Shown: in pieces, positions 1 through 64,000 of the stretch
Layout: every line of letters begins with the position of its first letter
Position numbering within the stretch: the first letter of the stretch is position 1
DNA from: an uncultured Acidobacteriota bacterium
Lineage (GTDB): Bacteria; Actinomycetota; Acidimicrobiia; Spongiisociales; ZC4RG35
Reading direction: 5' to 3'
Assembly (NCBI GenBank): GCA_963828465.1
Contig: CAWHEU010000025.1
Span: forward strand, 96,001 to 160,000
Length of the DNA: 64,000 nucleotides
Notes under the pieces: generated by a model
The model's input: only the letters and a program-made list of their open reading frames with translations
What the model was told of the DNA's origin: nothing
Database searches by the model: none
Made by a program: the position numbers and the translations under genes

Positions 1-168
1 CAACTCGAGAAGGGGGAGCGACCGAACGGCGGAACGGACCGACTGCATCTCCTGCATCTCGGCGGCGCACTTCCCACAGGTCGCTAGATGCGCCTGGAGC
101 TGGTCGATCTCGTGCCTCGCCAGCTCTCCGTCGAGATACGCGCTGATGAGCTCACCGGCGTGGCTCAC
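1..168 (-). CDS. Zinc-finger (zf-HC2) anti-sigma factor, N-terminal part; runs off the window edge
   Basis: Manual translation from GTG at 168 (GTGA overlap with the sigma stop): VSHAGELISAYLDGELARHEIDQLQAHLATCGKCAAE, which contains the HxxxCxxC ZAS motif. Confidence 0.85.
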   Translation of the reverse strand, partial: MSHAGELISAYLDGELARHEIDQLQAHLATCGKCAAEMQEMQSVRSAVRSLPLLEL

Positions 169-665
169 GTCAGTGACTCCCTGAGGAGTTTCCGGCCGCG
201 GTGGATTCTGCTCCGCACCGTCCCCACCGGCACCGCAACGGCTCGCGCGATCTCCTCGTAGGACAGGCCGACGATGTCACAAAGGACAACCGCCTCCCGG
301 AACTCGTAGGGCAGCTCGAGTAGAGCCTTCTGGACATCGTCTCCGATCGAGATCCGCGAATACTCGACATCGGCCGATGGGCTGCTGGCCATCTCCCACC
401 TGTCGACCTCGTCCGGCAATGGGGCGGTAGGGCGCCGGTTGCGCTTTCGAACCTCGTCGAGAAATGCGTTCCTGGTGATTCGCCAGAGCCAGCCCTCGAA
501 GCTGCCGGGCTGGTAGGCGGCCAGTCCTTTGCGGACCCTGAGCAAGACTTCCTGAACGAGATCTGCGGCGTCGTCGCTGTTCCCGGTGAGCCGGTAAGCG
601 AAGTTATAGATCTTCCGTCCATAGACACGCGCAACCTCTTCCCAGGTGAGTGGGACGGACTCCAT
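165..665 (-). CDS. ECF RNA polymerase sigma factor (SigE-like)
   Basis: Region 2 (AADLVQEVLLR...FEGWLWRITRNAFLD) and region 4 (GLSYEEIA...VGTVRSRIHRGR); anti-sigma gene directly downstream. Confidence 0.92.
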   Translation of the reverse strand: MESVPLTWEEVARVYGRKIYNFAYRLTGNSDDAADLVQEVLLRVRKGLAAYQPGSFEGWLWRITRNAFLDEVRKRNRRPTAPLPDEVDRWEMASSPSADVEYSRISIGDDVQKALLELPYEFREAVVLCDIVGLSYEEIARAVAVPVGTVRSRIHRGRKLLRESLT

Positions 666-716
666 CTCGGAGACCTAGCTCAACAACGCCGCGGCGGCGT
701 GTTTGGGTTCCAGCGC

Positions 717-953
717 CTAGTCCGGTTTTTCCGCGTCCGGGGCTGTCGTCTCAGGAGCGGGCTTGTCCTCGGCCGGTACCTCCGAAGCTTGAGCCTCGGC
801 ATCGTCCTCGGAGCCCTCCGACACGCCCTTGCGGAACTCCTTGGCAGAGGCCCCCAGGGACCTGGCCAGGTCGGGCAGCTTCCTCGCTCCAAAGATCAGT
901 AGAACGATGAGCAAGACGATAAGAAGTTCTTGGGCTCTCAATCCGCTGAACAA
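717..953 (-). CDS. tatA: Twin-arginine translocase TatA/TatE subunit
   Basis: ELLIVLLIVLLIFGARKLPDLARSLGASAKEFRKG signature; RBS AGGAGG upstream. Confidence 0.93.
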   Translation of the reverse strand: MFSGLRAQELLIVLLIVLLIFGARKLPDLARSLGASAKEFRKGVSEGSEDDAEAQASEVPAEDKPAPETTAPDAEKPD

Positions 954-1009
954 ATCTAGCCCTCCTTTCCTCGCATCTTACCCATGGTCTGGTTCGAGAC
1001 AGGATGGAT

Positions 1010-1942
1010 TCATCCGAGAGCCATCGAATCGATGAACGCCTGGCTTCTTTCCCTCGTGATGAATCGGATCCGTCGATCCTTGTCCTCGATGTCGTGTGTG
1101 ACGAAAGGCCCGTATTTGTCGCTGATGAGCATGGCCCGGTCTGCCCCGGATGTGGCGAACTCGGCCACGAATTTGCGCACCGTCTGCTCACTCAGCTCGG
1201 GGTGCTCGCCCGGGCGGTAGTTCTCGGTGCGGATGAACGTATTGATACCGGCCTTGTTCGCCATATAGACGTCGGGCTCTCCCTGCGCCGCCACCTTGTA
1301 TCCGAACAGCTCGAGCAGGCCCAGCACGAACTCGGGGCCACTGACGACATCGGGATCGACCCCGCGGGCCCGCAGGCCGCGATCGAGGCCGAGAGGCACT
1401 TTGAGCTCTTCGCGCAACGGACCCAACTCATCGGAAGGAACGCGGACCGCCGTGTCGTAACTGACCGTGTGGTCGACCTCGAACTGGGAAGCAAACGGGT
1501 CCCGGGCTATGTGGGTCAGATTGAAGACTTCGCTCTCCATCGGCGGCGGCAGCTGGCCGGGGGAAGGAAGGGCGGTGCGACCTATCTCCCGGACATCGTC
1601 TCTCCCGGCGAACACGACGATCTCGGTTACGTCCGAGATCGGGAGCGTGTGGCGTTTCTCCCTCACTACCTCGACGGCCTCGTCGACGAGAAGTTCGTTC
1701 AGCACCTGGTCCTCGACGTCCGGCAACGGGACATCGAAGGACACCCGCGCCTCATTGCCATGAACATGGAAGTCCCGAACCGGGGCCGTGCGGATCGACG
1801 GCTCGACCTCAGGGGTTGGTGCGCGGAGCCAGGACTTGTCCTCCAGATCCATGCTCGCAGCCCTCTGTCGCTGCCGATACAGGCTGAAGCCGATCACGAC
1901 CAGGATGATCAAGGCGAGAAACGCCAGGCCTACACCCTCCAT
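1010..1942 (-). CDS. Membrane-anchored hypothetical protein with possible C-terminal Mrr-like (restriction endonuclease fold) domain
   Basis: N-terminal TM helix; the C-terminal EFVLGLLELFGYKV...VRKFVAEFATSGADRAMLIS pattern resembles Mrr_cat. Confidence 0.5.
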   Translation of the reverse strand: MEGVGLAFLALIILVVIGFSLYRQRQRAASMDLEDKSWLRAPTPEVEPSIRTAPVRDFHVHGNEARVSFDVPLPDVEDQVLNELLVDEAVEVVREKRHTLPISDVTEIVVFAGRDDVREIGRTALPSPGQLPPPMESEVFNLTHIARDPFASQFEVDHTVSYDTAVRVPSDELGPLREELKVPLGLDRGLRARGVDPDVVSGPEFVLGLLELFGYKVAAQGEPDVYMANKAGINTFIRTENYRPGEHPELSEQTVRKFVAEFATSGADRAMLISDKYGPFVTHDIEDKDRRIRFITRERSQAFIDSMALG

Positions 1943-1975
1943 CGAGTTTCCCTCTCTCTCACGGCCTGCATGATT

Positions 1976-4075
1976 CTACGGACCCGGCTCGGACTCAGAA
2001 GCCGGGTCATCCTCGACAGCCTCCATGTCCCCGAGCCAGATCTCGGCGGTCGGCTCGTCGGCGCCGGCATTGAGACGCTCGATCATCCGGTCCTTGGAAG
2101 TGATGGTGCCGAAGGCTGTCACCACATCGCCGTTTCGGAGCACAGTGTCACCACTGGGCACCTGGACCTCTCGCTCCCTCCGGATCGACACCAGGGTCGA
2201 TCCTTCGGGCCAGGCGACCTCCCGGATCGAGCGGCCGTCGGCCATCGATCCCGGCGGGATGCGGAACTCGTAATACCCGGCGCCCGGGGCGGTGCGCTGG
2301 GCCAGACGCGCACGCTGCAACTCGACATCGGTGCTCGAGGTCAGCGCCTCGTGATAGGCGCGGACTGCGTCCTCTCGTCTGAAGACCCCTACCAGGCGCT
2401 CCGGATCGTCCTCGGACACCACCGGCAGCCTTCCGACACCGAGCACGGCCATGCGCTCCAGGGCTGTGGACACCGGCGTGGTCTGCACCACCGTGGCCGG
2501 TCGGTGAGTCATGGCATCGCCCACACAGTCCTGATCATTGCCGGCCCGGGCGATGTCCGAAAGTGTGATGATCCCCACCAATCGACCGTCCTCGACGACG
2601 GGTAAGCCATGGGATCGGGTCCGGTGCAGCCTCTCCTCCACCTCGGCCAGCGCATCGCCTGTCGCACAAACTTGCGGCTCAGAAGCCATGACCGAGCCGA
2701 CATCGATGGTGTCGAGCAGGTCGACCTCGCCAGTCCTTCGCACGTTGATGCCCATGTGGTCGAGGATCATCGTGTAGATGGAGTCGGGATGAAAACGCTC
2801 GGCGAGGAAGGTGCCGAGAGTCGCCGTGAGCATCAGCGGCAGGATGAGTTGGTAATCCCGGGCCCCGGTGACTTCGAAAACCATCAGGATGGCGGTGAGC
2901 GGCGCCCGCCCCACCACAGCGAACATGGCGGCCATGCCGACAACAGCGAAGGCGCCCGACTCGATCGGAGACGGCCAGATCTCGCCCACGAGCAAAGCGA
3001 ATCCCGTTCCGACGGCTGCGCCCATGAACAGCGATGGCATGAAGGCGCCACCCGATGCGCCCGAGGTGGTGGTGAGACTGGTGGCGACGGCTTTGCCAAT
3101 CGCAAGGAGGATCAGGGTCCACCACACCGAGGAGCCCACATCACCGGCAAGGAGTCCGTTCATGACGGACTGACCCGTCCCGAACAACCTGGGCTCGAAG
3201 AAGATCAGCCCGGCGACGAGTAGGCCGGCGATGAGCGGGCGGACAAAGCCCAGTGCCCGAGCGCGGGGGCGGAGAAAGCTGTCGAGACGGCCCAGTCCGT
3301 TCAGGAAAAGCACTCCGATCAGGACGATGGCGAGCGCGAGACCGGCGTAGAGGATCAGCTCACTGAATTCCTGGAGCCGGTACACATCGGTCTGGAGTTC
3401 CAGTTGCTCGCCCACAATCGTCCGCGTGGTGACGGCGGCGGTGATCGAGGCGATGACGATGGCGGACATGTGTCGGGCCGCGAACGACGAGAGGATGACC
3501 TCGAGGGCGAAGAGCATGCCGGCAATCGGGGCGTTGAAAGCGGCGCCGATCCCCGCACCGGCCCCGGCCGCAACCAGGGACCGCACCTGATCCTCTCCGA
3601 GGTTGAAGCGACGGGATATGACCGAGCCAACGGCGGCCCCGATCTGGACGATGGGTCCCTCCCGGCCCGCCGAGCCGCCGACGCCGATGGTGGCCGCCGT
3701 GGCCAGGATCTTCAGCGGGATGACCCGGCCCCGCATCCGACCGCTGTGCACCTCGAGGGCGGCCACGGACTCTGGCACTCCGTCGCCGGCGACCTCCGGC
3801 GCAAATCTTCGGGCGAGGAACCAGGCGAAGAGAAAGCCGGTCGGGACGGTCAGAAAAATCCAGGGATGGCCTTGGTCGATTGCGAAAGGGAGGAAGAACT
3901 CTTCCAACCAGTCGACGAGGTAGATGAGCGCTGCCGCCCCCAGACCAACTCCCACACCCACCAAGGCGGATATAGCGAGGAATCCACCCATCTGTCTTTC
4001 GGCGAGAACGCCAACTGCGGGGAGACGGCGGATGCTCTCCAACGGCTTGGTCACGTGAAGGCAGAGTATTCCCAT
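1976..4075 (-). CDS. ClC chloride channel/antiporter with CBS pair and C-terminal TrkA-C (RCK_C) domain
   Basis: GDGVPE, GREGP and GGAFMP motifs; CBS domains; C-terminal VPSGDTVLRNGDVV TrkA-C motif. Start uncertain. Confidence 0.92.
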   Translation of the reverse strand: MGILCLHVTKPLESIRRLPAVGVLAERQMGGFLAISALVGVGVGLGAAALIYLVDWLEEFFLPFAIDQGHPWIFLTVPTGFLFAWFLARRFAPEVAGDGVPESVAALEVHSGRMRGRVIPLKILATAATIGVGGSAGREGPIVQIGAAVGSVISRRFNLGEDQVRSLVAAGAGAGIGAAFNAPIAGMLFALEVILSSFAARHMSAIVIASITAAVTTRTIVGEQLELQTDVYRLQEFSELILYAGLALAIVLIGVLFLNGLGRLDSFLRPRARALGFVRPLIAGLLVAGLIFFEPRLFGTGQSVMNGLLAGDVGSSVWWTLILLAIGKAVATSLTTTSGASGGAFMPSLFMGAAVGTGFALLVGEIWPSPIESGAFAVVGMAAMFAVVGRAPLTAILMVFEVTGARDYQLILPLMLTATLGTFLAERFHPDSIYTMILDHMGINVRRTGEVDLLDTIDVGSVMASEPQVCATGDALAEVEERLHRTRSHGLPVVEDGRLVGIITLSDIARAGNDQDCVGDAMTHRPATVVQTTPVSTALERMAVLGVGRLPVVSEDDPERLVGVFRREDAVRAYHEALTSSTDVELQRARLAQRTAPGAGYYEFRIPPGSMADGRSIREVAWPEGSTLVSIRREREVQVPSGDTVLRNGDVVTAFGTITSKDRMIERLNAGADEPTAEIWLGDMEAVEDDPASESEPGP

Positions 4076-4112
4076 CCCATCGTTTCACGGACTCACGTCA
4101 CAGAATGGGCCC

Positions 4113-4946
4113 GTGCGATTCCGATCTCACGTCTTACGACCTCTCGAGCCGGAGAGCCCGTGGAACCGGTTGGTGCTCGCGCTGGCTGCCCTCGCCGGGA
4201 TCGTGGGTGCTTACCTCACGCTGGCTCAGGATGCCGAGCCACTCCTGGCCATCGAGGCCGCAGGCACGGCTTTCCTGTCATGGGCGCTGGCCCGAGAGAT
4301 CGACCCGGATCGCCAGATCCCCGCTTTGGTGCTCGCCATCTTCGGTGGGGCCTGGGCGCTGCTCGGATTCGAGACGGCCATCCTGCCTTTCACCGCCCTG
4401 CTGATGTCGACGAGACTCGTGGTGGAAACCACCGGGCGGCGCCCACTTCCCACCGACCTGGCCGGGCTCGCCGTCGTCGCCACGGTCGTCTCCTTCACGC
4501 CATTGGGGTGGGTGATGGGGTTCGGACTGGCCGTGGCGATATACGTCGACGCCCGGATGGCAGAGGAGCCCAACCGCTCGGCTCTCTTCGCGGCGTTGGC
4601 TGGGGCGATCGGTTCGTCGGTCGTGGCCAGCCTCAGCGGTACCTATCCCAGGACCCTCCCCACGGTCGACCCTCTTGTCATGGCCGCGTTGGGTGTGCTC
4701 GCACTGATCGCTGTGCTCCGGGAGCCGCTCGAACCGGTTTCATTCGTCGACAGCCGGACCAAGAAGTTCCTGCGGCGAGACCGGCTTCAGGCGGGCCGTG
4801 CCCTCGCGGCGATCCTTGTGTTCCTTGGCGCGCTCGTTTCGGGAGCGATTGCTCCGGCGGTGGTGCCGATGACCCTGGTCGTCGCCTCTGCCCTCGCCTC
4901 TACCGAGGTGGAGCGTCTACAACGAGCAAGCAACCACCCCGGGTAG
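4113..4946 (+). CDS. Multi-pass membrane protein of unknown function
   Basis: 277-aa hydrophobic ORF with WALAREIDPD motif. Confidence 0.75.
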   Translation: MRFRSHVLRPLEPESPWNRLVLALAALAGIVGAYLTLAQDAEPLLAIEAAGTAFLSWALAREIDPDRQIPALVLAIFGGAWALLGFETAILPFTALLMSTRLVVETTGRRPLPTDLAGLAVVATVVSFTPLGWVMGFGLAVAIYVDARMAEEPNRSALFAALAGAIGSSVVASLSGTYPRTLPTVDPLVMAALGVLALIAVLREPLEPVSFVDSRTKKFLRRDRLQAGRALAAILVFLGALVSGAIAPAVVPMTLVVASALASTEVERLQRASNHPG

Positions 4947-4956
4947 CGTGGGCGGC

Positions 4957-5172
4957 ATGTGCAGATCGATAAAAGTACTAAGGGAGGGCGCCACCCCGGC
5001 TCCCACCGAGGAGATTGAGGCGGCAGCGCTTCAGTTCGTCCGCAAGATCTCAGGATTCAGCCGACCGGCCGGCCACAACGAGGACGTCTTCCACCAGGCT
5101 GTCCACGAGATCAGCGAAGCCTCGATGCGCCTGCTCGACGGGCTGGAGATCCGGGGAGCCAAGGCCTCCTAG
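4957..5172 (+). CDS. DUF2277 family small protein
   Basis: MCRSIKVLR...[15 protein letters not shown] signature. Confidence 0.85.
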
Positions 5173-5786
5173 GTCTGGTCCAACCCTGCCGGCACCCGGC
5201 TCGGCGCCATGATCGAGTCGACCAGGCCGTATTCGACCGATTGCTCGGCGGTCAGCCAGCGATCACGATCGGTGTCTCTGGTGACGGTCTCGACCGTCTG
5301 GCCGGTGTGACGGGCAAGGATGACATTCATCTCCTCCTTCTGCCGGACGATCTCCTTGGCGTGAATCTCTATATCCGAAGCCTGGCCTTCTAGCCCGCCC
5401 CCCATCAGATGAGGCTGATGGATGAGCACTCGGGCGTGGGGGAGGACATACCTCTTCCCCGGGGCCCCGGCGGCAAGGATCACGGCTGCCGCTGAAGCAG
5501 CCATTCCGATGCAAGCGGTCATCACCTCTGGCTTGATGTGCTGCATCGTGTCGTAGATCGCCATCATCGAAGACATCTCCCCTCCGGGCGAGTTGATGTA
5601 AAGAGCGATGTCCTTGTCCGGGTCCTCGCTCTCGAGATGGATCAACTGAGCGACGATCAGGTTCGCCGTGTCGGCGTCGACCGCTCGGCCGAGGAACATG
5701 ACACGATGCCCGAGCAGCCGTGAGTAGATGTCGTATGCCCGCTCTCCCCTGCTCGTCTGCTCGATCACGGTCGGTATCAGCATCAT
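5169..5786 (-). CDS. clpP: ATP-dependent Clp protease proteolytic subunit
   Basis: [36 protein letters not shown] (catalytic Ser), LIHQP (His), DRDRWL; RBS AAAGGAG. Confidence 0.95.
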
Positions 5787-5798
5787 CTTCTCCTTTGT

Positions 5799-5851
5799 GC
5801 AACCCATCGGTTGCGGGTAAGCATAACACCCACGCGCAACTGCTAAGTTGC
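5799..5851. promoter_or_regulatory. Two GCAAC-N6-GTTGC palindromes (putative ArsR-family operators) between divergent clpP and SRPBCC-arsR
   Basis: gcaacccatcggttgc at 5799-5814 and gcaactgctaagttgc at 5836-5851. Confidence 0.65.
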
Positions 5852-5855
5852 AGGT

Positions 5856-6272
5856 ATGCAGGAAGAGCGTTTCGAAGAGCTGGCAGGTGACATCAGCGTC
5901 GAAAGGACCGTCACCCTCCCCGCCGACCCGGGCACGGTCTGGGAGCGTCTCACCGACGAGAACCTGGTCGGGGACTGGATGGAGGGTGATGTCTCGATCG
6001 ACGCCCGCCCCGGTGGCGTCATAACGATGACTCCGGAGGAGGGGGCGCCGGTCTGGGGCACCGTCGAGGAAGTCGTTCCCGGTCGTCGCCTCCAGTGGAG
6101 CTGGCGGACCGACGATGGGCTCCCCACGCAGGTCGAGATCGAACTGGAACAGGTGGAGGAGGGCACCACCCTCATCGTCCGCGAGACCCTGCTCCCGTGG
6201 ACGATCACAGGTCTTCCCCCCCAGTGGGGTGGATCCCCTTTTCCGAGGGCTTCTCTGTCCGTAGCGGCCTGA
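5856..6272 (+). CDS. SRPBCC/AHSA1 domain protein
   Basis: [19 protein letters not shown]...[16 protein letters not shown]...GTTLIVRE. Confidence 0.85.
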
Positions 6273-6577
6273 TGATCCCCCACGAGGTCTTCGCCGCCCT
6301 GGCCGACCCGACCCGTCTCGAGGTGTTGAACCGTCTGGCCGACGGGGGGCCGGCCACTGCCACCGAGCTGTCCGCTGCAATGCCCATCTCCCGTCAGGCG
6401 GTGACCAAGCATCTCGCCGCCCTGGACGCCGCCGGTCTTGTCGAACGACACCCCTCCGGACGAGAGGTGCGCTACACCTTCGATCCAGAGCCCTTGGGAG
6501 ACGTCGTCAAATGGGCTGAGAAGGTCGGCGACACCTGGGACCAACGTCTCGGACGGCTGAGTCGCAGCGTCGAATAG
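6272..6577 (+). CDS. ArsR/SmtB family transcriptional regulator
   Basis: [14 protein letters not shown]...[19 protein letters not shown]...GREVRY; TGATG overlap with the upstream gene. Confidence 0.9.
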
Positions 6578-6584
6578 CGCGAAA

Positions 6585-6712
6585 CCCGCAACCTCAGGTT
6601 CCGTGGCCCGGATACGGGTCGAACTGCCTCACGTACGGGACCCTTCGATCCCGCTCGCGGCGAACTCGAGACGATGCGGCCGAATTATGAACCAGGAACC
6701 TGAGGTTGCCCG
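6585..6712. mobile_element. MITE-like element (120 bp) with 14-bp terminal inverted repeats and a 4-bp flanking duplication
   Basis: CAACCTCAGGTTCC (6589-6602) / GGAACCTGAGGTTG (6695-6708), flanked on both sides by CCCG; lies between convergent genes. Confidence 0.55.
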
Positions 6713-7585
6713 CTAGGCCAGAAGCAGGGTGCCCACGCCGAGCCGCTCTGCGTTGACGAGGGCGAGGTGGGCGGCGGCGACATCCTGCGCGGCCACCCCG
6801 ACACTCTTGAAGACCGTCACGTCCTCGGCGATCTCGGGGCTGGTCCCGTCGAGCAGCTCGCGTAACGAGGTGTCGGGCAACCTCCCGGCCTGGATCAGGT
6901 CGCCGGCTTCTTCGGCCGCCGCCGAGAGGTCGTCGACCACCACATAGGCCCGCTCGAGCAGATCGGGCGCCAGCTCGGCCATGTCCGGCGTGTAGGCGCC
7001 GATGGCATTGACGTGGGCGCCTTCCCGAACGCTCGCCTCGGCCAAGATGGGGGATGTCGCCGGGGTGGCACATGAGATCACATCGGCCTGGGCGGCGGCT
7101 TCGGCGGCATCGTCGACGTGCTCGCCGCCGACCATCTCGGCGAGCAATCTCGCATTGACCGGATTCCGGGACCAGACCATGACCCGATCGATCGGCCGGA
7201 CCGTCCGCACCGCCTCGATCTGGTCGAAGGCCATCGCCCCCGCCCCGAGCATGGCCAGCGTGCTCGCTTCGCTGGTCGCCAGCAACGCCGTGGCAAGCCC
7301 GCACACGGCGCCGGTCCGGATGGCGGTGAGAGTCGGCCCGTGGACCAGGCCCAGAGGGGTCCCGTCGGGTGCGAATACGACCACCAGGCCGGCGGGATCC
7401 CCGGGCACGGTCGAAACCACCTTGACCGCGATGATGTCGTCGAGCCTTCCCGGCATGACCAGCGAACTGCCGACAACGGTCCGGAGCGGGGTTTCCGCCT
7501 CGGCGGAGAAGGCGTGCTCCATCGCCCGGATCGCATCGGACATAGGGAGCGCCTGCCGGGTTTCGGCAGAATTCAGGTACCGCAT
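6713..7585 (-). CDS. Ornithine cyclodeaminase/mu-crystallin family protein
   Basis: LTAIRTGAV, GAGAMA, HVNAIGAY, TVFKSVGVAAQD motifs. Confidence 0.9.
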   Translation of the reverse strand: MRYLNSAETRQALPMSDAIRAMEHAFSAEAETPLRTVVGSSLVMPGRLDDIIAVKVVSTVPGDPAGLVVVFAPDGTPLGLVHGPTLTAIRTGAVCGLATALLATSEASTLAMLGAGAMAFDQIEAVRTVRPIDRVMVWSRNPVNARLLAEMVGGEHVDDAAEAAAQADVISCATPATSPILAEASVREGAHVNAIGAYTPDMAELAPDLLERAYVVVDDLSAAAEEAGDLIQAGRLPDTSLRELLDGTSPEIAEDVTVFKSVGVAAQDVAAAHLALVNAERLGVGTLLLA

Positions 7586-8823
7586 CAGGCCAGGACGTTC
7601 TTGACTGCCACGTCGATCGGCTCCCGATCGACGGAGAGGAAGGTCATCGGGACGTCAGTGTCGAACTCGATGGAAGCTCCGGTGTAGGCCTGGGCGACGA
7701 GGGATCCGATCGATGGAGCGAGCTTGAATCCATGTCCGGAGAACCCGTTGGCGACCCAAAGGCCGTCGACACCCGAAGGGCCGACAACGGGATGGACGTC
7801 CTCCCGGTTGATGGTGTACAGACCGGCGACTCCGGAGACGCCACCCCTCGCCTCCAGCCCCGGGACGCGGTGGTGGAAAGCGGCCAGCTTGATCTCGGTG
7901 AAGGCGGCGTCAGGAACCCGCTTGTAGTCGTCGGGATCTTCGATCACCTCCTCCTCGTCCTCGGCCAGCACCGATCCAACCAGGACCTGCTGTCCCCCGG
8001 TCTCGGGCCGGAAGTAGATGCCGGTCGTGGCGTCGGCCCCCACGGGCACCGGGCCCAGGTCCCGGGGCCAGGACCGGTAGACGGTCTGGATCCGCGTCGG
8101 AGTGAGGGTCCAGCGCAACTCTGCGCCGGCCATCGCATTGAGCTGGTTGCACCATGGCCCTGCCGCGTTGACCACCAGTTCCGCTGAGATCTCGGTCCCG
8201 TCCTCGAGTCGGACCCCGGTCACGCGACCGTTCTCCTTCAAGACTTCAGTCACCTTGGAGTTGAACTCGACGGTGCCGCCCAGACGTCGGGTGGCCTCGA
8301 TCAGGTCCTGGTTGGCCCCGACTGGCTCGGCATAACCTCCGAGACTCTCGTAGAGGAATGCCTCGCCGGGGGCACACTGATGCTCGATCTCCCCGGTGAG
8401 GTCGAAGGGCACACCACAGGTGGAGAGGGATGGGAACAACTCGGTCACGTCATCGGGGCCAATGGCCTCCGCTTTCACCCCTTCACCCATGAGCTTGTCG
8501 GCGTCCGACCCGACCTGCTCCTGGCTCTCTCCCATCATCCAGAGGACGCCGACCCGCTGCAGCCCCGACCTCGGCTCGTCCAGGCCGGTGAACTCGGCCC
8601 AGTTGCCATACGCCTCTTGGCCGTGGAAGGCGAGACGGACCACCTCTGGATGTGTGTAACGACAGCGGCAGATCGATGATGACGCGCCGGTCGAGCCTTC
8701 GGCCGGGCCTTTTCCCTTGTCGAGGGCGACCACACTGCCCACGCCGTGACGGGCCAGCTGGTAGGCGATGGAGGACCCGATGATGCCGGCCCCCACCACG
8801 ACCACGTCGGCCGTGCGCTTCAT
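7585..8823 (-). CDS. FAD-dependent oxidoreductase (DAO/sarcosine oxidase beta-like)
   Basis: VVVGAGIIG, VVNAAGPW, GFSGHGFKLAP. Confidence 0.9.
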   Translation of the reverse strand: MKRTADVVVVGAGIIGSSIAYQLARHGVGSVVALDKGKGPAEGSTGASSSICRCRYTHPEVVRLAFHGQEAYGNWAEFTGLDEPRSGLQRVGVLWMMGESQEQVGSDADKLMGEGVKAEAIGPDDVTELFPSLSTCGVPFDLTGEIEHQCAPGEAFLYESLGGYAEPVGANQDLIEATRRLGGTVEFNSKVTEVLKENGRVTGVRLEDGTEISAELVVNAAGPWCNQLNAMAGAELRWTLTPTRIQTVYRSWPRDLGPVPVGADATTGIYFRPETGGQQVLVGSVLAEDEEEVIEDPDDYKRVPDAAFTEIKLAAFHHRVPGLEARGGVSGVAGLYTINREDVHPVVGPSGVDGLWVANGFSGHGFKLAPSIGSLVAQAYTGASIEFDTDVPMTFLSVDREPIDVAVKNVLA

Positions 8824-9827
8824 GGAACGGCGACCCGGTAGTCGCCAGCCTCCTCGTCCCAGGTCAGCTCGATCTGGCCCTTGGTCGCGGCGGCCTTGCA
8901 GAACTGGAGGAATCCCGAGTAGCCAAACTTCTTCTCCGTGAACGTCGGATCCTTCTTGCGGAGCTGGTTCTTGAGACCGGACAGATAGACCGGAGAGCTC
9001 TTCTTCGACAGATCGGTCACCACCTCGACCAGTTGGTCGAAGGCCGCGCCTTCCCCTGATCCCTCAGACGGGAACTGGACTATTGGATCCCCACGCCCCG
9101 GCCCTTCCGAAGTCTCGATCACGCCCTGGGACTCCAGATGGTTAAGCAGTTCCCCGAAGGCCCGGAACCCGTAATCGGCTTCGCTGAAGGTTGAGTCCTT
9201 TCGCAGCAGGGCACGCTTCAAGGACGAAGCGAGAACCTCTCCCCCACCGCTCCTGAGAAGACCCGAAAGGGTCGTCGTTATCAGCGACGCCAGCTCCGGG
9301 GTCGTTTCGTCGACTTGCTCGCCCTCCTCGACCGGCGCGCTGACCCGGCTCGGCTCGACACCATCCAGGTTCTCATAGAAGAGGAACTCATCACAGGCGG
9401 GCGGAAGCAACGCCGAGGTCGATGCCTTGACCCCGACACCGATCACCTTCTTGTTCAACTCGCGCAGCTTGTGGACCAGTGGGGTGAAGTCGGAATCCCC
9501 GGTGCAGATGACGAAGGTCGTGATGTAGTCGCGTTCGAAGGCGACCTCGATGGCGTCGACCACCATTTTGATGTCGGCGGCGTTCTTGCGGCTTGCCCCC
9601 ATCCGCTGCGGGATCTCGATGAGCTCGATGTGACTCCGCGTCAGCTTCTGACGGGCATCGGAGAACATACCCCAGTCGGCATAGGCCTTCCGGGTGACGA
9701 CGCGGCCCCGCTCGGCGAGGGCATTGCCGATCGGCTCGAAGTCGAACTCCATCCCCCCCAACGCCTCCCGCACGCCGATGGCCAGGTTCTCGAAGTCGAC
9801 GAACAGGGCAATGCGCTCTTCTTCCAT
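8820..9827 (-). CDS. NYN (PIN-like) domain protein with C-terminal LOTUS/OST-HTH domains
   Basis: ALFVDFEN, KNAADIKMVVDA, TGDSDFTPL, ACDEFLFYE; two LOTUS-like repeats (FSEADYGFRAF, FTEKKFGYSGF). Confidence 0.9.
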   Translation of the reverse strand: MEEERIALFVDFENLAIGVREALGGMEFDFEPIGNALAERGRVVTRKAYADWGMFSDARQKLTRSHIELIEIPQRMGASRKNAADIKMVVDAIEVAFERDYITTFVICTGDSDFTPLVHKLRELNKKVIGVGVKASTSALLPPACDEFLFYENLDGVEPSRVSAPVEEGEQVDETTPELASLITTTLSGLLRSGGGEVLASSLKRALLRKDSTFSEADYGFRAFGELLNHLESQGVIETSEGPGRGDPIVQFPSEGSGEGAAFDQLVEVVTDLSKKSSPVYLSGLKNQLRKKDPTFTEKKFGYSGFLQFCKAAATKGQIELTWDEEAGDYRVAVP

Positions 9828-10032
9828 GCGAGCAAGCGTAGGCGAGCAACAAAGGGCATTTGATCGTGAATCACCGCCCCTCATGTCGGAGCTTCGAGGC
9901 CGAGATCGATCTGTGACGCAAAGGCTGACCCTCTTGGGTGGGAAGCACCTTCCTCGCATGGAAGGGAACGGAGCCACCGAGTGGTCCCGCTGCCTGACGC
10001 CGCTCGTCTCCTACCCTTTATGTCCTGGTTTC

Positions 10033-10105
10033 GCCCTCGTAGCTCAGGGGATAGAGCACCGGTTTCCTAAACCGGGTGTCGCAGGTTCGAATCCTGCCGA
10101 GGGCG
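10033..10105 (+). tRNA. tRNA-Arg (anticodon CCT)
   Basis: Full cloverleaf: acceptor GCCCTCG/CGAGGGC, D-arm GCTC/GAGC, anticodon stem CCGGT/ACCGG with loop TTCCTAA, T-arm GCAGG-TTCGAAT-CCTGC; CCA not encoded. Confidence 0.97.
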
Positions 10106-10206
10106 CCGAACCCCGGTTTGCCTTGTATTCATTGACTATCTGGCGCATACAGTCGATGTCTTCCGGCCCTGGTGAATCCCCGTGGCGCAGTTCGTAGAGT
10201 TCAACG

Positions 10207-10752
10207 ATGGCGTCAAATGAGCGACGCACCGCCGGTCTCCTCCTGGTCTCGGGGTTCGGATTTCTTATGGTCGCTGCTGTCCTGTTCACGGGAGGACCAG
10301 GCGGACCAGCCTTGCCTGAATGGCAGAGCCTTGCCCTTGGCTTGGGATTGGTCGTGACGTTGTTCGGTTTGGCCACATTCGAACTTGTCGTCCGTGACGC
10401 CGGAGAGCGCGTTCTGGGGCGACTGGGAACGATCGCTTTCCTTCTTGGGTGTGTTTCGTGGATCGTTGCGGATGCCGTCGCACTGGGCGGGCTGCCATGG
10501 ATATTCGAACTCGAACGGAACTACGTGGTGCTGGCCTGCTTTGCCCAGGTGGCCTTGGGCTGGGCAATTCTTCGCACCGAAGTCCTCCCCCGCTGGCTCG
10601 GTCGGGCAGCCATCGGGTGGAGCGTGGTCTGGGCTGCCCTCTACGTCAGCCGGATTGTGGAGGCGCCACTCCCTCTCAACCTGATCACTTTCCTTTTTGG
10701 CCTCTCGCTCCTCCGTCCCTGGCCATCCAGACCCCGGACGACGCAGGATTGA
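10207..10752 (+). CDS. Membrane protein (DUF4386-like), unit 1 cargo
   Basis: 181 aa, 5-6 TM helices, LGWAILRTEVLPRWLG motif. Confidence 0.7.
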   Translation: MASNERRTAGLLLVSGFGFLMVAAVLFTGGPGGPALPEWQSLALGLGLVVTLFGLATFELVVRDAGERVLGRLGTIAFLLGCVSWIVADAVALGGLPWIFELERNYVVLACFAQVALGWAILRTEVLPRWLGRAAIGWSVVWAALYVSRIVEAPLPLNLITFLFGLSLLRPWPSRPRTTQD

Positions 10753-10908
10753 ATAACGCGATCCGGCCTCACGCCCGATCTGGGGTAGATGGGCCAACCC
10801 GGGGCAGCCCATTTTCGAAATGGGGTCAACCATCCTTGGCCTGCCGGAGGTGTTTGGTTGTCCGGATCACCCCGACCAGACGGCCTCGGCGGCGTAAGGT
10901 GCGACAGG

Positions 10909-11987
10909 ATGGAGAATCGGGGATTTCTTCTGATCGCCGATATCACCGGATACACGGTTTACCTAAGCCAATCCGAACTCGCGGCATGCCCAGGGAACGC
11001 TCAGCCAGCTGCTTCGAGCTGCTGATCGAACACACCCGACCGCCGCTTCAGATATCGAGCCTGGAGGGAGATGCCGTCTTGAGCTACGCGGTCGGAGGCT
11101 GGCTTCGTCAGCGGCCAGACCTTCATCGAGAGTATCGAGAGCACTTACATCAGCTTCCGCAGAGCGATCGAGCTCATGGTTCTCAACAACACCTGTCGAT
11201 GTAACGCCTGTGCCAATGTCTCCTCACTCGACGTCAAGTTCCTCGTGCATAACGGGCCGTTCGTGATCCAACGCGTCGGCAACACGGCCCAGTTGTTGGG
11301 CAACGACATCAACCTCATCCACCGGCTGCTCAAGAACTCGGTGACGGCCGACACCGGAATTCGGGCCTATCTTCTCTGCACCGATGCGGCGATCAGAGTC
11401 CTGGGAATCGACCCGGCTTCTGAAGCCATGACCCGCCACCAGGAGACGGTCACCGATCTGGGAGACGTCTCCGTCTGGGTCAAGGACATGCACCCGGTGT
11501 ACCAGGCGAGGAGGGACGAGCGGCAGGTCACCTACACAGAGAAAGAGGTCTTGACCACTCTCGAAGCCGAGATCGCGATGCCGAGGGAACTGGTGTGGGA
11601 TTATCTCAACCAGTCCGAATTCCGCAACCTGGTGATCCAGTCCGACTCCTACGAGGTTCTCGACCGCGAGGCCGGCAAGGTCGGCCCCGGCAGCACGTAT
11701 CAGTGTTATCACGGGAAGATGGTCGTTCCTCAATTGGTCGTCGAGTGGCGGCCCTTCGAGCGGGTGCTGCTGAGCCAGCGACTTCCCTTCAAGGGGCGGC
11801 CCGTCCATGTGCTCATCGACTTCCGACTAACGCCGACCGAGGTTGGAACTCGGCTGACCGAGACCCGCCGCCCGGGTCTCCGGACCCGCGGCGAAACGCT
11901 TGTTCGCGCGGCTGTTCATCCGCAGCCAGCGCCAACGCAGCCAGCGCAGCCTCAACGACTTCCAGGACCAGATCCAGGGTGATCTAG
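10909..11987 (+). pseudogene. DUF2652 + SRPBCC protein, frameshifted (pseudogene or sequencing errors)
   Basis: MENRGFLLIADITGYTVYL, LEGDAVLSY, TCRCNAC, LLGNDINLIHRLLKN and a C-terminal SRPBCC domain spread over different frames. Confidence 0.75.
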
Positions 11988-12005
11988 CGGCTCATCAAGC
12001 CATCG

Positions 12006-12389
12006 CTAGCTCGGGAAACGGCTGAAGCCGGCCCGGTGGTTCGGTTCCACTCGGAGCAAGGCGTCGGCATTGGGCAGGTCACGCATGGTGGCGATGTAGT
12101 TCTCGGTCGGCTCGCCGTAGACCTCGAAGCCGATAGGTTCCAGGTAGTCGTAGGCAGTTCGGGCCCGGGCGACGGCGCCCTCCATGTGGGCGTCCATGGC
12201 GTCTGCATCGGCGAAAATGTGAACGATGCTGACCATTGTTCCCGCCTCGTTGGCGTAGAAGTTCTGGAAGACCGTTCTGGGCTTTTCCGCCTCGAGATCA
12301 GGCAGCACCTGGTCCACACTGCTCCACAACTCGCCCTCGCGCCCCTCCTTGATGTGAAAGTGGCTGATGTAGACAATTGGTCCAGACAT
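12006..12389 (-). CDS. Hypothetical protein, ABM/dimeric alpha-beta barrel-like
   Basis: IVYISHFHIKEG...SIVHIFADADAMDAHM...EVYGEP. Confidence 0.7.
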   Translation of the reverse strand: MSGPIVYISHFHIKEGREGELWSSVDQVLPDLEAEKPRTVFQNFYANEAGTMVSIVHIFADADAMDAHMEGAVARARTAYDYLEPIGFEVYGEPTENYIATMRDLPNADALLRVEPNHRAGFSRFPS

Positions 12390-12589
12390 GACTGCGAAGC
12401 TAGTGCGAGGGACCTCGAGCGCGTCCATGCACCGCTAGGCCCCAGATAGAAACTGAGCGGCTTCATTCCAATGAACCAGGTCAGGTCCTTCAGCTCACCG
12501 CGTCGGTGATTTGCCTAAACGGAGCGGTCAGTAAGACCACGAAATGAAGAACCAGGCCGTCCGGCCCTTCTGCTTCACAGGTTGCATCA

Positions 12590-12636
12590 GCGCGCCCGGG
12601 GCGACTCGAACACCCAACCTCCTGATCCGTAGATCT
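12590..12636 (-). repeat. 3' half of a tRNA-Arg(ACG) in inverted orientation (att-site remnant)
   Basis: Reverse complement gatctACGgatcaggaggttgggtgttcgagtcgccccgggcgcgc gives anticodon loop, T-arm (GGGTG-TTCGAGT-CGCCC) and acceptor 3' strand; no 5' half. Confidence 0.75.
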
Positions 12637-12846
12637 CCAAGCCCTGTCCATGTGTGTCCATGAGCGTCGGCAGAGCCAGAAGCAACGGCCATCGCTTCCA
12701 CCTGCATCCACGGCGGTCCTCGGCGATCCAGAGCGGATGGATCCCGACCATGACCGATTTCGAGATCATCGAAGCTGGGGTCGCCGCCCTGTATTCGGGC
12801 GACGCCGACACCCGTCAGTTTGCCCGTTATCGTCGGTCGTAGGGAG

Positions 12847-13320
12847 GTGCCTGTGATCGAGTATCAGGGTGAAACAATCATCGAACGCCCCGTGGATCAG
12901 GTGTTCGCCTACGCCGCCGCCTACAAGAACCTTCCTGAATGGTCTGATGTGTCTGACGTCGCCATGCTCACCGATGACCCGGTGGGTCAGGGCTCCCGGC
13001 TCAGGATGACGATGGGGAAGGGACCAATGCGAGCCACCCTCGACTTCGACATCGCCGCATGGGAGCCGAATCAGACCTGGAGCTACACAACTGTGCCTCC
13101 CGCCTGGATTCTTTGGGATGCCACGTATTCGGTGGAGCCGATCAGTCCCACCCCGACTCGAATCACCACTCACGGCCAGATCACGCTGAAAGGCTGGAGG
13201 CGCATCCTCGAGCCTCTGGTCCGCGGCGAAGTCGGCAAGAACGAGCAGCTCGAGCTCGACAAACTCAAGACAATCATCGAGCAACTGCCAAGCCCAGAAA
13301 CCGACGACCAAGGAAGCTAA
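12847..13320 (+). CDS. SRPBCC (polyketide cyclase-like) protein
   Basis: IERPVDQVFAYAAAYKNLPEW...DKLKTIIE; start approximate. Confidence 0.8.
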   Translation: MPVIEYQGETIIERPVDQVFAYAAAYKNLPEWSDVSDVAMLTDDPVGQGSRLRMTMGKGPMRATLDFDIAAWEPNQTWSYTTVPPAWILWDATYSVEPISPTPTRITTHGQITLKGWRRILEPLVRGEVGKNEQLELDKLKTIIEQLPSPETDDQGS

Positions 13321-13443
13321 AGGACGCTGCTCCGGCTTGGCTGTAACGTTTACCGACAAGGGTCGGGAGTCTGCTGAAAACGCGTCGTTGACACCTCGCG
13401 AGCTGGCGGACATTTGCGGACCGCCGGTCCAATCTCCCGTTCG

Positions 13444-13615
13444 AAATTGAGCACCGGAACGCGCCGACTCTAGAGAACGCGAAAAGCCTATGTTCATTGG
13501 GGATTTCGGGTGTTTAGAGGCCCGAATACAGAGCGTGTTTCCTAAACCGGGTGTCGCAGGTTCGAATCCTGCCGAGGGCACCGAACCCTTGCTTTCCCAT
13601 GGCCAGTCATTGACT
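13444..13615 (+). repeat. att-like junction copy 2 (left arm + tRNA-Arg 3' half + right box)
   Basis: ttgagcaccggaac...tgttcattgg...gtttcctaaaccgggtgtcgcaggttcgaatcctgccgagggc (13537-13579)...gtcattgact. Confidence 0.92.
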
Positions 13616-13707
13616 TTCGTGGGCTGGGCTTGTCGAGGGCAGCCACCGTTCAAGCGACGTGGCGCCTCACGTTGCGCTTACGTAACGGCTATGCGGCAAC
13701 CTGAGGG

Positions 13708-14959
13708 CATGAGGGAAAGCGCTGAGCGGCCGGCGAGCCCGACACATCCGACCGCGCCCATCGCACGCGGTGACCCTGGGAATGGTGTTCGGGCAACACC
13801 GAACCGGCCTTGGATCTGGGTGGCCGCTGCTCTCCTTCTCATCGTTGGCGTCTCATTCTTTCTCTACCTGCTGGCCGACTCCGACTATCGTGGGGAAGAG
13901 ACGCAATGGCCCTTGGGACTCGCCGCGCTCGTGTTCGTCGTGGTCGGCGCACTGTTGGTCGCCCTATGGACCGGCGGCCACCGGGTGGGCTGGATCCTTT
14001 CAGCCACCGGTCTTGCGTTGCTCATCAGCGGGGCAGCCGGGCTCCAGGCCGATGAGGGTGACCTGGTTGGCGAGGCCGTCGGTGGGGCGTGGCTGACGTG
14101 GTTCTTTCTGGTCGGCCTTCTCATGTATGGTTTCCGACCCGGGCATCCGGTGTCGCCTCGGTGGCGCTGGATCGCTTGGATGGGCGTCATCGGCGAGGGT
14201 TTCAGTCTCACCTATGTTGTTAGCGACCAACTGTGCGTCGAACACGGGGACGAAGCCTGTCTTGGCATGGGCGGACAACCCAATCGGCATCCAGAGCATG
14301 CCAAACCCGGAAAAACGGACCCTTGGCCGAATTGACCTTCCTGTTGATAGCTCTTTTTGCGATCTTGGCCGCGGTCTCTCAGGTGGTCCGGTACGTACGT
14401 TCCCGGGGGGTGGAGCGGCTCCAGATCAAGTGGTTCGCCTTCGCCGTCATCAGCGTCTTTGCGTTGATGTTGGTGGAAGGCGCCCTGCGAGATGTGCTCC
14501 CGCTCTCCCGACACTGGTCTGGGACCTACTCCTCGGCTCTGGCAGTTTCCGCACTGCCAGTCGCCATCGGCGCATCGGTGATGCGCTACGGGCTGTATGA
14601 GATCGATCGGATCATTTCTCGCACGGTACTCCTACGCGATCGTGATAGCCGTACTCGGATGGGTGTACCTAGCTGGCCTGACCGCACTCAGCTCACTGCT
14701 CCCTGCTGAATCGCCGCTGGCAGTGGCCGCCTCGACATTGGCGATAGCCGCATTGTTCAACCCCTTGCGCAAACGCGTCCAAGATTGGGTCGATCGCCGC
14801 TTCAATCGATCGCGCTTCGACGCCGAGCGGGTCATGACCCGGTTCGCCGAGTCCCTTCGGGATGAGGTCGATCCCGAGGCGGTCCTTGCTGGATGGGTCT
14901 CCGTGGTTTCGGAGACGATGCGCCCATCCACGAGCGCAGTGTGGGTTAGGGGCTCATGA
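13708..14959 (+). pseudogene. Multi-TM sensor-like membrane protein without output domain, frameshifted; sole cargo of unit 2
   Basis: Three overlapping frames give SPRWRW, RSRGVERLQIKWF, RYGLYEIDRIISRT, LFNPLRKRVQDWVDRRFNR. Confidence 0.7.
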
Positions 14960-15079
14960 AGGCGGTGCTCCCGTGGCTCCCGAGACGTCGAATCCGCTCA
15001 GATTCGATCAGTCAGCGGGGTTTCGCTCGTCGCGGTCGTCGAAAGATTTCTATCGGAATAGGCGCAAGCGGGAGATCAG

Positions 15080-15216
15080 ATTGAGCACCGGAACGTGCGA
15101 ACCTGATAGAGAACGCGAAAACCCCATGTTTATTGGCGTTTTCAGGTGTTTAGAGGCCCGAATACAGAGCAGGTTTCCTAAACCGGGTGTCGCAGGTTCG
15201 AATCCTGCCGAGGGCG
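15080..15216 (+). repeat. att-like junction copy 3
   Basis: Same left arm; tRNA 3' half identical at 15172-15216. Confidence 0.92.
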
Positions 15217-15236
15217 CACGATCCGGGGTAGCGATG

Positions 15237-16121
15237 TCAGCTAGCGGCAGCTACCACATCGAGAATCGCCTCAATGACGAGCTGGGGGTCTGCTTCTTCG
15301 ACCGCGTGCCCTGTGGTCACCACGATCTGCTTCGCACTGGGACTCAACACCAGCCAACCCTTCTGGTCCTCGACATTGGTCTGCTCGCCCGGAAACTCGG
15401 CATTGGGTCCATAGTCATTGGAGATGACCGTCACTGGGATGTCACCGATCTCCGTGCGCCCCGCCCAAGCATCCTTCTCTACCTGGAGGTAGTCCCGCTT
15501 CTCGATGTTGGACGGGCTGTCCCAGGCTGTCAGCTCGACGATCTCCTGCGGCGGGTCAACGAACGGGGATGGCGTCTCGACGAAGACCATGCCCGCCACC
15601 TCGTCGGGATGAGCGAACGCAAATCCAGCGGTGATGTAACCGCCCCCAGAAGTACCCACCAACACGTACGGCCCTTCGACATCAGCCGAATCGAGGAGAG
15701 CCTCGAGATCCCCCACTAGCTCCGACAGGCCGCGTGGTCCCTCAGCAGGATCGCTCCGGCCCAGATTCGCCCGGTCGTATACACAGGTTCGGGTCACGGC
15801 GGCGATATCGACCACGGCGAAGCCGTACGAGCTGCTGGTGTCTTCGTCGCCGCCCTCCATGATCACGGTCGGACTGCCCGACCCCCTGCAGCGGAGATAC
15901 AGGCTCCGCCCGCCGATGTCGACAACTTGGTCGATCTCCCCAACGGTGGATGCAGTCGACATCGTGGTAGACGCAACGGCGGTGATGTCCGGGGTAGAGA
16001 CGGGCTCTTCCGACGAAGACGAATCTGTGCCCTCCTCGGCTGAACAGCCGAGGGACACCAGAAGCGCGAGGCCTGCGAGGCCGAGCGCCGTTCTGCGTCG
16101 ATCGATGCCGGACGCCCTCAA
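15237..16121 (-). CDS. Secreted/lipoprotein alpha/beta hydrolase; sole cargo of unit 3
   Basis: Lipobox-like SLGC, CVYDRANLGRSD, GTSGGG nucleophile elbow, TGHAV. Confidence 0.85.
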   Translation of the reverse strand: MRASGIDRRRTALGLAGLALLVSLGCSAEEGTDSSSSEEPVSTPDITAVASTTMSTASTVGEIDQVVDIGGRSLYLRCRGSGSPTVIMEGGDEDTSSSYGFAVVDIAAVTRTCVYDRANLGRSDPAEGPRGLSELVGDLEALLDSADVEGPYVLVGTSGGGYITAGFAFAHPDEVAGMVFVETPSPFVDPPQEIVELTAWDSPSNIEKRDYLQVEKDAWAGRTEIGDIPVTVISNDYGPNAEFPGEQTNVEDQKGWLVLSPSAKQIVVTTGHAVEEADPQLVIEAILDVVAAAS

Positions 16122-16291
16122 GTCGCCCCAATCCGACCACGGATCGTCTGATTACTCCCCACCAAGATGTCCTCCCTTCACCCGCCCAGGACTGAACCCG
16201 AGTCCGACACCCGCATTCGCAGACGCAGACCGCAAGGTAACTACTAAAGCGCCGCAATGCCGCCTGACGAGTGCGCCTGGTCGTAGTGGAT

Positions 16292-16479
16292 GAGCGCAAC
16301 CGAAACTCCGCACCGGAACTGCCAGACCTGGAATACGCGAAAACCCTATGTTCCCCATGTTCATTGGCGTTTTCGGGTGTTCAGAGGCCCAAATACAAAG
16401 CAGGTTTCCTAAACCGGGTGTCGCAGGTTCGAATCCTGCCGAGGGCGCTGAGCGTGGTTTCCCCTCGTATTCATTGACT
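16292..16479 (+). repeat. att-like junction copy 4
   Basis: Left arm with a small internal duplication; tRNA 3' half at 16403-16447; tattcattgac at 16468. Confidence 0.92.
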
Positions 16480-16578
16480 TCTACGAGTGGGTCCTTGGGC
16501 TGGAGGGATATATCCCGTTGTGGATTCAGGGCGGAGCTTGGGCCGTCACGGCCACTGATCGCTGTGTTCTAATCGGCC

Positions 16579-17136
16579 ATGTCACAAAGGGCCAAAGGGT
16601 TGGCGGTGTCCTTGGGAGGTCTGACCTGGCTGGCGGGCGTTGCGATCCTGGAACTGACCTTCGACTCGTCGTCGGAAGACGACCTGCCGGTCATCTTTCT
16701 ATTGCTGGCAGTGTTTGCTGGCACGGCTGTTGGCTGGGGCTGTTGGAGCGCATCGCCGACTCTCGAACGCAGGCTGAGCCGAGTGGGCCTTAGGAGCGTG
16801 GCCGTGTGTTCGTTCGTCCTCGGGTTGGGGTTCGGATTGGCCTTCGTCCCGGACATGTTCCTGGCGTTCCTGCTCTCGTACAGCATCGGTTTGTTTCTTC
16901 TACCCGTGGCGTTCTTGGTGTTCGGCTTAGGGATTGCCAAGTCGACGGTCTATCCAGGATGGGCGAAATGGCTTCCATTCGTGGTCTTCGCTGTCGCCTT
17001 GATCACATATGGTTTTCACGCCCTGGCGCGCAATGTCTGGGACCCGAGTGACGCTGTTTGGTATACGGCGCTAGGTCTCGGATGGGTAGTCCTCGGGGCC
17101 GCTATCGCCTCCTTCCGAATTCCGAGCCGCGTGTAA
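16579..17136 (+). CDS. Membrane protein (DUF4386-like), unit 4 cargo
   Basis: 185 aa, about 6 TM helices, FGLGIAKSTVYPGWAKW. Confidence 0.7.
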   Translation: MSQRAKGLAVSLGGLTWLAGVAILELTFDSSSEDDLPVIFLLLAVFAGTAVGWGCWSASPTLERRLSRVGLRSVAVCSFVLGLGFGLAFVPDMFLAFLLSYSIGLFLLPVAFLVFGLGIAKSTVYPGWAKWLPFVVFAVALITYGFHALARNVWDPSDAVWYTALGLGWVVLGAAIASFRIPSRV

Positions 17137-17403
17137 GCCAAGGCTCCGATTCAGCGACTACCTACGCGAGATGACACAGCAGCACTCCAGTTGATAAGCG
17201 AAAAGGTCGATGTCGACTGCTAACGCCATTCCATTAGCTCGCTCTCACCTTGTGACCTCTCAGCTCGTGAGCCACCAGCAGATAACGGTCGCAGACGCAT
17301 TTCGGAACAGAGCACGAGATGCCTTCAATGTGCTCTCGGCGGGGATGCCCGCAGTGGTCACAACGCGCCTTTGAAGGGTTCCGTGAAGGGTTTCGTCGTT
17401 CCA

Positions 17404-17787
17404 CTATGAGAGGGTCTGGGACTGTTGGAGGCGTTCGAGATGGTCGCGGTCACGTTGCGTCCGCCGCCTTCTCGACCGGTAGAAAAGGCCGAACAACTCG
17501 GCGAAGACGACGCCGATGAGAATTGCGCCAAGGATGAGGACGATCAAAGGGGTCGAGAAGTCCCATGCCGTGAAGGTCACAGTGATGCTGGCTGTGTTCT
17601 GTGCGGCCAGGATCAGGACACCAATCGCCAACACCACCCCGATGATGAGCCCCCAGAAGAGGCCCGTGCCGACAAAGACCCGCTCTTTGGTTGCCGGTTG
17701 AGCGGTTGTCGAGGGTTCGGCTGTTGCGTCAGATATCAAGACAGTCCGATCACTCACTTCGCTTGAGATCGTGTTCGGCTGGCTCAT
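17404..17787 (-). CDS. LapA/DUF1049 family membrane protein
   Basis: LAAQNTASITVTFTAWDFSTPLIVLIL followed by a basic tail. Confidence 0.8.
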   Translation of the reverse strand: MSQPNTISSEVSDRTVLISDATAEPSTTAQPATKERVFVGTGLFWGLIIGVVLAIGVLILAAQNTASITVTFTAWDFSTPLIVLILGAILIGVVFAELFGLFYRSRRRRTQRDRDHLERLQQSQTLS

Positions 17788-18057
17788 TTCGACCGCGACG
17801 CGATAGGCGGCGGTGGGGTGGGTGACATCGTTATCGGCACAGGGACAAGACGATCAACCCCGATCGGCCACGGTCGTCGATACACGATTTCGGCGAGACG
17901 GGTTTTGAATGTCAACTCGAATCTGTTCCCGGTAAGGGCCACAACAAAGCTCCTTCGTTTGCGATCTACTTGAGAGATTACTTGCAATCTAACTATATGT
18001 CAAATAAGATGCCTGGCCAACACCTGACACACAAGTCCTGAAGGGAGCGCGTAGCGA

Positions 18058-18588
18058 ATGGACGATCGTATTGACAGCATCATTCGGGAGTGGCATGAAC
18101 GTCGGCCCGACCTCGACTTCTCGCCTCTCGAAATCGTGGCTCGAGTGATACGCGCCTCGCACTTCCTTCAAGACAGATTGGACCGGATCGCTGAGGCTTA
18201 CGGTCTGAGCCATACCGGCGACCTCGACGTTCTCACCGATCTCGACCGGGCCGGCCCGCCCCATCAGCGAACACCCTCAGAGCTGGCCGAGACCCTCCTC
18301 CTCACCACGGGAGGCATGACCGTCCGTCTCAACCGTCTGCAAAAGGCCGGGCTCGTCGAACGGCTCCCCAACCCTCGAGACGGCCGAGGTGTCCTAGTGC
18401 GTCTCACCCCGATCGGAAAGGAACTGGCCGAAGATGCCCTGGCCACGCTCCTCGACACCCAAGCGGCCAGCCTTGGAACACTCCAACACTCAGAACAGAT
18501 CGACCTGGCCACCCTGCTCCGAACCCTCCTCACAGCTCTCGGCGACACCCCGGCATTCCGACCCGCCATCGCAGTGCAACGCGGATGA
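18058..18588 (+). CDS. MarR family regulator (TamR/PecS-like)
   Basis: DSIIREWHERRPDLD...TPSELA...GGMTVRLNRL...DGRGVLVRLT. Confidence 0.9.
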   Translation: MDDRIDSIIREWHERRPDLDFSPLEIVARVIRASHFLQDRLDRIAEAYGLSHTGDLDVLTDLDRAGPPHQRTPSELAETLLLTTGGMTVRLNRLQKAGLVERLPNPRDGRGVLVRLTPIGKELAEDALATLLDTQAASLGTLQHSEQIDLATLLRTLLTALGDTPAFRPAIAVQRG

Positions 18589-18633
18589 GCTGAACACGGT
18601 CAAACGACAAAGGCCCCCCGTCGGAATGTCCTC

Positions 18634-18762
18634 AAACCCTATGTTCATTGGCGTTTTCGGGTGTTCAGAGGACCGAACACAGAGCAGGTTTCCTAAACCG
18701 GGTGTCGCAGTTCGAATCCTGCCGAGGGCGCCGACCTCCGTTTTATGTTGTATTCATTGACT
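18634..18762 (+). repeat. att-like junction copy 5
   Basis: Truncated left arm; tRNA 3' half at 18687-18730 (1-bp deletion in T-stem); tattcattgac at 18751. Confidence 0.92.
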
Positions 18763-18852
18763 TTCTGGGGCTGACCTTTGTCAAGGATTCTTGGGGCTGG
18801 TCTCGGCGCTTGGCGGCGCATCATGCGTTAAGAGTCGAGCGGTAGGTTCACC

Positions 18853-19248
18853 ATGATGAAGCTTCTGCGCCTGTTCGCCGACGACAACGGAGAGTCGCAC
18901 TTCGAGGACGTCGAAATAGCGTTTGAGGAAGTCGACGACTACTTCGAGAACACGCCACCAGTGTTGTTCTCCCCCTTCGAAGCCGCCTCTGAGTACGGCT
19001 TTGAGCGTGTTCCGCCGGGGTGGGTCGGATCATGGCATCCGGCACCGCACCGTGTTTTGGCGATCTATCTGTCGGGAGAACTAGAGATTGAAGCTTCTGA
19101 CGGAGAGGTTCGTCCGATTGGGCCCGGGACCATTCTTCTCGCAGAGGACACAACAGGCAAGGGTCATCGGAACCGTGTGACGAGCCCTACCGAGTTGGAG
19201 ATGGTCTTCATAACACTCCCAGACGGGGCGGCAAACGACCGCTCATAA
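18853..19248 (+). CDS. Cupin-fold protein; sole cargo of unit 5
   Basis: DNGESHFED, WHPAP, GELEIEASDG, EDTTGKGH. Confidence 0.85.
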   Translation: MMKLLRLFADDNGESHFEDVEIAFEEVDDYFENTPPVLFSPFEAASEYGFERVPPGWVGSWHPAPHRVLAIYLSGELEIEASDGEVRPIGPGTILLAEDTTGKGHRNRVTSPTELEMVFITLPDGAANDRS

Positions 19249-19347
19249 CGACCTGATTCTTCGACTCTTCTTGGGGAATCCCGAGATTCCTTGTCGTGTA
19301 AGGGTGGGCTCGGACGCCTTCAGAGTCGAGCAGCGTCAGACTGGAAG

Positions 19348-19505
19348 GAGCGCAACTGAAACTGAGCACCGGAACGCGCCCAACCTAGAGAACGCGAAAA
19401 CCCCATCTTCATTGGCGTTTTCGGGAGTTTAGAGGCCCAAATACAGAGCAGGTTTTCCTAAACCGGGTGTCGCAGGTTCGAATCCTGCCGAGGGCGCCGA
19501 ACCCC
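19348..19505 (+). repeat. att-like junction copy 6
   Basis: Full left arm; tRNA 3' half at 19451-19496 (one extra T); followed by ccgaacccc as after the intact tRNA. Confidence 0.92.
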
Positions 19506-19567
19506 ATCGATCAAGAATCGAAGCGCCCCTTCCTTCTCCCTTCAATGACTAAAAGCAAGGGTAAGTT

Positions 19568-21565
19568 TTGGCTGTGGCCCCTGGGCTAACCGCGAGGAGA
19601 GGCATTTATGCGATCTCCGCCGCGATCGTTCTCGTCCTGATGGTCGTCGGAGCCCTGTTCGCGGTGGTCAGCAACTTCGAGTTCCAGTGGGAAGAGAGCC
19701 CCATCCTGCTGACCATCTTCGCCTTCGGCCTCCTCGGCGCACTGGTCCTGTGGCGTCGCCCCGGTAACGCCATGGGCTGGGTCTTCTCAGCCATGGGTCT
19801 GAGCGGCACGCTGGCAGCCGCTCCCCAAACCGGCGCAGGCGTAGCTCTGGGTGGCCTGGGCTGGTTCACATTTTTCTTTCTCACCTTCGCCGTCCTCCCC
19901 ATGCTGTATCCCACCGGAGAGACCTTGCCGCGGTGGCGCTGGGTACTCCTCACCTCCATCATCGCCTATGCCGGTTTCGCCTTCCTCTGGATCTTCCAAG
20001 AGACCCTGTGTCTGGAAGTCAATGTGACCGATGGGGAGGAGGTCTGCATCGAATCAACGCCGAATCCGATCGGTATCGACGGGATCGAAAACCCCGAAAA
20101 CTCGGGGCCGGGCTCGATCCTGCTCCTCTCGTTCCTCATCGCCGGCGTGGCCGGCCTGGCGTCGCTGGCGATTCGCTATCGCCGGGCTCGAGGCATCGAA
20201 CGACAGCAGCTGAAATGGTTGCTGCTCTCCCTTGCCGCCCTGATGGGCTTCGTGTTCCTGTTCGACATCTTCCTGGCCGAATGGTTCGGTTTCCAATTGC
20301 CCGAACCGCTGTACAAAGCGATCATCGCCGTCTTGTGGCTCGGTCTGCCGACGACAGCAGGGCTCGCCATCTTCCGCTACGGACTCTATGACATCGATCG
20401 AGTCATCAGTCGTACCGTGGCCTATGGACTGGTGGTGGCCACCCTCACCATCGCCTATGTCGCGATAGTTACGGGTGTCGGCGCCGTCGTGAGCGAGTTC
20501 AGCCCATCCAACGTTGACCTGCCCATGCCCGTCATCGCCACGGCCCTAGTCGCGATCGCCTTTCTTCCGGTTCGGCAGAGAGCGATCAGGTTGGCTGACC
20601 GCATGGTGTTCGGAAGACGCCGGACACCGTATGAGGCCCTGGCAGGAGTCGGGGGTGCACAATTGGACGACCTGCTCCCGCAGATTGCACAACTCGCCAC
20701 TGAGTCGACGGCCGCCCGCGCCGCCATTGTCTGGCTCTCAGACGGCACGGAGTTGCAGCCTGCCGCCATTTTTCCCCAGAACGGCTCGCCACCCGAACCG
20801 ATTGCACTCGATGACGGTCGACTCCCGGCCGCGTCGGATCTGGGCGAGACTCTCCCCCTCACCCACCAGGAGAGTCTTCTGGGCGCCATCACCATCATCA
20901 CCGGCCCTGGGGAAGACCTGCCCGCCGAGGACCGCCGGCTCCTGACCGACCTGGCAGCGCATGCCGCGCTCACCCTGCACGGGGTGTTGGAATCCACTCC
21001 CCTACCCACAGGGATCGTCACATTCCTTATGACCGACATCGAAGGGTCAACGAGGCTCTGGGAAGATGATGCGGAAACGATGGCTGTGGCCCTCCGCACC
21101 CACGATGCGATGGCGCGCCGCGTAGTCGGCGACGGAGGTGGGGTCCTGGTGAAGTGGCGAGGTGAGGGTGACAGCACGTTTTCGGTGTTCACCAACGCGG
21201 GCCAGGCGGTGCTGACCGCCATGACTCTGCAGGAGGCGATCCGAGGCCATGAGTGGGGGACCGTCCGGCCAATCTCGATTCGCGCCGCCCTCCACACCGG
21301 GGAAGCCGAGTTGCGAGAGCGCGACTACTTCGGTCAGACGGTCAACCGATGCGCACGTCTCCGCTCACTGGCCAAGGGCGGCCAGACCCTGGTTTCAGCC
21401 GCCACACGCGAACTCGCCCGGGAAGGGCCTTCCCTGGAAATGCGTTTCGCCGATCTCGGCCAGCATCAGCTCAAGGACGTGAGCGAGCCAGAGCAGGTCT
21501 ACGAAGTAATCGCAACAACCGCCTCCGACGTATCGACCGAGATGCCGCCAAAACCCACGGACTAA
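19568..21565 (+). CDS. Membrane-bound class III adenylate/guanylate cyclase
   Basis: N-terminal multi-TM domain, GAF-like linker, TFLMTDIEGST, GEGDS, ALHTGE, YFGQTVNRCARL, LKD. Confidence 0.9.
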   Translation: MAVAPGLTARRGIYAISAAIVLVLMVVGALFAVVSNFEFQWEESPILLTIFAFGLLGALVLWRRPGNAMGWVFSAMGLSGTLAAAPQTGAGVALGGLGWFTFFFLTFAVLPMLYPTGETLPRWRWVLLTSIIAYAGFAFLWIFQETLCLEVNVTDGEEVCIESTPNPIGIDGIENPENSGPGSILLLSFLIAGVAGLASLAIRYRRARGIERQQLKWLLLSLAALMGFVFLFDIFLAEWFGFQLPEPLYKAIIAVLWLGLPTTAGLAIFRYGLYDIDRVISRTVAYGLVVATLTIAYVAIVTGVGAVVSEFSPSNVDLPMPVIATALVAIAFLPVRQRAIRLADRMVFGRRRTPYEALAGVGGAQLDDLLPQIAQLATESTAARAAIVWLSDGTELQPAAIFPQNGSPPEPIALDDGRLPAASDLGETLPLTHQESLLGAITIITGPGEDLPAEDRRLLTDLAAHAALTLHGVLESTPLPTGIVTFLMTDIEGSTRLWEDDAETMAVALRTHDAMARRVVGDGGGVLVKWRGEGDSTFSVFTNAGQAVLTAMTLQEAIRGHEWGTVRPISIRAALHTGEAELRERDYFGQTVNRCARLRSLAKGGQTLVSAATRELAREGPSLEMRFADLGQHQLKDVSEPEQVYEVIATTASDVSTEMPPKPTD

Positions 21566-21754
21566 CCCGCCACTCCGCTCCTGGTCGTCGCCATTTGTCC
21601 GGGCGTATCGCAAATTGCCCAACCCCAGACTCGTCCGGTTTGGTCCTGTTCCCTTTTCTTAGTCATTCGTGCCGCGGCGGCGGATGGCGCTGACCGACGC
21701 GATCTCAGTAGTACGCCGAATGCCGGAACCGCCAGGTCGCTCCGTACGCCTTGG

Positions 21755-22429
21755 TCACGCCTGTGAGAAGTCGGCCCTGTTCGGGATGCGGTCCGGCGGC
21801 GTGCCGATGACGATTGCTATGACGAGCTGGTCGTCGAGCTCGATATCCGCGGGGTCGCCCTCGTACTCCTCGCCGTCGATGTATACCGCGATGTCGGTCT
21901 CCGCCTCGCAGAACTCGCCGACGCACTCGTCATCGAGCCTGACTCCCCACTCGGTGAATAGCTGGCCGAGGGTCAGCAGCGTGTCGGCGGCCGCCTCGGT
22001 GTGGATCATGCCGGTCTCGTCGTGGGTGTGGAGCGGTGAGATGCACGGATTGGTGCACTCCTCGATGCCCCCGTACGCGCCATCGTCGGGGAAGTGCTGG
22101 ACACCAGGATCGGTGATGTCGATGCCAAGGCCGGCGGGCACGGGCACCGCCTCTCCATCGACGAAGACGCCGAGATGTGAGTGACGGTGCGTCTCCAGCT
22201 GCTCTTTGACCTCCGGCGTCAGACCCGCCTCGGTGGTCCGTTCGATCGGGTCGTCCGGCGCGGGCCACTCGGGGAACCCGTTGGCTGGGCGCGCCCTGTC
22301 GACGGACTCGCTCTCGTCTCCACCGCACGCGGCGACCGCGATCGCGCCAACAAGGATCACGGTCAGGCATGCGACGGAGGGTCGTCGGCTAAATGGTTCC
22401 ACGCGCCGACTTGCCCTTGGGTGTGCCAC
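21755..22429 (-). CDS. Lipoprotein with His-rich putative metal-binding motifs
   Basis: Lipobox VAAC; HRHSHLGVFVDG and LHTHDETGMIHTE. Confidence 0.75.
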   Translation of the reverse strand: MAHPRASRRVEPFSRRPSVACLTVILVGAIAVAACGGDESESVDRARPANGFPEWPAPDDPIERTTEAGLTPEVKEQLETHRHSHLGVFVDGEAVPVPAGLGIDITDPGVQHFPDDGAYGGIEECTNPCISPLHTHDETGMIHTEAAADTLLTLGQLFTEWGVRLDDECVGEFCEAETDIAVYIDGEEYEGDPADIELDDQLVIAIVIGTPPDRIPNRADFSQA

Positions 22430-22741
22430 CGATCTCCCGTCCCTGTGAACCCGAAGCTAGGTGAGTGCAGAACGTATGCCTGGCCGAACGCCCAAATAGA
22501 TTTCGCGGACCCGACGCGCCTCAACCTGCCGAGTGTTCCGACCCACCCCGATCGCTCAGCCCTACCCATATCGGGTAGAACCGGTGACCGGCAAGTGCTA
22601 GGACGATCCTGTTGACCAGCTTCATGGCTCTAGGTCGTCCGCCATGACGGAAGCATTCCAGAGAATGCGTCATCTATCACCAGATAGGCTGCCACCGACC
22701 AAGGTGCGGGGCCGAGGTTGTTACCCAGAAGGGAGATTGGC

Positions 22742-23092
22742 ATGCTGCCTATAACCCGCAAACACCTAGCTGACGCCGAAGAGACCATGACCTTCAAGCA
22801 TGGCAAGTCCATTCTCGTCCGCTTCGGCGACGAGGAGGTTTGGCGCTCCGAGCTGGAGCCCGGCTGGAACTGGGACGAAGATCTGGAGCCATACGCGGAA
22901 GGGGCGACAAGCTGCCCGCTCACCCACCGCGAGCTGGTGATCTCGGGCACCATCCGATATCTCATGGAGGACGACACCGAGGTGGTTGCATCCGAAGGCG
23001 ATGCCTTATTCATCCCACCCGGACATCGGGCCTGGGTTGTGGGAGATGAGACCTGTGTCCTCATCGACTGGCAGACTGAGCCAAGCTTCTGA
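22742..23092 (+). CDS. Cupin domain protein
   Basis: LEPGWNW...SCPLTH...FIPPGHRAWVVGDE. Confidence 0.85.
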   Translation: MLPITRKHLADAEETMTFKHGKSILVRFGDEEVWRSELEPGWNWDEDLEPYAEGATSCPLTHRELVISGTIRYLMEDDTEVVASEGDALFIPPGHRAWVVGDETCVLIDWQTEPSF

Positions 23093-23310
23093 CTCCAAAG
23101 AGCCGCATGGTGCTACCTCCTCCAAGAGCGGTGGGGTGCGCTATGCAGACATCGGCCTTGTCGAGCTCAAAGGCCTCGCCGACGCCATTCACCTCCACTC
23201 CGCACATCGGAGGTGACCACAGGGTGTCGACACCGGCAGTGCATGCGTTCAGGAAGGAGGCGCGGTCCGCGACCACACGTGAGTCGACGGGCCGGTAGTA
23301 CGGTCGAGCG

Positions 23311-23859
23311 GTGAGCGCCAATCGATTCGTGGCATTGCTTCGCGGTATAAACGTCGGTGGCCGCAACTTGATCTCGATGGCGGACCTACAGGACGCCTTC
23401 ACCGCCGAGGGATACCGCGATGCCAGGACCTACATCCAGTCGGGCAACGTCCTATTCGAGTCGGACACAGCCCGAGGCTCGCTCGAGGAAGAACTCGAGG
23501 CAATGCTCCAACGTCGGCTCGGCGTCGAGTTGGTTGTAGTCGTTCGATCACATCTTCAATTGCGCAACCTCGTCGCCAAGTCGCCAAAAGGGTTTGGAGA
23601 CGAGCCCAACCTCTATCACTCGGACGTGATCTTCCTCAAATCTCCTCTCACCCCGCATAGGGCGATGCGAGTGGTCAAGGTCCGGGACGGTGTCGACCAG
23701 GTATGGCCGGGGACTGGTGTCCTCTATTTCGCTCGTTTGAGCGCACGACGAACCCAGACCAAGATGGGCAGCATCGTCGGCACGCCGGAGTACAAGCTGA
23801 TGACGATCCGAAGTTGGAGTACGACAACCAGGCTGCTCGGTCTCTTCGATGAGCAATAG
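23311..23859 (+). CDS. DUF1697 family protein
   Basis: VALLRGINVGG, TYIQSGNV, TIRSWST. Confidence 0.9.
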   Translation: MSANRFVALLRGINVGGRNLISMADLQDAFTAEGYRDARTYIQSGNVLFESDTARGSLEEELEAMLQRRLGVELVVVVRSHLQLRNLVAKSPKGFGDEPNLYHSDVIFLKSPLTPHRAMRVVKVRDGVDQVWPGTGVLYFARLSARRTQTKMGSIVGTPEYKLMTIRSWSTTTRLLGLFDEQ

Positions 23860-24264
23860 ACGCGGGACGAGCCTCTCTCGAGCACATTTAGGCATCTAAG
23901 AGCGCCTCGTTGACCCGTTGATGGGGTTGGTCGGGGTCAGCGGCGCCGGCGTCCGCGGAGGGTAGCGAACGAGACCGCCCCGAGCGCGTAGCGCTCAACA
24001 ACACTGGAGGGGTGTTTCGGGGCCCCGGTAGCTGGAGCGAAATGAGTACACCTAAACGGGATCGAGAGATGTCCCGGAATCGGGTTTCGCACCGCTTGGT
24101 TTATCGAGTGGTCGGACCTCGCCAGCGTTGAAACCCCCAGCGAACTCACGTACGGCGAGGAAGAGTAAGAAGGTCCTTCGGGGCTGCTCTCATACATGCC
24201 ACCTCGCGGGAGGCTGGGAGTAGGGTCGAATGAGGCAACACGCGGAGCCTTGGAGGTGTTCGAG

Positions 24265-25122
24265 ATGGTGACCGATACACCGAGTCCGGTCAACATTGAG
24301 GAAGGCGAACAGATTGCCGAGGCCAACTCGTCGGGCCGCCAACCAGTTGTATTCATTCACGGTCTCTGGTTGTTGGCTTCGAGTTGGGATCGGTGGGCTT
24401 CGATGTTCAAGGATGCCGGCTATGCGCCCCTCACACCGATTTGGCCCGACGATCCGGAAACCGTGGAAGAGGCCCGAGCGCATCCCGACCTCCTCGCCAA
24501 CAAGACCTTGAAGCAGGTCGCCGACCACACCACGGAGATCATCGATGCCTTGGACCAGAAACCTGCGCTTGTGGGTCACTCCACCGGGGGCCTGCTGGCA
24601 GAGATGCTCGCGGGCCAGGGCCTCTCAGCGGCCACAGTCGCGATCGATCCGGGGGTCTTCCGCGGCGTCCTACCCCTGCCAGGCTCCGTGCTCAAGGGGG
24701 TGGGCCTCCTCCTGATCAACCCGCTCAACCGCGGTCGCGCGATCACGCTCACGTTCAACCAGTTCAAGTACGGCTGGGCGAACGCGTTAGATGACAGAGA
24801 AGCGAAGGAGCTCTACGACACATTCCACGTCGCCGGATCGGGGATATCTCTCGCCCAGATGGGCAACGCCAATCTCAATCCTTGGACAGAGTCCAAAGTG
24901 AACACGAAGTACCCCGACCGCGGCCCCCTACTGATCATCGATGGCGAGAAGGACCACACAGTGCCGTGGGCGATCGCGAACGCCGCCTATATGCGACAGA
25001 TGCGCAACCCCGGCGTGACCGAGATCGTGAAGATCCCCCATCGGGGGCACTCACTGACCATCGATCATGGCTGGCGCGAAGTAGCAGACAGGGCGCTCAA
25101 CTTCGTCAAGCGATTCGTCTAA
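24265..25122 (+). CDS. Alpha/beta hydrolase
   Basis: VVFIHGLW, GHSTGG, DHTVP, RGHSLTID; start approximate. Confidence 0.88.
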   Translation: MVTDTPSPVNIEEGEQIAEANSSGRQPVVFIHGLWLLASSWDRWASMFKDAGYAPLTPIWPDDPETVEEARAHPDLLANKTLKQVADHTTEIIDALDQKPALVGHSTGGLLAEMLAGQGLSAATVAIDPGVFRGVLPLPGSVLKGVGLLLINPLNRGRAITLTFNQFKYGWANALDDREAKELYDTFHVAGSGISLAQMGNANLNPWTESKVNTKYPDRGPLLIIDGEKDHTVPWAIANAAYMRQMRNPGVTEIVKIPHRGHSLTIDHGWREVADRALNFVKRFV

Positions 25123-25277
25123 CCGCACGCCAAACTTGCAGGGAGACGAGAACGCCTTCGAACCGGCGCGCAGGTCGGATGCGTGGGGTTCTCGCCTCTC
25201 CTTTTGGTAAGGCGCGAAGTTGCTATCCCACATCTAGGTCGGAACCGCCCGGCGACCCATCGTCAGGTGAGCGAAGA

Positions 25278-25910
25278 TCAGGGCTCGGTTGTTGCCTCTG
25301 CAACGTCGGGAACCAGGCCCTTTATGTCGTCGTAGCCCACCTCGGCGGGCTTGGCCGTCGGAGCGTATGTCAGCCAGATCACTCCAGTAGGGAATACCTC
25401 GGACCGAGTCAAGCTCAGGTGGTACGGGGTGTCACCGTCATTGAACAGGTGTCTGCCGCTACGGGCAGCCACCGGGTGGACCAACAGGCTGAGCTCGTCG
25501 ACCAAGCCGGCGGCCAGGAGTTGCTGGACAATCGAGATCGAGCCCGGGATGAGGATCCGGCCCACCGACGGTTCGGCCTTGAGGGCCGCCACCGCCGCGA
25601 CTAGGTCGCCGTCGAGCACCTCTGAGTTGCGCCAGGTGAACTCGAGGGGCTGGCGGGACACCACGATCTTTCGCTGGTCGCCAAGGGACTTGGCAAACGG
25701 CGCATCGACCTCGCCGGCGGTCTCCCTTTCGGGCCATGCACCGGCAAAGCTGTCGTACGTGATCCGACCAAGCAGCAAGACGTCGACTGCCTCATAGTCG
25801 TGGTCGACGGCCCGACCCATGTTGTCGTCGAAGTAAGGGAAGTGCCAGGACTCGTCGATCTCGGCCACACCGTCGAGGCTGATGAACAGGGTGGACACGA
25901 CAGTTCCCAT
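25278..25910 (-). CDS. Dihydrofolate reductase/RibD C-terminal family protein
   Basis: FISLDGV, LLGRITY, GLVDELSLLVHPVAARSGRHLF. Confidence 0.88.
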   Translation of the reverse strand: MGTVVSTLFISLDGVAEIDESWHFPYFDDNMGRAVDHDYEAVDVLLLGRITYDSFAGAWPERETAGEVDAPFAKSLGDQRKIVVSRQPLEFTWRNSEVLDGDLVAAVAALKAEPSVGRILIPGSISIVQQLLAAGLVDELSLLVHPVAARSGRHLFNDGDTPYHLSLTRSEVFPTGVIWLTYAPTAKPAEVGYDDIKGLVPDVAEATTEP

Positions 25911-26116
25911 CTCAGACAGGGAACCTATCACCGGGGTGCGGAAAGAAGGGCACGATGTCAGTCAGGCGACGGCGCGACGGGTCAGTTCGATAAGGCCGTG
26001 TGGGAATTCACGGCGTTGGAGGACGCGTCGAGTCATTCCACGGGCAGCAGCCAGGGCGATCTCGTTATCAACGAACCTCGGCTCGGTGCACTCGTAGTCG
26101 GTGCCCCTCCAACGCA

Positions 26117-26478
26117 CGGACACCTCAGAGGACTGGAAACTCTCCTCGCCCACGACGTGGAACTGACCGGCGACGGCGGAGGCAAGGTTCAGCCCTCGCC
26201 CACTCGTTGCGGGGACCAAGCCGCGTCGCCGCCGTGCTGGCAAAGGCGGTCCACACGATCGTCGGACTCCCGGGCGCCTCGTGGCGCCCAGTCGACGTCA
26301 ACGGCGGCGGCTCAGGAGCCCTCTTCCTCGACGGCCAAGGGAAGCTGATCGGCGTGCGGCACTCGACATCGCCGGCAGCCAGATCACAAACATCCAAGGC
26401 ATCGTCAACCCCGACAAGGTGGCCCACCTCGGACCGGTCGCCGACCTCAACTCGCTACTGGAGTCCGATCGCCGGTAA
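26117..26478 (+). pseudogene. Remnant of an ECF41/SigJ-type sigma factor C-terminal SnoaL domain
   Basis: GLETLLAHDVELTGDGGGK, VDVNGG and IVNPDKVAHL found in three frames; no N-terminus. Confidence 0.7.
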
Positions 26479-27377
26479 TGAGTCGATCGACATCAGCCGT
26501 ACGTCGAGACCGCGGGCGAGCCCAGGCCGAAGCCCACGTCATCGTCGACTCGATGCGTGCGGGCGGTTGGTCTCGTCCGCGGATCGCGGCGTGTAGAGAA
26601 AAAGCCCGCCCTCCGACGCGTCGACACCGCGAGTAGGTACTATTGGAGGTGAGGAGAAGCCTCCGTCCTCGAGTCAGGACCCCGCCCTTCGATGGATCGC
26701 CTCCCTGGTTGCACCTAGGTGATCGGAAGCTGCTTGCGGCTTCGAAGGAGCGGGACAGTGTCTGGATTCGTCAGCAGGCCGAAAGGCCCATGTCTCCATA
26801 CAGAGATGCCCACGTCTCGTCTCGACCAACTCATGGTCATCGCCCGGTTCCGGGAACTCGGATTCACCCAGAGACGGTGTGAAGGCTGTACCTGGTGTTG
26901 GGCGGTCTGGGACGATGCCGAGGGCAACCGGATCCGGTCATTCCGAAGCGTCGGGCGAATAGCTGGCGTCGATTATGCGTGAAGATCCCTCGCCCTGTTT
27001 CCCCCAAACGCCCTTCCCCGCCCGGGAGAAAGGGAACCCGCCGAGCGCCCCCTGGCGTCATCCTTGCGCGACCGCGCTCGGCGGTTCTCTGCGCCCAGAC
27101 CTCCACCTTCCACGATCGATTGAATGACCCGCAGGCTCGGGTAAGGCGACCCTCGGAAATGGGCAGCAGACGGGGTCTGAGGGACCCCGATCACGGTTCT
27201 CCGGGATGGTCGCCACCACAACCGCCGGACAGAAATTCTACGTACGCGAACCGGGAAATCCCGAACACGCTCGCCCTCAATCGAGGATGATTGTCCAGGG
27301 CTTGGTTCTCGGTTCGTGCGGTTTTGGGAGGCCGTCCTCGAGGGTATGTGACCTTAGCGACCCTCGATAGGAGTGGC

Positions 27378-27744
27378 CATGGCATTCAGTGTTCGATACA
27401 TCGTTGATGACGTCGACGAAGCGATTCGATTTTACGGCGAGAACTTGGGGTTTGAGGTCGACATGAACCCCGCACCCGGGTTTGCTGCCCTCAGCAAGGA
27501 TGATCTGCGCTTGTATCTGAATGCACCCGGTGCGGGGAGCGCCGGGGCTGCTGGTGGCAGCCCAGAACCCGGAGGTTGGAACCGATTCCAACTCACGGTC
27601 GACGACCTCGACAAGAGCATCAATGACCTTCGTGGTTCCGGAGCCAGATTTCGGGGCGACATAGCGGAGGGAGCTGGCGGGCGCCAGATCTTGCTCGAGG
27701 ATCCTTCGGGCAACCTGGTCGAATTGTTCGAGCCGAAGAGCTGA
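27378..27744 (+). CDS. VOC/glyoxalase family protein
   Basis: VRYIVDDVDEAIRFY...GGWNRFQL...EDPSGNLVELFEP. Confidence 0.9.
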
Positions 27745-27857
27745 GGCTCAACACCCCTTGGTCGGAGCGACGTCTAGCGCATGGAGCGCCACGCTGCCAA
27801 GCAGCGGTCGTCCCACAGGATCTCGCCGCCGCTGTCTGCGATTCGTCGTTGAGGCGC

Positions 27858-28205
27858 GGCTTGCTCAGGGTGCGGCCGAGCTTGGCGATCTCGACCAGCG
27901 GCCTGGGGACGCCGGCCGATTGATTTCTCACAAGAGCGACAGCTCACAACACGCTATTTTGGGGGCACCCCAAAGCTGAGGAGAGCCCCGTGGGCAGGAA
28001 GAGCGCCTCTTCACAATGCAGGGTGTAGTCGGGGTGTGAATCCGCCTGTCTCGAGTAGGGATCGGGCGATGTAGTTGGTGAGGTTGCGGAAGCCGAGGGC
28101 GGAGCCCCGCAGGTGCTCTATGCGGCCGCTGATCGCTTCGGTTGGACCTTTGCTGGTGCCGGGCGGGTCGAAGTAGGCGAGTACGTCAGCGGCTCGCTTA
28201 CTCAG
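27858..28205 (-). mobile_element. ISL3-family transposase C-terminal remnants and IS end
   Basis: LSKRAADVLAYFDPPGTSKGPTEAISGRIEHLRGSALGFRNLTNYIARSLLETGG (28205-28011) and GVPRPLVEIAKLGRTLSK (~27915-27858); GCCTCTTC end resembles ISL3 GGCTCTTC. Confidence 0.8.
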
Positions 28206-29170
28206 TTGATCCGTCGCCGGACCCAATAGATGGTGGCGACGATGAGCCCGACGGCGAGGGCGACGAAGATCGCCGTTTCGATGGCTTGGAATGCCCAGAA
28301 CTGGCCGAAGGGGTGGATGGTGAGCACCTCGGCAGAGGCAGTGTCCACCTCCGAGCCGGCGGAGACGATCCAGTCGCCGCCGAGGTCGTTGCGCATCTGC
28401 GGTATATCGGGCCCGAAGGCGATGTTCTCGAGTACACGTGTCTCTGTCGGCATGTAGCGAGTACGTGCCGCCAGCATCACGAGCAGTCGGGTTCCGAGGA
28501 AGCCGACGACGGTCGTCGCCATCGCGGGAAGCATTCGGCCGGTGACGGCGCCGGCGAAGACGCCCAGCGCAAGCGCGAAGAGGGCGTATCCGAAGACGAC
28601 GATGCCGTGCATGTCGAAGAAGATGTAGGTGAACCGCGAGCCCGACGTCTGCATCGCTGGCGTGATCCACCACGTGAGCATCCCGGCGTATATCGCGGTC
28701 ATGACCAGTACGGCGAGGGAGACAAGCCCGATCTTGGTTGCCGCCCAGCGAAGCCGCGAGACGCCCTGTGTCCACACCAGTCGGTGAGTGCCGTGTTCGA
28801 TCTCACGGGCGACGAGGGAAGCCCCCCAGAACATGCCGGCGAATATCGGCAGGGTCAACAGCAGCAGTCCGACGAATACGGCGTTCGGATACTCGCCGAA
28901 GAAGTCGCGTGCCGACTGGGCGCAGCGGCCGACCGCCAGGTCATCCTCGTCTACCGCCCGCGCACCCTCGACGCCTTGGCGGTCGAGTGCATCGGTATCG
29001 ATGACGACCGGCGCGGCCATGGCCTCGGGCAGGCAGTCGGGCAGGCCCAGCTCCTCGAACCGGTCGTGCATTGGCATGCCTGTGCCGACGAAGAAGGCAC
29101 CGAGGACGAGCAGGGCAGCCACACCGAAGAAGAGTTGCTTGCGATGTTGGCGCCACACGAGCCAGGTCAT
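28202..29170 (-). CDS. ABC-2 type transporter permease
   Basis: MTWLVWRQHR, REIEHGTHRLVWTQGVSRLRW, FWAFQAIET. Confidence 0.88.
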   Translation of the reverse strand: MTWLVWRQHRKQLFFGVAALLVLGAFFVGTGMPMHDRFEELGLPDCLPEAMAAPVVIDTDALDRQGVEGARAVDEDDLAVGRCAQSARDFFGEYPNAVFVGLLLLTLPIFAGMFWGASLVAREIEHGTHRLVWTQGVSRLRWAATKIGLVSLAVLVMTAIYAGMLTWWITPAMQTSGSRFTYIFFDMHGIVVFGYALFALALGVFAGAVTGRMLPAMATTVVGFLGTRLLVMLAARTRYMPTETRVLENIAFGPDIPQMRNDLGGDWIVSAGSEVDTASAEVLTIHPFGQFWAFQAIETAIFVALAVGLIVATIYWVRRRIN

Positions 29171-30051
29171 GCGCTCAGATCCTGGTGGTCGGCCATTATC
29201 TCGCCGTTGGCCGCCAGGTAGGCGAGGACGAGGTCTTCGAGGGTGACGTCGCGTGGCTCCCAGGCGGGTTCGAGGGCTTGTGCGTTGGTTCGGACGAGGA
29301 GCGTGCTCTGTCGTTGCCCGTCGGTGGCGTGGACGACCTCTTCGACCCCGGCGATCGTGGCGCGACGTGGCCCCCCTGGGCCGATCAGGATCTTGTGGGT
29401 GGCCAGCAACTGGTCGGTCTCGGCGAAGACCTGGACGCGTCCGGCTTGAAGCACCAGGAGGTGGTCGCAGACCCGCTCCAGATCGGTGATGAGATGGGAC
29501 GACAAGACCACGGTCGTTGGCGTCTCGGCAACGGCGTCGACCATGGCGGAGAGGAATTCCCGGCGGGCGAGTGGGTCGAGGCTGGCGAGGGGTTCATCGA
29601 GGAGCAGCAGCCGTGGCCGCTTGGCGAGCGCGAGGCACAACGCCACTTGGGCGCGTTGGCCGCCCGATAGCTGGTCGACGCGCCGGTCGAGGGGCACTCC
29701 GACTTTGGGCAGGCGTTCCCGGCCGAACGCAACGTCAAAGTCGCGGTTGAGCTTGTCGCCCATCGTGAGCAGCTCGTCGGCGGTGAAGTCCTCGTACAGC
29801 GGCGCGTCCTGGGCAACGAAACCGACACCGGGCAATGTCCGGTCTCCCGGTTCTCCGCCGAGCACCCGGATCGTGCCCGCGGACGGTCGGGTCAGCCCGG
29901 TGACGCAATGAAGCAGGGTCGTCTTGCCGGCCCCATTGGGACCGACGAGAGCAACGATCGCCCCTGGAGGGATCGCAAAGCTGCAGTGGTCGAGCGCCAA
30001 CGTCCGTCGGTAGCGCTTAGTGATGCCGTCTGCGACGAGCGCGCCGCTCAC
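29167..30051 (-). CDS. ABC transporter ATP-binding protein
   Basis: GPNGAGKT, LSGGQ, LLLDEP, SSH. Confidence 0.92.
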   Translation of the reverse strand: MSGALVADGITKRYRRTLALDHCSFAIPPGAIVALVGPNGAGKTTLLHCVTGLTRPSAGTIRVLGGEPGDRTLPGVGFVAQDAPLYEDFTADELLTMGDKLNRDFDVAFGRERLPKVGVPLDRRVDQLSGGQRAQVALCLALAKRPRLLLLDEPLASLDPLARREFLSAMVDAVAETPTTVVLSSHLITDLERVCDHLLVLQAGRVQVFAETDQLLATHKILIGPGGPRRATIAGVEEVVHATDGQRQSTLLVRTNAQALEPAWEPRDVTLEDLVLAYLAANGEIMADHQDLSA

Positions 30052-30443
30052 GCCGAGTCCTTCATGTCGAGCAACCGGTGGAGCGTGGTGTCCACGACCG
30101 CCCTGATGTGCTCGGGCGACAGTCCTGCAGCGCGTGCCTGGCCCACCCAAGCCTCCAAGCGCACTCGCAGCCCATCGAGGGTCCCTGGTGACGGTCCCGC
30201 CAGCGAGCCCACTACATAGGTGCCCTGCCCGTGCCTTCCCTCCACCAGTTGTTCGTACTCGAGCTGGCGGTAGGCCTTGAGCACCGTGTTGGGGTTGATG
30301 ACCAGGGCCGCTGCTACCTCGCGGACCGTCGGCAGCCGGTCACCCGGCTCGAGTCGGCCAAGGCGCAGGGCCTGTCTCACCTGCTCGGCGATCTGAAGGT
30401 AAGTCGGCACACCCGATGTGGAGCTGAGGTGAAAGGCGAGCAT
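30048..30443 (-). CDS. GntR (YtrA subfamily) regulator
   Basis: VPTYLQI...LPTVRE...INPNTVLKAY...GQGTYV; heads the ABC operon. Confidence 0.92.
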   Translation of the reverse strand: MLAFHLSSTSGVPTYLQIAEQVRQALRLGRLEPGDRLPTVREVAAALVINPNTVLKAYRQLEYEQLVEGRHGQGTYVVGSLAGPSPGTLDGLRVRLEAWVGQARAAGLSPEHIRAVVDTTLHRLLDMKDSA

Positions 30444-30561
30444 TGTCGGAGTGTACTACAACACTAAGACAAGCCACTAGTCCACTGCGCCTAAACGGTG
30501 AGCCGGCAGATGGCCACGCCGGGCTGTTTGATCGAGCGGGGCGACGGGAAACAAGTCAGAG

Positions 30562-31059
30562 ATGCAGACGAGGGACGTCACCGACATCCTGAAGAAGCCG
30601 ATCAGCCAAGAGATGCTCAACCGGGACATCGTCCGATTGGCGTACGTCGCCACGGACGGCACTCCGAGGGTCGTCCCGATCGGGTTCACCTGGAATGGCT
30701 CCGAGGTCGTCATGTGCACGCCGACGAACGCTCCGAAGCTGGTGTCGTTGCGCCAGAACCCGGCAGTCGCCCTGACCATCGACACCGAGGTCCACCCACC
30801 GAAAATCCTGCTGATCCGGGGCGACGCGGTGCTCGACGAGGTCGAGGGAATTCCTGATGAGTATCTCCAGGCGAGCGGCACCTACAAGATGACGCCGGAG
30901 CAGCGAGTTGAGTGGGAGACCGAGATCCGGTCGTTGTACGACTCAATGGTCCGGATCGTCGTAAAGCCGACGTGGGCGAAGCTGATCGACTTCGACGAGA
31001 CACTTCCAACCCCGGTCGAGCAGCTGGTTCGCCTCCGGGAAGAGCGGGAGCAGGCCTAG
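30562..31059 (+). CDS. Pyridoxamine 5'-phosphate oxidase-like (split barrel flavin/F420-binding) protein
   Basis: RLAYVATDGTPRVVPIGF...KLVSLRQNPAVALTID. Confidence 0.85.
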   Translation: MQTRDVTDILKKPISQEMLNRDIVRLAYVATDGTPRVVPIGFTWNGSEVVMCTPTNAPKLVSLRQNPAVALTIDTEVHPPKILLIRGDAVLDEVEGIPDEYLQASGTYKMTPEQRVEWETEIRSLYDSMVRIVVKPTWAKLIDFDETLPTPVEQLVRLREEREQA

Positions 31060-31098
31060 CCGCTGCCCACCTCGTCACACCGTCGCGCCTGACAACGG

Positions 31099-31144
31099 AC
31101 ACAGAGCAGGTTTCTAAGCCCGGGCGTCGCAGGTTCGAATCCTG
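31099..31144 (+). repeat. Degenerate att-like junction copy 7
   Basis: acacagagcaggtttctaagcccgggcgtcgcaggttcgaatcctg keeps the arm end (acagagcagg) and T-arm; acceptor strand lost. Confidence 0.8.
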
Positions 31145-31457
31145 TGCTGTCTTCCAGTTACCGAACCATCACGTCCTTGTCCGCGCTTCTCACGGAGCCG
31201 AAGGCGATCCCGCCCGAGGTGGCCCTGCTCGGGGGAACGTGGAGGCCTAGGGTTGTCCACAGGTCGAAGCGATCTTCGTGTACTCCGCAATCGGACCCTT
31301 CAACAATCGAACGTTCAAGAAAACGCGTCAGATGAAAGGGGCGACAGGACATATAAGGGAAGGAGCGGGATCGATTCCCGCGAGGAGGAGCCGCGTGAGC
31401 AAGCGGACCAGGCAGGAGCCGGTCCCGGCGCATGGGGCCAGAGCGAAGGAGTACACC

Positions 31458-32783
31458 ATGGCTCGACGCCTTCTAGTCGTCTGGCTGAGCCTTTTCCTGT
31501 TAGTCGCCGCGACCGGCACATCCGGTGCCAGCTCGGGTTCGAGCAGACCACAGGACACCACGGTCCTCGATTGGAACCGTCACGCTTCCGAAGCGCTGAT
31601 CGGCGCACCGGACGGGGGGACTCCCGGAGCCGGACAGACCCCTCCTGTTTCGGTGCTGCACATGGCGATGGTGCAGACGGCGGTGTTCGACGCGGTCAAC
31701 ATGATCGACCGCGGTTATGAGTCTTACCTGGACGACCTGCCCCGGGCCCCAAGATGGGCTTCCAAGCCCGCGGCGGTAGCCACGGCGGCACACGACGTGC
31801 TGGTCGGGTTGGGGATCGCCCCCGTGCCCGCCCTGCCGCCGGCGGTGATCGACCGGCTCAACACGCTGTACACCGCCGCGCTTGCAGGCATTCCCGACGG
31901 CCGCGCCAAGACCGCGGGCATCGAAGCAGGGGCGGCGGCCGCCGATGAAATGCTCGCCCAGCGCACCGGTGACGGCCGCTACGTCCCGTCCGCCTTTGAC
32001 GTCGGCGACGGTCCCGGGGAGTGGCGCCCGACCAGCGGGGTCAACGACCCATTCGCATGGGTCGCCAACGTTGAGCCATTCCTCATGAAGAGAACCTCAC
32101 AGTTCCGGACCGACGGCCCCCTCGACCTCGACAGCCGCGCCTATGCCCGGGAGTACCAGGAGGTCAAGGATTACGGCAATAACGGCACCAGTACCAATAC
32201 GCCGAACCTGCGCAGTCCCGAACAGACCGCCACGGCCATGTTCTTCACCGCCAACCCGGTCGAGATGTACAACCGGGCGTTCCGGACATTCGGCGTGGAT
32301 CGCAACATGAAGCTGGTCGACCAGGCCCGGCTCTTCGCCCAGTTGAACCTGGCCGGTGCCGACGGGGTGATCGGTTGTTGGGACGACAAGGCTCACTGGA
32401 GCTTCTGGCGGCCGATCACCGCGATTCATGAGGGAGACAACGACACCAACCGCAGGACTGTCGGAGACCCGACGTGGAACTCGCTGGTTCCGGCGCCCCC
32501 CTATCCGGACCATCCGTCGGGATACAACTGTGTCACCGGTGCATTCATGCACACCGCGCAGGACTTCTTCGGGAAGAAGAAGGTGGAGTTCGACCTGGTC
32601 AAGATCACAGCCGGCCAACCGGATCAGACGCGCAACTACGAGCGCTTCACCGACGTGATCAAGGACACGATCAACGCCCGGATCTGGCTGGGCATCCACT
32701 TCCGGACCCCGGACGTGCAGGGAGCCGAGCTTGGCGAAGACGTCGCCAACTGGCTCGACAGGCGTTTCTTCGACAAGAGATGA
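31458..32783 (+). CDS. Secreted vanadium-dependent haloperoxidase/PAP2 family protein
   Basis: Signal peptide; KAHWSFWRP, PPYPDHPSGY, RIWLGIHF. Confidence 0.85.
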   Translation: MARRLLVVWLSLFLLVAATGTSGASSGSSRPQDTTVLDWNRHASEALIGAPDGGTPGAGQTPPVSVLHMAMVQTAVFDAVNMIDRGYESYLDDLPRAPRWASKPAAVATAAHDVLVGLGIAPVPALPPAVIDRLNTLYTAALAGIPDGRAKTAGIEAGAAAADEMLAQRTGDGRYVPSAFDVGDGPGEWRPTSGVNDPFAWVANVEPFLMKRTSQFRTDGPLDLDSRAYAREYQEVKDYGNNGTSTNTPNLRSPEQTATAMFFTANPVEMYNRAFRTFGVDRNMKLVDQARLFAQLNLAGADGVIGCWDDKAHWSFWRPITAIHEGDNDTNRRTVGDPTWNSLVPAPPYPDHPSGYNCVTGAFMHTAQDFFGKKKVEFDLVKITAGQPDQTRNYERFTDVIKDTINARIWLGIHFRTPDVQGAELGEDVANWLDRRFFDKR

Positions 32784-32789
32784 CATGAC

Positions 32790-32822
32790 ACCGGGCGGGC
32801 CTCCCTTCGGGGCCCGCCCGGT
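32790..32822 (+). terminator. GC-rich hairpin (putative intrinsic terminator)
   Basis: accgggcgggcc-tcccttcgg-ggcccgcccggt directly after the stop codon. Confidence 0.65.
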
Positions 32823-32863
32823 TCCTTGCCTGTAACTTCGTATCAGAACGTAGGCAAGGAGCC

Positions 32864-33583
32864 ATGGCGACGTATGCGCTCATCCCCGGCGGCGGGGGCG
32901 ACCCATGGGAATGGCACCGGCTGGTGCCCGAACTCGAGGCTCGGGGTCACGAGGCGATCGCGGTCCGCCTCCCGGCTGAGGACGAGACCGCCGGTTGGTC
33001 CGAGTATGCAGACGTGGTCGTCAAAGCCCTGGATCACCGCAGCGAAGTCACTGTCGTCGCAGCATCGATGGGGGGGTTCACCGCCCCGATCGTCTGCTCC
33101 CGGCGCAGGGTCGAGGTGCTCGTCCTGCTGAATGCCATGATCCCGACGCCAGAAGAGACCTTCAATGCGTGGTGGTCGAATACGGGCTCCGAAACGGCGC
33201 GCCATGAGTATCACGCCACAATCGGGCTGGCGCCCGGGGATGCCGACGACGACGGCGCGATCTACTACCACGACTTGTCGGCCGAGATCAGAACTGAAGC
33301 CATGGCACGGACGTGGCAGGACCAGTCGTCGACCCCGCTCGATGAGCCCTGGCCGTTGGGGGCATGGCCAGATGTTCCAACCCGCTTGCTGGCGGGCCGC
33401 TATGACCGGATGTTCCCGCTCGAGTTCCAAAGACGGATTGCTCGCCAGCGGCTTGGTATGGAGGTTGACGAGATCGAAGGGGGTCACATGGTCGCAATGA
33501 GCAACCCGGCCGAGCTGGCCGACCGATTAGAGGTGTATCGGATCGGAGCCCAGAACGGATGGCCCGGGGCAACAACGGCATAG
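32864..33583 (+). CDS. Alpha/beta hydrolase
   Basis: LIPGGGG, AASMGG, DRMFP, GGHM. Confidence 0.85.
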   Translation: MATYALIPGGGGDPWEWHRLVPELEARGHEAIAVRLPAEDETAGWSEYADVVVKALDHRSEVTVVAASMGGFTAPIVCSRRRVEVLVLLNAMIPTPEETFNAWWSNTGSETARHEYHATIGLAPGDADDDGAIYYHDLSAEIRTEAMARTWQDQSSTPLDEPWPLGAWPDVPTRLLAGRYDRMFPLEFQRRIARQRLGMEVDEIEGGHMVAMSNPAELADRLEVYRIGAQNGWPGATTA

Positions 33584-33613
33584 AGTGCCAGTCGAGCCGT
33601 TTCCGAGGTGGAC

Positions 33614-34612
33614 ATGACAGATTCAATCCGTGTGGCGATCGTGCAACGGCCGCCAGTCACACTTGACCGCACCGCCACAATGAAGCGCGTCCTCGAGGGC
33701 ATCGACGAGGCGGCCGGGGATGGGGCACGGCTGGTGGTGTTCCCGGAGACCTATGTGCCGGGCTACCCCGAGTACATCTGGCGGTTACGTCCCGGGGACT
33801 CGCACGACTACCACCTCTCCCGCCAGATCCACGCTCGTCTGCTGGAGAATGCGGTAGATCTCGACGCTGACGATCTCGCTCCGGTCAGGGAGGCAGCCGA
33901 GCGGCACGGCATCGTCGTGATGCTGGGAGTCCACGAACTCGACGGCCGCTTCAGCCGAGCGACCTTGTACAACACCCTGGTCACTATTGGCCCCGACGGG
34001 AGCATGCTCAACCGGCACCGCAAGCTGGTCCCCACCAACCCCGAGCGGATGGTCTGGGCCCAGGGTGACGGCACCGGGCTGCAGGTGACCAGCACTCCGT
34101 TGGGTCGGATCGGGGGCCTCATCTGCTGGGAGAACTACATGCCGCTGGCCCGGTTTGCGCTATATGCGCAGGGGATCGACATCTACGTCGCCCCCACCTG
34201 GGATGAGGGTGACACCTGGCTGGCGTCGCTGCGCCACATTGCCAAGGAGGGTCGCTGCTGGGTGCTCGGGGCAGGATGTGCCGTCCAGGCCGCTGAGATA
34301 CCCGACGATTTCCCCGATCGCGACCGTCTCTATCCCGACCCAGACGAGTGGCTCAATTCAGGCGACTCGGTGGTGATCGATCCGACGGGTCGGGTGGTGG
34401 CCGGCCCGCTTCACGGCGAGTACGGCATCCTCATGGCCGACATCGACGTTGCCGAGGCCAAAGCCGCCCACTACACCCTCGATCCCGCCGGCCATTACAA
34501 CCGGCCCGACGTGTTCCAACTGACCGTCGACAGAACCGCCCGACCCCAAGTCGAGTTCGACGATCCCGAACCTACAGCCGTGAACTTCAGAGGCCCCCAA
34601 TCGCCCGAGTAG
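33614..34612 (+). CDS. Nitrilase (carbon-nitrogen hydrolase)
   Basis: Catalytic triad motifs FPET, HRKLVPTNPER, ICWEN; DPAGHYNRPDVF. Confidence 0.92.
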   Translation: MTDSIRVAIVQRPPVTLDRTATMKRVLEGIDEAAGDGARLVVFPETYVPGYPEYIWRLRPGDSHDYHLSRQIHARLLENAVDLDADDLAPVREAAERHGIVVMLGVHELDGRFSRATLYNTLVTIGPDGSMLNRHRKLVPTNPERMVWAQGDGTGLQVTSTPLGRIGGLICWENYMPLARFALYAQGIDIYVAPTWDEGDTWLASLRHIAKEGRCWVLGAGCAVQAAEIPDDFPDRDRLYPDPDEWLNSGDSVVIDPTGRVVAGPLHGEYGILMADIDVAEAKAAHYTLDPAGHYNRPDVFQLTVDRTARPQVEFDDPEPTAVNFRGPQSPE

Positions 34613-34709
34613 GCAAACGTTCCTTCCCAACCCGAGCGATCGGATGGGTTCGGAGTTCAGCAAGTTTGTTGATTGGCGAATCCGGACGGTGACGGCTCCG
34701 TGTGGCCAC

Positions 34710-35483
34710 TCAGATACGCTCGACCGACTTCGCCCGCCATGACGGAGCGTCCAATGTGGGCGCCCAGTAGTCGCTGATTCTCGAGATCAGGTCTCCGTCG
34801 AAATGGAGCAAGTGGAGCACCGTGCCATCCGCCGGATCCGCCGTCCGAAGCTCCACGAAAGCCGACCCTCCGAGCACCCATCGTTGATGGACCGGGGCCT
34901 GCCGGACAAGGGAAGACATGTACAGCTCCGTGATGTCGGAGGGACCCTCGACAAAGTCGGAGGTTTGAGGAAACTGGACTGTTGCGTTCTCAGACAGGAC
35001 CTCTGAAGGTGACGACCCGCTCATCAACGAGGGGTAGAAGACATCGAGGGTTCTCTCGTGTCGCTTCTGAGCACCAGGGGAGCCAGACGTCTCCTGGATG
35101 CCAGACGCAACGTCCGGCATCGGCCTCGACCACCGATCACGCCACGCCATCTCGATATCCATCGGGCAGTACCAGATCGTCTCCTTCGACATCCGATCCC
35201 CCATCGTCTCGCAGACCGCCACGCCCAACCACGTCGAATCGGGATAAGTCAGAGTGATTTCGGCGAACCAAGTGTCACCTCCGCCCGAGATTCTCACCCA
35301 GCGACCCATGGATCCGGGCTGGACCGAATTCAGGTACAACCACTCTTTGCCATGCCCCTCGACACTCCGCAGGCGGTGCCCGGGATAGCCTGGATAGTTG
35401 AGGCTGATCTCGGCGTCCGATAGGTGATTCGGGATTCGCTCTCCGGTCTGGGGCCAGTCGGCGTACCAATCTTCATGCCGCAA
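34710..35483 (-). CDS. Tandem SnoaL/NTF2-like protein, N-terminus possibly disrupted
   Basis: Two repeats (WPQTGERI / FPQTSDFV); C-terminal DYWAPTLDAPSWR. Confidence 0.65.
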   Translation of the reverse strand: MRHEDWYADWPQTGERIPNHLSDAEISLNYPGYPGHRLRSVEGHGKEWLYLNSVQPGSMGRWVRISGGGDTWFAEITLTYPDSTWLGVAVCETMGDRMSKETIWYCPMDIEMAWRDRWSRPMPDVASGIQETSGSPGAQKRHERTLDVFYPSLMSGSSPSEVLSENATVQFPQTSDFVEGPSDITELYMSSLVRQAPVHQRWVLGGSAFVELRTADPADGTVLHLLHFDGDLISRISDYWAPTLDAPSWRAKSVERI

Positions 35484-36080
35484 CTCTCCCAGGCGATCCG
35501 GGTCGTAGGGATCCAGTGCTCGGATGTAGCTCTCGATCAGTTGACGGTCGTCCAGAAACTCGCCTCCCAGCGAGAAGTTAGCTCGGGGGCCTCGGATACG
35601 CGCTCTGGACCGGCGCCGTGGTGGTCGCGTTCACCCAGCTCCTTCCTGAAACCAAACGCCGGCAAATCAAGCGGGCGATCGACCATTACGAGGCAGGACG
35701 GCTCGAGGAGGCAGCAGACAAGAGCGACCGATCCGTTTGACGGCATGGATGCAGCGGTCCTAGGGTCCCCCGTCCGATGGAGAGATCAGGGGCCGATCTG
35801 ATTCCGCTTGACCCGTTCGCCACGCTTCCCCCACTTGAACAACGTCGGCTTGCGCAGGTGCTCAGTGAGGCAATCGTGCGAACACCACCGGATCACGAAT
35901 CGTACGAGCTGTCGCTCACCATTCTCGACCAACTGATCAGAAGCCACCGAGCCGGTCCGGGTCACTAAAAGACTTCCTGCCTCAGCAAAGGGAGGCGAGA
36001 ACCCAAGCGCCTCCGGCACCCCCCAGTCGGAGGCGCTCTCGCGCACCCCTCCCATTGCGGAAGACACCGCTGGGTGCGCC

Positions 36081-36299
36081 CTAGATCGGCTCGATCTCGA
36101 AATCGGATCCGATCAGATAGTCAGGTATTCCTAGATAGAACTGATCCGGCCCGGCGAAGTAATAGACCTCGTCATTGTCGTGCCGCTCACTTCTCTCGTA
36201 TCGCACCTCGATGCGCTCCGGCTCGGAGTATCCAGGCCGATGGATGATGAGCTGATAGTGGCTACTTGTTTGGAGATCCATGTTTGCCCGCTGAGACAA
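36081..36299 (-). CDS. Small hypothetical protein
   Basis: 72-aa ORF with globular composition; GGAG upstream. Confidence 0.4.
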   Translation of the reverse strand: MSQRANMDLQTSSHYQLIIHRPGYSEPERIEVRYERSERHDNDEVYYFAGPDQFYLGIPDYLIGSDFEIEPI

Positions 36300-36614
36300 G
36301 TCTCCGTCATGGATCTGTCATCCCGATATCTCTCGGGCCTACTTCTAATGAACTGTCGATGAATAGTTCCGCACATCCACCGGGGCTTGGGACGGTGTAG
36401 CTGAGCGGGTTATAGCTTTTCTCGATGGCCCAGGCGTCCGAGCCCTGACCTACTCATGGGTGACAGGATCGTGAACATAGGAATGAGGCGCTCGCCCAGT
36501 CCCGGGAGCGTGTAGAAACCCATCCTCTGCGAGATCCTCAGCAACCCAGGATCGTTCACGATGGGGATCAGCAGGATCTTGATTCCTTCGACCTTGCCGA
36601 CAGGAGAGAAAAGG

Positions 36615-37385
36615 ATGGCATCAAGCACGACTTGGCCCGACAGCGCTCCGGCGAGAGGCGCGCCGATGGATTCGATGAGGAAGGCTGCCGTATGGGCCGG
36701 GGCGCTCTACCTCCTCACTTTTGTTTCGATCCCAACGCTCGCTCTGTACGGTCCGGTCAAGGAGTCGGGCTACATATCCGGTCCTGGTCCAGACACTGGA
36801 GCCCTCTTCGGTGGGATCCTGGAGCTGATCGTGGGCCTCGCCTGCATCGGCACCGCTGTTGCGCTGTACCCAGTGGTCAAGCGTCAGAACGAAGGGATCG
36901 CAATGGGCTTCGTCGGCGCACGAGTCCTGGAAGCTGCGACGATTTTCATCGGGGTGGCCAGCCTGTGGACGATCGTCACCTTGCGGCAGGACGGAGCTGG
37001 AGCAGATGCAGTGCTGACGGGGGATGCCCTTGTGGCGTTCTACGAACGAGCGTTCCTCGTCGGACAGAGCTTCATTCCAGCCGTGAACGCTCTACTGCTT
37101 GGCACCCTGCTGTACCAGTCGCGTCTGGTACCGAGGGTTCTTCCCGTGCTCGGTTTCATCGGAGGTGCCGCCCTGATTTCGTACCACACCGCCACGCTCT
37201 TCGGTTTCACCGGGGAGACGGCAACTGTCCTGGCGGGGATCGCCGTACTCCCAATCGCGACATGGGAGTTCGGGCTGGGCGTCTACCTCATAGTGAAGGG
37301 CTTCCGGCCATCGGCGGTGGCGGAACTCGACACACTACCGGCGGTGCCTGGCACACCCTGGCCCGGTCGATTTGCATCTGATTGA
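36615..37385 (+). CDS. DUF4386 family membrane protein
   Basis: ALYPVVKRQNE, RVLEA, LYQSRLVPRVL, WEFGLGVYLIVKGF. Confidence 0.88.
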   Translation: MASSTTWPDSAPARGAPMDSMRKAAVWAGALYLLTFVSIPTLALYGPVKESGYISGPGPDTGALFGGILELIVGLACIGTAVALYPVVKRQNEGIAMGFVGARVLEAATIFIGVASLWTIVTLRQDGAGADAVLTGDALVAFYERAFLVGQSFIPAVNALLLGTLLYQSRLVPRVLPVLGFIGGAALISYHTATLFGFTGETATVLAGIAVLPIATWEFGLGVYLIVKGFRPSAVAELDTLPAVPGTPWPGRFASD

Positions 37386-37559
37386 GTCCTGACCCCCGAG
37401 ACCGCACCGGCGCTCGTTCCGTTGTCGCCGCGTTAATAACGCGTTAGGAAGCCTCTCCTATGGGCTCGGTTGGCGCTAGCAAGGGAGGTGGCGCGCCGAT
37501 CGGTGAGTGGCACCTGTTGTCACGCGGCCAAGTTGGATCCGGAAATGACGGGGTAAGAG

Positions 37560-39857
37560 GTGAGGGCTCAGACGGAAGTGAATCTCAAACAGAGGCTCTT
37601 CGGAAGGCCGTTCGCCTCTAACGAAGCGGACGCCCAACTTCTTCCCAAGCGGCTAGCTCTTCCGGTCTTCGCCTCCGACCCCCTGTCTTCGGTGGCGTAC
37701 GCGACCGAGGAAGCGATGTTGGTGTTGGCCCTCGCCGGCGCAGCAGCGTTCGCCCTGTTGACGCCGATCTCCCTGGCTATCGCCGCCCTGCTCGTCATCG
37801 TCATTGTCTCCTACCGGCAGACGATCAAGGCGTATCCGGACGGAGGCGGAGCGTTCATCGTCGCCAACGACAACATCGGAATCCGTGCCGGCGGGGTGGC
37901 CGCATCTGCCCTGTTGATCGACTACGTGTTGACGGTCTCGGTCTCGGTGGCCGCGGGTGTCGCCGCCATCACGTCGGCGGCGCCGGCTCTCATCCCGTGG
38001 CGGGTGTGGATCGCACTCGGGTTCGTGGTTCTCTTGACCGTCGCCAACCTGCGGGGCGTCAAGGAGGCTTCCACCGTGTTTGCCCTCCCCACCTATCTGT
38101 TCGTGGCCACCGTGGGAACGATGCTCGTGGTCGGCTTCGCCAAGTGTTTCGACGGTGTGTGCCCGACCGCGATCTCGTCGGGGGCCGACCTCGAGGCAGA
38201 GGCAGGCGTACTTGGACTCTTCCTGATTCTCAGGGCATTCGCCTCTGGATCGACGGCTCTGACCGGTGTCGAGGCCGTCGCCAACGGCGTGCAGGCTTTT
38301 CGAGAGCCCAAGTCGCAGAACGCCGCAGCCACCCTCGGGGTCATGGGCGTCATCTCGATCACGATGTTTCTTGGCATCTCGACGCTTGCCCTCTGGTTCG
38401 ATGTGCGAATCTCAGAGGACACCATCGACCAATACGGGACGGTGATCTCACAGATCGGACGAGCTGCCTTCGGAGGCGGCGTCGGTTTCTACATCCTGCA
38501 GGTGTTCACTGCCGCGATCCTGATCCTGGCCGCCAACACCGCTTACCAGGACTTTCCCCGGTTGTCGGCAATCCTGGCGAGGCACAAGCTGGTGCCTCGC
38601 CAGTTTCTGAACCGAGGCGATCGTCTGGTCTTCTCCAACGGGATCATCGCACTCGCCGTGGTCGCCGCCGCGCTTCTGATCGTGTTCGAGGCGGAGGTCA
38701 GTCGTCTGATTCAGCTCTATGTCGTCGGAGTATTCACGGCGTTCACCCTCAGTCAGACCGGGATGGTGCGCCACTGGTTGAGGACGAGAGAGCATGGGTG
38801 GAGACGGTCGGTGGCGATCAACACGGTCGGTGCCCTGACCACCGGAGTGGTGCTGATCGTCGTGGCCACGGTCAAGTTCACTCATGGGGCGTGGATCGTG
38901 ATCCTGATGATGCCGATCCTCGTCGGTCTGATGCTGAGCACACGGCGCCATTATCTGGGCGTTGCGGCCCAACTCAAACTGGTGCCAATTGAGGCTGAGC
39001 CTCGCCCGACGAGGATCATCGTCCTCGTAGCACATCACGACGAAGGAACCGACCGGGCTCTGCGTTATGCAGAGTTGGTCAACGCCGATGCCGTCACCTG
39101 TGTACATGCCGAGGAGCCTGAATCCGACGACCTCGTCTACACGTGGGATGCGGCCCACCCTGGCCATGCATTGGAGATCATCCCCGGTGAACGTGACTCG
39201 ATCTCGAGACGGGCCGTGCGGCGGGTTCGTCAGGAGCGAGACGCTCACCCCGAGGCGATCATCACAGTCATCCTCGCTGACCGCGTGCGCACTCGGTCGA
39301 TGCTCGCCCCATTCGCCCACCGCCACAGTCTCGCCATCAAGTCCCGGTTGCTCTTCGAGCCGGGCATGGTGGTGACCGACCTCAATGTCCCGGTTCGCTC
39401 ACGACGCAGCAAGTTGCCCCGCGTTCCAACCCGCAAGATCGAACAAGTGGTGCTCGTCTCCGACATGACCCGTCCCATCAGGGAGGCACTCACATATGCC
39501 CAAAGTCTTGGGCCTCAGGTGACAGCGATTCACATCGACGTCGACGAGGCACAAAGAGATCGGCTGGAGCGACAGTGGGTAGAAGCGGGCTACGAGCTTC
39601 CGCTCGTCGTCATTTCCAGTCCGTACCGAAGCATCGTGAGCCCACTCGTCAGATATCTACGCGATCGTCGACGGGCCGCCAGTCCGGGCACCCTGATCTC
39701 GGCGGTGATCCCTGAGTTCATCGTCCCAGGGCGGGTCACACAACTTCTGCACAATCAGACCGGTCTTGCCATCAAGGGCATCCTGGCCGCGGAAGCGGGT
39801 ATCGCAGTCACCAGTGTCCCCTTCCATCTCCGCACCAACGGCGGTTCGGACGACTGA
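37560..39857 (+). CDS. APC superfamily permease, KimA/YdaO-like K+ transporter with duplicated cytoplasmic domain
   Basis: VFASDPLSSVAYATEE, YPDGGG, ALTGVEAVANG, AANTAYQDFP, LHNQT. Confidence 0.88.
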   Translation: MRAQTEVNLKQRLFGRPFASNEADAQLLPKRLALPVFASDPLSSVAYATEEAMLVLALAGAAAFALLTPISLAIAALLVIVIVSYRQTIKAYPDGGGAFIVANDNIGIRAGGVAASALLIDYVLTVSVSVAAGVAAITSAAPALIPWRVWIALGFVVLLTVANLRGVKEASTVFALPTYLFVATVGTMLVVGFAKCFDGVCPTAISSGADLEAEAGVLGLFLILRAFASGSTALTGVEAVANGVQAFREPKSQNAAATLGVMGVISITMFLGISTLALWFDVRISEDTIDQYGTVISQIGRAAFGGGVGFYILQVFTAAILILAANTAYQDFPRLSAILARHKLVPRQFLNRGDRLVFSNGIIALAVVAAALLIVFEAEVSRLIQLYVVGVFTAFTLSQTGMVRHWLRTREHGWRRSVAINTVGALTTGVVLIVVATVKFTHGAWIVILMMPILVGLMLSTRRHYLGVAAQLKLVPIEAEPRPTRIIVLVAHHDEGTDRALRYAELVNADAVTCVHAEEPESDDLVYTWDAAHPGHALEIIPGERDSISRRAVRRVRQERDAHPEAIITVILADRVRTRSMLAPFAHRHSLAIKSRLLFEPGMVVTDLNVPVRSRRSKLPRVPTRKIEQVVLVSDMTRPIREALTYAQSLGPQVTAIHIDVDEAQRDRLERQWVEAGYELPLVVISSPYRSIVSPLVRYLRDRRRAASPGTLISAVIPEFIVPGRVTQLLHNQTGLAIKGILAAEAGIAVTSVPFHLRTNGGSDD

Positions 39858-39890
39858 ACCGTTATCCGCAGTACGACTCAGCACAGTCGA

Positions 39891-40259
39891 TCACATGTCG
39901 CGATCACGACCACGTTCGAGCTCCCGTCGGACACGCAGGCCGCCTAGCTCGCTCGTGGCGATGCCGGCAACAAGGAGGAGCACGGCTGTGACGATGTCGT
40001 AGCGGTCGGTGATCACGAGTTGTAGATAGGGCTCTGTGAAGAAGAAGTCGAATGACAGGGCAGCGACGATTGCGGCGAGGATCCCGCCCTGTCTACCACC
40101 GACGATGGCGACGACCTGGACACCGAGAAGCAGGATGATCGCGACGTTGGCAGCACCCAGGAAATCACGCAGCGGCACCAAGAACATCGAAAAGATGAGA
40201 AGCCCCAGCGAACCCAGCCAGGCCGCCAGTTTCGTCTGATCCGTGGCTCTGCTCGTCAT
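39891..40259 (-). CDS. Stand-alone DUF4118 (KdpD transmembrane sensor) domain protein
   Basis: ANVAIILLLGVQVVAIVGG...ALSFDFFFTEPY; no kinase domain. Confidence 0.8.
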   Translation of the reverse strand: MTSRATDQTKLAAWLGSLGLLIFSMFLVPLRDFLGAANVAIILLLGVQVVAIVGGRQGGILAAIVAALSFDFFFTEPYLQLVITDRYDIVTAVLLLVAGIATSELGGLRVRRELERGRDRDM

Positions 40260-40386
40260 CGGGGAGACGCTATGGGCGACTGAGTTGGTGGCTGCAGATC
40301 CTGACGGAGACTTAGCGACGGGGCCGAGCATCTTGACGTTTAGGGCCGCTTGAACCCGCCGCTCAGCCCGGAGGAATGTTCTTGTT

Positions 40387-40620
40387 GTGATGGAAGACAT
40401 GCTGATCGAACACGGAGACACCGAGATCTGCAAGACGTACCCGGGCCTCGACGAGGACCTCTTCATCACGGCCGAGGCTAAGCCTTCGTCAAATGGCACG
40501 CCGGCCAGCTCACCTGGGCGGAAGCCACTCGCAACCACCGCATCCATCTCCACGGTCCATCGTCGCTGGTACGCGCCTTCCCCACCTGGAACGCCCGTAG
40601 CCTCTTCGCTCACGTCAAGC
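40387..40620 (+). pseudogene. Probable C-terminal remnant of an HxlR-type regulator
   Basis: MLIEHGDTEICKTYPGLDEDLFITAE fragment, then the frame is lost. Confidence 0.45.
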
Positions 40621-40690
40621 CGGTCTCACGGCCTGCGGCGCGTTCGGCAACCTGACTGATCCGCGCACCGAGCCCATCTGTCTTCCCGGT

Positions 40691-41095
40691 TCACCCCGCG
40701 GAGGCGGCCGATTCTCGCCCGTGCCCGATCCGACCCAGGTGTGTGTCTTGAAAGCCAGTCGGAAGTTTGAGCCCGTAGCCAAGGGCGCGATCCATGCCGA
40801 CATGCGCCAGCAGCAGAGCTCCCGCCAAAAGCCCGAAACGCCACTCCAACCACCAGCCAATCCCGAGGAGGGCACCGGCAACGATGAAGTTGTGTACCGC
40901 GTTGTAGGTCAGCGCTCCGATGCGGTCGTTGGCCAGGTATCCGATCATCGAGACATCTGGGAGCAAAATGAATACCACCAGCCAGAGCAGCGACCCATCA
41001 TTGGCGAACCAGATGGCGATTCCACCGACGAGCGCTACCAAAGCCTCGCCCCGAAGGATTGCTGAGATCACGTTCGTGGGTTGTCGGGAGGTCAT
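40691..41095 (-). CDS. DUF4260 family membrane protein
   Basis: LLPDVSMIGY, YNAVH, AHVGMDRALGYGLK, FQDTHLG. Confidence 0.9.
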   Translation of the reverse strand: MTSRQPTNVISAILRGEALVALVGGIAIWFANDGSLLWLVVFILLPDVSMIGYLANDRIGALTYNAVHNFIVAGALLGIGWWLEWRFGLLAGALLLAHVGMDRALGYGLKLPTGFQDTHLGRIGHGRESAASAG

Positions 41096-41331
41096 GGATT
41101 TTCCATTCACTTAGGTGATGTCTGTTCAGAAATCGCGCTCGAGCCCATTGCCAACCGGCGCCCAACGCATAACCCACCATGAACAAAATCCCGGAGACGA
41201 TTCCTTTCCATAGCGCCATTGACGACACACCCGGAACCTACGCCGCCGGTTGTGACGCTCACCTCGGGTTCACAGCCCCGAAGGTGCCGAGGTTCACATC
41301 CCGCTCTTCCGTCAGCGGCGGTCGGGGACTC

Positions 41332-41799
41332 CTAGGGGAGGTTGCCGGCGCTGGTTTTCGGCCAGGTCCTCGCGTAGTGGAAGATGGCGACGAGGAGCGC
41401 GACCTCGACTGCACTGCCGAGGATGTAGTAGTTCCACTCGCCCACGGCACCGGCGATGATCGTGAGCGCGTAGATGATGCTCAGTGCCATATTGCTGATT
41501 CGGTTGACTCTTGGTCGGAGAACCAGTGCACCGAACACCATCAGGCTGGGGATCACGATGTAGATCGTCGTCGCCAACAGGAACGTCTCGTTGACGGTGA
41601 ATCCGCCGACCACCCCAGCCTCTATGTCGGCTCGGACATCGGCTCGGAAGAAGCCGAAAATGTCGACGTAGGCGAAGACGAACAGCATCGCCGTCCATAG
41701 CGCCGAGATCTTGATCCTCACGTTCACTCTGAACGGTTCGAATTCCGTCTCGGCGGTCTTTGGTGTGATCTGGGTCTGGGTGGCCATGCGCCTCTCCAT
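41332..41799 (-). CDS. DUF6326-like membrane protein
   Basis: KISALWTAMLFVFAYVDIF, IPSLMV, ARTWP. Confidence 0.8.
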   Translation of the reverse strand: MERRMATQTQITPKTAETEFEPFRVNVRIKISALWTAMLFVFAYVDIFGFFRADVRADIEAGVVGGFTVNETFLLATTIYIVIPSLMVFGALVLRPRVNRISNMALSIIYALTIIAGAVGEWNYYILGSAVEVALLVAIFHYARTWPKTSAGNLP

Positions 41800-41812
41800 T
41801 CGTCGCCGGGTG

Positions 41813-41847
41813 GCTTACTAAGTAATCCTACGGGTTACTTAGTAAGC
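41813..41847. promoter_or_regulatory. Double palindromic TetR operator
   Basis: Perfect 13-bp inverted repeat gcttactaagtaa / ttacttagtaagc; each half is itself TTACT-W-AGTAA; lies between divergent tetR and its neighbour. Confidence 0.75.
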
Positions 41848-41856
41848 TGTCAAGCC

Positions 41857-42552
41857 GTGACGCTCGCCAAAGACCCTAAACCTCGCCCGCCCCTGACCAG
41901 AGAACGAGTCTTTCAGGCTGCCGTTGATTTGGCCGATCGAGACGGTCTCGGTGCCCTGACGATGCGTCGTTTGGGGACTGAGCTCGGCGTCGAGGCGATG
42001 TCGCTCTACAAACACGTCACCAACAAGGAGGAGATCCTCGACGGCATCGTGGAGGTCGTGGTGGGAGAGATCGAGACTCCACGAGAGGGGGCCGACTGGA
42101 AAGAGGCAATGAGACAGCGGGCGATCTCGGCCCGCGAGGTGCTCAGCCGCCACTCGTGGGCGATCGGACTGCTGGAAGCTCGCGATTCGAAGGGGCCGAC
42201 GGCATTGCGCTACATCGACTCGATCCTCGGGAACCTGCGCTCGGCCGGCTTCTCGATCGAGAACGCCGTCCACGCCTTCTGGCTCCTCGACAGCTTCGTC
42301 TACGGACAGGTGATCCAGGAGACGAACTTGCCCATCAGCAGCTCGAAGGAGATGACCGAGTCGACGGGATCCACCCTCGAGCAGGACACGATGGATCAGT
42401 ACCCGCATCTCGTCGAGATCGGAGAGCACGCAATGAGATCCGACTACACCGTCGACAAGGAGTTCGAATTTGGCCTCGATCTCATCCTCGAGGCACTCGA
42501 CCAGAACTCGATGTCCGTCACCTCGTCCCAAAGCACGAGCGCCCCGGGATGA
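41857..42552 (+). CDS. TetR family regulator with TetR_C domain
   Basis: LTMRRLGTELGVEAMSLYKHV; FEFGLDLIL. Confidence 0.92.
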   Translation: MTLAKDPKPRPPLTRERVFQAAVDLADRDGLGALTMRRLGTELGVEAMSLYKHVTNKEEILDGIVEVVVGEIETPREGADWKEAMRQRAISAREVLSRHSWAIGLLEARDSKGPTALRYIDSILGNLRSAGFSIENAVHAFWLLDSFVYGQVIQETNLPISSSKEMTESTGSTLEQDTMDQYPHLVEIGEHAMRSDYTVDKEFEFGLDLILEALDQNSMSVTSSQSTSAPG

Positions 42553-42666
42553 CGAGTCGTCGAGGTTGCCGAGTCGAACCCTGATTCGACCCTCCTCGTT
42601 TGACGCCCGAACTGGGTTCCTCCTACGATTCACTGTAATCAATAGGTTGAAGGAATTGTCCTGCTC

Positions 42667-43461
42667 ATGAGTGAATCGGAGCCATGGGGGTCCGCCCTCT
42701 CGACCACATCCGCCGACCGCATTTCGATCCGTGGATTCGACATTGCCGAGCTGGCCGGAAATGTGGGCTTCGCTTCCGTCCTCTACCTGCTCTATGTGGG
42801 TGAACTCCCCGAGCCGGGGCCAGCCCGACTCTTGGATGCGCTGATGGTGGCTTCCATCGACCATGGACCGGCCACACCGTCGGCATCGGCGGCTCGTCTG
42901 GCGATATCGGGCGGAGGGTCTCTACAGGCAGCCGGCGCAGCCGGTCTTCTCACCATGGGGAGATACCACGGTGCGGCGGTGGAGGACGCTCTCGACACTC
43001 TCCAGGTCGTGATCGCCGGGTCGGACGAGGGTCGGGAGGTCGCCGGGGCCGCCGAGCAGGTAGTACGCGAGCGCTTGTCCGCAGGGATGCGCGTGTCCGG
43101 CTTTGGGCACCGCGAGCACAAGGAACGCGATCCCCGTGTCGTCAGGTTGTTCGCCGTGGCCGATGAGACCGGGGTCGCCGGTCCACATATCGAGGCTTGC
43201 CTTGCGGTTGAGGCCGCGTTGAGCCGGGTCACCGGAAAAGAGCTCCCGATCAACATCGACGGGGCCTTGGCCGCAGCACTCGGCGATCTCGGTTTTCCGC
43301 CCAAGTTCACCAACGCCGTCTTCATGGTCGCCCGTCTCGCCGGCGTCCTGGGACACGCCGCCGAGGAACGCGAGATGTCGCCTATGAGGCACATCGACTT
43401 CCAGGATCCCGGATACACCGGGCCAGCTCCGAGATCGCTCCCCAAGGAGGAGTCCCCGTGA
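42667..43461 (+). CDS. Citryl-CoA lyase / citrate synthase-like protein
   Basis: DHG, YHGAA, GFGHR, DPR, INIDGA. Confidence 0.85.
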   Translation: MSESEPWGSALSTTSADRISIRGFDIAELAGNVGFASVLYLLYVGELPEPGPARLLDALMVASIDHGPATPSASAARLAISGGGSLQAAGAAGLLTMGRYHGAAVEDALDTLQVVIAGSDEGREVAGAAEQVVRERLSAGMRVSGFGHREHKERDPRVVRLFAVADETGVAGPHIEACLAVEAALSRVTGKELPINIDGALAAALGDLGFPPKFTNAVFMVARLAGVLGHAAEEREMSPMRHIDFQDPGYTGPAPRSLPKEESP

Positions 43462-45218
43462 ACGAAACCGTCGCAGCTCAGCTGGTGGATTACCTCGCCG
43501 ACCGCGGAGTCAGACACGTCTTCGGCCTTTGTGGGCATACCAACATCGCTGTGCTGTCGGCGATGGAGCACAGCCCGGTCGAATTCATAAATGTCCGCCA
43601 CGAACAGGTTGCCAGTCACGCCGCCGATGGATACGCCCGGGTCACCGGCAAGGCGTCAGTGTTGTTGACCCATCTGAGCCCGGGCCTCACCAATGCCGCG
43701 ACCGGAGTCGCCAACGCGGCGCTCGATTGCATTCCGATGGTGGTGATCGCCGGGGATGTCCCGACGTTCTATCACGGCAAGCACCCCCATCAGGAAGTGA
43801 ATCTCCACGCGGACGGCGCCCAATTCGAGATCTACCGACCCTTCGTCAAGCGTGCCTGGCGGGTCGACACACCGGAGTTGTTTCCCGAGATCATGGAGAA
43901 GGCTTTCTCCCTGGCCGAGTCGGGCCAACCGGGGCCCGTGTTGGTCGACGTGCCCATGGACGTCTTCTCTGCGCAGATCGACCCAGCCCTCTTTGCCCGA
44001 TTGGCGCACAACACCAAGGACCTCGTGCCCCCGTCGATGGACGACGAGACCGCGGAGAAGATCGTCCATCGCCTCGTAGCGTCGGACCGGCCAGTGATGT
44101 ACGTGGGTGGGGGGATCCATCTGGCCCGGGCGTCGGAGGAGTTGCGCACCTTCGTCGATCACATGTCGATCCCGGTCGCCCACAGCCTCATGGGCAAGGG
44201 CGCCCTGCCCGATGACCATCCGCTCGTGCTTGGCATGACCGGCTTTTGGGGAACCAGCCTGGTCAACCAGGCGTGCCTAGGAGCCGACACGATTCTCGCC
44301 ATAGGCACCCGGTTCAAGGAGGCCGACAGCAGTTCCTGGTACCCCGGTTACACCTTCGATATACCGAAGGCTCGCCTGATTCACATCGACATCGAGCCCA
44401 GCGAGATCGGAAGGAACTTCCCTGCCGACCTCGGGGTGGTCGCAGATGCCAGGGCAGCTCTGAGAGTGCTGAACCGAGTCGCGCGAGAGCTCTATCCCGA
44501 GGGGCGCCCGCCGGGCGAGGAGGCCGCAGCCATCCTCCGGTTCAGACGCGAATTCGAATCATCAAATCGGGCTATGGCGACGAGCGACGACTGGCCGATG
44601 ATGCCGGAGCGAATCCTGGCCGACACCCGGGCCGTCCTGCCCGCCGACGTCTACCTCACCACCGACGTCGGGTGGAACAAGAACGGCGTTGGCCAACAGT
44701 TCCCCATTCTCACACCGGGCACCTTCCTGACTCCGGGTGGGTTCGCGACCATGGGATTCGGACCGGGTGCCGCCATTGGTGCCAAATTCGCAGCCCCGAC
44801 TAGGACGGTCGTCTCCCTGGTCGGCGACGGTGGCTTTGGCCAGAACCCGGCAATGTTGTCGACGGCGGTGGAGCATGATCTCGGCATCACGTGGATCGTG
44901 ATGAACAACAACGCCTACGGGACCATTGCCGGTCTTCAGAAGGCGCATTTCGGCACGACGTACGGCACGACTTTTCCAGGGGCGATCGGTTCGGCATTGC
45001 CCGACTACGCCGCGATCGCCAGGGCGTATGGAGCCGAAGGCATCAAGGTCGAAGCCGCCGATCAGTTTCGGCCGGCGCTGGAGAAGGCATTGGCCATGGA
45101 GCGACCGGTCGTGATCGATGTAGCCATGGTCAACAATCCGACCCCGACCACCGGGCACTGGAACATCCTCGACATCTATTCGCCAGGTGAGGACGTGTCA
45201 CACGTGGCGACCGATTGA
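43458..45218 (+). CDS. ThDP-dependent enzyme (acetolactate synthase large-subunit superfamily)
   Basis: FGLCGH, VRHEQ, GDGG...NN ThDP motif. Confidence 0.92.
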   Translation: MNETVAAQLVDYLADRGVRHVFGLCGHTNIAVLSAMEHSPVEFINVRHEQVASHAADGYARVTGKASVLLTHLSPGLTNAATGVANAALDCIPMVVIAGDVPTFYHGKHPHQEVNLHADGAQFEIYRPFVKRAWRVDTPELFPEIMEKAFSLAESGQPGPVLVDVPMDVFSAQIDPALFARLAHNTKDLVPPSMDDETAEKIVHRLVASDRPVMYVGGGIHLARASEELRTFVDHMSIPVAHSLMGKGALPDDHPLVLGMTGFWGTSLVNQACLGADTILAIGTRFKEADSSSWYPGYTFDIPKARLIHIDIEPSEIGRNFPADLGVVADARAALRVLNRVARELYPEGRPPGEEAAAILRFRREFESSNRAMATSDDWPMMPERILADTRAVLPADVYLTTDVGWNKNGVGQQFPILTPGTFLTPGGFATMGFGPGAAIGAKFAAPTRTVVSLVGDGGFGQNPAMLSTAVEHDLGITWIVMNNNAYGTIAGLQKAHFGTTYGTTFPGAIGSALPDYAAIARAYGAEGIKVEAADQFRPALEKALAMERPVVIDVAMVNNPTPTTGHWNILDIYSPGEDVSHVATD

Positions 45219-45229
45219 AAGGAGCCGGC

Positions 45230-46637
45230 ATGACGCGGGAGATCACAGCAGAAGAACGGGACCTCGCCGCCACGATGCTCAGTCGTGCCAGAGCCGCCAT
45301 GGCCGAGATCGCCGACTACGACCAGGCAAGGGTGGACAGGTTGGCCCAGGCAATCGGGTGGGCCGTGGGCAACGAGGCGACCTTCACTCGACTCGGCCAG
45401 ATGGGGGTCGACGAGAGCGGAGCCGGTGATCGAGCCGGACGTCCGGCAAAGCGATTCAAGATCCACGGCATTCTCCGTGACGCCCTACGTCAGCCCAGTG
45501 TCGGCGTCATCGAGGAAGACCCGGAGAAGGGGATCGTCAAGTACGCCAAACCGGCCGGAGTCATTGCCTCGATCGTCCCCATGACGAACCCGGCCCTCAC
45601 CCCTCCAGGGACCGCCATCAACGCGATCAAGGCGAAGGATGCAGTGATCTTCTCGCCTCATCCCCGCACCAAGCGCACGACGTACGAGACGGTCGAGATC
45701 ATGCGCGCTGTCATGGCGCGGGAGGGCGCCCCGGCGGACATCTTCCAATGTGTCGAAGAGCCATCCATCCCGCTGGCCCAGGAGCTGATGGCCGTTTGCG
45801 ACATGACCCTTGCCACCGGCGGGCCCGCAATGGTCAAGGCCGCCTACAGCTCGGGCAAACCGGCGTTCGGTGTTGGTCAAGGGAACGCGACGATGGTGAT
45901 CGACGAGACGGCCGACATCGAGGAAGCCGCTCGCAACACCCGACTCTCCAAGACTTCCGACTTTGGGTCAGGTTGCTCGGCGGACGGCAACATCCTGATC
46001 GACGACACGATCTACGACCGATTCGTCGGCCAATTGGAGCTCGAAGGCGGATATCTCGTCACCCCCGAGGAGAAGGACCTGCTCGAACGCGCCATGTGGG
46101 CCCCCGATGGCACCCGCACTATCGAGACCGTCGCCCAGCCTGCCTCCAAACTGGCGGTAGAGGCAGGGTTCGCCATCCCTGATGACCGGCTGTTTCATCA
46201 TCGTCGAGCAGGAGGACATTGGAAAAGAGCACCGCTTCTCGGGCGAGAAGCTGACCTCAGTCCTTTCCGTGTATCGCTATCACGGATTCGAGGACGCACT
46301 CGACAAGGTCCGTCGCATCTACCAGGTGGCCGGGGCGGGCCACTCCTGTGGCATCTATTCGTTCGACGACGACCACATCGATCAGCTGGCGCGTGTGGCG
46401 CCGGTCAGCCGGATCATGGTTCGCCAACCTCAGTCGAAGGCCAACGCAGGATCTTTCACGAACGGCATGCCGATGACGTCCAGCCTCGGCTGTGGCATCT
46501 GGGGAGGCAATGTCACCAACGAGAACATCAGTCTCAAGCATTTCATGAACGTCACCTGGGTGAGTCGTCCCATCCCGGAGGACCGGCCGTCGGAGCAGGA
46601 GTTGTTCGGTGAGTTCTACGGGGCGGAGACCCCGTAG
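45230..46637 (+). CDS. CoA-acylating aldehyde dehydrogenase (SauS/AdhE N-terminal-like), 1-bp frameshift near 46195
   Basis: PMTNP, ATGGPAMVKAAYSSGKPAFGVG, SKTSDFGSGCS, GEKL, SLGCGIWGGN across two frames. Confidence 0.85.
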
Positions 46638-46646
46638 GGATCGACG

Positions 46647-47486
46647 ATGAGCCGGCCTGAGTTCTCACTCGCATATCTGACCGCCTTCGGGACCGCTCCG
46701 GCCCGAATGGTCGACATCGCCGCCGAGACCGGTTACGACTACGTGAGTCTGCGTCTGACGCCGGTAACCGACCAAGAGCCGACATTTCCCTTCTTCACCG
46801 ACCCATCCGTTGTTGCCGACGTCAAAGCACGAATGGCCGACACCGGGGTCTCGGTGCTCGACGTCGAACTGATCAGGGTCGGCCCGGACGACGACCCTGC
46901 CGAATATGGGAGCTTCATGGAGATCGCCTCCGACCTCGGTGCCCGGCATCTCATCATGCAGCTCCCCGACCCCGATCGGAGCCGCGCTGCAGAGCGGTTC
47001 GCCCAAACTTGCCAGATGGCGGCGCCGTACCGCATGACCGTCGATCTCGAATTCATACCGTGGTCCACGACCGAGGATCTCGCCGCCGCCGTCGAGATAG
47101 TGACCAAGGCAGATCAGCCAAATGGGGGCGTGCTCATCGATACCCTCCATTTCGCCCGGTCCAAATCATCAGTTGCAGACCTGCAGCTGCTGCCCGAGAA
47201 CCTGTTCAATTTCGTCCAGCTCTGTGACGCCCCGTTCGAGGCTCCCAGGACACATGAAGGTCTGATCAATGCCGCCCGCACGGCTCGAAGCCTTCCCGGT
47301 CAGGCGGGCCTCGATCTGCGGCCTCTGATGGACGCCATCCCGAGGGTGCCATACTCGCTGGAAGTGCCCAACGACGTCATGCGGAACGATCTCGGGGTGG
47401 AGGAGTTTGCCCGACGCGTCCTGCGCGCCGGACAGACGTTCTTGGACCGGGACGAAACCGAATCGGCCAGGATCCGGACAGCACCG
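46647..47486 (+). CDS. Sugar phosphate isomerase/epimerase-type TIM barrel protein (in frame with aroQ)
   Basis: DLEFIPW, LIDTLHFARS, QLCDA, LPG, SLEVP metal-binding motifs. Confidence 0.82.
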
Positions 47487-47942
47487 ATGACCACCGTCCT
47501 GGTGATGAACGGCCCGAATCTGAATCTGCTCGGGACTCGCGAACCGGGTATCTACGGGTCGGAGACACTCCCCGAGATCGTCGGCCGGCTTCGCGACCAC
47601 GCCACCGCTCGCGGAGTCGAGCTCAAGGATTTCCAGTCGAACACGGAGGGCGATCTGGTGACGATGCTCCACACCTCACGCGAGGAGGTGGACGGCGTGA
47701 TCCTCAACGCTGGGGCGCTCACCCATTACAGCGTCGCTCTGAGAGACGCCATCTCCGGGACGGGATTGCCAGTGGTCGAGACCCACATCTCGAACGTGCA
47801 CGCTCGGGAAGAGTTCCGCAAGACATCGGTGATCGCACCGGTCTGCGTTGGCATCGTGGCCGGATTCGGCGCCGAGAGTTATCTCGTGGCATTCGACGGG
47901 CTGATCCGGTACTTGGAGAAGCACGGCTCTGTCGAGGCCTGA
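47487..47942 (+). CDS. aroQ: Type II 3-dehydroquinate dehydratase
   Basis: NGPNLNLLGTREP, QSNTEG, NAGALTHYS, ETHISNVHAREEFR. Confidence 0.95.
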   Translation: MTTVLVMNGPNLNLLGTREPGIYGSETLPEIVGRLRDHATARGVELKDFQSNTEGDLVTMLHTSREEVDGVILNAGALTHYSVALRDAISGTGLPVVETHISNVHAREEFRKTSVIAPVCVGIVAGFGAESYLVAFDGLIRYLEKHGSVEA

Positions 47943-47952
47943 CCGGCCGAGG

Positions 47953-49256
47953 TCAGAACGAAGCCCAGATCTTCTCCGTGTCGAGACCCCGACCGGCGAG
48001 CACATCCGATGGCGCCGTCGGGGAGGCCAGATGCAATCGCCCCAGTCCGACGATGTCGGTCGCTCCCGATCGCACCCGGCCTGGGCGACATTGGGCATCC
48101 ATTGCTGGAGGTAGCTGTACCCCGAGCCCACCACGAGCGAGTCCCGGCACGGCTTCCTTCAATCGCCTGGTCACATCGAGATGCCTGGCCACCCCAACAA
48201 GGGGATCCTCCGGTGGCAGGTACTCCCCGGGTGACACATTCAGGGCGGGTCTCTGCAGGTGACGCGCGTTGTAGGGGCTCGACCCGGTGATGCAGACCGG
48301 ATTGACCCCCATGTTCACGCATCATCGTCAGGAGTCTCACCGGCTCGCTGAGATCGATGCTGTGCCCGCTCTCATCGGTGCCGAACCAATAGCGGTAGTT
48401 GCCATCGGTGATCGGACGACCCACCCCGTGTTCATCCGCGACATGGGTCACGGTGTCGAAGGCACTGAGACGGAGGGCGAGCCGAATACCGGGGACCGCA
48501 GACTTGGCCCCTGACACGATGGAGGTGAGAAACCGAACACGGTTCTCGAACGACCCACCGAAATCCCCCGGTCGCTCGAATGCGCCGAGCAGCTCGTGAC
48601 CGAGATAGCCATGACAAGCCTTCAGATCGACGAAGTCGAATCCAGCTTCTGCCACGAGCCCCACTGCCGCGACGTAGGTCTCGATCAACCCGTAGATCTC
48701 ATCGTCGCCGAGGAGTGGCTGGCTTGGTGGCGGACCGACAGTCCGGTCGAGATAGGGGTGATGACGTACCGACACCGGTGAGCTCACGGCATGTGGCTTG
48801 CTGTATCGCCCGGAATGAGTGAGCTGCAGTCCAACCTTGAAATCCGCTGAGTCGCCATGAGCCTGGCGGTGGGCCTCGACGGCCGCCAGACGGAGCTTCT
48901 CGAGACCGGGCAGCGTGCTTCGGTCGACCAGCAACTGCTGGGGAGAGCTACGACCGTCGGCGCGCACTGCGGCCGACTCTCCCCAGATCAGCTTGGCGCC
49001 GCTTCGCCCCAGCCTCCGCCAGCGTTCCAAACTGGCATCCGTGGGATTCCCTTCCTCGTCGCTGTCCCATCCCTCCAGAGGGAGGATGCAGAACCTGTTG
49101 CCCACGACGAAATCCATCGATATCGACCGGCCAGCTCAGCGGGCCCGATGGGGCGGGCTCGAGGACTGCGTCGAAGGGGATCGCCACGCCCAGATCCTGA
49201 ACTCGGCTCTCGAATTCGCCAGGCGTGGTCATGGAGCGCAACGGTCTATACGGCAA
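47953..49256 (-). pseudogene. NADH:flavin oxidoreductase (Old Yellow Enzyme family), frameshifted
   Basis: PLEGWD, GAKLIWGE, LQLTHSGR, GFDFVDLKACHGYL, GGSFENR; at least 3 frames. Confidence 0.8.
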
Positions 49257-50051
49257 GGTCGAGCCCCTTCATCGTCGATCGCATAGCTGAGGAACTCGAT
49301 CTCCAGGGCCAGGTCGTGATTCGACACCTTGGTATGCACCGATCCGTGATCGAGGTTGGTGACGACCGTCGTGTTGCGCAGCGAATAGCGATCGGACCGA
49401 TCGGCCAACGCCGGCCAGTCTCTCGTGGAGGTCACGCACCAGCCCGGCCGATTCGAGGGTCACTCCGTAATGCCAGATGTCGTCTCCCGCCAAGCGCGAC
49501 CTGAACATGCCTGTGTCCAACGCGCTCATCTCGGACATTCATTGATTCCCGGGCAGACATTGCATCAAATCCGAAGGTCAGCACGGCGGTGGATGTCGAA
49601 GACCTCGAGCTCGAGGGCCCGCCCCTGATATCCGACCCACACCTGAGCCATCTCGACAAACGCACCCACACGATCCTGGAAAGCCTCCGAGGCGGGAATT
49701 CGCTTGGTTCCGACGACACTTGCCCCCAATCGGTCCGCCCAGATCGGGACACCCTCCAGGTAGATGTCGAGCGGCTCGGCGATGCTGAATCCGATATGAG
49801 CGACATCCGACCCCGTCGGTTGCATCCAGCACTGCCTCGACCAAATGCGGCTCGCCGCCGAAGAACTCTTCCATGAGCGACCGTTGCCCGACCGACCTCA
49901 GCTCCGTTGCGGCCATGATCGATGTCATCAGATCACTCCCGATGCCACGAGTCAGCGCCGAAGCGCTGTCGAGTCCCTTGAGGGCGAGCACCCGCTTGTG
50001 CCTCCGGCGCCAAAGCCGAATCCTGGCTCTGCTCTCGGCCACCCGCCTCAT
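49229..50051 (-). pseudogene. Hypothetical protein, apparently frameshifted
   Basis: Consecutive coding-like fragments (AHIGFSIAE, WHYGVTL, GSVHTKV, EIEFLSY) filling the operon gap. Confidence 0.45.
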
Positions 50052-50058
50052 CGCCGTA

Positions 50059-50805
50059 TCAAGCCGGCTCGTCGATCTTCACCAACCCGCCGAGGAACAG
50101 GCTTCCGATCTGCGGATGCTCGAGGATCTCGTCCGCCCGCCCTTCCAGGACCGCCCGGCCTTGTTGGAGAACGATCCCGAAGTCGCTCACCTCCAGCGCC
50201 TTCTTCGCGTTTTGCTCGATCATCAACACCGTGATCCCGGTCTCGACGAGGCCCCGGAGCAGACCGAAGACCTGGCTGACGAGGAGAGGCGACAAACCGA
50301 TCGAGGGTTCGTCGATCAAGAGGAGACGTGGCTCGAGGAGAAGGGCCCGACCCACCTCGAGCATCTTTTGCTCCCCCCCGCTGAGGGTGCCCGCCTGTTG
50401 GTTCGACTTGTTCGCCAACACCGGGAACTGCTGAAAGGCAATGGTGTCGATCCGATCACGGGTCAGTTCGAGATCCTTGAGGCTGACGCCGCCCAACTCC
50501 AGATTGTCTCTCACCGACATGCGGGGGAAGATGTTTCTGCCCTGAGGGACGAAGGCGATACCCCGGTTCAACAACTCCAACTGTGGCGACCCGACGATGT
50601 CGTCGCCGTCGTAGACGATTCGACCCGACTCGACCTTCACCATGCCGAACACGGCTTTGAGTGCCGTGGACTTGCCGGCCCCGTTGGGCCCGATGACCGT
50701 CGTCATGGAGTGACTGTTCACGTCGAAGGTGGTCTCGTGGAGCACGGTTGCCATCCCGTATCCGGCCACGACCGCATCGAGCCGGAGTATCGAGGTGTCA
50801 GGCAC
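50059..50805 (-). CDS. HAAT (LivF-like) ABC ATPase
   Basis: GPNGAGKS, LSGGEQKM, IDEPSIGL. Confidence 0.92.
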   Translation of the reverse strand: MPDTSILRLDAVVAGYGMATVLHETTFDVNSHSMTTVIGPNGAGKSTALKAVFGMVKVESGRIVYDGDDIVGSPQLELLNRGIAFVPQGRNIFPRMSVRDNLELGGVSLKDLELTRDRIDTIAFQQFPVLANKSNQQAGTLSGGEQKMLEVGRALLLEPRLLLIDEPSIGLSPLLVSQVFGLLRGLVETGITVLMIEQNAKKALEVSDFGIVLQQGRAVLEGRADEILEHPQIGSLFLGGLVKIDEPA

Positions 50806-51568
50806 CGAGGTAGACCTTGACGACCCGGGGATCGGCCCTCACCTCAGCAGGTGTGCCTTCCATCAGAATCGACCCTTCCGCCATGACTATCACCCGACTG
50901 GCCAGCCCGAAGATGAACTCCATGTTGTGCTCCACAATGGCGAAGGTGACTCCCTGTTCGGTGTTGAGCTCACGAATCCTGCCTTCCAGGTCTCCGAGCA
51001 TCCCCGGGTTCACCCCTCCCGCAGGCTCGTCGAGGAAGACGACCTCCGGGTTGGCCATGAACGCCATCGCTGTGTCGAGCAGCTTCTTCTGGCCAAACGA
51101 GAGGCTCGCGGCGTATTGGTCGGCAAGGTGCCCGAGCCGGAACCGATTCAGGACCGCATCGACAGTCGCGTCGAGACCCAGGTTCGGGCTCTTGAAGAGC
51201 GTGCCTGCGATGGTCGAGATATGAGGCTGGGCCGCAGTCATCAGGTTCTCCCGCACGGTCATTGAATCGAACACCTGGAGAAGCTGGAACGTGCGCGCCA
51301 GCCCGTACTTGGCCCGGCGATGGGGCATCCATTTCGTGACGTCGGTCTCGCCCACGGTCACGGTGCCGCCATCGGACCGATATTGCCCCAGCACGCAGTT
51401 GAAGAGGGTCGTCTTGCCGCATCCATTGGGACCGATTAGGCCAAGGATCTCGCCCGGGTACACATCGAAGGAGACATCGTTGACCGCGGTGATGCCGCCA
51501 AAGCGCTTGGACACGTTGCGCACACTCACCAACGGCGTCCTCGCCTCGGCGATGGCGCTGACGGTCAT
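50798..51568 (-). CDS. HAAT (LivG-like) ABC ATPase
   Basis: GPNGCGKT, LSFGQ, LDEPAGG, VEHNM, YLG. Confidence 0.92.
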   Translation of the reverse strand: MTVSAIAEARTPLVSVRNVSKRFGGITAVNDVSFDVYPGEILGLIGPNGCGKTTLFNCVLGQYRSDGGTVTVGETDVTKWMPHRRAKYGLARTFQLLQVFDSMTVRENLMTAAQPHISTIAGTLFKSPNLGLDATVDAVLNRFRLGHLADQYAASLSFGQKKLLDTAMAFMANPEVVFLDEPAGGVNPGMLGDLEGRIRELNTEQGVTFAIVEHNMEFIFGLASRVIVMAEGSILMEGTPAEVRADPRVVKVYLGA

Positions 51569-52782
51569 GTTCCCCTCCTCTTGGCGGCGATGCTGGCCCT
51601 GAACAGGTTGAAGCTGCCGGCGATCCCTCTCGGCGCCACGATCAGGACGACGATGGCGAGCAGACCAAACCAGAACCTGTACCAGTCACCGAGAACACGC
51701 AGAGAGTCGGAGACGATGGTGATGAACGACGTCCCGATGAGGGGCCCGGCCAGTGTCCCCAAACCACCTATGACCGTTGCGAAGAGAAAGTCGAAGGACT
51801 GTCCGAGGAAGAAACTTCGTGGCTCGATGTACTCCAACAGACGCGCATAGAGGGCCCCGGCACCCCCGGCCAGCCCGGAACCGATGGCGAAGGCCAGCAA
51901 TGTGTAGGTGCGGACATCGATCCCGAGACTCGACGCTCGTTGGGAATTGTCCCGAATCGCCTTGAACGACCTGCCCCATGGTGAGCGAACGATCCACCAA
52001 ACGATGATCATCGTCAGCACGAGGAATGCGAGACAAAGGTAGTAGTAGTTCTGCAACGGGGTCATGTCGATTCCGAGGACCTCGAGGTCCTGTCTCCTAA
52101 CGATGATGCCCCTAGAGCCATTTGTGATGCCGACCTCGTTGTTGAAGACGATGTAGACGAGGACATTGAAGGCCAGAGTCACGAACGCGAGCCACGGGCC
52201 ACGCACCCGCAGGCCAGCCATGCCGATCAGGATGCTGAACAGCATGGCGACCGCGATCGCGATCACCATTGTCAGCAGAAAAGGGAGATCGGGCAGGTCG
52301 ATCACGATCCCGAACGCTTCGATCTCGCGGCCGGAGTCGAGGAGCACCGACGTGTAGGCGCCGATGCCCAGGAATGCAGCCTGCGCGATCGATACCTGCC
52401 CCGCATATCCGAACATGAGGTTCATCCCGATCACACACACCGAGAAGACCGCATAGAGCCCGAAGTCGGTGAGGGTCGAGTTCGCCCGACCGAAGGGAAA
52501 GACGACCAGGAATGCCACGAAACAGACGGTGGACATGACTCGCACGGCAGTGCCGTTCCTGCTGGCCCTGGGGATGAGGAGATTCGCCCCGAGGACTCCG
52601 GCGAGGACGAGCACCCACAGCCACATGACCGGTGTGAACTCGGATCTGCCGATTGGGAACCACACGAGGAAGGCCATTGCAAGCGTCAAGCCGGCAATTA
52701 GGAGAGGGGACAAGACGCCGCGGTCTTCAGACCTGGCCCGGGTCAGCTCGCGGTCATCGACGATCTGATCCCGGCCGCTCAT
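51565..52782 (-). CDS. HAAT (LivM-like) ABC permease
   Basis: GYAGQVSIAQAAFLGIGAY, SPWGRSFKAIRD, GGLGT. Confidence 0.9.
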   Translation of the reverse strand: MSGRDQIVDDRELTRARSEDRGVLSPLLIAGLTLAMAFLVWFPIGRSEFTPVMWLWVLVLAGVLGANLLIPRASRNGTAVRVMSTVCFVAFLVVFPFGRANSTLTDFGLYAVFSVCVIGMNLMFGYAGQVSIAQAAFLGIGAYTSVLLDSGREIEAFGIVIDLPDLPFLLTMVIAIAVAMLFSILIGMAGLRVRGPWLAFVTLAFNVLVYIVFNNEVGITNGSRGIIVRRQDLEVLGIDMTPLQNYYYLCLAFLVLTMIIVWWIVRSPWGRSFKAIRDNSQRASSLGIDVRTYTLLAFAIGSGLAGGAGALYARLLEYIEPRSFFLGQSFDFLFATVIGGLGTLAGPLIGTSFITIVSDSLRVLGDWYRFWFGLLAIVVLIVAPRGIAGSFNLFRASIAAKRRGT

Positions 52783-53726
52783 ACGATCCGCTCCTCAGGC
52801 CGACCGAACAGTCCCTGTGGCCGCCAGAGGATGACGATGATCATCAGGACGAGGGGGATGAACTCCCTGTAGGCGCTGGACAGATAGGTGCCCGACCAGT
52901 TCTGGATGACACCGACCAGGAACCCACCGAACAGTGCTCCCCTCACCTGGTTGAAGCCCCCGATGATCGCCGCGGTGAACGCAGCCAAACCGAGAGAGAT
53001 GCCGCCGTCGAATCGTGCTGTCGTCACCGGGGCCACGAGCAAAGCGGCAACAGTGACCAGCGCTGCGTTGATGGCGAAGGTGTAGAAGACCATCCGATTC
53101 ACCGGAATCCCCAACACGCGAGCCGTCTCCTGGTTCTGGGCGGTCGCCTGCATCTGCCTCCCGGTGTAGGTGCGATTGAGGAAGAATTGGAGGCCGATGA
53201 TCACGACAGTCGCGACGACGAGGACACCGACGTCGATGGCAGTGATGGACACACCCCCGACGTTCCATACGTAGTTGCCGAATGGTGAGGGAAACCTCTG
53301 GGGGGCGGCGCCGAAGGAGATGCGCAGGTATTCGCGCATCACGAGAGCCAATCCCAAGGTCGCGATCACTAGCGGGATGTCGTCCCCGCCGGGCTCGAGC
53401 AGCTGGTCGACCATCGTTCGCTTGAACACGTAGCCGAGCAGGAAGATCATCAGGGGCACCGTGATCGCGAAGGCGGCGATGATGCCCAGCTGCGGAATGG
53501 GACCGACGAGTTGGGTCCCCCCGATCAGGGGTATGAACTCGGGTATGCCGATCACCGGCTGCTGGGTGAGAACCAGCATCACCACTGCGGGCAGCACGAT
53601 GAATTCCCCGTGAGCGAAGTTGATTGCGCCGGCGGTCTGCCATAGGAGCGCGAAACCGACTGCGGCGATGGCGAAAACCGCGCCGGTGGCCAGCCCGGAG
53701 AAAGTGACCTGTAGGAACTGCTCCAT
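52779..53726 (-). CDS. HAAT (LivH-like) ABC permease
   Basis: INFAHGE, GRQMQATAQN, RPQGLFG. Confidence 0.9.
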   Translation of the reverse strand: MEQFLQVTFSGLATGAVFAIAAVGFALLWQTAGAINFAHGEFIVLPAVVMLVLTQQPVIGIPEFIPLIGGTQLVGPIPQLGIIAAFAITVPLMIFLLGYVFKRTMVDQLLEPGGDDIPLVIATLGLALVMREYLRISFGAAPQRFPSPFGNYVWNVGGVSITAIDVGVLVVATVVIIGLQFFLNRTYTGRQMQATAQNQETARVLGIPVNRMVFYTFAINAALVTVAALLVAPVTTARFDGGISLGLAAFTAAIIGGFNQVRGALFGGFLVGVIQNWSGTYLSSAYREFIPLVLMIIVILWRPQGLFGRPEERIV

Positions 53727-53750
53727 GAACGGGTGTGGGCGGCGACGCTA

Positions 53751-53786
53751 ATCGGCCGACGTCGGCTTGCGCTGACGTCGGCCGAT
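53751..53786. terminator. Intercistronic stem-loop after the substrate-binding protein gene
   Basis: atcggccgacgtcggc-ttgc-gctgacgtcggccgat. Confidence 0.6.
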
Positions 53787-53811
53787 CAACTCACTCAGTG
53801 AGACCCTTGCT

Positions 53812-55116
53812 TCAGCAGCCTCGTTCCGACAGGTTGTCGAGCGGTGGCGCACTGGCAGCCACCACACCGACGCCATCGACGACCTCGAGGATGAAGCTCT
53901 CACGGTCGAGGTCTCCATTGCCATCGAAGGTCACATCAAGAAGCACACCCGGCTCGTCATCCACCGTGATCGTGGCGCAGTGCAACTGATCAGCGAGGGC
54001 GAGACGATCGAATCCACCGATCCTCTCGGTCATCTCCTTGACGTAGTGCACCGACATGTAGCCCTTGATGTTGTTGTGGTCCACTCCCTCGATACCGGGG
54101 TGGAACTCCTCATGGGCGGTGCGCCAGTCGGCGAACACATCCGCACCGGCAGCCAGGTTCGAGTGCGACTTGGCTCCATCGCCGGCGCCGGGCTGGGCGA
54201 GCTCCAGCGAGGCAGGGGAAGTGAGCACGTCACCGCCGTACAGGGGCTTTGCCAGACCCTGGGCCGTCCGCTCGTCGAGGAAGGCACCCGTCTCGATCTC
54301 CGTCATGTAGACGAACACCGAGTCGGAGTCCGAGGCGATCAATTGAGCCACCTCACCCGACTGGTCGAGCTGATCTGGCTGCACCAGGATCTCCTCGCCT
54401 ATCTCGATGCCCTCGGCTTCCATCGCGTCGCGATGTGCCCCGGCGCCTCCGGCTCCGAACTCGTCGTTCTTGTAGATGATGTCGACCTTCTGCACGCCTT
54501 CTTCAAGCATGAACTCCACGAGCTTGGGAGCGGCGTTGTCACCGCCGAACGAGGTTCGGAAGATGAAGTTGTTGTCGCCGTTCAGCTCTCGGTTGGTGAT
54601 GTCGGGAGCTTCGGCACCGACAAACTGCGGGATCTCGGCTTCCTGTGCTACGACCATGTTGACGATGGTCACGCTGGAGAACACGGTCCCGAGGAGGGCG
54701 TAGGGGTCCAACTCCACACCTTCGGAGACGACTTGCAAGCCGATGTCCGGGTCACCCTGAGTGCCCTCGAACTGGACTTCCACCGTGCACCCGAGGATTC
54801 CGCCCTCATTGTTGACGTCGGCGATGGCGTGCTCGATCCCGGCGCGCCAGTTGACGCCCGCAGGCTGGTTCTCTTCATAGGGCGCGAAAAGGAACACGCT
54901 GTTGTTCTCGTGGGGACACTCAGCCTCGGCGGCCGCCGTGGTGGTGGCTCCCGCCGCAGTCGTCGTGGTCTCGGCCTCGTCGCCCGCGGTCGTAGTCGCC
55001 TCTTCGCCGGCGGACGTCGTCGTCCCTTCCTCGCCACCGGTGCCTCCGCAAGCTGCCATCAGCAACGTGAGCACCGCCAGCAAGGCCAGCAACCGGTTCC
55101 CTCGCTTCTCGGTCAT
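53812..55116 (-). CDS. HAAT (LivK-like) substrate-binding lipoprotein
   Basis: Lipobox MAAC, Thr/Ala/Glu-rich linker, INxxGG-like VNNEGGILG, FIFRT. Confidence 0.88.
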   Translation of the reverse strand: MTEKRGNRLLALLAVLTLLMAACGGTGGEEGTTTSAGEEATTTAGDEAETTTTAAGATTTAAAEAECPHENNSVFLFAPYEENQPAGVNWRAGIEHAIADVNNEGGILGCTVEVQFEGTQGDPDIGLQVVSEGVELDPYALLGTVFSSVTIVNMVVAQEAEIPQFVGAEAPDITNRELNGDNNFIFRTSFGGDNAAPKLVEFMLEEGVQKVDIIYKNDEFGAGGAGAHRDAMEAEGIEIGEEILVQPDQLDQSGEVAQLIASDSDSVFVYMTEIETGAFLDERTAQGLAKPLYGGDVLTSPASLELAQPGAGDGAKSHSNLAAGADVFADWRTAHEEFHPGIEGVDHNNIKGYMSVHYVKEMTERIGGFDRLALADQLHCATITVDDEPGVLLDVTFDGNGDLDRESFILEVVDGVGVVAASAPPLDNLSERGC

Positions 55117-55199
55117 CTCATCCTCCTCCACGGGAACCCGCCCTCATCGCGCATTCCCGAATTGAATGCAGTGAATATAGCGATAAGGTTCGCGGTGCG

Positions 55200-56057
55200 T
55201 CAATTGATTGGAAGCAGCGCCCGCATCTCGATCTCCACCCCCGTGGCGACCTCGTCGGGCAGGTCGATCCCGGTGAAGTGATGGAAAGCGTCGAGAGCCT
55301 GGCCGAGAAAGAGCTCCAATCCGTCGAAGACCATCAGTCCAGCCTCCATCGCCCTTTGCACCAATGGCGTGTGCACCGGTGTGTAGACCGCGTCGAACAG
55401 CCACTGCTGTCCGCCGATCGCGTCGAGCGAGACAGGAGTCCCAGGCGAGAAGTGCATACCGAGAGGTGTCCCGTTGAAGATCCCGGTCGCCGCTCGAACA
55501 GCCGCTTCCTGGGTGGCTCGGCTCACGGCTGTTCCCGGGAAGCTCCGAACGAGATCGTGCACTAGCTTCGCCGCCCGACCTGGGTCGAGGTCCGAGACCC
55601 GTATCTCCTCGGCACCCAGGCCGGCGAAGGCGAAGGCGGCCGCCCGTCCCACGCCTCCCGCGCCGATTATCGCCACCCTCCCTGGTGTCTCCGCCCCCAT
55701 CCGCTCCCGCCACCGACGCTGCAGACCGGAGTGATCCGTGTTGAAGCCGCTGACGACATTATCGGGTCCGAACACGAGAGTGTTGACCGCCCCAATCGAG
55801 TTCACGCCTGGCCCGGCGAGGTCCGCGAGGTCCAGGGCGGCTTGCTTGAACGGGTAGGTGACGTTGATGCCGTCGAACCCCTGTGAACTGACACCCCGGA
55901 TCACCGCGGCCAACTCCTCTGCGTCGAGGTCCGGTTGGGCGAGCAGGTCGTAAGTGACGTCCAATCCCATCCGTGCCCCGGCCTCGATGTGAAATGCCGG
56001 CGCCAGGGAACGGCTGATATTCGAGCCAATGAGCCCAAGCCGAATGCGTCGAGTCAA
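55200..56057 (-). CDS. Shikimate/quinate dehydrogenase (AroE/YdiB family)
   Basis: SRSLAP, NVTYPFK, GAVNT, NTD, GAGGVG, DAVYTP; TTGA overlap with the regulator. Confidence 0.9.
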   Translation of the reverse strand: MTRRIRLGLIGSNISRSLAPAFHIEAGARMGLDVTYDLLAQPDLDAEELAAVIRGVSSQGFDGINVTYPFKQAALDLADLAGPGVNSIGAVNTLVFGPDNVVSGFNTDHSGLQRRWRERMGAETPGRVAIIGAGGVGRAAAFAFAGLGAEEIRVSDLDPGRAAKLVHDLVRSFPGTAVSRATQEAAVRAATGIFNGTPLGMHFSPGTPVSLDAIGGQQWLFDAVYTPVHTPLVQRAMEAGLMVFDGLELFLGQALDAFHHFTGIDLPDEVATGVEIEMRALLPIN

Positions 56058-56839
56058 TCCTGTGCCAGGTCTTGGGAACTGTCGCTGGATCCGTCCATCG
56101 CCCAGAGGCGTTTCAGTGACGCCGATCCGGTGGTGACACGATGACCATCTCGACCCAGCGGTGAGACGATTCTCACGACCTCTCCGTATTCCTGGGCGAG
56201 CTCGATGTCGCCATCGACGACTGCGTGGAACAAGTTGGCATGCGCCTCGATCCGTCGACGCTCCCGGGAGGCTTCGGGCCCGGTATCGGGGAAGTCCACA
56301 TCGATGATCAGAGCCTCGGCTGCATCGAGGAGGTTCTGGTAGATCAAACGCAAAGTGGCGCTGTCTGCAAGCTTCAACAGCAACCGGTGCCCCCTCCATA
56401 TGACGCGCTGGGTATCGAAGGAGATCTCGGCGTTGTCGAGATGTCCTGCGATCGCATCGAGTTCGGCGAGGTCTTTGGGGTCCCGATCGGCGGCTCGGGC
56501 AGCCGAGACGCCGAGGAGCGAGGTGAGGGCCTCTCGCAACTCGATATTCTCCCCGAGCGACTGGGCGTTTCTCGCCCACAATTGCTTTGTACCGAGGCGA
56601 AGCACCGGTTGAGACTGGGCGACGAAGACACCACCCTTCGGGCCCCGTCTCAGGGAGACCAACCCGTCATTGGCGAGGAGCTTCAGGGCCTGATCGAGAG
56701 TCGGCCCGGCGACTCTGAACTCGGCTTGTAGCTCGGACTTGAGACCGATCCGATCACCAGGCTCCAGATGCCCATCGGTGATCCGCTGCTCGATGACGCT
56801 CCGGATCCACTCCGGTACCGATTCCAATCTATCCATCAA
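56054..56839 (-). CDS. FadR/GntR family regulator
   Basis: LEPGDRIG...ALKLLANDGLVSLRRGPKGGVFV plus FCD-like C-terminus. Confidence 0.82.
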   Translation of the reverse strand: MMDRLESVPEWIRSVIEQRITDGHLEPGDRIGLKSELQAEFRVAGPTLDQALKLLANDGLVSLRRGPKGGVFVAQSQPVLRLGTKQLWARNAQSLGENIELREALTSLLGVSAARAADRDPKDLAELDAIAGHLDNAEISFDTQRVIWRGHRLLLKLADSATLRLIYQNLLDAAEALIIDVDFPDTGPEASRERRRIEAHANLFHAVVDGDIELAQEYGEVVRIVSPLGRDGHRVTTGSASLKRLWAMDGSSDSSQDLAQD

Positions 56840-56903
56840 CGTTCATTCGGTCTCGACGATCCACGAAACAGGGTGGCCCACCCTCGGCGCTATTTTAGCC
56901 TCA

Positions 56904-57740
56904 ATGAGTTTAGGGAATGGCGGCCTGATCCCCACAGGGACATCGGACCTGTACAGCATTATCGGGCACCCGGTCACTCAGGTCCAGGCCCCGGGACTGT
57001 TCAACCAGTTCTTCGCAGAAACCGGAGCCGACGCGGTTTTCGTCGCCCTCGATCTCGACCCTGAGGGGGTCAGGTCCTTCTTCGAGGCAATGAGGGTCGC
57101 CGCCAATTACCGCGGGGGATTCGTGACCGTTCCTCACAAGGGAGCCGCTTCAGGCTGCATGGACGAGCTCACAACCCGGGCTCGTGCGCTCGGGTCAGTC
57201 AATGCCGTCAAGAACGACCATGGCCGGCTGATCGGCGACATGACCGATGGGCCCGCGTTCCTCGAGGCAACCCGAGGGCGCGGGCTGGATGTTCGGGGTC
57301 GCCGAGTGGCGATGATCGGCGGGGGTCACGCAGCGACGGCGATAGCACATGCCTGCGCCGAACAGGGAGCAGCGGAACTGGTGATGAGCGTCCGCCGCAC
57401 TGAGCGCCATGCCGAGCTGCGCCGGATAGTCGAGTCGGTCCCCGAACCACCCCAGCTCAGCTTCGACCTCGAAACCCTGGATGGGTTCGATCTCGTCATC
57501 AACGGGACGACCGTGGGGATGGCGGACGACCCCAATGTCCCGTTCCCGGTCGACACGATGTCGCCGTCGTCACTCATAGCCGAGGTGGTGACTCAGCCAA
57601 GGGTGACTCCTTGGCTAAGAGCCGCGCTCGACCGAGGCTGTCGTGTCCAGTACGGACGGGACATGACGCGTGCCCAGACCCAGCTGGTCGGACCGTGGTG
57701 GGGTCTCGATCTCCCCCTTGTGGATTGGGACGCCGGCTAG
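56904..57740 (+). CDS. Second shikimate dehydrogenase-family protein
   Basis: IIGHPVTQVQAP, VTVPHK, GSVNA, GDMTDG. Confidence 0.88.
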   Translation: MSLGNGGLIPTGTSDLYSIIGHPVTQVQAPGLFNQFFAETGADAVFVALDLDPEGVRSFFEAMRVAANYRGGFVTVPHKGAASGCMDELTTRARALGSVNAVKNDHGRLIGDMTDGPAFLEATRGRGLDVRGRRVAMIGGGHAATAIAHACAEQGAAELVMSVRRTERHAELRRIVESVPEPPQLSFDLETLDGFDLVINGTTVGMADDPNVPFPVDTMSPSSLIAEVVTQPRVTPWLRAALDRGCRVQYGRDMTRAQTQLVGPWWGLDLPLVDWDAG

Positions 57741-57800
57741 GTCAGTCTATTTTCAAGCGGGAATCGGGGCTACGGGTCTCGACCGATATCCTCTAAAGCG

Positions 57801-59426
57801 ATGACGCCTGACAACAACCTCGTGCTCACCGGGTTCATGGGGACCGGAAAGACGACCGTCGGGCAACAGTTGGCTCGAAAACTCGGCCGTGAGTTCGTCG
57901 ACACTGATCTCGTCATCGAAGAACGCCACGGCCCGATCCACGAGATCTTCGAGAGACAAGGAGAGACTGCGTTCCGTGACATCGAGCGCTCCTTGGCGCA
58001 CGAGCTCGGCCAGCGAAAGGGCCTCGTGATCGCAACGGGTGGCCGAATGCTCCTCGATCGGGAGAACTTCAAGGCCTTGAGCAAGAACGGTCGGATCTTC
58101 TGTCTGGTAGCCACACCTGAGGAGATCTACGACCGGGTGACGGGCGATCCTGTCCGCGTCAACCGTCCGTTACTCGAAGTGGCGGACCCCAAGCAACGGA
58201 TCATCGAGCTGCTTGGCGAACGTGGTCCGGACTACGAACGCTTCCCTCAGCTGACCACTGATCAAATCGAGCCGGACGGCATCGCGGAGGAACTCGCCGA
58301 CCTGTGGGAAGGGCACGACACCTACCCGATAGCAAATCCAAGCGGCGGCTACGAGTTCACGGTTGGCGCCGGGATCCTTCCATTTCTCCACCAGCTTGCA
58401 TCGATACGTGGCCCATCGGTCGTCATCACCGATGACGTTGTCTATGACCTGTATGGGCATAGCCTCGGCGATTCAGACCTGACGATCACGTTGCCGGCCG
58501 GCCGCCACCAGAAGACGGTGGATTCGGTCCAGATCGTGTACGACCGGCTACTCGAAGCGGGTATTGATCGCTCGGCAACCATCGTTTCGCTCGGGACCAG
58601 CATCATCGGTGACATCGCCGGCTTCGCGGCGGCCACGTACCTGCGCGGGGTGGATCTCGTCCACTGTCCCACCAACCTCATCGCCATGATCGACACGAGT
58701 ATCGGCGGCAAGGTGGGTCTGGATACTCCCCAGGGGAGAAACCTGGTCGGGCTCTACAAGCAGCCGAAGGCGGTGCTTGCCGACGTGGCCACGCTGCAGA
58801 CTCTGCCCGATCGAGATTTCTTCTCGGGCCTGGCAGAAGTCATCAAGCACGGGCTGATCGCGAGCTCCTTCTTGCTCGACCACATCAAAGAGACCGACTG
58901 GCGCAGCAATACGCGGTTGTCACCAGGAGCCCTCGCCAATCTCCAGTATCTCGTCGCTCAGGCGATACAGATCAAGATCGCAATCGTCCAGGAGGACCCG
59001 TTCGAGGAATCGGGTCGTCGAACCGTCCTCAACCTCGGTCATACCTTTGCCTACGCGATCGAACACACCACTGGCGGTGAATGGAATCATGGCGAGGCAG
59101 TGGCTGTCGGCCTCATCGCGTCCGCGCGTCTGTCTGAGCTCACCGGCCACGCCGCCACGGGGTTGTCCGACGTAGTGGAGGCCTTCGTCTCACACGTCGG
59201 GCTGTCGACGCGACTACCCGACGGAATCCCTCCGCGAGCCCTCGTAGAAGCGATGCAGACAGACAAGAAGAGGGTTGGCGGTCAGCTCAGATTCGTGCTT
59301 CTCAGAGATGTCGGAGACCCATTCGTAGCCGATGACATCACCGAGTCGGAAGTGCTCGAGGTGCTCGAGGGGATGTACCAGAACGGATCGGCTGAGCAGC
59401 ACGACGTCACTGCCCACACGGCGTAG
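57801..59426 (+). CDS. aroKB: Bifunctional shikimate kinase / 3-dehydroquinate synthase
   Basis: GFMGTGKT, ATGG; then DIAGFAAATYLRG, DTSIGGK, AEVIKH, LNLGHTFAYAIE, HGEAV, DKK. Confidence 0.92.
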   Translation: MTPDNNLVLTGFMGTGKTTVGQQLARKLGREFVDTDLVIEERHGPIHEIFERQGETAFRDIERSLAHELGQRKGLVIATGGRMLLDRENFKALSKNGRIFCLVATPEEIYDRVTGDPVRVNRPLLEVADPKQRIIELLGERGPDYERFPQLTTDQIEPDGIAEELADLWEGHDTYPIANPSGGYEFTVGAGILPFLHQLASIRGPSVVITDDVVYDLYGHSLGDSDLTITLPAGRHQKTVDSVQIVYDRLLEAGIDRSATIVSLGTSIIGDIAGFAAATYLRGVDLVHCPTNLIAMIDTSIGGKVGLDTPQGRNLVGLYKQPKAVLADVATLQTLPDRDFFSGLAEVIKHGLIASSFLLDHIKETDWRSNTRLSPGALANLQYLVAQAIQIKIAIVQEDPFEESGRRTVLNLGHTFAYAIEHTTGGEWNHGEAVAVGLIASARLSELTGHAATGLSDVVEAFVSHVGLSTRLPDGIPPRALVEAMQTDKKRVGGQLRFVLLRDVGDPFVADDITESEVLEVLEGMYQNGSAEQHDVTAHTA

Positions 59427-59482
59427 GGGTCATCAGAACAGAGCCGACCTCGCTTACCTGGACCGGGGTCACGGCCCGCCGG

Positions 59483-60598
59483 ATGGCCCGCCACGCCTTG
59501 ACCGGGCCGGCAAGCGACCTCAGCGCAGCGGACATCGCCGGCGTGATGTGCGGTGCCCATGCCCAGGTTCTCAGCGCCGCTGAGTTCTCGATCGGGAGGC
59601 GCATCGCCGGGGCGACCCGCGCCCACGTCCAGCGAGCCCTTTGGGAGGAACGCACGCTGGTCAAGACCTTCGGTCCGCGCGGCACGGTGCACCTGCTGCC
59701 CACCGCCGACCTGCCGATGTGGACCGGGGCGTTGTCGGCCTTGCCGTCCTCGGTCCCGATGCATCCTGAGCCGGTCCGATTCACACCCGAGCAGGCCGAC
59801 GAGGTCATCGCGGCCATCGGCGACTCCCTTACGGACGCTGAGCTAACCGTGGACGAGCTGACCGAGGCGATTGTGGACCGAACCGGCGCGTGGGCCGGTG
59901 AACGAACAATGGACGCGTTTCAGGACAAGTGGCCACGCTGGCGCCTGCTGACCAGCACGGCCGCACACCGCGGTGTGCTCTGCTTCGGGCCGAACCGGGG
60001 CCGAAACGTGACCTACACCAACCCCCACCGCTGGCTGCCAGGCTTCCAACCCGACGACGACGCGGTGGCGATCCGCACCCTCGTCACGCGATACCTTCAC
60101 GCCTACGGCCCGGCCACGCCCCAGCACTTTGCCCGATGGCTCAACATTCCGCCGCGGAGGGCAGTCGATCTCTTCAACGAGCTCGCATCCGGCCTGGAGG
60201 AGGTAGAGATGGAAGGTGAGGCGGCGTGGGTGATTGTCGGCGATGTCGGGACGCCGAACCAGCCGCACAGGGGGATCACCCTGTTGCCCTACTTCGATGC
60301 TTTCGTCGTTGCCGGTCAGCCTCGGAACCTGCTCTATCCGGGCGCGGCGGCGATCCGTGCCCTCACCCCGTCGGGCCAGGCCGGCAACTACCCGGTACTC
60401 CTTATCGATGGTGTGGTTGGTGGCGTTTGGCACCAGAAGCGATCCGGTCAAAACCTCGCCATCACCGTCGAACCGCTGAGCAAGTTGACGACAACCCAAC
60501 GTCGTCAGCTCGATGAGGAAGTAGATCTCTTAGGCCAGGTCATGGAGGCCAAGCCAACCCTGACGATTGGCGCCGTGACGGTGGGAGCCCACGCCTGA
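59483..60598 (+). CDS. AlkZ/YcaQ-like winged-helix (HTH_42) DNA glycosylase family protein
   Basis: GAHAQ, RGTVHL, RYLHAYGPAT, LLPYFD, DGVVGGVW; start uncertain. Confidence 0.85.
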   Translation: MARHALTGPASDLSAADIAGVMCGAHAQVLSAAEFSIGRRIAGATRAHVQRALWEERTLVKTFGPRGTVHLLPTADLPMWTGALSALPSSVPMHPEPVRFTPEQADEVIAAIGDSLTDAELTVDELTEAIVDRTGAWAGERTMDAFQDKWPRWRLLTSTAAHRGVLCFGPNRGRNVTYTNPHRWLPGFQPDDDAVAIRTLVTRYLHAYGPATPQHFARWLNIPPRRAVDLFNELASGLEEVEMEGEAAWVIVGDVGTPNQPHRGITLLPYFDAFVVAGQPRNLLYPGAAAIRALTPSGQAGNYPVLLIDGVVGGVWHQKRSGQNLAITVEPLSKLTTTQRRQLDEEVDLLGQVMEAKPTLTIGAVTVGAHA

Positions 60599-60601
60599 GT
60601 G

Positions 60602-61036
60602 TCAGATGCGGCTCGCGTACGCGAATCTCTCGAAAGGCCACTTTTCCGCCAGCCACTCGCTGACGGACCGCCACACCACCGGATCCATTTCGGCTCGGCT
60701 CGCCGTAACCCACGAGCTGACCTCGGCGTCGTGTCCCTCGTCCTCAGCGGGGTCGATGTAGAGGCACCCGATCACGTCGTCCCCGTCGAGGACGGAGTAG
60801 GCGAACGCCTTCCGGTCGGTGAACTCGCGGGCGTGTCCCTCCAGATCTGACATGTTCTCCTCGATCGTCATGGGTGATGGCCAGCCACCGTCCATGCCGG
60901 GCGTGGCGCGGATGTGCTCGATGCTCGACATCCACGCCCTGTGGTCACGTTCGTTGTGGGCCGGCCCCAACGGCTCGAGCCGAAAACCGGGACCTGCGAA
61001 GTCCGTCGGCACAACGAAGTCGTCCGGAACGAACAT
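60602..61036 (-). CDS. GNAT-family N-acetyltransferase-like protein
   Basis: LEPLGPAHNERD, FAYSVLD, GCLYIDP, WPF. Confidence 0.8.
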   Translation of the reverse strand: MFVPDDFVVPTDFAGPGFRLEPLGPAHNERDHRAWMSSIEHIRATPGMDGGWPSPMTIEENMSDLEGHAREFTDRKAFAYSVLDGDDVIGCLYIDPAEDEGHDAEVSSWVTASRAEMDPVVWRSVSEWLAEKWPFERFAYASRI

Positions 61037-61044
61037 GACGGCGG

Positions 61045-61506
61045 CTACGACCGGTCGTCGGTCTCGGCGTCGACGATCTCGTATTGCAGGACTTCCTGCG
61101 ACTCCCAATCCGGGCGCACGCGGCGGTTGCCGGTGAGCACATTGGCGCGACCCGACAGCCTTTTCGTGATGTTGCGGTAGACCATGTCCCTCACAGCCGG
61201 GATCAGGAGCAGGAAGCCGAGAGTGTCGGTGATGAATCCCGGTGAGATCAGAAAGGCGCCGGACACGAGGATGGCGGCCCCGTCACTCAGCTCACGCCCC
61301 GGGAGCACCCCCTGGTTCACCTTGCCCCGGAACCGACCCCATACCGAGACCCCGGCGCGACGGACCAGGACGGATCCCAGCACCGCTGTGACCAGGGCAA
61401 TGCCGAGGGCCCAGCCGAACCCGATCATCGATCCGACCCAGATGAATGCCGCCATCTCGGCAAGGGCCACGACAGTGAAGAGAAACACCAACCGCATCGA
61501 CACCAA
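61045..61506 (-). CDS. fxsA: FxsA family membrane protein
   Basis: LISPGFITDTLGFLLLIP. Confidence 0.88.
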   Translation of the reverse strand: MVSMRLVFLFTVVALAEMAAFIWVGSMIGFGWALGIALVTAVLGSVLVRRAGVSVWGRFRGKVNQGVLPGRELSDGAAILVSGAFLISPGFITDTLGFLLLIPAVRDMVYRNITKRLSGRANVLTGNRRVRPDWESQEVLQYEIVDAETDDRS

Positions 61507-61534
61507 CGCTACCGGCGGCCGCGACTAACGACTC

Positions 61535-62827
61535 TCAATCGCCCCAGAACACCGACGGATTCAAAGTTCGATCCGGATCGAGCGCTTCCTTGACACGGCG
61601 CTGCAACTCCAGGACTGCAGGCTCTGTGGTCCGCCGCCACCAATCGGCCTTGGCGACGCCGATCCCGTGCTCGCTGGCAATGACGCCATCGAAGGCGACG
61701 ACGAGCTCCAGCACACGGTCGACCACCTCCTCGGGATCATGACTGCCAACGACATTCACGTGGAAGTTCCCTTCCGCCAGGTGCCCGAATAGGTAGGTCT
61801 GCCCTCCGAGGTCCAGGTGTTCAACCGCAATGGCGAAGTCGTCGACCCGATCGAGCGGGACCGCCACGTCGAGCTTGACCGGGATCCCCAGACCGTTGAG
61901 CGTCTCAGTAATCGACTCCCGGTAAGCCCAAAGCGTGCGATCCACGACCGCGACGGCATTCTCAGGAACAGGAGGAGGATCTCCGGATTCGATGAGAACG
62001 TAGAAAGGAGCTTCAGAAGTGAGGGGTTTGGGGAGGCCACGATGTTCGATCACTGCCTCCAGACAGGCCCTGTCGAAGAACTCGATCGCACGGACCTCGG
62101 GGCCAAGGAAGCCGAGACCCTCGCCGAGCGTCTTCAGGGCCACGAGCACCACCATCGGCGCCCCCGCCTCACCTGGCTGAAGTCTCAGCGTCGCCGCCGT
62201 GATGACACCGAGGGTCCCTTCACTGCCGACCATCATCTGTAGAGGATCGGGGCCGAGGCTCGCTTTGGGCATCCCGTCGAGGCCGGACAGAAGAGTCCCG
62301 TCGGCCAAGACCACTTCCAGGCCCAGCACTTGACGACGGGTGTCCCCGTTGGACACGACATGTGTGCCCCCGGCATTGGTGGCAATTGTCCCTCCGATCG
62401 TGGCCGAGTCACGGGAGGCGAGATCGACCCCGTACCGGAGCCCGGCCCGACGAGCGTGCTCCTGGACGGATCCGATCGTGACTCCCGCCCCGACCGTCAC
62501 CGAGAGCTTCCCGGCGTCAATAGGCCCTATCTGGTCGAGACGTCGCAGCGAGAGCACGATCTCGCCGTGGTGAGGCACCGAGCCCCCGACCAGACCGGTA
62601 TTCCCGCCCTGGGGCACCACCGCCATCCGGGCGCTGTGACAGATCCGGAGCAACGCCTGGACATCTTCAACGGAACCTGGCCTTATCACTGCGGCGGTGT
62701 GGCCCGTCCACCGACCGGTCCAGTCACGGACATAGCCGACCACCATGTCGGGCTCAGTCAGGACATGAGCCTCGCCCACGACCTCGCGGAGCGCCCTGAG
62801 GACGGCCTCTTCGCTCCCGAACGTCAT
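61535..62827 (-). CDS. FAD-binding oxidoreductase (GlcD/D-2-hydroxyacid dehydrogenase family)
   Basis: PQGGNTGLVGG, ATNAGG, GSEGTLG, GHLAEGNFH, EHGIG. Confidence 0.9.
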   Translation of the reverse strand: MTFGSEEAVLRALREVVGEAHVLTEPDMVVGYVRDWTGRWTGHTAAVIRPGSVEDVQALLRICHSARMAVVPQGGNTGLVGGSVPHHGEIVLSLRRLDQIGPIDAGKLSVTVGAGVTIGSVQEHARRAGLRYGVDLASRDSATIGGTIATNAGGTHVVSNGDTRRQVLGLEVVLADGTLLSGLDGMPKASLGPDPLQMMVGSEGTLGVITAATLRLQPGEAGAPMVVLVALKTLGEGLGFLGPEVRAIEFFDRACLEAVIEHRGLPKPLTSEAPFYVLIESGDPPPVPENAVAVVDRTLWAYRESITETLNGLGIPVKLDVAVPLDRVDDFAIAVEHLDLGGQTYLFGHLAEGNFHVNVVGSHDPEEVVDRVLELVVAFDGVIASEHGIGVAKADWWRRTTEPAVLELQRRVKEALDPDRTLNPSVFWGD

Positions 62828-62909
62828 CGAGCGACTCTATGCAGCGCGGCTTCCTGCTCTCCGCCGGTTCCCAAAATGTGCATTCGCATTAGGTTGGAGA
62901 GTCACAACC

Positions 62910-64000
62910 ATGCCGATGACCGAGTTTCACTACGAGCCGCTGTCTTATCTCGATGCGTCATTCCTGGCGCTGGAGACCAAGACCAGCCACATGCATGTCG
63001 CCGGGGTGGCGCTCCTCGATGCCGCCCCGCTGAAGGGCGAGGACGGTGGCATCGACATCGCCCGTATCCGTGCCCATGTCGAGTCGAAATTGCGCTACAT
63101 ACCGCGCTACCGACAACGACTCGACTGGGTTCCATTCGACAGGCGACCGGTCTGGGTGGACGACGAGCATTTTTCCATTGACTACCACCTCCGCCACAGC
63201 TCACTCCCCCGCCCAGGAACCGAGAGCCAGCTCAAACAACTAGCCGGGCGAATCGTCTCCACCCCGCTCGACAGGAGCAAGCCACTCTGGGAGCTCTGGG
63301 TCGTCGAGGGGCTCGACGACGATCGGTTCGCCCTGATCGCCAAGATCCACCACTGCATGATCGACGGCCTCTCCGGGGTGGACCTGACGACCATCCTGCT
63401 CAACGTCGTCCCCAGCTCCGAGGTCGAAGAGCCAGAAGTTTGGGTGCCACGTCCCGCCCCCACCCCCACCCAACTCTCGGTGGCCGAGGTCGCTCGTCTC
63501 ACCGGTCGCCTGGTCGACCGACTCACTCACCTGTCGGAGGCGGTGCGAGACGGCGTCATGCTCACCGATCGAACGCTCGACAAATCGGCGGCTGCCTTCT
63601 CATCCCTCCGCTCGGGCTGGCTGCGAGCCGCCGACCGCACGCCGCTCAACCCTGATATCGGTCCCAACCGGCGGTTCGACTGGACGGATACGCCTCTCGA
63701 GGCCATCAAGGATCTCAAGAACAAGCTCGGCGGCTCGGTCAACGACGTCGTGCTCGCCATCACCGCGGGCGCGGTGCGACAGTTCCTCATCGAGGAGCGT
63801 GGCTACGACGTCAGCGGCGCCGAGTTCCGGGTGATGAATCCGGTGTCGACCCGCAGCGCGGCCCAGCGAGGCGCTCTCGGCAATCAGATCGCCATGTGGC
63901 TCCTCGACCTTCCGATTCAGGAGGCCGACCCTCGGGTCCGGTTCGAGAAGGTCAGGGAGGCAACGGGCAACCTGAAGAAGACGAACCAGGCGCTGGGAGC
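62910..64000 (+). CDS. Wax ester synthase/diacylglycerol acyltransferase (WS/DGAT), truncated by the window end
   Basis: Manual translation: LSYLDASFLALE...MHVAG...LDRSKPLWE...KIHHCMIDG...SVNDVVL. Confidence 0.92.
   Translation, partial: MPMTEFHYEPLSYLDASFLALETKTSHMHVAGVALLDAAPLKGEDGGIDIARIRAHVESKLRYIPRYRQRLDWVPFDRRPVWVDDEHFSIDYHLRHSSLPRPGTESQLKQLAGRIVSTPLDRSKPLWELWVVEGLDDDRFALIAKIHHCMIDGLSGVDLTTILLNVVPSSEVEEPEVWVPRPAPTPTQLSVAEVARLTGRLVDRLTHLSEAVRDGVMLTDRTLDKSAAAFSSLRSGWLRAADRTPLNPDIGPNRRFDWTDTPLEAIKDLKNKLGGSVNDVVLAITAGAVRQFLIEERGYDVSGAEFRVMNPVSTRSAAQRGALGNQIAMWLLDLPIQEADPRVRFEKVREATGNLKKTNQALG

What the first reader, a model, noticed from the sequence alone, without database searches (positions are those of the whole stretch)
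10033..31144. Integron-like array of integrase-less gene cassettes accreted at tRNA-Arg(CCT)
Seen: after the intact tRNA, its 3' ~44 bp (gtttcctaaaccgggtgtcgcaggttcgaatcctgccgagggc) recurs in direct orientation with cores at 13537, 15173, 16404, 18688 and 19452, plus a degenerate copy at 31110. Units measure about 3475, 1636, 1231, 2284, 764 and ~11660 bp. The five small units carry 1-4 unrelated genes in either orientation (membrane proteins, hydrolase, cupin, MarR, LapA, SRPBCC), with no recombinase, transposase or replication gene. Established: tyrosine integrases often cross over in tRNA anticodon loops and duplicate the tRNA 3' end, and tandem islands normally carry their own int. Inference: these are minimal non-autonomous circles (att site + cargo) repeatedly inserted at the tRNA by one trans-acting integrase. 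That would be a gene-capture array analogous to an integron but using tRNA-based att sites instead of attC.
Basis: partly seen in the sequence, partly recalled or inferred. Interest (0 to 1): 0.93.

Follow-up and report, generated by a model that had tools for sequence, protein, structure and literature searches.

The report
Integrase-less gene cassette array at tRNA-Arg
Downstream of a tRNA-Arg gene this soil Acidimicrobiia genome carries a row of small gene packets, each ending in the same ~140-base recombination site built on the tRNA's 3' end, and related genomes hold the same packets in other orders although no integrase gene lies nearby.

Summary
tRNA-Arg(CCT) lies at 10033-10107. Its 3' ~45 nt recur five times in direct orientation, plus a degenerate copy at 31096-31144.

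Each internal copy is a ~140-nt site: a conserved ~96-nt left arm that the tRNA lacks, then the tRNA core. A subset also has a ~40-85-nt right arm.

The same site bounds a second array behind tRNA-Arg(CCG) on another contig of this genome. It also bounds arrays in 15 of 31 genomes of the genus, and in 0 of 30 genomes of other genera searched.

Across 17 array stretches I mapped 48 units (464-17,974 bp, median 2.3 kb, median 2 genes, either strand). Cassettes recur in different genomes with different neighbours, and homology breaks at the sites.

No tyrosine or serine recombinase, Xis or FtsK-type gene lies in any array. This genome and two other array-rich ones have only XerC/XerD. The core equals the attP core of Streptomyces phages VWB and RP3.

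Best reading (0.55): CIME-like cassettes recombined at attP-like sites by a lambda/VWB-type integrase supplied in trans. That integrase was not found and no circles were seen. The array is not an integron: no intI, no attC-like fold, mixed gene orientation.

The parts
8820..9977 (-). Conserved upstream flank gene (NYN + OST-HTH domains). It is outside the array and syntenic in relatives.
   Evidence: Pfam. Flank homology of 80-95% to G029_C8, G012_C14/15, G006_C5, G008_C43 and G019_C15.
10033..10107 (+). Intact tRNA-Arg(CCT), the proximal att site of the array. It is the only tRNA-Arg(CCT) in the genome.
   Evidence: Rfam tRNA, 69 bits; 4 tRNA-Arg genes, one each with ACG, TCT, CCT and CCG.
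10108..10150 (+). Right arm (P'-like, contains the motif TTCATTG) directly after the tRNA. It recurs after sites c1 (partly), c3 and c4.
   Evidence: (families D3 and D5).
10151..13438 (.). Unit 1: 4-TM ORF 10207-10752 (+), DUF2652/AHSA1 11176-11982 (+), unknown ORF 12006-12428 (-), SRPBCC 12820-13320 (+).
   Evidence: The 10163-10770 segment recurs twice in the G029_C17 array.
13439..13581 (+). Site c1 (left arm + core).
   Evidence: nhmmer E 1.4e-44.
13582..15075 (.). Unit 2: two weakly scoring ORFs (13490-14335 with 3 TM-like segments; 14597-14959).
15076..15217 (+). Site c2.
   Evidence: nhmmer E 1.2e-45.
15218..16298 (-). Unit 3: alpha/beta hydrolase 15237-16121 (-). The same cassette is unit 2 of G012_C15, where its left neighbour is different.
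   Evidence: (91.8% over 1.4 kb), and 52 (right flank 0.98, left flank 0.58).
16299..16448 (+). Site c3 (carries a 9-nt internal duplication).
   Evidence: E 7.2e-43.
16449..18585 (.). Unit 4: 7-TM ORF 16579-17136 (+), LapA-domain protein 17404-17787 (-), MarR 18058-18588 (+). The LapA/MarR pair recurs in 5 other array stretches.
18586..18731 (+). Site c4. The 5' third of its arm is diverged and its core has a 1-nt deletion.
   Evidence: (E 9.8e-36).
18732..19353 (+). Unit 5: a single cupin gene, 18853-19248.
   Evidence: One metagenome contig joins 18585 to 19361 without this unit (weak).
19354..19497 (+). Site c5.
   Evidence: nhmmer E 3.4e-48.
19498..31095 (.). Unit 6 (11.6 kb, 11 ORFs, no internal site found). 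It holds a GAF-cyclase (19568-21565), cupin, DUF1697, hydrolase, RibD_C, glyoxalase, an ABC-2 transporter pair and PNPOx (30562-31059). The cyclase is a separate cassette next to the tRNA in G012_C15.
31096..31144 (+). Degenerate distal site c6 (end of the arm plus a diverged core), the oldest junction.
   Evidence: E 3.6e-10.
33608..34612 (+). CN-hydrolase gene, the conserved distal flank. It is also the distal flank of the G029_C17 and G012_C15 arrays.

Best explanation
The locus is a tandem array of integrase-less gene cassettes at tRNA-Arg(CCT). Each cassette is cargo plus att arms. Each junction is an attP-like site made of three parts: a ~96-nt P arm that belongs to the cassette on its tRNA-proximal side, the ~45-nt core from the anticodon loop to the tRNA 3' end, and in some cases a P' arm of the next cassette. 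Cassettes are gained, lost and re-ordered by recombination at these sites. They are exchanged between species of one genus of soil Acidimicrobiia. The most likely catalyst is a heterobivalent lambda/VWB-type tyrosine integrase that crosses over in the anticodon loop and is supplied in trans by an element not assembled with these genomes. Shown: site anatomy, array structure, cassette sharing and shuffling, and absence of a linked recombinase. Inferred: site-specific (rather than homologous) exchange, circular intermediates, and the identity and existence of the helper integrase.
For: (1) Site anatomy. 37 sites from 10 genomes align over ~140 nt with 81% mean column identity, while their flanks are unrelated. 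All sites in an array run in the tRNA's direction. Identity to the tRNA starts at the anticodon stem-loop. From my own knowledge, this is the classic position for anticodon-loop crossover by tRNA-targeting integrases.
(2) The same core is the annotated attP core of Streptomyces phages VWB and RP3 (93% and 87.5% identity). VWB int lies on the left-arm side of the core.
(3) Possible arm-type repeats. TGAGCACCGG sits at the 5' end of the left arm, and GAGCAC recurs at +76 to +78 of the right flank in 5 of 45 sites (6 of 45 flanks have it anywhere; shuffles give a mean of 2.4; 0 on the other strand). TTCATTG occurs in both arms.
(4) Modularity. Among 45 full sites, 23 pairs share the left flank only, 3 the right flank only and 4 both. 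G003_C10 versus G029_C8 score left flank 0.99, arm 1.00, right flank 0.61. Window c2 versus G012_C15 score left 0.58, arm 0.77, right 0.98. In these two cases the switch falls within or next to the core.
(5) Order differs between genomes. The cyclase cassette is first in G012_C15 and sixth here. The hydrolase, LapA/MarR, SDR+hydrolase, CAAX protease, beta-lactamase-fold and ECF-sigma cassettes recur in different contexts, including the tRNA-Arg(CCG) array.
(6) Cassette transfer between species. The 3' part of the cyclase gene is 92.5% identical to G019, while the conserved upstream flank is 81.2% identical.
(7) Array GC is 0.57-0.62, against 0.62-0.68 in the upstream flank.
(8) No decay products. 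No PF00589 hit at E<=0.001 (six-frame search) lies in any array stretch examined.
Against: No helper integrase was found. G000 (92% complete), G029 (88%) and G008 (98%) have only XerC- and XerD-like genes. There are no serine recombinases in the 5 genomes tested. The arm patterns gave 0 hits in viral contigs. All 8 metagenome contigs and all 20 genome-collection loci that carry the site are array fragments. No circular form was seen. The right arm is recognisable in only about a third of the sites, so many units may not be competent attP circles. A 55-nt stretch of perfect identity is also where RecA-dependent exchange would fall, so the breakpoints do not distinguish the two mechanisms. CCT-type sites inside the tRNA-Arg(CCG) locus are not explained by simple insertion at a tRNA. 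All genomes are MAGs, so unit order depends on assembly through 140-nt repeats.
Confidence: 0.55

Rival explanations
1. The sites are relic att sites from an extinct or absent element. Today the cassettes are shuffled, duplicated and swapped between strains only by homologous recombination between the ~140-nt repeats, after transformation or other gene transfer. No site-specific recombinase acts on them.
For: No integrase occurs in or near any array, and 3 array-rich genomes carry only Xer genes. The invariant 55-nt stretch offers enough homology. Large recent internal duplications exist in G029_C17 (8.7 kb at 98.8%, 4.0 kb at 97.3%), and one of them does not begin at a site. The right arms are often missing.
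Against: The ~96-nt arm stays ~80% identical between unrelated cassettes across species whose flank genes differ by up to 20%. This suggests constraint on a protein-binding function. Single-gene units with complete arms are hard to make by homologous recombination alone. Strict co-orientation and position-fixed arm motifs fit a recombination site.
Confidence: 0.25
2. Each unit is an independent deletion remnant of a larger integrase-bearing island or prophage that integrated at the tRNA (classical serial integration followed by decay).
For: Int-bearing elements at the same core exist in the order. G038:C227 has a VWB-like int 1.4 kb to the left of a CCT core. CIMEs are defined as arising this way (PMC5704250, passages read). 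Prochlorococcus islands hold degenerated elements and scattered partial tRNAs (10.1101/2020.12.28.424599, passages read).
Against: None of the 48 mapped units holds an int, an int fragment, Xis, FtsK/Tra or Rep signal. Units as small as 0.5-1.1 kb keep full arms. The arm of the G038 int-bearing element is unlike the array arm. The same small cassettes recur intact in several genomes.
Confidence: 0.08
3. A resident enzyme does the recombination: the host XerC/XerD pair or an unrecognised recombinase. That would make this a self-contained chromosomal gene-capture platform.
For: XerC- and XerD-like genes are the only tyrosine recombinases in G000, G029 and G008. Arrays persist and vary across the genus without a linked int. 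From my own knowledge, Xer-dependent integrase-less modules exist elsewhere (IMEX elements, Acinetobacter pdif modules).
Against: The core is a tRNA anticodon-loop type site with long arms, as used by lambda-type integrases. It is not an 11-6-11 dif-like site. The genome's dif-like site (C18:16673) looks different by eye.
Confidence: 0.08
4. The array is an assembly artefact around a repeated tRNA fragment.
For: These are MAGs. Contigs in several genomes break at cores (G003 C10/C12, G029 C8/C17). G012 holds two versions of the locus (94% identical flanks), so that bin is mixed.
Against: Multi-site arrays were recovered in at least 10 separate MAGs and in metagenome contigs from other records. 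Unique cargo lies between sites. Flanks and cassettes are shared consistently.
Confidence: 0.03

Closest known systems
CIMEs (cis-mobilizable elements) and tandem accretion at tRNA or other att sites (ICESt1/St3 family; reviewed in PMC5704250, passages read)
   Same: The elements are bounded by att sites, lack integration and transfer genes, and sit in tandem at the 3' end of a target gene. They are presumed to be mobilised by a related element's integrase.
   Different: CIMEs are usually one or two decayed ICE or IME remnants next to a functional element. Here 5 to at least 10 small cassettes (median 2 genes) stand per array, with a conserved 96-nt arm. They are shuffled across a genus, show no remnant of mobility genes, and have no partner element in the genomes.
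Integrons and CALINs (clusters of attC sites lacking an integrase; PMC4889954, search listing only)
   Same: Arrays of short cassettes are each closed by a conserved recombination site. Cassette content and order vary between relatives. CALINs also lack the integrase.
   Different: There is no intI, attI or Pc. The sites are tRNA-derived double-strand-type att sites with no conserved hairpin or covariation. Genes lie on both strands and include their own regulators.
Tycheposons and tRNA-linked genomic islands of Prochlorococcus (10.1101/2020.12.28.424599, passages read)
   Same: Islands grow at tRNA genes. Partial tRNA copies separate tandem elements, and newcomers push older ones distally. 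The cargo is niche-adaptive.
   Different: Tycheposons carry their own tyrosine or large serine recombinase and often replication genes. The units here have neither, and they share a long conserved arm.
attP of Streptomyces phages VWB and RP3 (tRNA-Arg(AGG) integration)
   Same: The core sequence is the same, from the anticodon loop to the 3' end of tRNA-Arg(CCT) (93% and 87.5% identity). The long P arm of VWB carries repeated motifs, and int lies on that side.
   Different: No sequence similarity extends beyond the core, apart from a short ACTGAG-like motif. No phage genes and no int are present.
Xer-dependent modules (IMEX elements, Acinetobacter pdif modules; recalled, not read here)
   Same: These are integrase-less modules bounded by repeated recombination sites and moved by a host enzyme.
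   Different: Their sites are 28-bp dif-like sequences. The sites here are tRNA-derived with long arms.

Membership tests
Integron | intI tyrosine recombinase adjacent to the array | tested here: not met
   No PF00589 hit on the array contigs of G000. The genome's only 2 hits are XerD-like (C10) and XerC-like (C18).
Integron | attC sites: imperfect palindromes that fold as single-strand hairpins | tested here: not met
   RNAalifold on 37 sites gives a covariation term of +0.25 kcal/mol (no support). The only solid helix is the tRNA T-arm.
Integron | Mostly promoterless, co-oriented cassettes expressed from Pc | tested here: not met
   23 of the 46 gene-bearing units (48 units mapped) have genes on both strands. 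Cassettes carry MarR, PadR and ECF sigma regulators.
CIME / tandem accretion | Unit bounded by att sites derived from site-specific integration into the 3' end of a gene | tested here: met
   Direct repeats of the tRNA 3' end plus element arms lie at every junction.
CIME / tandem accretion | Lacks its own integrase and transfer genes | tested here: met
CIME / tandem accretion | Derived by decay of an ICE or IME and mobilised in cis by a related functional element | not testable with these tools
   No remnant of mobility genes and no partner element was found. Mobilisation needs an experiment.
Tycheposon | Element-borne tyrosine or large serine recombinase (with or without a replication module) | tested here: not met
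Tycheposon | Integration at a tRNA gene with partial tRNA copies as borders | tested here: met
Lambda/VWB-type attP site | Core identical to the tRNA from the anticodon loop to the 3' end | tested here: met
Lambda/VWB-type attP site | Arm-type integrase binding sites on both sides of the core, bound by a cognate integrase | tested here: inconclusive
   Candidate repeated motifs lie at fixed positions, but no integrase is available to test and only a subset of sites has a right arm.
Xer/dif module | 28-bp dif-like site (11-6-11) | tested here: inconclusive
   A dif-like site was found elsewhere.

The most novel reading that the evidence does not exclude
The array is a new kind of chromosomal gene-capture platform. 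Its minimal cassettes are cargo plus a 140-270-bp attP whose core is a tRNA 3' end. They are stockpiled at two tRNA-Arg loci and traded among species of a soil Acidimicrobiia genus. The recombinase is neither cassette- nor array-linked: it would be the host XerC/XerD pair or an unrecognised resident enzyme, not a visiting phage or ICE integrase.
Probability: 0.12. Interest if true: 0.92.

Novelty: new variant of a known kind. Interest (0 to 1): 0.8.

Why it matters
Integrons are the only well-studied system that stores single-gene cassettes in recombination-site-bounded arrays, and they are rare in Actinobacteria (my recollection). If this reading is right, a tRNA-targeting integrase system has converged on the same architecture. 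It has many small, integrase-less, exchangeable cassettes with a long conserved att arm, spread through an uncultured soil genus.

It would give a concrete substrate, the ~140-nt site, for finding the helper recombinase. It would also explain how accessory genes for hydrolases, sensors, regulators and transporters circulate in soil Acidimicrobiia. And it would show that lists of mobile elements built on integrase genes miss such arrays.

Even under the homologous-recombination rival, the arrays would be an example of portable homology that organises a flexible genomic island.

Tried and rejected
- Rfam scan of 9500-32000 at E<=1: only the tRNA itself, plus two chance hits below their gathering scores. 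The site is not a known RNA family.
- attC-like or structured-RNA reading: rejected, no covariation.
- Viral contigs: 0 hits for two arm patterns.
- Metagenome scan: 8 contigs, all array fragments. Their ORFs were compared only with array proteins by blastp, not scanned for integrase families. None is circular.
- Genome-collection scan: 20 loci, all from MAGs of the same genus set.
- Large ORF upstream of the tRNA in some relatives, considered as a hidden recombinase: it is a multi-TM protein with a lipase-like C-terminus and has no counterpart in G000. Part of its N-terminus is an ORF-calling overlap with the NYN gene. Rejected.
- Extra integrase on G003:C12: it sits beside tRNA-Thr(TGT), 47 kb from the array. 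Unrelated.
- Orphan HTH_17 gene at G000:C20:14456-14665: no recombinase beside it. Not linked to the arrays.
- Read laying: only short Logan contigs were available. Parts of the stretch without cover are not evidence. Joints with fewer than 30 nt on one side were ignored. Two joints are kept as hints only: 10143->19554 (side 64), which matches the G012_C15 arrangement, and 18585->19361 (side 43, depth 3). Run shares under 0.5 say nothing about habitat beyond 'soil metagenomes hold parts of it'.
- Larm-with-left-cassette test: the trend goes the expected way (0.87 against a background of 0.79), but only 3 right-only pairs exist, so it does not separate site-specific from homologous exchange.
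Supplements of papers were not consulted.
- Literature searches found no description of such arrays in Acidimicrobiia. That covers only the held library and these terms.

Full report
OBSERVATION. The window (G000 contig C25:96001-160000) holds one tRNA gene, tRNA-Arg(CCT), at 10033-10107. A 24-nt stretch of its T-arm region recurs at 13549, 15185, 16416 and 19465 exactly, and at 31122 with 2 mismatches. None of 100 shuffles gave any match. The repeat finder adds the copy at 18688, which has a 1-nt deletion. It gives spacings of 3475, 1636, 1231, 2284, 765 and 11657.

The repeat is longer than reported. Copies 1-5 share about 96 nt upstream of the core that are absent upstream of the tRNA. A ~40-nt stretch downstream of the core, containing TTCATTG, is shared by the tRNA and by copies 1 (partly), 3 and 4. 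I scanned 30 ORFs between 6713 and 35483 against Pfam. None is a recombinase, transposase or replication protein. The array is lower in GC (0.57-0.62) than the upstream flank (0.62-0.68).

A SECOND ARRAY AND THE RECOMBINASE CENSUS. A BLAST search of the site against the whole genome found three more full sites and fragments on contig C26. They lie downstream of tRNA-Arg(CCG) (C26:107121-107192), inside a 16.7-kb stretch closed by a direct repeat of that tRNA's own 3' end at C26:90444-90477. That locus also has no recombinase. Its cargo is a beta-lactamase-fold protein, CAAX proteases, an ECF sigma factor, an MFS transporter, a histidine kinase, an aminotransferase and PadR. Its distal end is conserved with G026 and looks like two nested old junctions: a CCT-type arm with the first ~17 nt of the core, then a different ~150-nt arm with the CCG 3' fragment. 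The genome has only two tyrosine recombinase genes. Their best NCBIfam matches are the XerD/generic tyrosine-recombinase models and the XerC model. No serine recombinase was found in G000, G029, G012, G003 or G019.

DISTRIBUTION. Matches that include the arm occur in 15 of the 31 genus genomes searched. One of them, G027, is unpublished. No such match occurs in the 30 genomes of other genera, where only the tRNA part matches. An exact 23-nt arm-core junction pattern hits 20 loci in the species-representative collection. All are MAGs of this same set, labelled Acidimicrobiia or, in some records, Acidobacteriota. The pattern also hits 8 metagenome contigs.

I fetched 17 array stretches from 13 genomes and built a 147-position profile from 31 copies. 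The profile found 68 sites or partial sites, tRNAs included. These bound 48 units of 464-17,974 bp, with a median of 2,293 bp and a median of 2 genes. Of the 46 units with genes, 23 have genes on both strands. G029's array is split over two contigs that both end inside it. One carries the tRNA and 5 sites. The other carries 5 sites and the same CN-hydrolase distal flank as the window. Together they span at least 70 kb with at least 10 sites.

Two other genus genomes, G005 and G025, have arrays with a diverged arm. In a different family of the order, G057 has a 7.8-kb integrase-less glycosyltransferase/glycoside-hydrolase unit between two CCT cores.

CASSETTES ARE MODULAR. The protein-cluster map and nucleotide comparisons show the same cassettes in different places.
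- The GAF-cyclase cassette is next to the tRNA in G012_C15 and G019_C15, but is the sixth unit in the window.
- The hydrolase cassette (window unit 3) is unit 2 of G012_C15, where its left neighbour is different.
- The LapA/MarR pair occurs in 6 array stretches.
- CAAX-protease, beta-lactamase-fold and ECF-sigma cassettes are shared between CCT-locus arrays and the CCG-locus array.

Among 45 full sites with 200-nt flanks, 23 pairs share only the left flank, 3 only the right flank, and 4 both. Homology between arrays therefore ends at the sites.

Two informative pairs place the switch within or next to the core. G003_C10 versus G029_C8 score left flank 0.99, arm 1.00 and right flank 0.61. Window c2 versus G012_C15 score left 0.58, arm 0.77 and right 0.98. 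So the arm travels with the tRNA-proximal cassette, as expected for junctions of the form P(arm)-core-P' in tandem insertions.

The 3' part of the cyclase gene is 92.5% identical to G019's copy, while the conserved upstream flank is 81.2% identical. This points to transfer of cassettes between species. Public soil metagenome contigs hold parts of the locus. One contig joins the tRNA's right arm to the cyclase cassette, as in G012_C15. Another joins 18585 to 19361 and lacks the cupin unit. Both are short contigs, and I treat them as hints.

NATURE OF THE SITE. The 37-site alignment has 81% mean column identity. RNAalifold finds no covariation (term +0.25), and the only robust helix is the tRNA T-arm. 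The site is therefore not attC-like and not a structured RNA. Rfam gives nothing but the tRNA.

Identity with the tRNA begins at the anticodon stem-loop. From my own knowledge, this is the usual position for integrases that exchange strands in the anticodon loop. The 5' end of the arm carries TGAGCACCGG, the same 9-10 nt that precede the anticodon loop in the tRNA. GAGCAC recurs at +76 to +78 of the right flank in 5 of 45 sites. TTCATTG occurs in both arms. These are candidate protein-binding repeats.

The core equals the annotated attP cores of Streptomyces phages VWB and RP3. In VWB, int lies on the left-arm side, followed by a repeat-rich P arm. An integrase related to VWB Int sits 1.4 kb to the left of a CCT core in G038, a genome of another family in the order. 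Its arm is unlike the array arm.

WHERE IS THE INTEGRASE? Across the 31 genus genomes, contigs with sites or cores carry a PF00589 hit in only six cases. Five are Xer-like genes: G001:C69, G006:C7, G015:C4, G023:C2 and G029:C26. Four of these lie at least 290 kb from the nearest site; the exception is G001:C69, at 16 kb. The sixth is the tRNA-Thr-associated int of G003:C12, 47 kb away. G000, G008 (98% complete) and G029 have only the Xer pair. In G019, G020, G026 and G030 the third hit is weak or fragmentary. No HTH_17 (Xis-type) or FtsK-type gene lies on the array contigs of the five genomes tested. Viral contigs gave no hit for the arm.

INTERPRETATION. The anatomy and the comparative data fit a tandem array of integrase-less, att-bounded cassettes that are recombined at attP-like sites. 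The closest named concept is the CIME with tandem accretion (PMC5704250, passages read). It is taken to an extreme here: many minimal cassettes, one conserved long arm, spread across a genus, and no decayed mobility genes.

I put 0.55 on site-specific exchange by a lambda/VWB-type integrase supplied in trans. I put 0.25 on relic sites now shuffled only by homologous recombination. Serial decay of int-bearing islands gets 0.08, a resident enzyme (Xer or unknown) 0.08, and artefact 0.03.

The array is not an integron, because three defining features were tested and not met. It is not a tycheposon, because it has no element-borne recombinase (10.1101/2020.12.28.424599, passages read). It works like a CALIN-type cassette store built on tRNA att sites.

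LIMITS. All genomes are MAGs, so unit order rests on assembly through 140-nt repeats. G012 is a mixed bin with two versions of the locus. No raw reads, RNA data or long reads could be laid. No circles or excision junctions were seen. The comparison with the dif-like site was not completed. My gene calls are a home-made codon-score caller, so ORF starts near the sites are approximate.

Noticed in passing
G000 contig C26:90444-107192 (L003): tRNA-Arg(CCG) is followed by a 16.7-kb stretch closed by a direct repeat of its own 3' end. Inside lie three full CCT-type sites. The distal end is conserved with G026 and carries two nested junction remnants with different arms.
   Followed up: partly
G000 C18:16673-16700 and C19:3462-3489: Two near-identical 28-bp dif-like palindromic sites. 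The second lies on a 5-kb contig, so it may be a strain variant or a small Xer-dependent element.
   Followed up: no
G000 C20:14456-14665 (L088:8456-8665): An orphan 69-aa HTH_17 (excisionase-type) gene among unknown ORFs and a multi-HTH protein. No recombinase gene lies nearby, and the other four genomes checked have no counterpart at that score.
   Followed up: partly
G029 C17 (L037-L039), array coordinates 6664-15320 and 34266-42924: An 8.7-kb segment that includes a ~2,820-aa ORF is duplicated inside the array at 98.8% identity. A 4.0-kb segment is duplicated at 97.3%. One copy starts exactly at a site and the other does not.
   Followed up: no
L103 (G038:C227) 1-2709: In another family of the order, a VWB-like integrase and two small opposite-strand ORFs (not scanned) lie to the left of a tRNA-Arg(CCT) core at a contig end. 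This is an integrase-bearing element using the same core.
   Followed up: partly
L083 (G057:C20) 3813-11736: A 7.8-kb integrase-less unit of glycosyltransferases and glycoside hydrolases lies between two CCT cores. A PIN-domain gene lies just outside it.
   Followed up: partly
window 16299-16448: Site c3 carries a 9-nt tandem duplication inside the left arm that the other 36 aligned sites lack.
   Followed up: no
G012 C14 and C15 (L040-L042): One MAG holds two versions of the whole tRNA-Arg(CCT) locus, with 94% identical flanks and different cassette sets. The bin therefore mixes two related organisms (contamination stated as 8%).
   Followed up: partly

Follow-up and report, generated by a model that had tools for sequence, protein, structure and literature searches.

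A conserved arm of about 94 nt beside partial tRNA-Arg(CCT) copies, a probable half-site of integrase-less gene cassettes in an Acidobacteriota genome

Behind the tRNA-Arg(CCT) gene of an uncultured Acidobacteriota bacterium lie five cassette ends, each consisting of a non-tRNA arm (~94 nt, shortened in one) fused to a partial tRNA copy spanning anticodon stem to 3' end. We consider it probable (roughly 0.6) that this arm represents one half, the P-arm, of an attP-type site belonging to integrase-less tRNA-Arg(CCT) cassettes, which would be moved by an integrase acting in trans. As integrase-less units the cassettes resemble cis-mobilizable elements (CIMEs), and the stacking of small gene packets behind a tRNA is an already known route to variable genome regions. 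A preliminary description of the stretch had likewise read the arm as the P-arm of a shared attP. In favour of that reading stand the exclusive link of the arm to tRNA, its travel with the cassette on its left, its block-wise conservation and a related box beyond the core. The further claim, that one recombinase is common to all cassettes, is something we infer, because no integrase or accessory protein is tied to the arm.

Within the window, i.e. the whole 64-kb stretch that was analysed, full arms are present in four of the five cassette ends (copies 2, 3, 4, and 6), and copy 5 has the proximal part alone. The array and its cargo are laid out as follows.

10033..10107, plus strand: intact tRNA-Arg(CCT), the array anchor (attB/attL side; ARAGORN, Rfam tRNA 69 bits)
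10108..10150, plus strand: P'-side box TTGTATTCATTGACT after the tRNA, with TCATTGAC at 10129-10136 (repeat families)
10108..13443: cassette K1, with a membrane protein, a frameshifted DUF2652 gene, a 140-aa ORF and an SRPBCC/polyketide-cyclase-like gene (Pfam, reading frames)
13444..13536, plus strand: arm of copy 2, complete, 11 of 94 positions differing from the consensus
13537..13583, plus strand: core of copy 2, tRNA-Arg(CCT) from anticodon stem to 3' end
13584..15079: cassette K2, the N-terminal domain of a membrane sensor, now a frameshifted relic (tblastn, 28% identity, two frames)
13607, 16471 and 18754, plus strand: P'-side box again, after copies 2, 4 and 5 (repeat families)
15080..15172, plus strand: arm of copy 3, complete
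15173..15219, plus strand: core of copy 3
15220..16304: cassette K3, an alpha/beta hydrolase on the minus strand (Pfam)
16305..16403, plus strand: arm of copy 4, complete, 19 deviations from the consensus, 9 nt duplicated in tandem (CCCTATGTT)
16404..16450, plus strand: core of copy 4
16451..18633: cassette K4, with a membrane protein, a LapA-domain protein and a MarR regulator (Pfam)
18634..18687, plus strand: arm of copy 5, proximal ~54 nt alone (arm HMM positions 40-88 only)
18688..18733, plus strand: core of copy 5, one T-stem nucleotide deleted
18734..19358: cassette K5, one cupin gene (Pfam)
19359..19451, plus strand: arm of copy 6, nearest to the family consensus (5 of 94 positions off)
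19359-19379, 19386-19403, 19405-19425 and 19441-19452, plus strand: conserved blocks of the copy 6 arm
19426-19440, plus strand: variable spacer of the copy 6 arm
19452..19498, plus strand: core of copy 6, with one additional T ahead of the anticodon loop
19499..31095: older part of the island, a GAF/cyclase sensor cassette and then more accessory genes (Pfam)
31096..31144, plus strand: copy 7, an armless, diverged core with ~14 nt of arm left, probably the outer end of the island

The shared arm of copies 2, 3, 4, and 6 and the proximal piece in copy 5 (~54 nt) had been noticed in the preliminary description and are borne out; the length given there, ~100 bp, is better put at ~94 nt, with a sharp left edge at (G)AAACTGAGCACC that persists in copies with unrelated upstream DNA. 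In copy 5 the distal arm blocks are swapped for unrelated sequence. The copies form a diverged family, as had been proposed, and include no exact duplicates; pairwise identity of the arm-plus-core units is 82-91%, and within-genome BLAST gives E-values of 1e-33 to 1e-48. The TGTTCATTGG box starts exactly 46 nt ahead of GTTTCC in all five copies (13491, 15127, 16358, 18642, and 19406), just as reported earlier, but its sequence is exact in only three, the variants being TGTTTATTGG in copy 3 and TCTTCATTGG in copy 6. Indels of 1, 2, and 9 nt distinguish the arms. The sole internal repeat is GAACGCG, present twice, 18 nt apart, a word not enriched in the window; the arm is without obvious tandem arm-type repeats such as those of the arms classed below as type 3. 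The palindrome in the arm is limited to a 7+2-bp dyad. This dyad, CGAAAAC-N15-GTTTTCG, is present as described and 93% of cells pair over 32 aligned copies; its changes include a single compensatory cell as opposed to 19 broken ones, and the dyad is no better than shuffles, which reach its score 151-201 times in 500. The left limit previously set for the tRNA core could not be upheld, since degenerate tRNA likeness extends further left, where ATACAGAGCA-GG resembles the D-arm ATAGAGCACCGG.

The arm is confined to tRNA-Arg islands. A search with an arm-only HMM, as suggested earlier, gave eight matches in the whole 3.07-Mb genome, five at tRNA-Arg(CCT) and three at tRNA-Arg(CCG), every one directly preceding a tRNA part and in the same orientation as the tRNA; dispersal over the genome independent of tRNA halves, which the preliminary description had named as counting against its reading, was not seen. 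All 32 aligned arm copies likewise adjoin a tRNA part at the far end of an insert, in tRNA orientation. At least 13 of the 30 other genomes of the genus contain full-length arm-plus-core matches, usually several per genome (at least 10 full arms in G029), and one weak match was found in addition in G022. The arm is also carried by 9 metagenome contigs. For 70 genomes outside the genus, the matches listed are to the tRNA part alone.

Substitutions in the arm are distributed unevenly. The 32 copies show 262 differences from the arm consensus, strongly clumped (dispersion 5.2), a clumping reached by none of 2000 uniform simulations in a test that assumes independent copies and that shared ancestry could inflate. 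The substitutions concentrate in the stretches that separate three or four nearly invariant blocks, among them AAACTGAGCACCGGAACGCGC, TAGAGAACGCGAAAACCC, and ATGTTCATTGGCGTTTTCGGG. Arms from one genome do not group together (on average 13.8 pairwise differences within genomes versus 14.4 between), and 27 of the 32 have their nearest neighbour in another genome; concerted evolution is therefore not the cause of their likeness.

A related box is also found beyond the core. The window contains 10 occurrences of TCATTGRC where 3.8 would be expected, and seven of these lie in the array on the plus strand, at -46 in the arms and at +21 to +24 after the cores. Of 36 cores in the wider set, 13 are followed by the P' box; P' sequences vary, forming at least two types, and are absent after about one third of cores. 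Within the core, the switch falls at CCGGGTG or directly after it in one CCT/CCG hybrid core and in three independent junctions that are truncated. Identity of the 3'-type begins at tRNA position 34 in G092, and a 5'-type element in G060 copies tRNA positions 1-42.

The arm travels with the cassette on its left. Cassette K3 is 93.6% identical over its whole length in G012, where another cassette, ending in another variant of the arm, comes before it, and two identical arms in G003 and G029 have a common upstream cassette. The GAF-cyclase cassette, sixth in the window, directly follows the tRNA in G012 and G019. Contigs from soil metagenomes fuse the tRNA and P' box straight to the GAF-cyclase cassette, omitting 9410 nt, fuse the copy-3 core to the same cassette, or join the end of the MarR cassette to a full arm with K5 omitted. 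The LapA-MarR portion of K4 was found again at six loci in relatives. Species and soil metagenomes thus differ in which cassettes they contain and in what order, the junctions falling at the cores. Cassettes measure 0.76-3.5 kb in this genome and their cargo consists of accessory genes; K1 to K5 are each core-bounded and without any recombinase family. No recombinase or transposase family was detected among 29 ORFs of the window and 136 ORFs from arrays of relatives, and the protein encoded beside the tRNA, NYN/OST-HTH here and membrane hydrolase-like in some relatives, is not a recombinase in either case. Several cargo genes are pseudogenised and three of six cassette ends are damaged, and the array in this genome may be inert.

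An autonomous element with the same arm beside an int gene, which the preliminary description had proposed looking for, did not turn up in 31 genomes of the genus or in the 122 metagenome and 12 viral loci retrieved by pattern scans. In the present genome (G000, 92% complete) the PF00589 genes number just two and are Xer-type, with best scores to XerC and XerD, one adjoining dprA and both on contigs other than that of the array; no serine recombinase was found in it. G008 and G029 likewise have just two PF00589 genes each. None of 28 extra-integrase loci of the genus has an Arg(CCT) core or the arm; most are at other tRNAs, and nine are without a tRNA in the stretch examined. All these assemblies are of metagenome type and incomplete, with 7 to 890 contigs, and mobile or extrachromosomal elements are easily missed in them, so a cognate integrase may have escaped detection. 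Integrases do occur at this tRNA in relatives: a 6.6-kb element with integrase lies at tRNA-Arg(CCT) in G092, a decayed integrase with two excisionase-like ORFs directly behind tRNA-Arg(CCT) in G025 (same genus), and in G195 an integrase that is intact and lies at a distance of 1.3 kb from an arm and Arg(CCT) core. In G025 and G092 the integrase is on the P' side beside the tRNA. The integrase-linked Arg(CCT) sites in G025, G005, G081, and G195 bear other arms; significant likeness to the arm of the window was seen in two of nine 'type 2' arms and none of four 'type 3' arms, and the G195 arm was not significant. An integrase-bearing relative that could mobilise the cassettes was thus not found at the same site in this genome, and the examples or remnants in G025, G092, and G195 have other arms.

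On the P-arm reading, the complete site would run from the arm through a ~47-nt copy of tRNA-Arg(CCT), anticodon stem to 3' end, into a P' stretch of ~45 nt in most cassettes. A circular cassette bearing this site would recombine with the tRNA gene, restoring the tRNA and placing the cassette behind it, closed by the arm and the displaced tRNA part; repeated rounds would stack cassettes. Since no recombinase is encoded in the cassettes, an integrase would have to act in trans, presumably a tyrosine integrase specific for tRNA-Arg(CCT) and provided by an autonomous relative, in the manner of CIMEs or satellites. The invariant blocks would be putative binding sites for the arm-binding domain of the integrase and for bending or excision factors, and strand exchange would probably take place around tRNA positions 34-47 (TAAACCGGGTG).

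The arms could instead be scars, leftovers of integrase-bearing cargo elements that lost the integrase end by deletion, with no protein using them now and RecA-type recombination between the ~140-nt repeats reshuffling the cassettes. Repeats of 140 nt at ~90% identity are known to suffice for homologous recombination. Deletion of an integrase from the P' side would erode P' and spare the far P-arm, which fits a uniform P-arm with a patchy P', and the star-like divergence of arms from a common consensus, the pseudogenised cargo and damaged ends in the window and the lack of integrase in G000, G008, and G029 are consistent with the same history. Neutral decay, however, predicts evenly spread substitutions, whereas those observed in 32 copies are clumped in spacers around the three or four nearly invariant blocks; truncated and hybrid junctions gather at one core point rather than at random, and the left edge of the arm stays sharp despite unrelated DNA upstream. 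Leftovers of this kind are considered a rather unlikely explanation.

A platform resembling an integron, in which a host-encoded or unrecognised recombinase, such as XerC/XerD or a protein lacking any known recombinase domain, uses the arm and tRNA part and a dedicated integrase is normally absent, would account for well-preserved arms in G000, G008, and G029, whose tyrosine recombinases are of XerC/XerD-type only, as well as for the small accessory cassettes and the differences in cassette order between species. The fragmented assemblies, from which mobile elements are readily missed, the ordinary tRNA-Arg(CCT) integrases or remnants known in the same genus and family, and the non-recombinase nature of the tRNA-adjoining proteins make such a platform very improbable. 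Least credible, with only a slight chance of being correct, is a functional RNA or regulatory element (small RNA, leader, terminator/insulator, or promoter) that adjoins the tRNA copy by chance. The conserved dyad, the likeness of the proximal arm to a degenerate tRNA D-arm region and a frame that stays open over the arm consensus could be cited for it. The arm is, however, intergenic and without coding or RNA-structure signal: RNAalifold gave compensatory change in 0 of 24 pairs, Rfam nothing beyond tRNA, and no arm matches a promoter or terminator. Nor is the arm the 3' end of a coding sequence, an outcome the preliminary description had also held against itself; it lies 110-190 nt past varied genes of unrelated families in either orientation, and its indels are not multiples of three.

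The P-arm reading places the site near several known systems. The attP of tRNA-targeting heterobivalent tyrosine integrases has phage lambda-type architecture, mycobacteriophage L5 and actinomycete integrative elements being examples, and tRNA sublocation classes were reportedly described by Williams in 2002. Common features are a two-armed site of ~190 nt, a copied 3' portion of the target tRNA through which integration rebuilds the gene, conserved blocks (putative arm-type binding sites) at fixed core distances and a displaced tRNA part at the far end of the insert. Here, in contrast, the site has no accompanying integrase gene and no clear tandem arm-type repeats, one arm is common to many unrelated one- to three-gene cargos, and cores are also present within a tRNA-Arg(CCG) island.

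The ICESt1/ICESt3 family provides examples of CIMEs and of accretion in tandem at att sites. Like these, the cassettes are att-flanked units without integrase or transfer genes, in tandem at one site and presumed to be mobilised by the integrase of a related element, but they are much smaller, stand at least five in a row and have no cognate integrative element in cis or elsewhere in the genome. Integrons, whose cassettes are closed by attC sites, share the arrangement of small cassettes of accessory genes in an array, with a conserved repeat resembling a recombination site at the end of each and an order that varies among relatives. An integron as such was rejected, with no IntI gene adjoining the array, a NYN/OST-HTH gene as upstream neighbour and Xer-type genes as the only PF00589 genes of the genome. 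An attC-type folded palindrome was rejected as well, dyad changes breaking the pairing (1 compensatory versus 19 broken) and the dyad not outscoring shuffles. Unlike an integron, the array has genes in both orientations and a tRNA gene as anchor, and its repeat has a pairing pattern that supports no folded palindrome.

Additive flexible genomic islands at tRNA genes of Alteromonas (PMC4898812) and tycheposon-built islands of Prochlorococcus (bioRxiv 10.1101/2020.12.28.424599) consist, in the portions of these accounts available, of integrase-carrying elements and poorly delimited remnants. As far as those portions go, the present island shares with them a tRNA-anchored hotspot with varying cassettes, partial tRNA repeats downstream of inserts, newer inserts beside the tRNA and degenerate remnants across the island. 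It differs from the islands so described in that none of its units has an integrase and nearly every one keeps a well-conserved 94-nt arm.

The intact tRNA-Arg(CCT) gene, the sole intact tRNA gene in the window, is followed on the same strand by five more copies of its 3' part, at spacings of 3475, 1636, 1231, 2284 and 764 nt. Each copy (the core) extends from the anticodon stem to the acceptor end and is preceded by all or part of a ~94-nt non-tRNA repeat, the arm; the cassettes between cores are termed K1 to K5 in order from the tRNA. A second array lies on another contig (C26) of the same genome.

Features of the two tRNA-Arg arrays (window coordinates unless stated otherwise)
10033-10107, plus strand: intact tRNA-Arg(CCT) gene
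13444: start of the full ~94-nt arm of copy 2
15080: start of the full arm of copy 3
16305: start of the full arm of copy 4
16344-16361: 9-nt tandem duplication (CCCTATGTT) inside the copy 4 arm
18634: start of the copy 5 arm, of which the proximal ~54 nt alone are retained
19359: start of the full arm of copy 6
19499-31144: genes for a GAF/cyclase sensor, cupin, DUF1697, alpha/beta hydrolase, RibD_C, glyoxalase, an ABC-2 transporter pair, GntR and PNPOx
31096-31144: further diverged tRNA-part copy (copy 7)
C26:90400-107192 (locus L003), minus strand: second array, behind tRNA-Arg(CCG), with three full arms and CCT-type tRNA parts

The preliminary description had placed the arms correctly. The TGTTCATTGG box begins 46 nt upstream of GTTTCC in all five copies, exact in three and with a single substitution in copy 3 and in copy 6. 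The copies are, as described there, a diverged family, with scattered substitutions and small indels between them; among the full arms copy 4 departs furthest from the consensus, with 19 differences. The region from copy 6 to copy 7 looks like an older island from which recognisable arms are gone.

An alignment of 32 copies, drawn from six genomes, shows a sharp left edge of the arm at (G)AAACTGAGCACC. The 262 differences from consensus in these arms are clumped (dispersion index 5.2, with the observed variance reached by 0 of 2000 uniform simulations), such that positions 1-21, 28-45, 47-67 and 83-94 are nearly invariant and positions 22-27 and 68-82 vary freely. The core itself is almost invariant, 27 of the 32 copies having at most one difference. 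On the far side of the core, the P' stretch, a box (TTGTATTCATTGAC and variants) lies at +22 to +24 in 13 of 36 units, with near-variants in a few more; otherwise a second type is found in ~7 units and nothing recognisable in roughly one third. Within the window the word TCATTGRC occurs 10 times against 3.8 expected, and seven of these sites are inside the array, all on the plus strand, either at -46 in the arms or 21-24 nt past the cores. From the P' boxes and these two-sided sites, the entire unit therefore looks like an arm, a core and a second arm, ~190 nt in total.

Within the 3.07-Mb, 29-contig genome, BLAST of the five units gives between-copy E-values of 1e-33 to 1e-48 on two contigs only. 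An HMM of 32 arm copies, with the tRNA part left out, has eight matches genome-wide, five in the window and three on C26. With matches confined to two contigs, the arm is therefore not the genome-wide repeat whose possibility had been raised earlier. The three C26 arms lie behind tRNA-Arg(CCG) in that tRNA's orientation, each fused to a CCT-type tRNA part; two of these three parts have odd acceptor ends (GCCGAGAGCG, GCCGGGGGCG). Of 30 other genomes in the genus, 13 match a 140-nt arm-plus-core query over its full length, mostly several times each, copy numbers per relative being lower bounds; one more genome, G022, has one weak match. In 70 genomes outside the genus, only the tRNA part was matched among the matches listed. 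One of the 13 arm-bearing genomes (G027) is unpublished and is also the source of three inspected integrase loci; the unpublished G018, G028, G063, G074 and G102 were used in tallies only, and no conclusion hangs on unpublished genomes alone.

Beyond these genomes, a gapped 19-base arm pattern was too loose, returning 133 loci. BLAST confirmed arms at 10 of these, on nine contigs, all metagenomic, and none of the 10 encodes an integrase. The arm is absent from the 12 viral loci of the pattern scan, and an 18-mer of the arm has zero matches in viral contigs. Among species representatives a 20-mer of the P' box matches only G012 and G029, both of the genus; its three remaining matches, one of them viral, were dismissed as low-GC chance matches. 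On one metagenome contig an IS3-type transposase fragment (HTH_21 + rve; L061:1426-2022, minus strand) abuts the left edge of the arm. The host is an actinobacterium, because its genome has six WhiB genes; among 14 control genomes WhiB was detected only in Corynebacterium. Two assemblies of the genus are titled 'uncultured Acidobacteriota', which the WhiB result contradicts, and these titles look mislabelled.

Several other readings of the arm were considered. The arm is not the 3' end of a coding sequence, as had been thought conceivable, being intergenic and beside unrelated gene families in either orientation; a coding reading is also rejected on the 1-, 2- and 9-nt indels by which copies differ. 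A structured RNA is rejected as far as can be told, none of 24 RNAalifold pairs having a compensatory change. The imperfect dyad of the preliminary description is indeed 93% paired, but this is because the arm sequence is conserved: 1 compensatory cell stands against 19 broken ones, and the dyad's scores are reached by 151-201 of 500 shuffles. Rfam gives no family beyond the tRNA, and promoter- or terminator-like sites number zero inside the arms. Concerted evolution as the source of arm likeness is rejected since there is no within-genome clustering. Mean pairwise arm differences are 13.8 within versus 14.4 between genomes, and for 27 of 32 arms the nearest neighbour is in a different genome.

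The arm belongs with the cassette to its left. K3 (15220-16304) is found at 93.6% identity over its full length in G012, preceded there by a different cassette with a different arm variant, and G003 and G029 have an identical arm pair with the upstream cassette common to both. Cassette order also varies. In the window K1 to K5 are followed by the GAF-cyclase cassette and lastly the PNPOx gene; in G012 the tRNA is followed by the GAF-cyclase cassette, then by K3, the LapA-MarR part of K4 and PNPOx, and in G019 the GAF-cyclase cassette is likewise first after the tRNA. Among soil-sequencing contigs, one joins the tRNA and P' box straight to the GAF-cyclase cassette, skipping 9410 nt, another joins the copy-3 core to that cassette via a P' box, and in a third K5 is skipped, so that a full arm follows the MarR cassette end. 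These alternative junctions, compared at ≥90% likeness in related strains and with short flanks of 22-47 nt, lend modest support to cassettes as core-bounded units.

Cargo in the window cassettes comprises regulators, hydrolases, cupins and membrane proteins. Frameshifts break the DUF2652 gene of K1 (10900-11982), a case of cargo decay, and K2 (13584-15079) holds only a two-frame relic of the GAF/cyclase sensor (19568-21565), matching its N-terminal membrane domain at 28% identity. Cassettes of relatives encode a heliorhodopsin (Pfam E 6e-101) and a TIR-domain protein (L031:12516-13295, L034:9862-10647), and have in addition several beta-lactamase-fold, CAAX-protease and sigma/anti-sigma genes.

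Strand crossing probably occurs at tRNA positions 34-42, because 3'-type and 5'-type identity blocks overlap at these positions and several junctions break there. Three independent junctions retaining the arm and the left core part all break within TAAACCGGGTG(T): the composite that closes the tRNA-Arg(CCG) island on its outer side (conserved in the genome of the window, G026 and G006), one in G020 and one in G022. One G019 core is CCT-type through CCGGGTG and CCG-type beyond, CCGGGTG being the 7 nt common to both tRNA-Arg genes at that place. The composite island end, in G026 and G006 as well, runs from the arm and CCT loop to CCGGGTG, through ~150 nt of conserved sequence, into a CCG-type 3' half.

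An autonomous element with the same arm beside an int gene, for which the preliminary description proposed a search, was found in none of the genomes, metagenome loci and viral loci searched. The genome of the window, 92% complete, has two PF00589 genes, one adjoining dprA and scoring best as XerC, the other scoring best as XerD or general Xer subfamily, and no serine recombinase domains. The Xer pair is present in all 31 genomes of the genus. G008 and G029 have this pair only, yet G029 has at least 10 full arms. Inspection of 28 extra-integrase loci of the genus found neither the Arg(CCT) core nor the arm in any; their sites are tRNA-Thr, Asn, Pro, Glu, Phe, Met, Val, Ala or Ser, or the fetched piece holds no tRNA. 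By Pfam, no recombinase other than one IS3-type fragment is encoded among 29 window, 136 relatives'-array and 25 metagenome-contig ORFs. These searches cover mostly draft, metagenome-type assemblies, which an extrachromosomal or unbinned helper could escape.

An ORF of 500-700 aa beside the tRNA in G012 and G029 was rejected as the array recombinase, because it encodes a multi-pass membrane protein whose C-terminal part has an HSQGS hydrolase-like motif. It lies between an NYN/OST-HTH gene and tRNA-Arg(CCT), has no Pfam match, and is missing there in G019 and in the genome of the window.
L030:13929-15905, minus strand: membrane-protein ORF
L032:13052-14539, minus strand: membrane-protein ORF
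L036:2570-4684, plus strand: membrane-protein ORF

Integrases do occur at tRNA-Arg(CCT) in relatives. G092, of the same order, has a 6.6-kb integrase-bearing element behind this tRNA, its far repeat beginning at tRNA position 34. In G025, of the same genus, a decayed integrase (…LGHASATMTLDRYSHL…) and two excisionase-like ORFs lie directly behind the tRNA; this remnant is closed by another kind of arm, in which TTGTCCGT is repeated in tandem. In G195 an intact integrase of 376 aa stands 1.3 kb from an arm and Arg(CCT) core, with a second integrase remnant past that core. G060 (L225, G060:C7, 5770-5811 and 12477-12764) is a mirror image: tRNA positions 1-42 are copied exactly ~6.9 kb upstream of tRNA-Arg(CCT), and an integrase C-terminus ends ~90 nt ahead of the intact tRNA.

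A second arm type, used by G005, G025 and G047, has by eye two features in common with this arm, the word TAGAG and the distal box AAACTGAnCACC(C)GGA, and MAFFT suggests blocks common to this arm and the other arm types found at this tRNA. None of those other types is picked up by the arm HMM. A shuffle test supports likeness for two of nine 'type 2' copies, for none of the repeat-bearing 'type 3' and not for G195, so no firm claim of deep homology is made. Several relatives have the word CTGACCWGG ~30-40 nt ahead of their tRNA-Arg(CCT) genes, and it recurs within the second arm type and on the P' side (GCTGACCTTTGTCA). The word may be a promoter or regulator site that travels with the attachment site.
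L225:12640-12690: CTGACCWGG
L028, ~1700-1740: CTGACCWGG
L203, ~12126-12170: CTGACCWGG
L203, L204 and L205, type-2 arms: CTGACCWGG

A role as P-arm of a shared attP, as first proposed, still fits the arm best, although no integrase with this arm was found; the cassettes would then be integrase-less units needing an enzyme supplied in trans. In the main rival reading, the arms are scars of one cargo-carrying element family whose integrase end was lost, and present-day shuffling is due to homologous recombination between the 140-nt repeats. Pseudogenised cargo and damaged cassette ends in the window accord with scars, and deletion of an integrase on the P' side, where it lies in G025 and G092, would explain a uniform P-arm and a patchy P' side; block-wise conservation of the arm and the piling up of break points at one core spot argue against them. 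Near-invariant arm blocks in genomes without other recombinase would also be explained by a host-run, integron-like platform with no dedicated array-linked integrase. Arm and tRNA part would here form a cassette site at which XerC/XerD or an unrecognised host recombinase excises cassettes and re-inserts them at tRNA-Arg, a scheme considered very improbable.

If the shared P-arm is a working docking site, this soil actinobacterial genus has a reservoir of very small gene packets without an enzyme of their own, which any tRNA-Arg integrase that comes along could shuffle. Integron-like strain variation would then arise from ordinary tRNA-site machinery. The conserved arm blocks are concrete targets for binding tests, and the 764-nt single-gene cassette K5 is a handy substrate for an excision test. 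What could lift the case above the ordinary is the identity of the enzyme acting on a site that enzyme-less genomes keep.

CIMEs and accretion, attP arm architecture and tRNA sublocation classes form the background for comparison. The likeness to CIMEs and satellites is that the integrase-less cassettes here would depend on an enzyme in trans. Alteromonas is described as having 'additive' islands anchored at tRNA genes, with partial repeats of the tRNA lying downstream of the cassettes (PMC4898812), and stacking with degenerate remnants is documented for the tycheposons of Prochlorococcus (bioRxiv 10.1101/2020.12.28.424599). A full-text literature search for integrase-less tandem tRNA-site attP islands gave nothing on this lineage among the matches listed. 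What is particular here, in genomes in which the enzyme was not found, is that many unrelated cargos of one to three genes have a single, well-conserved arm of 94 nt in common.
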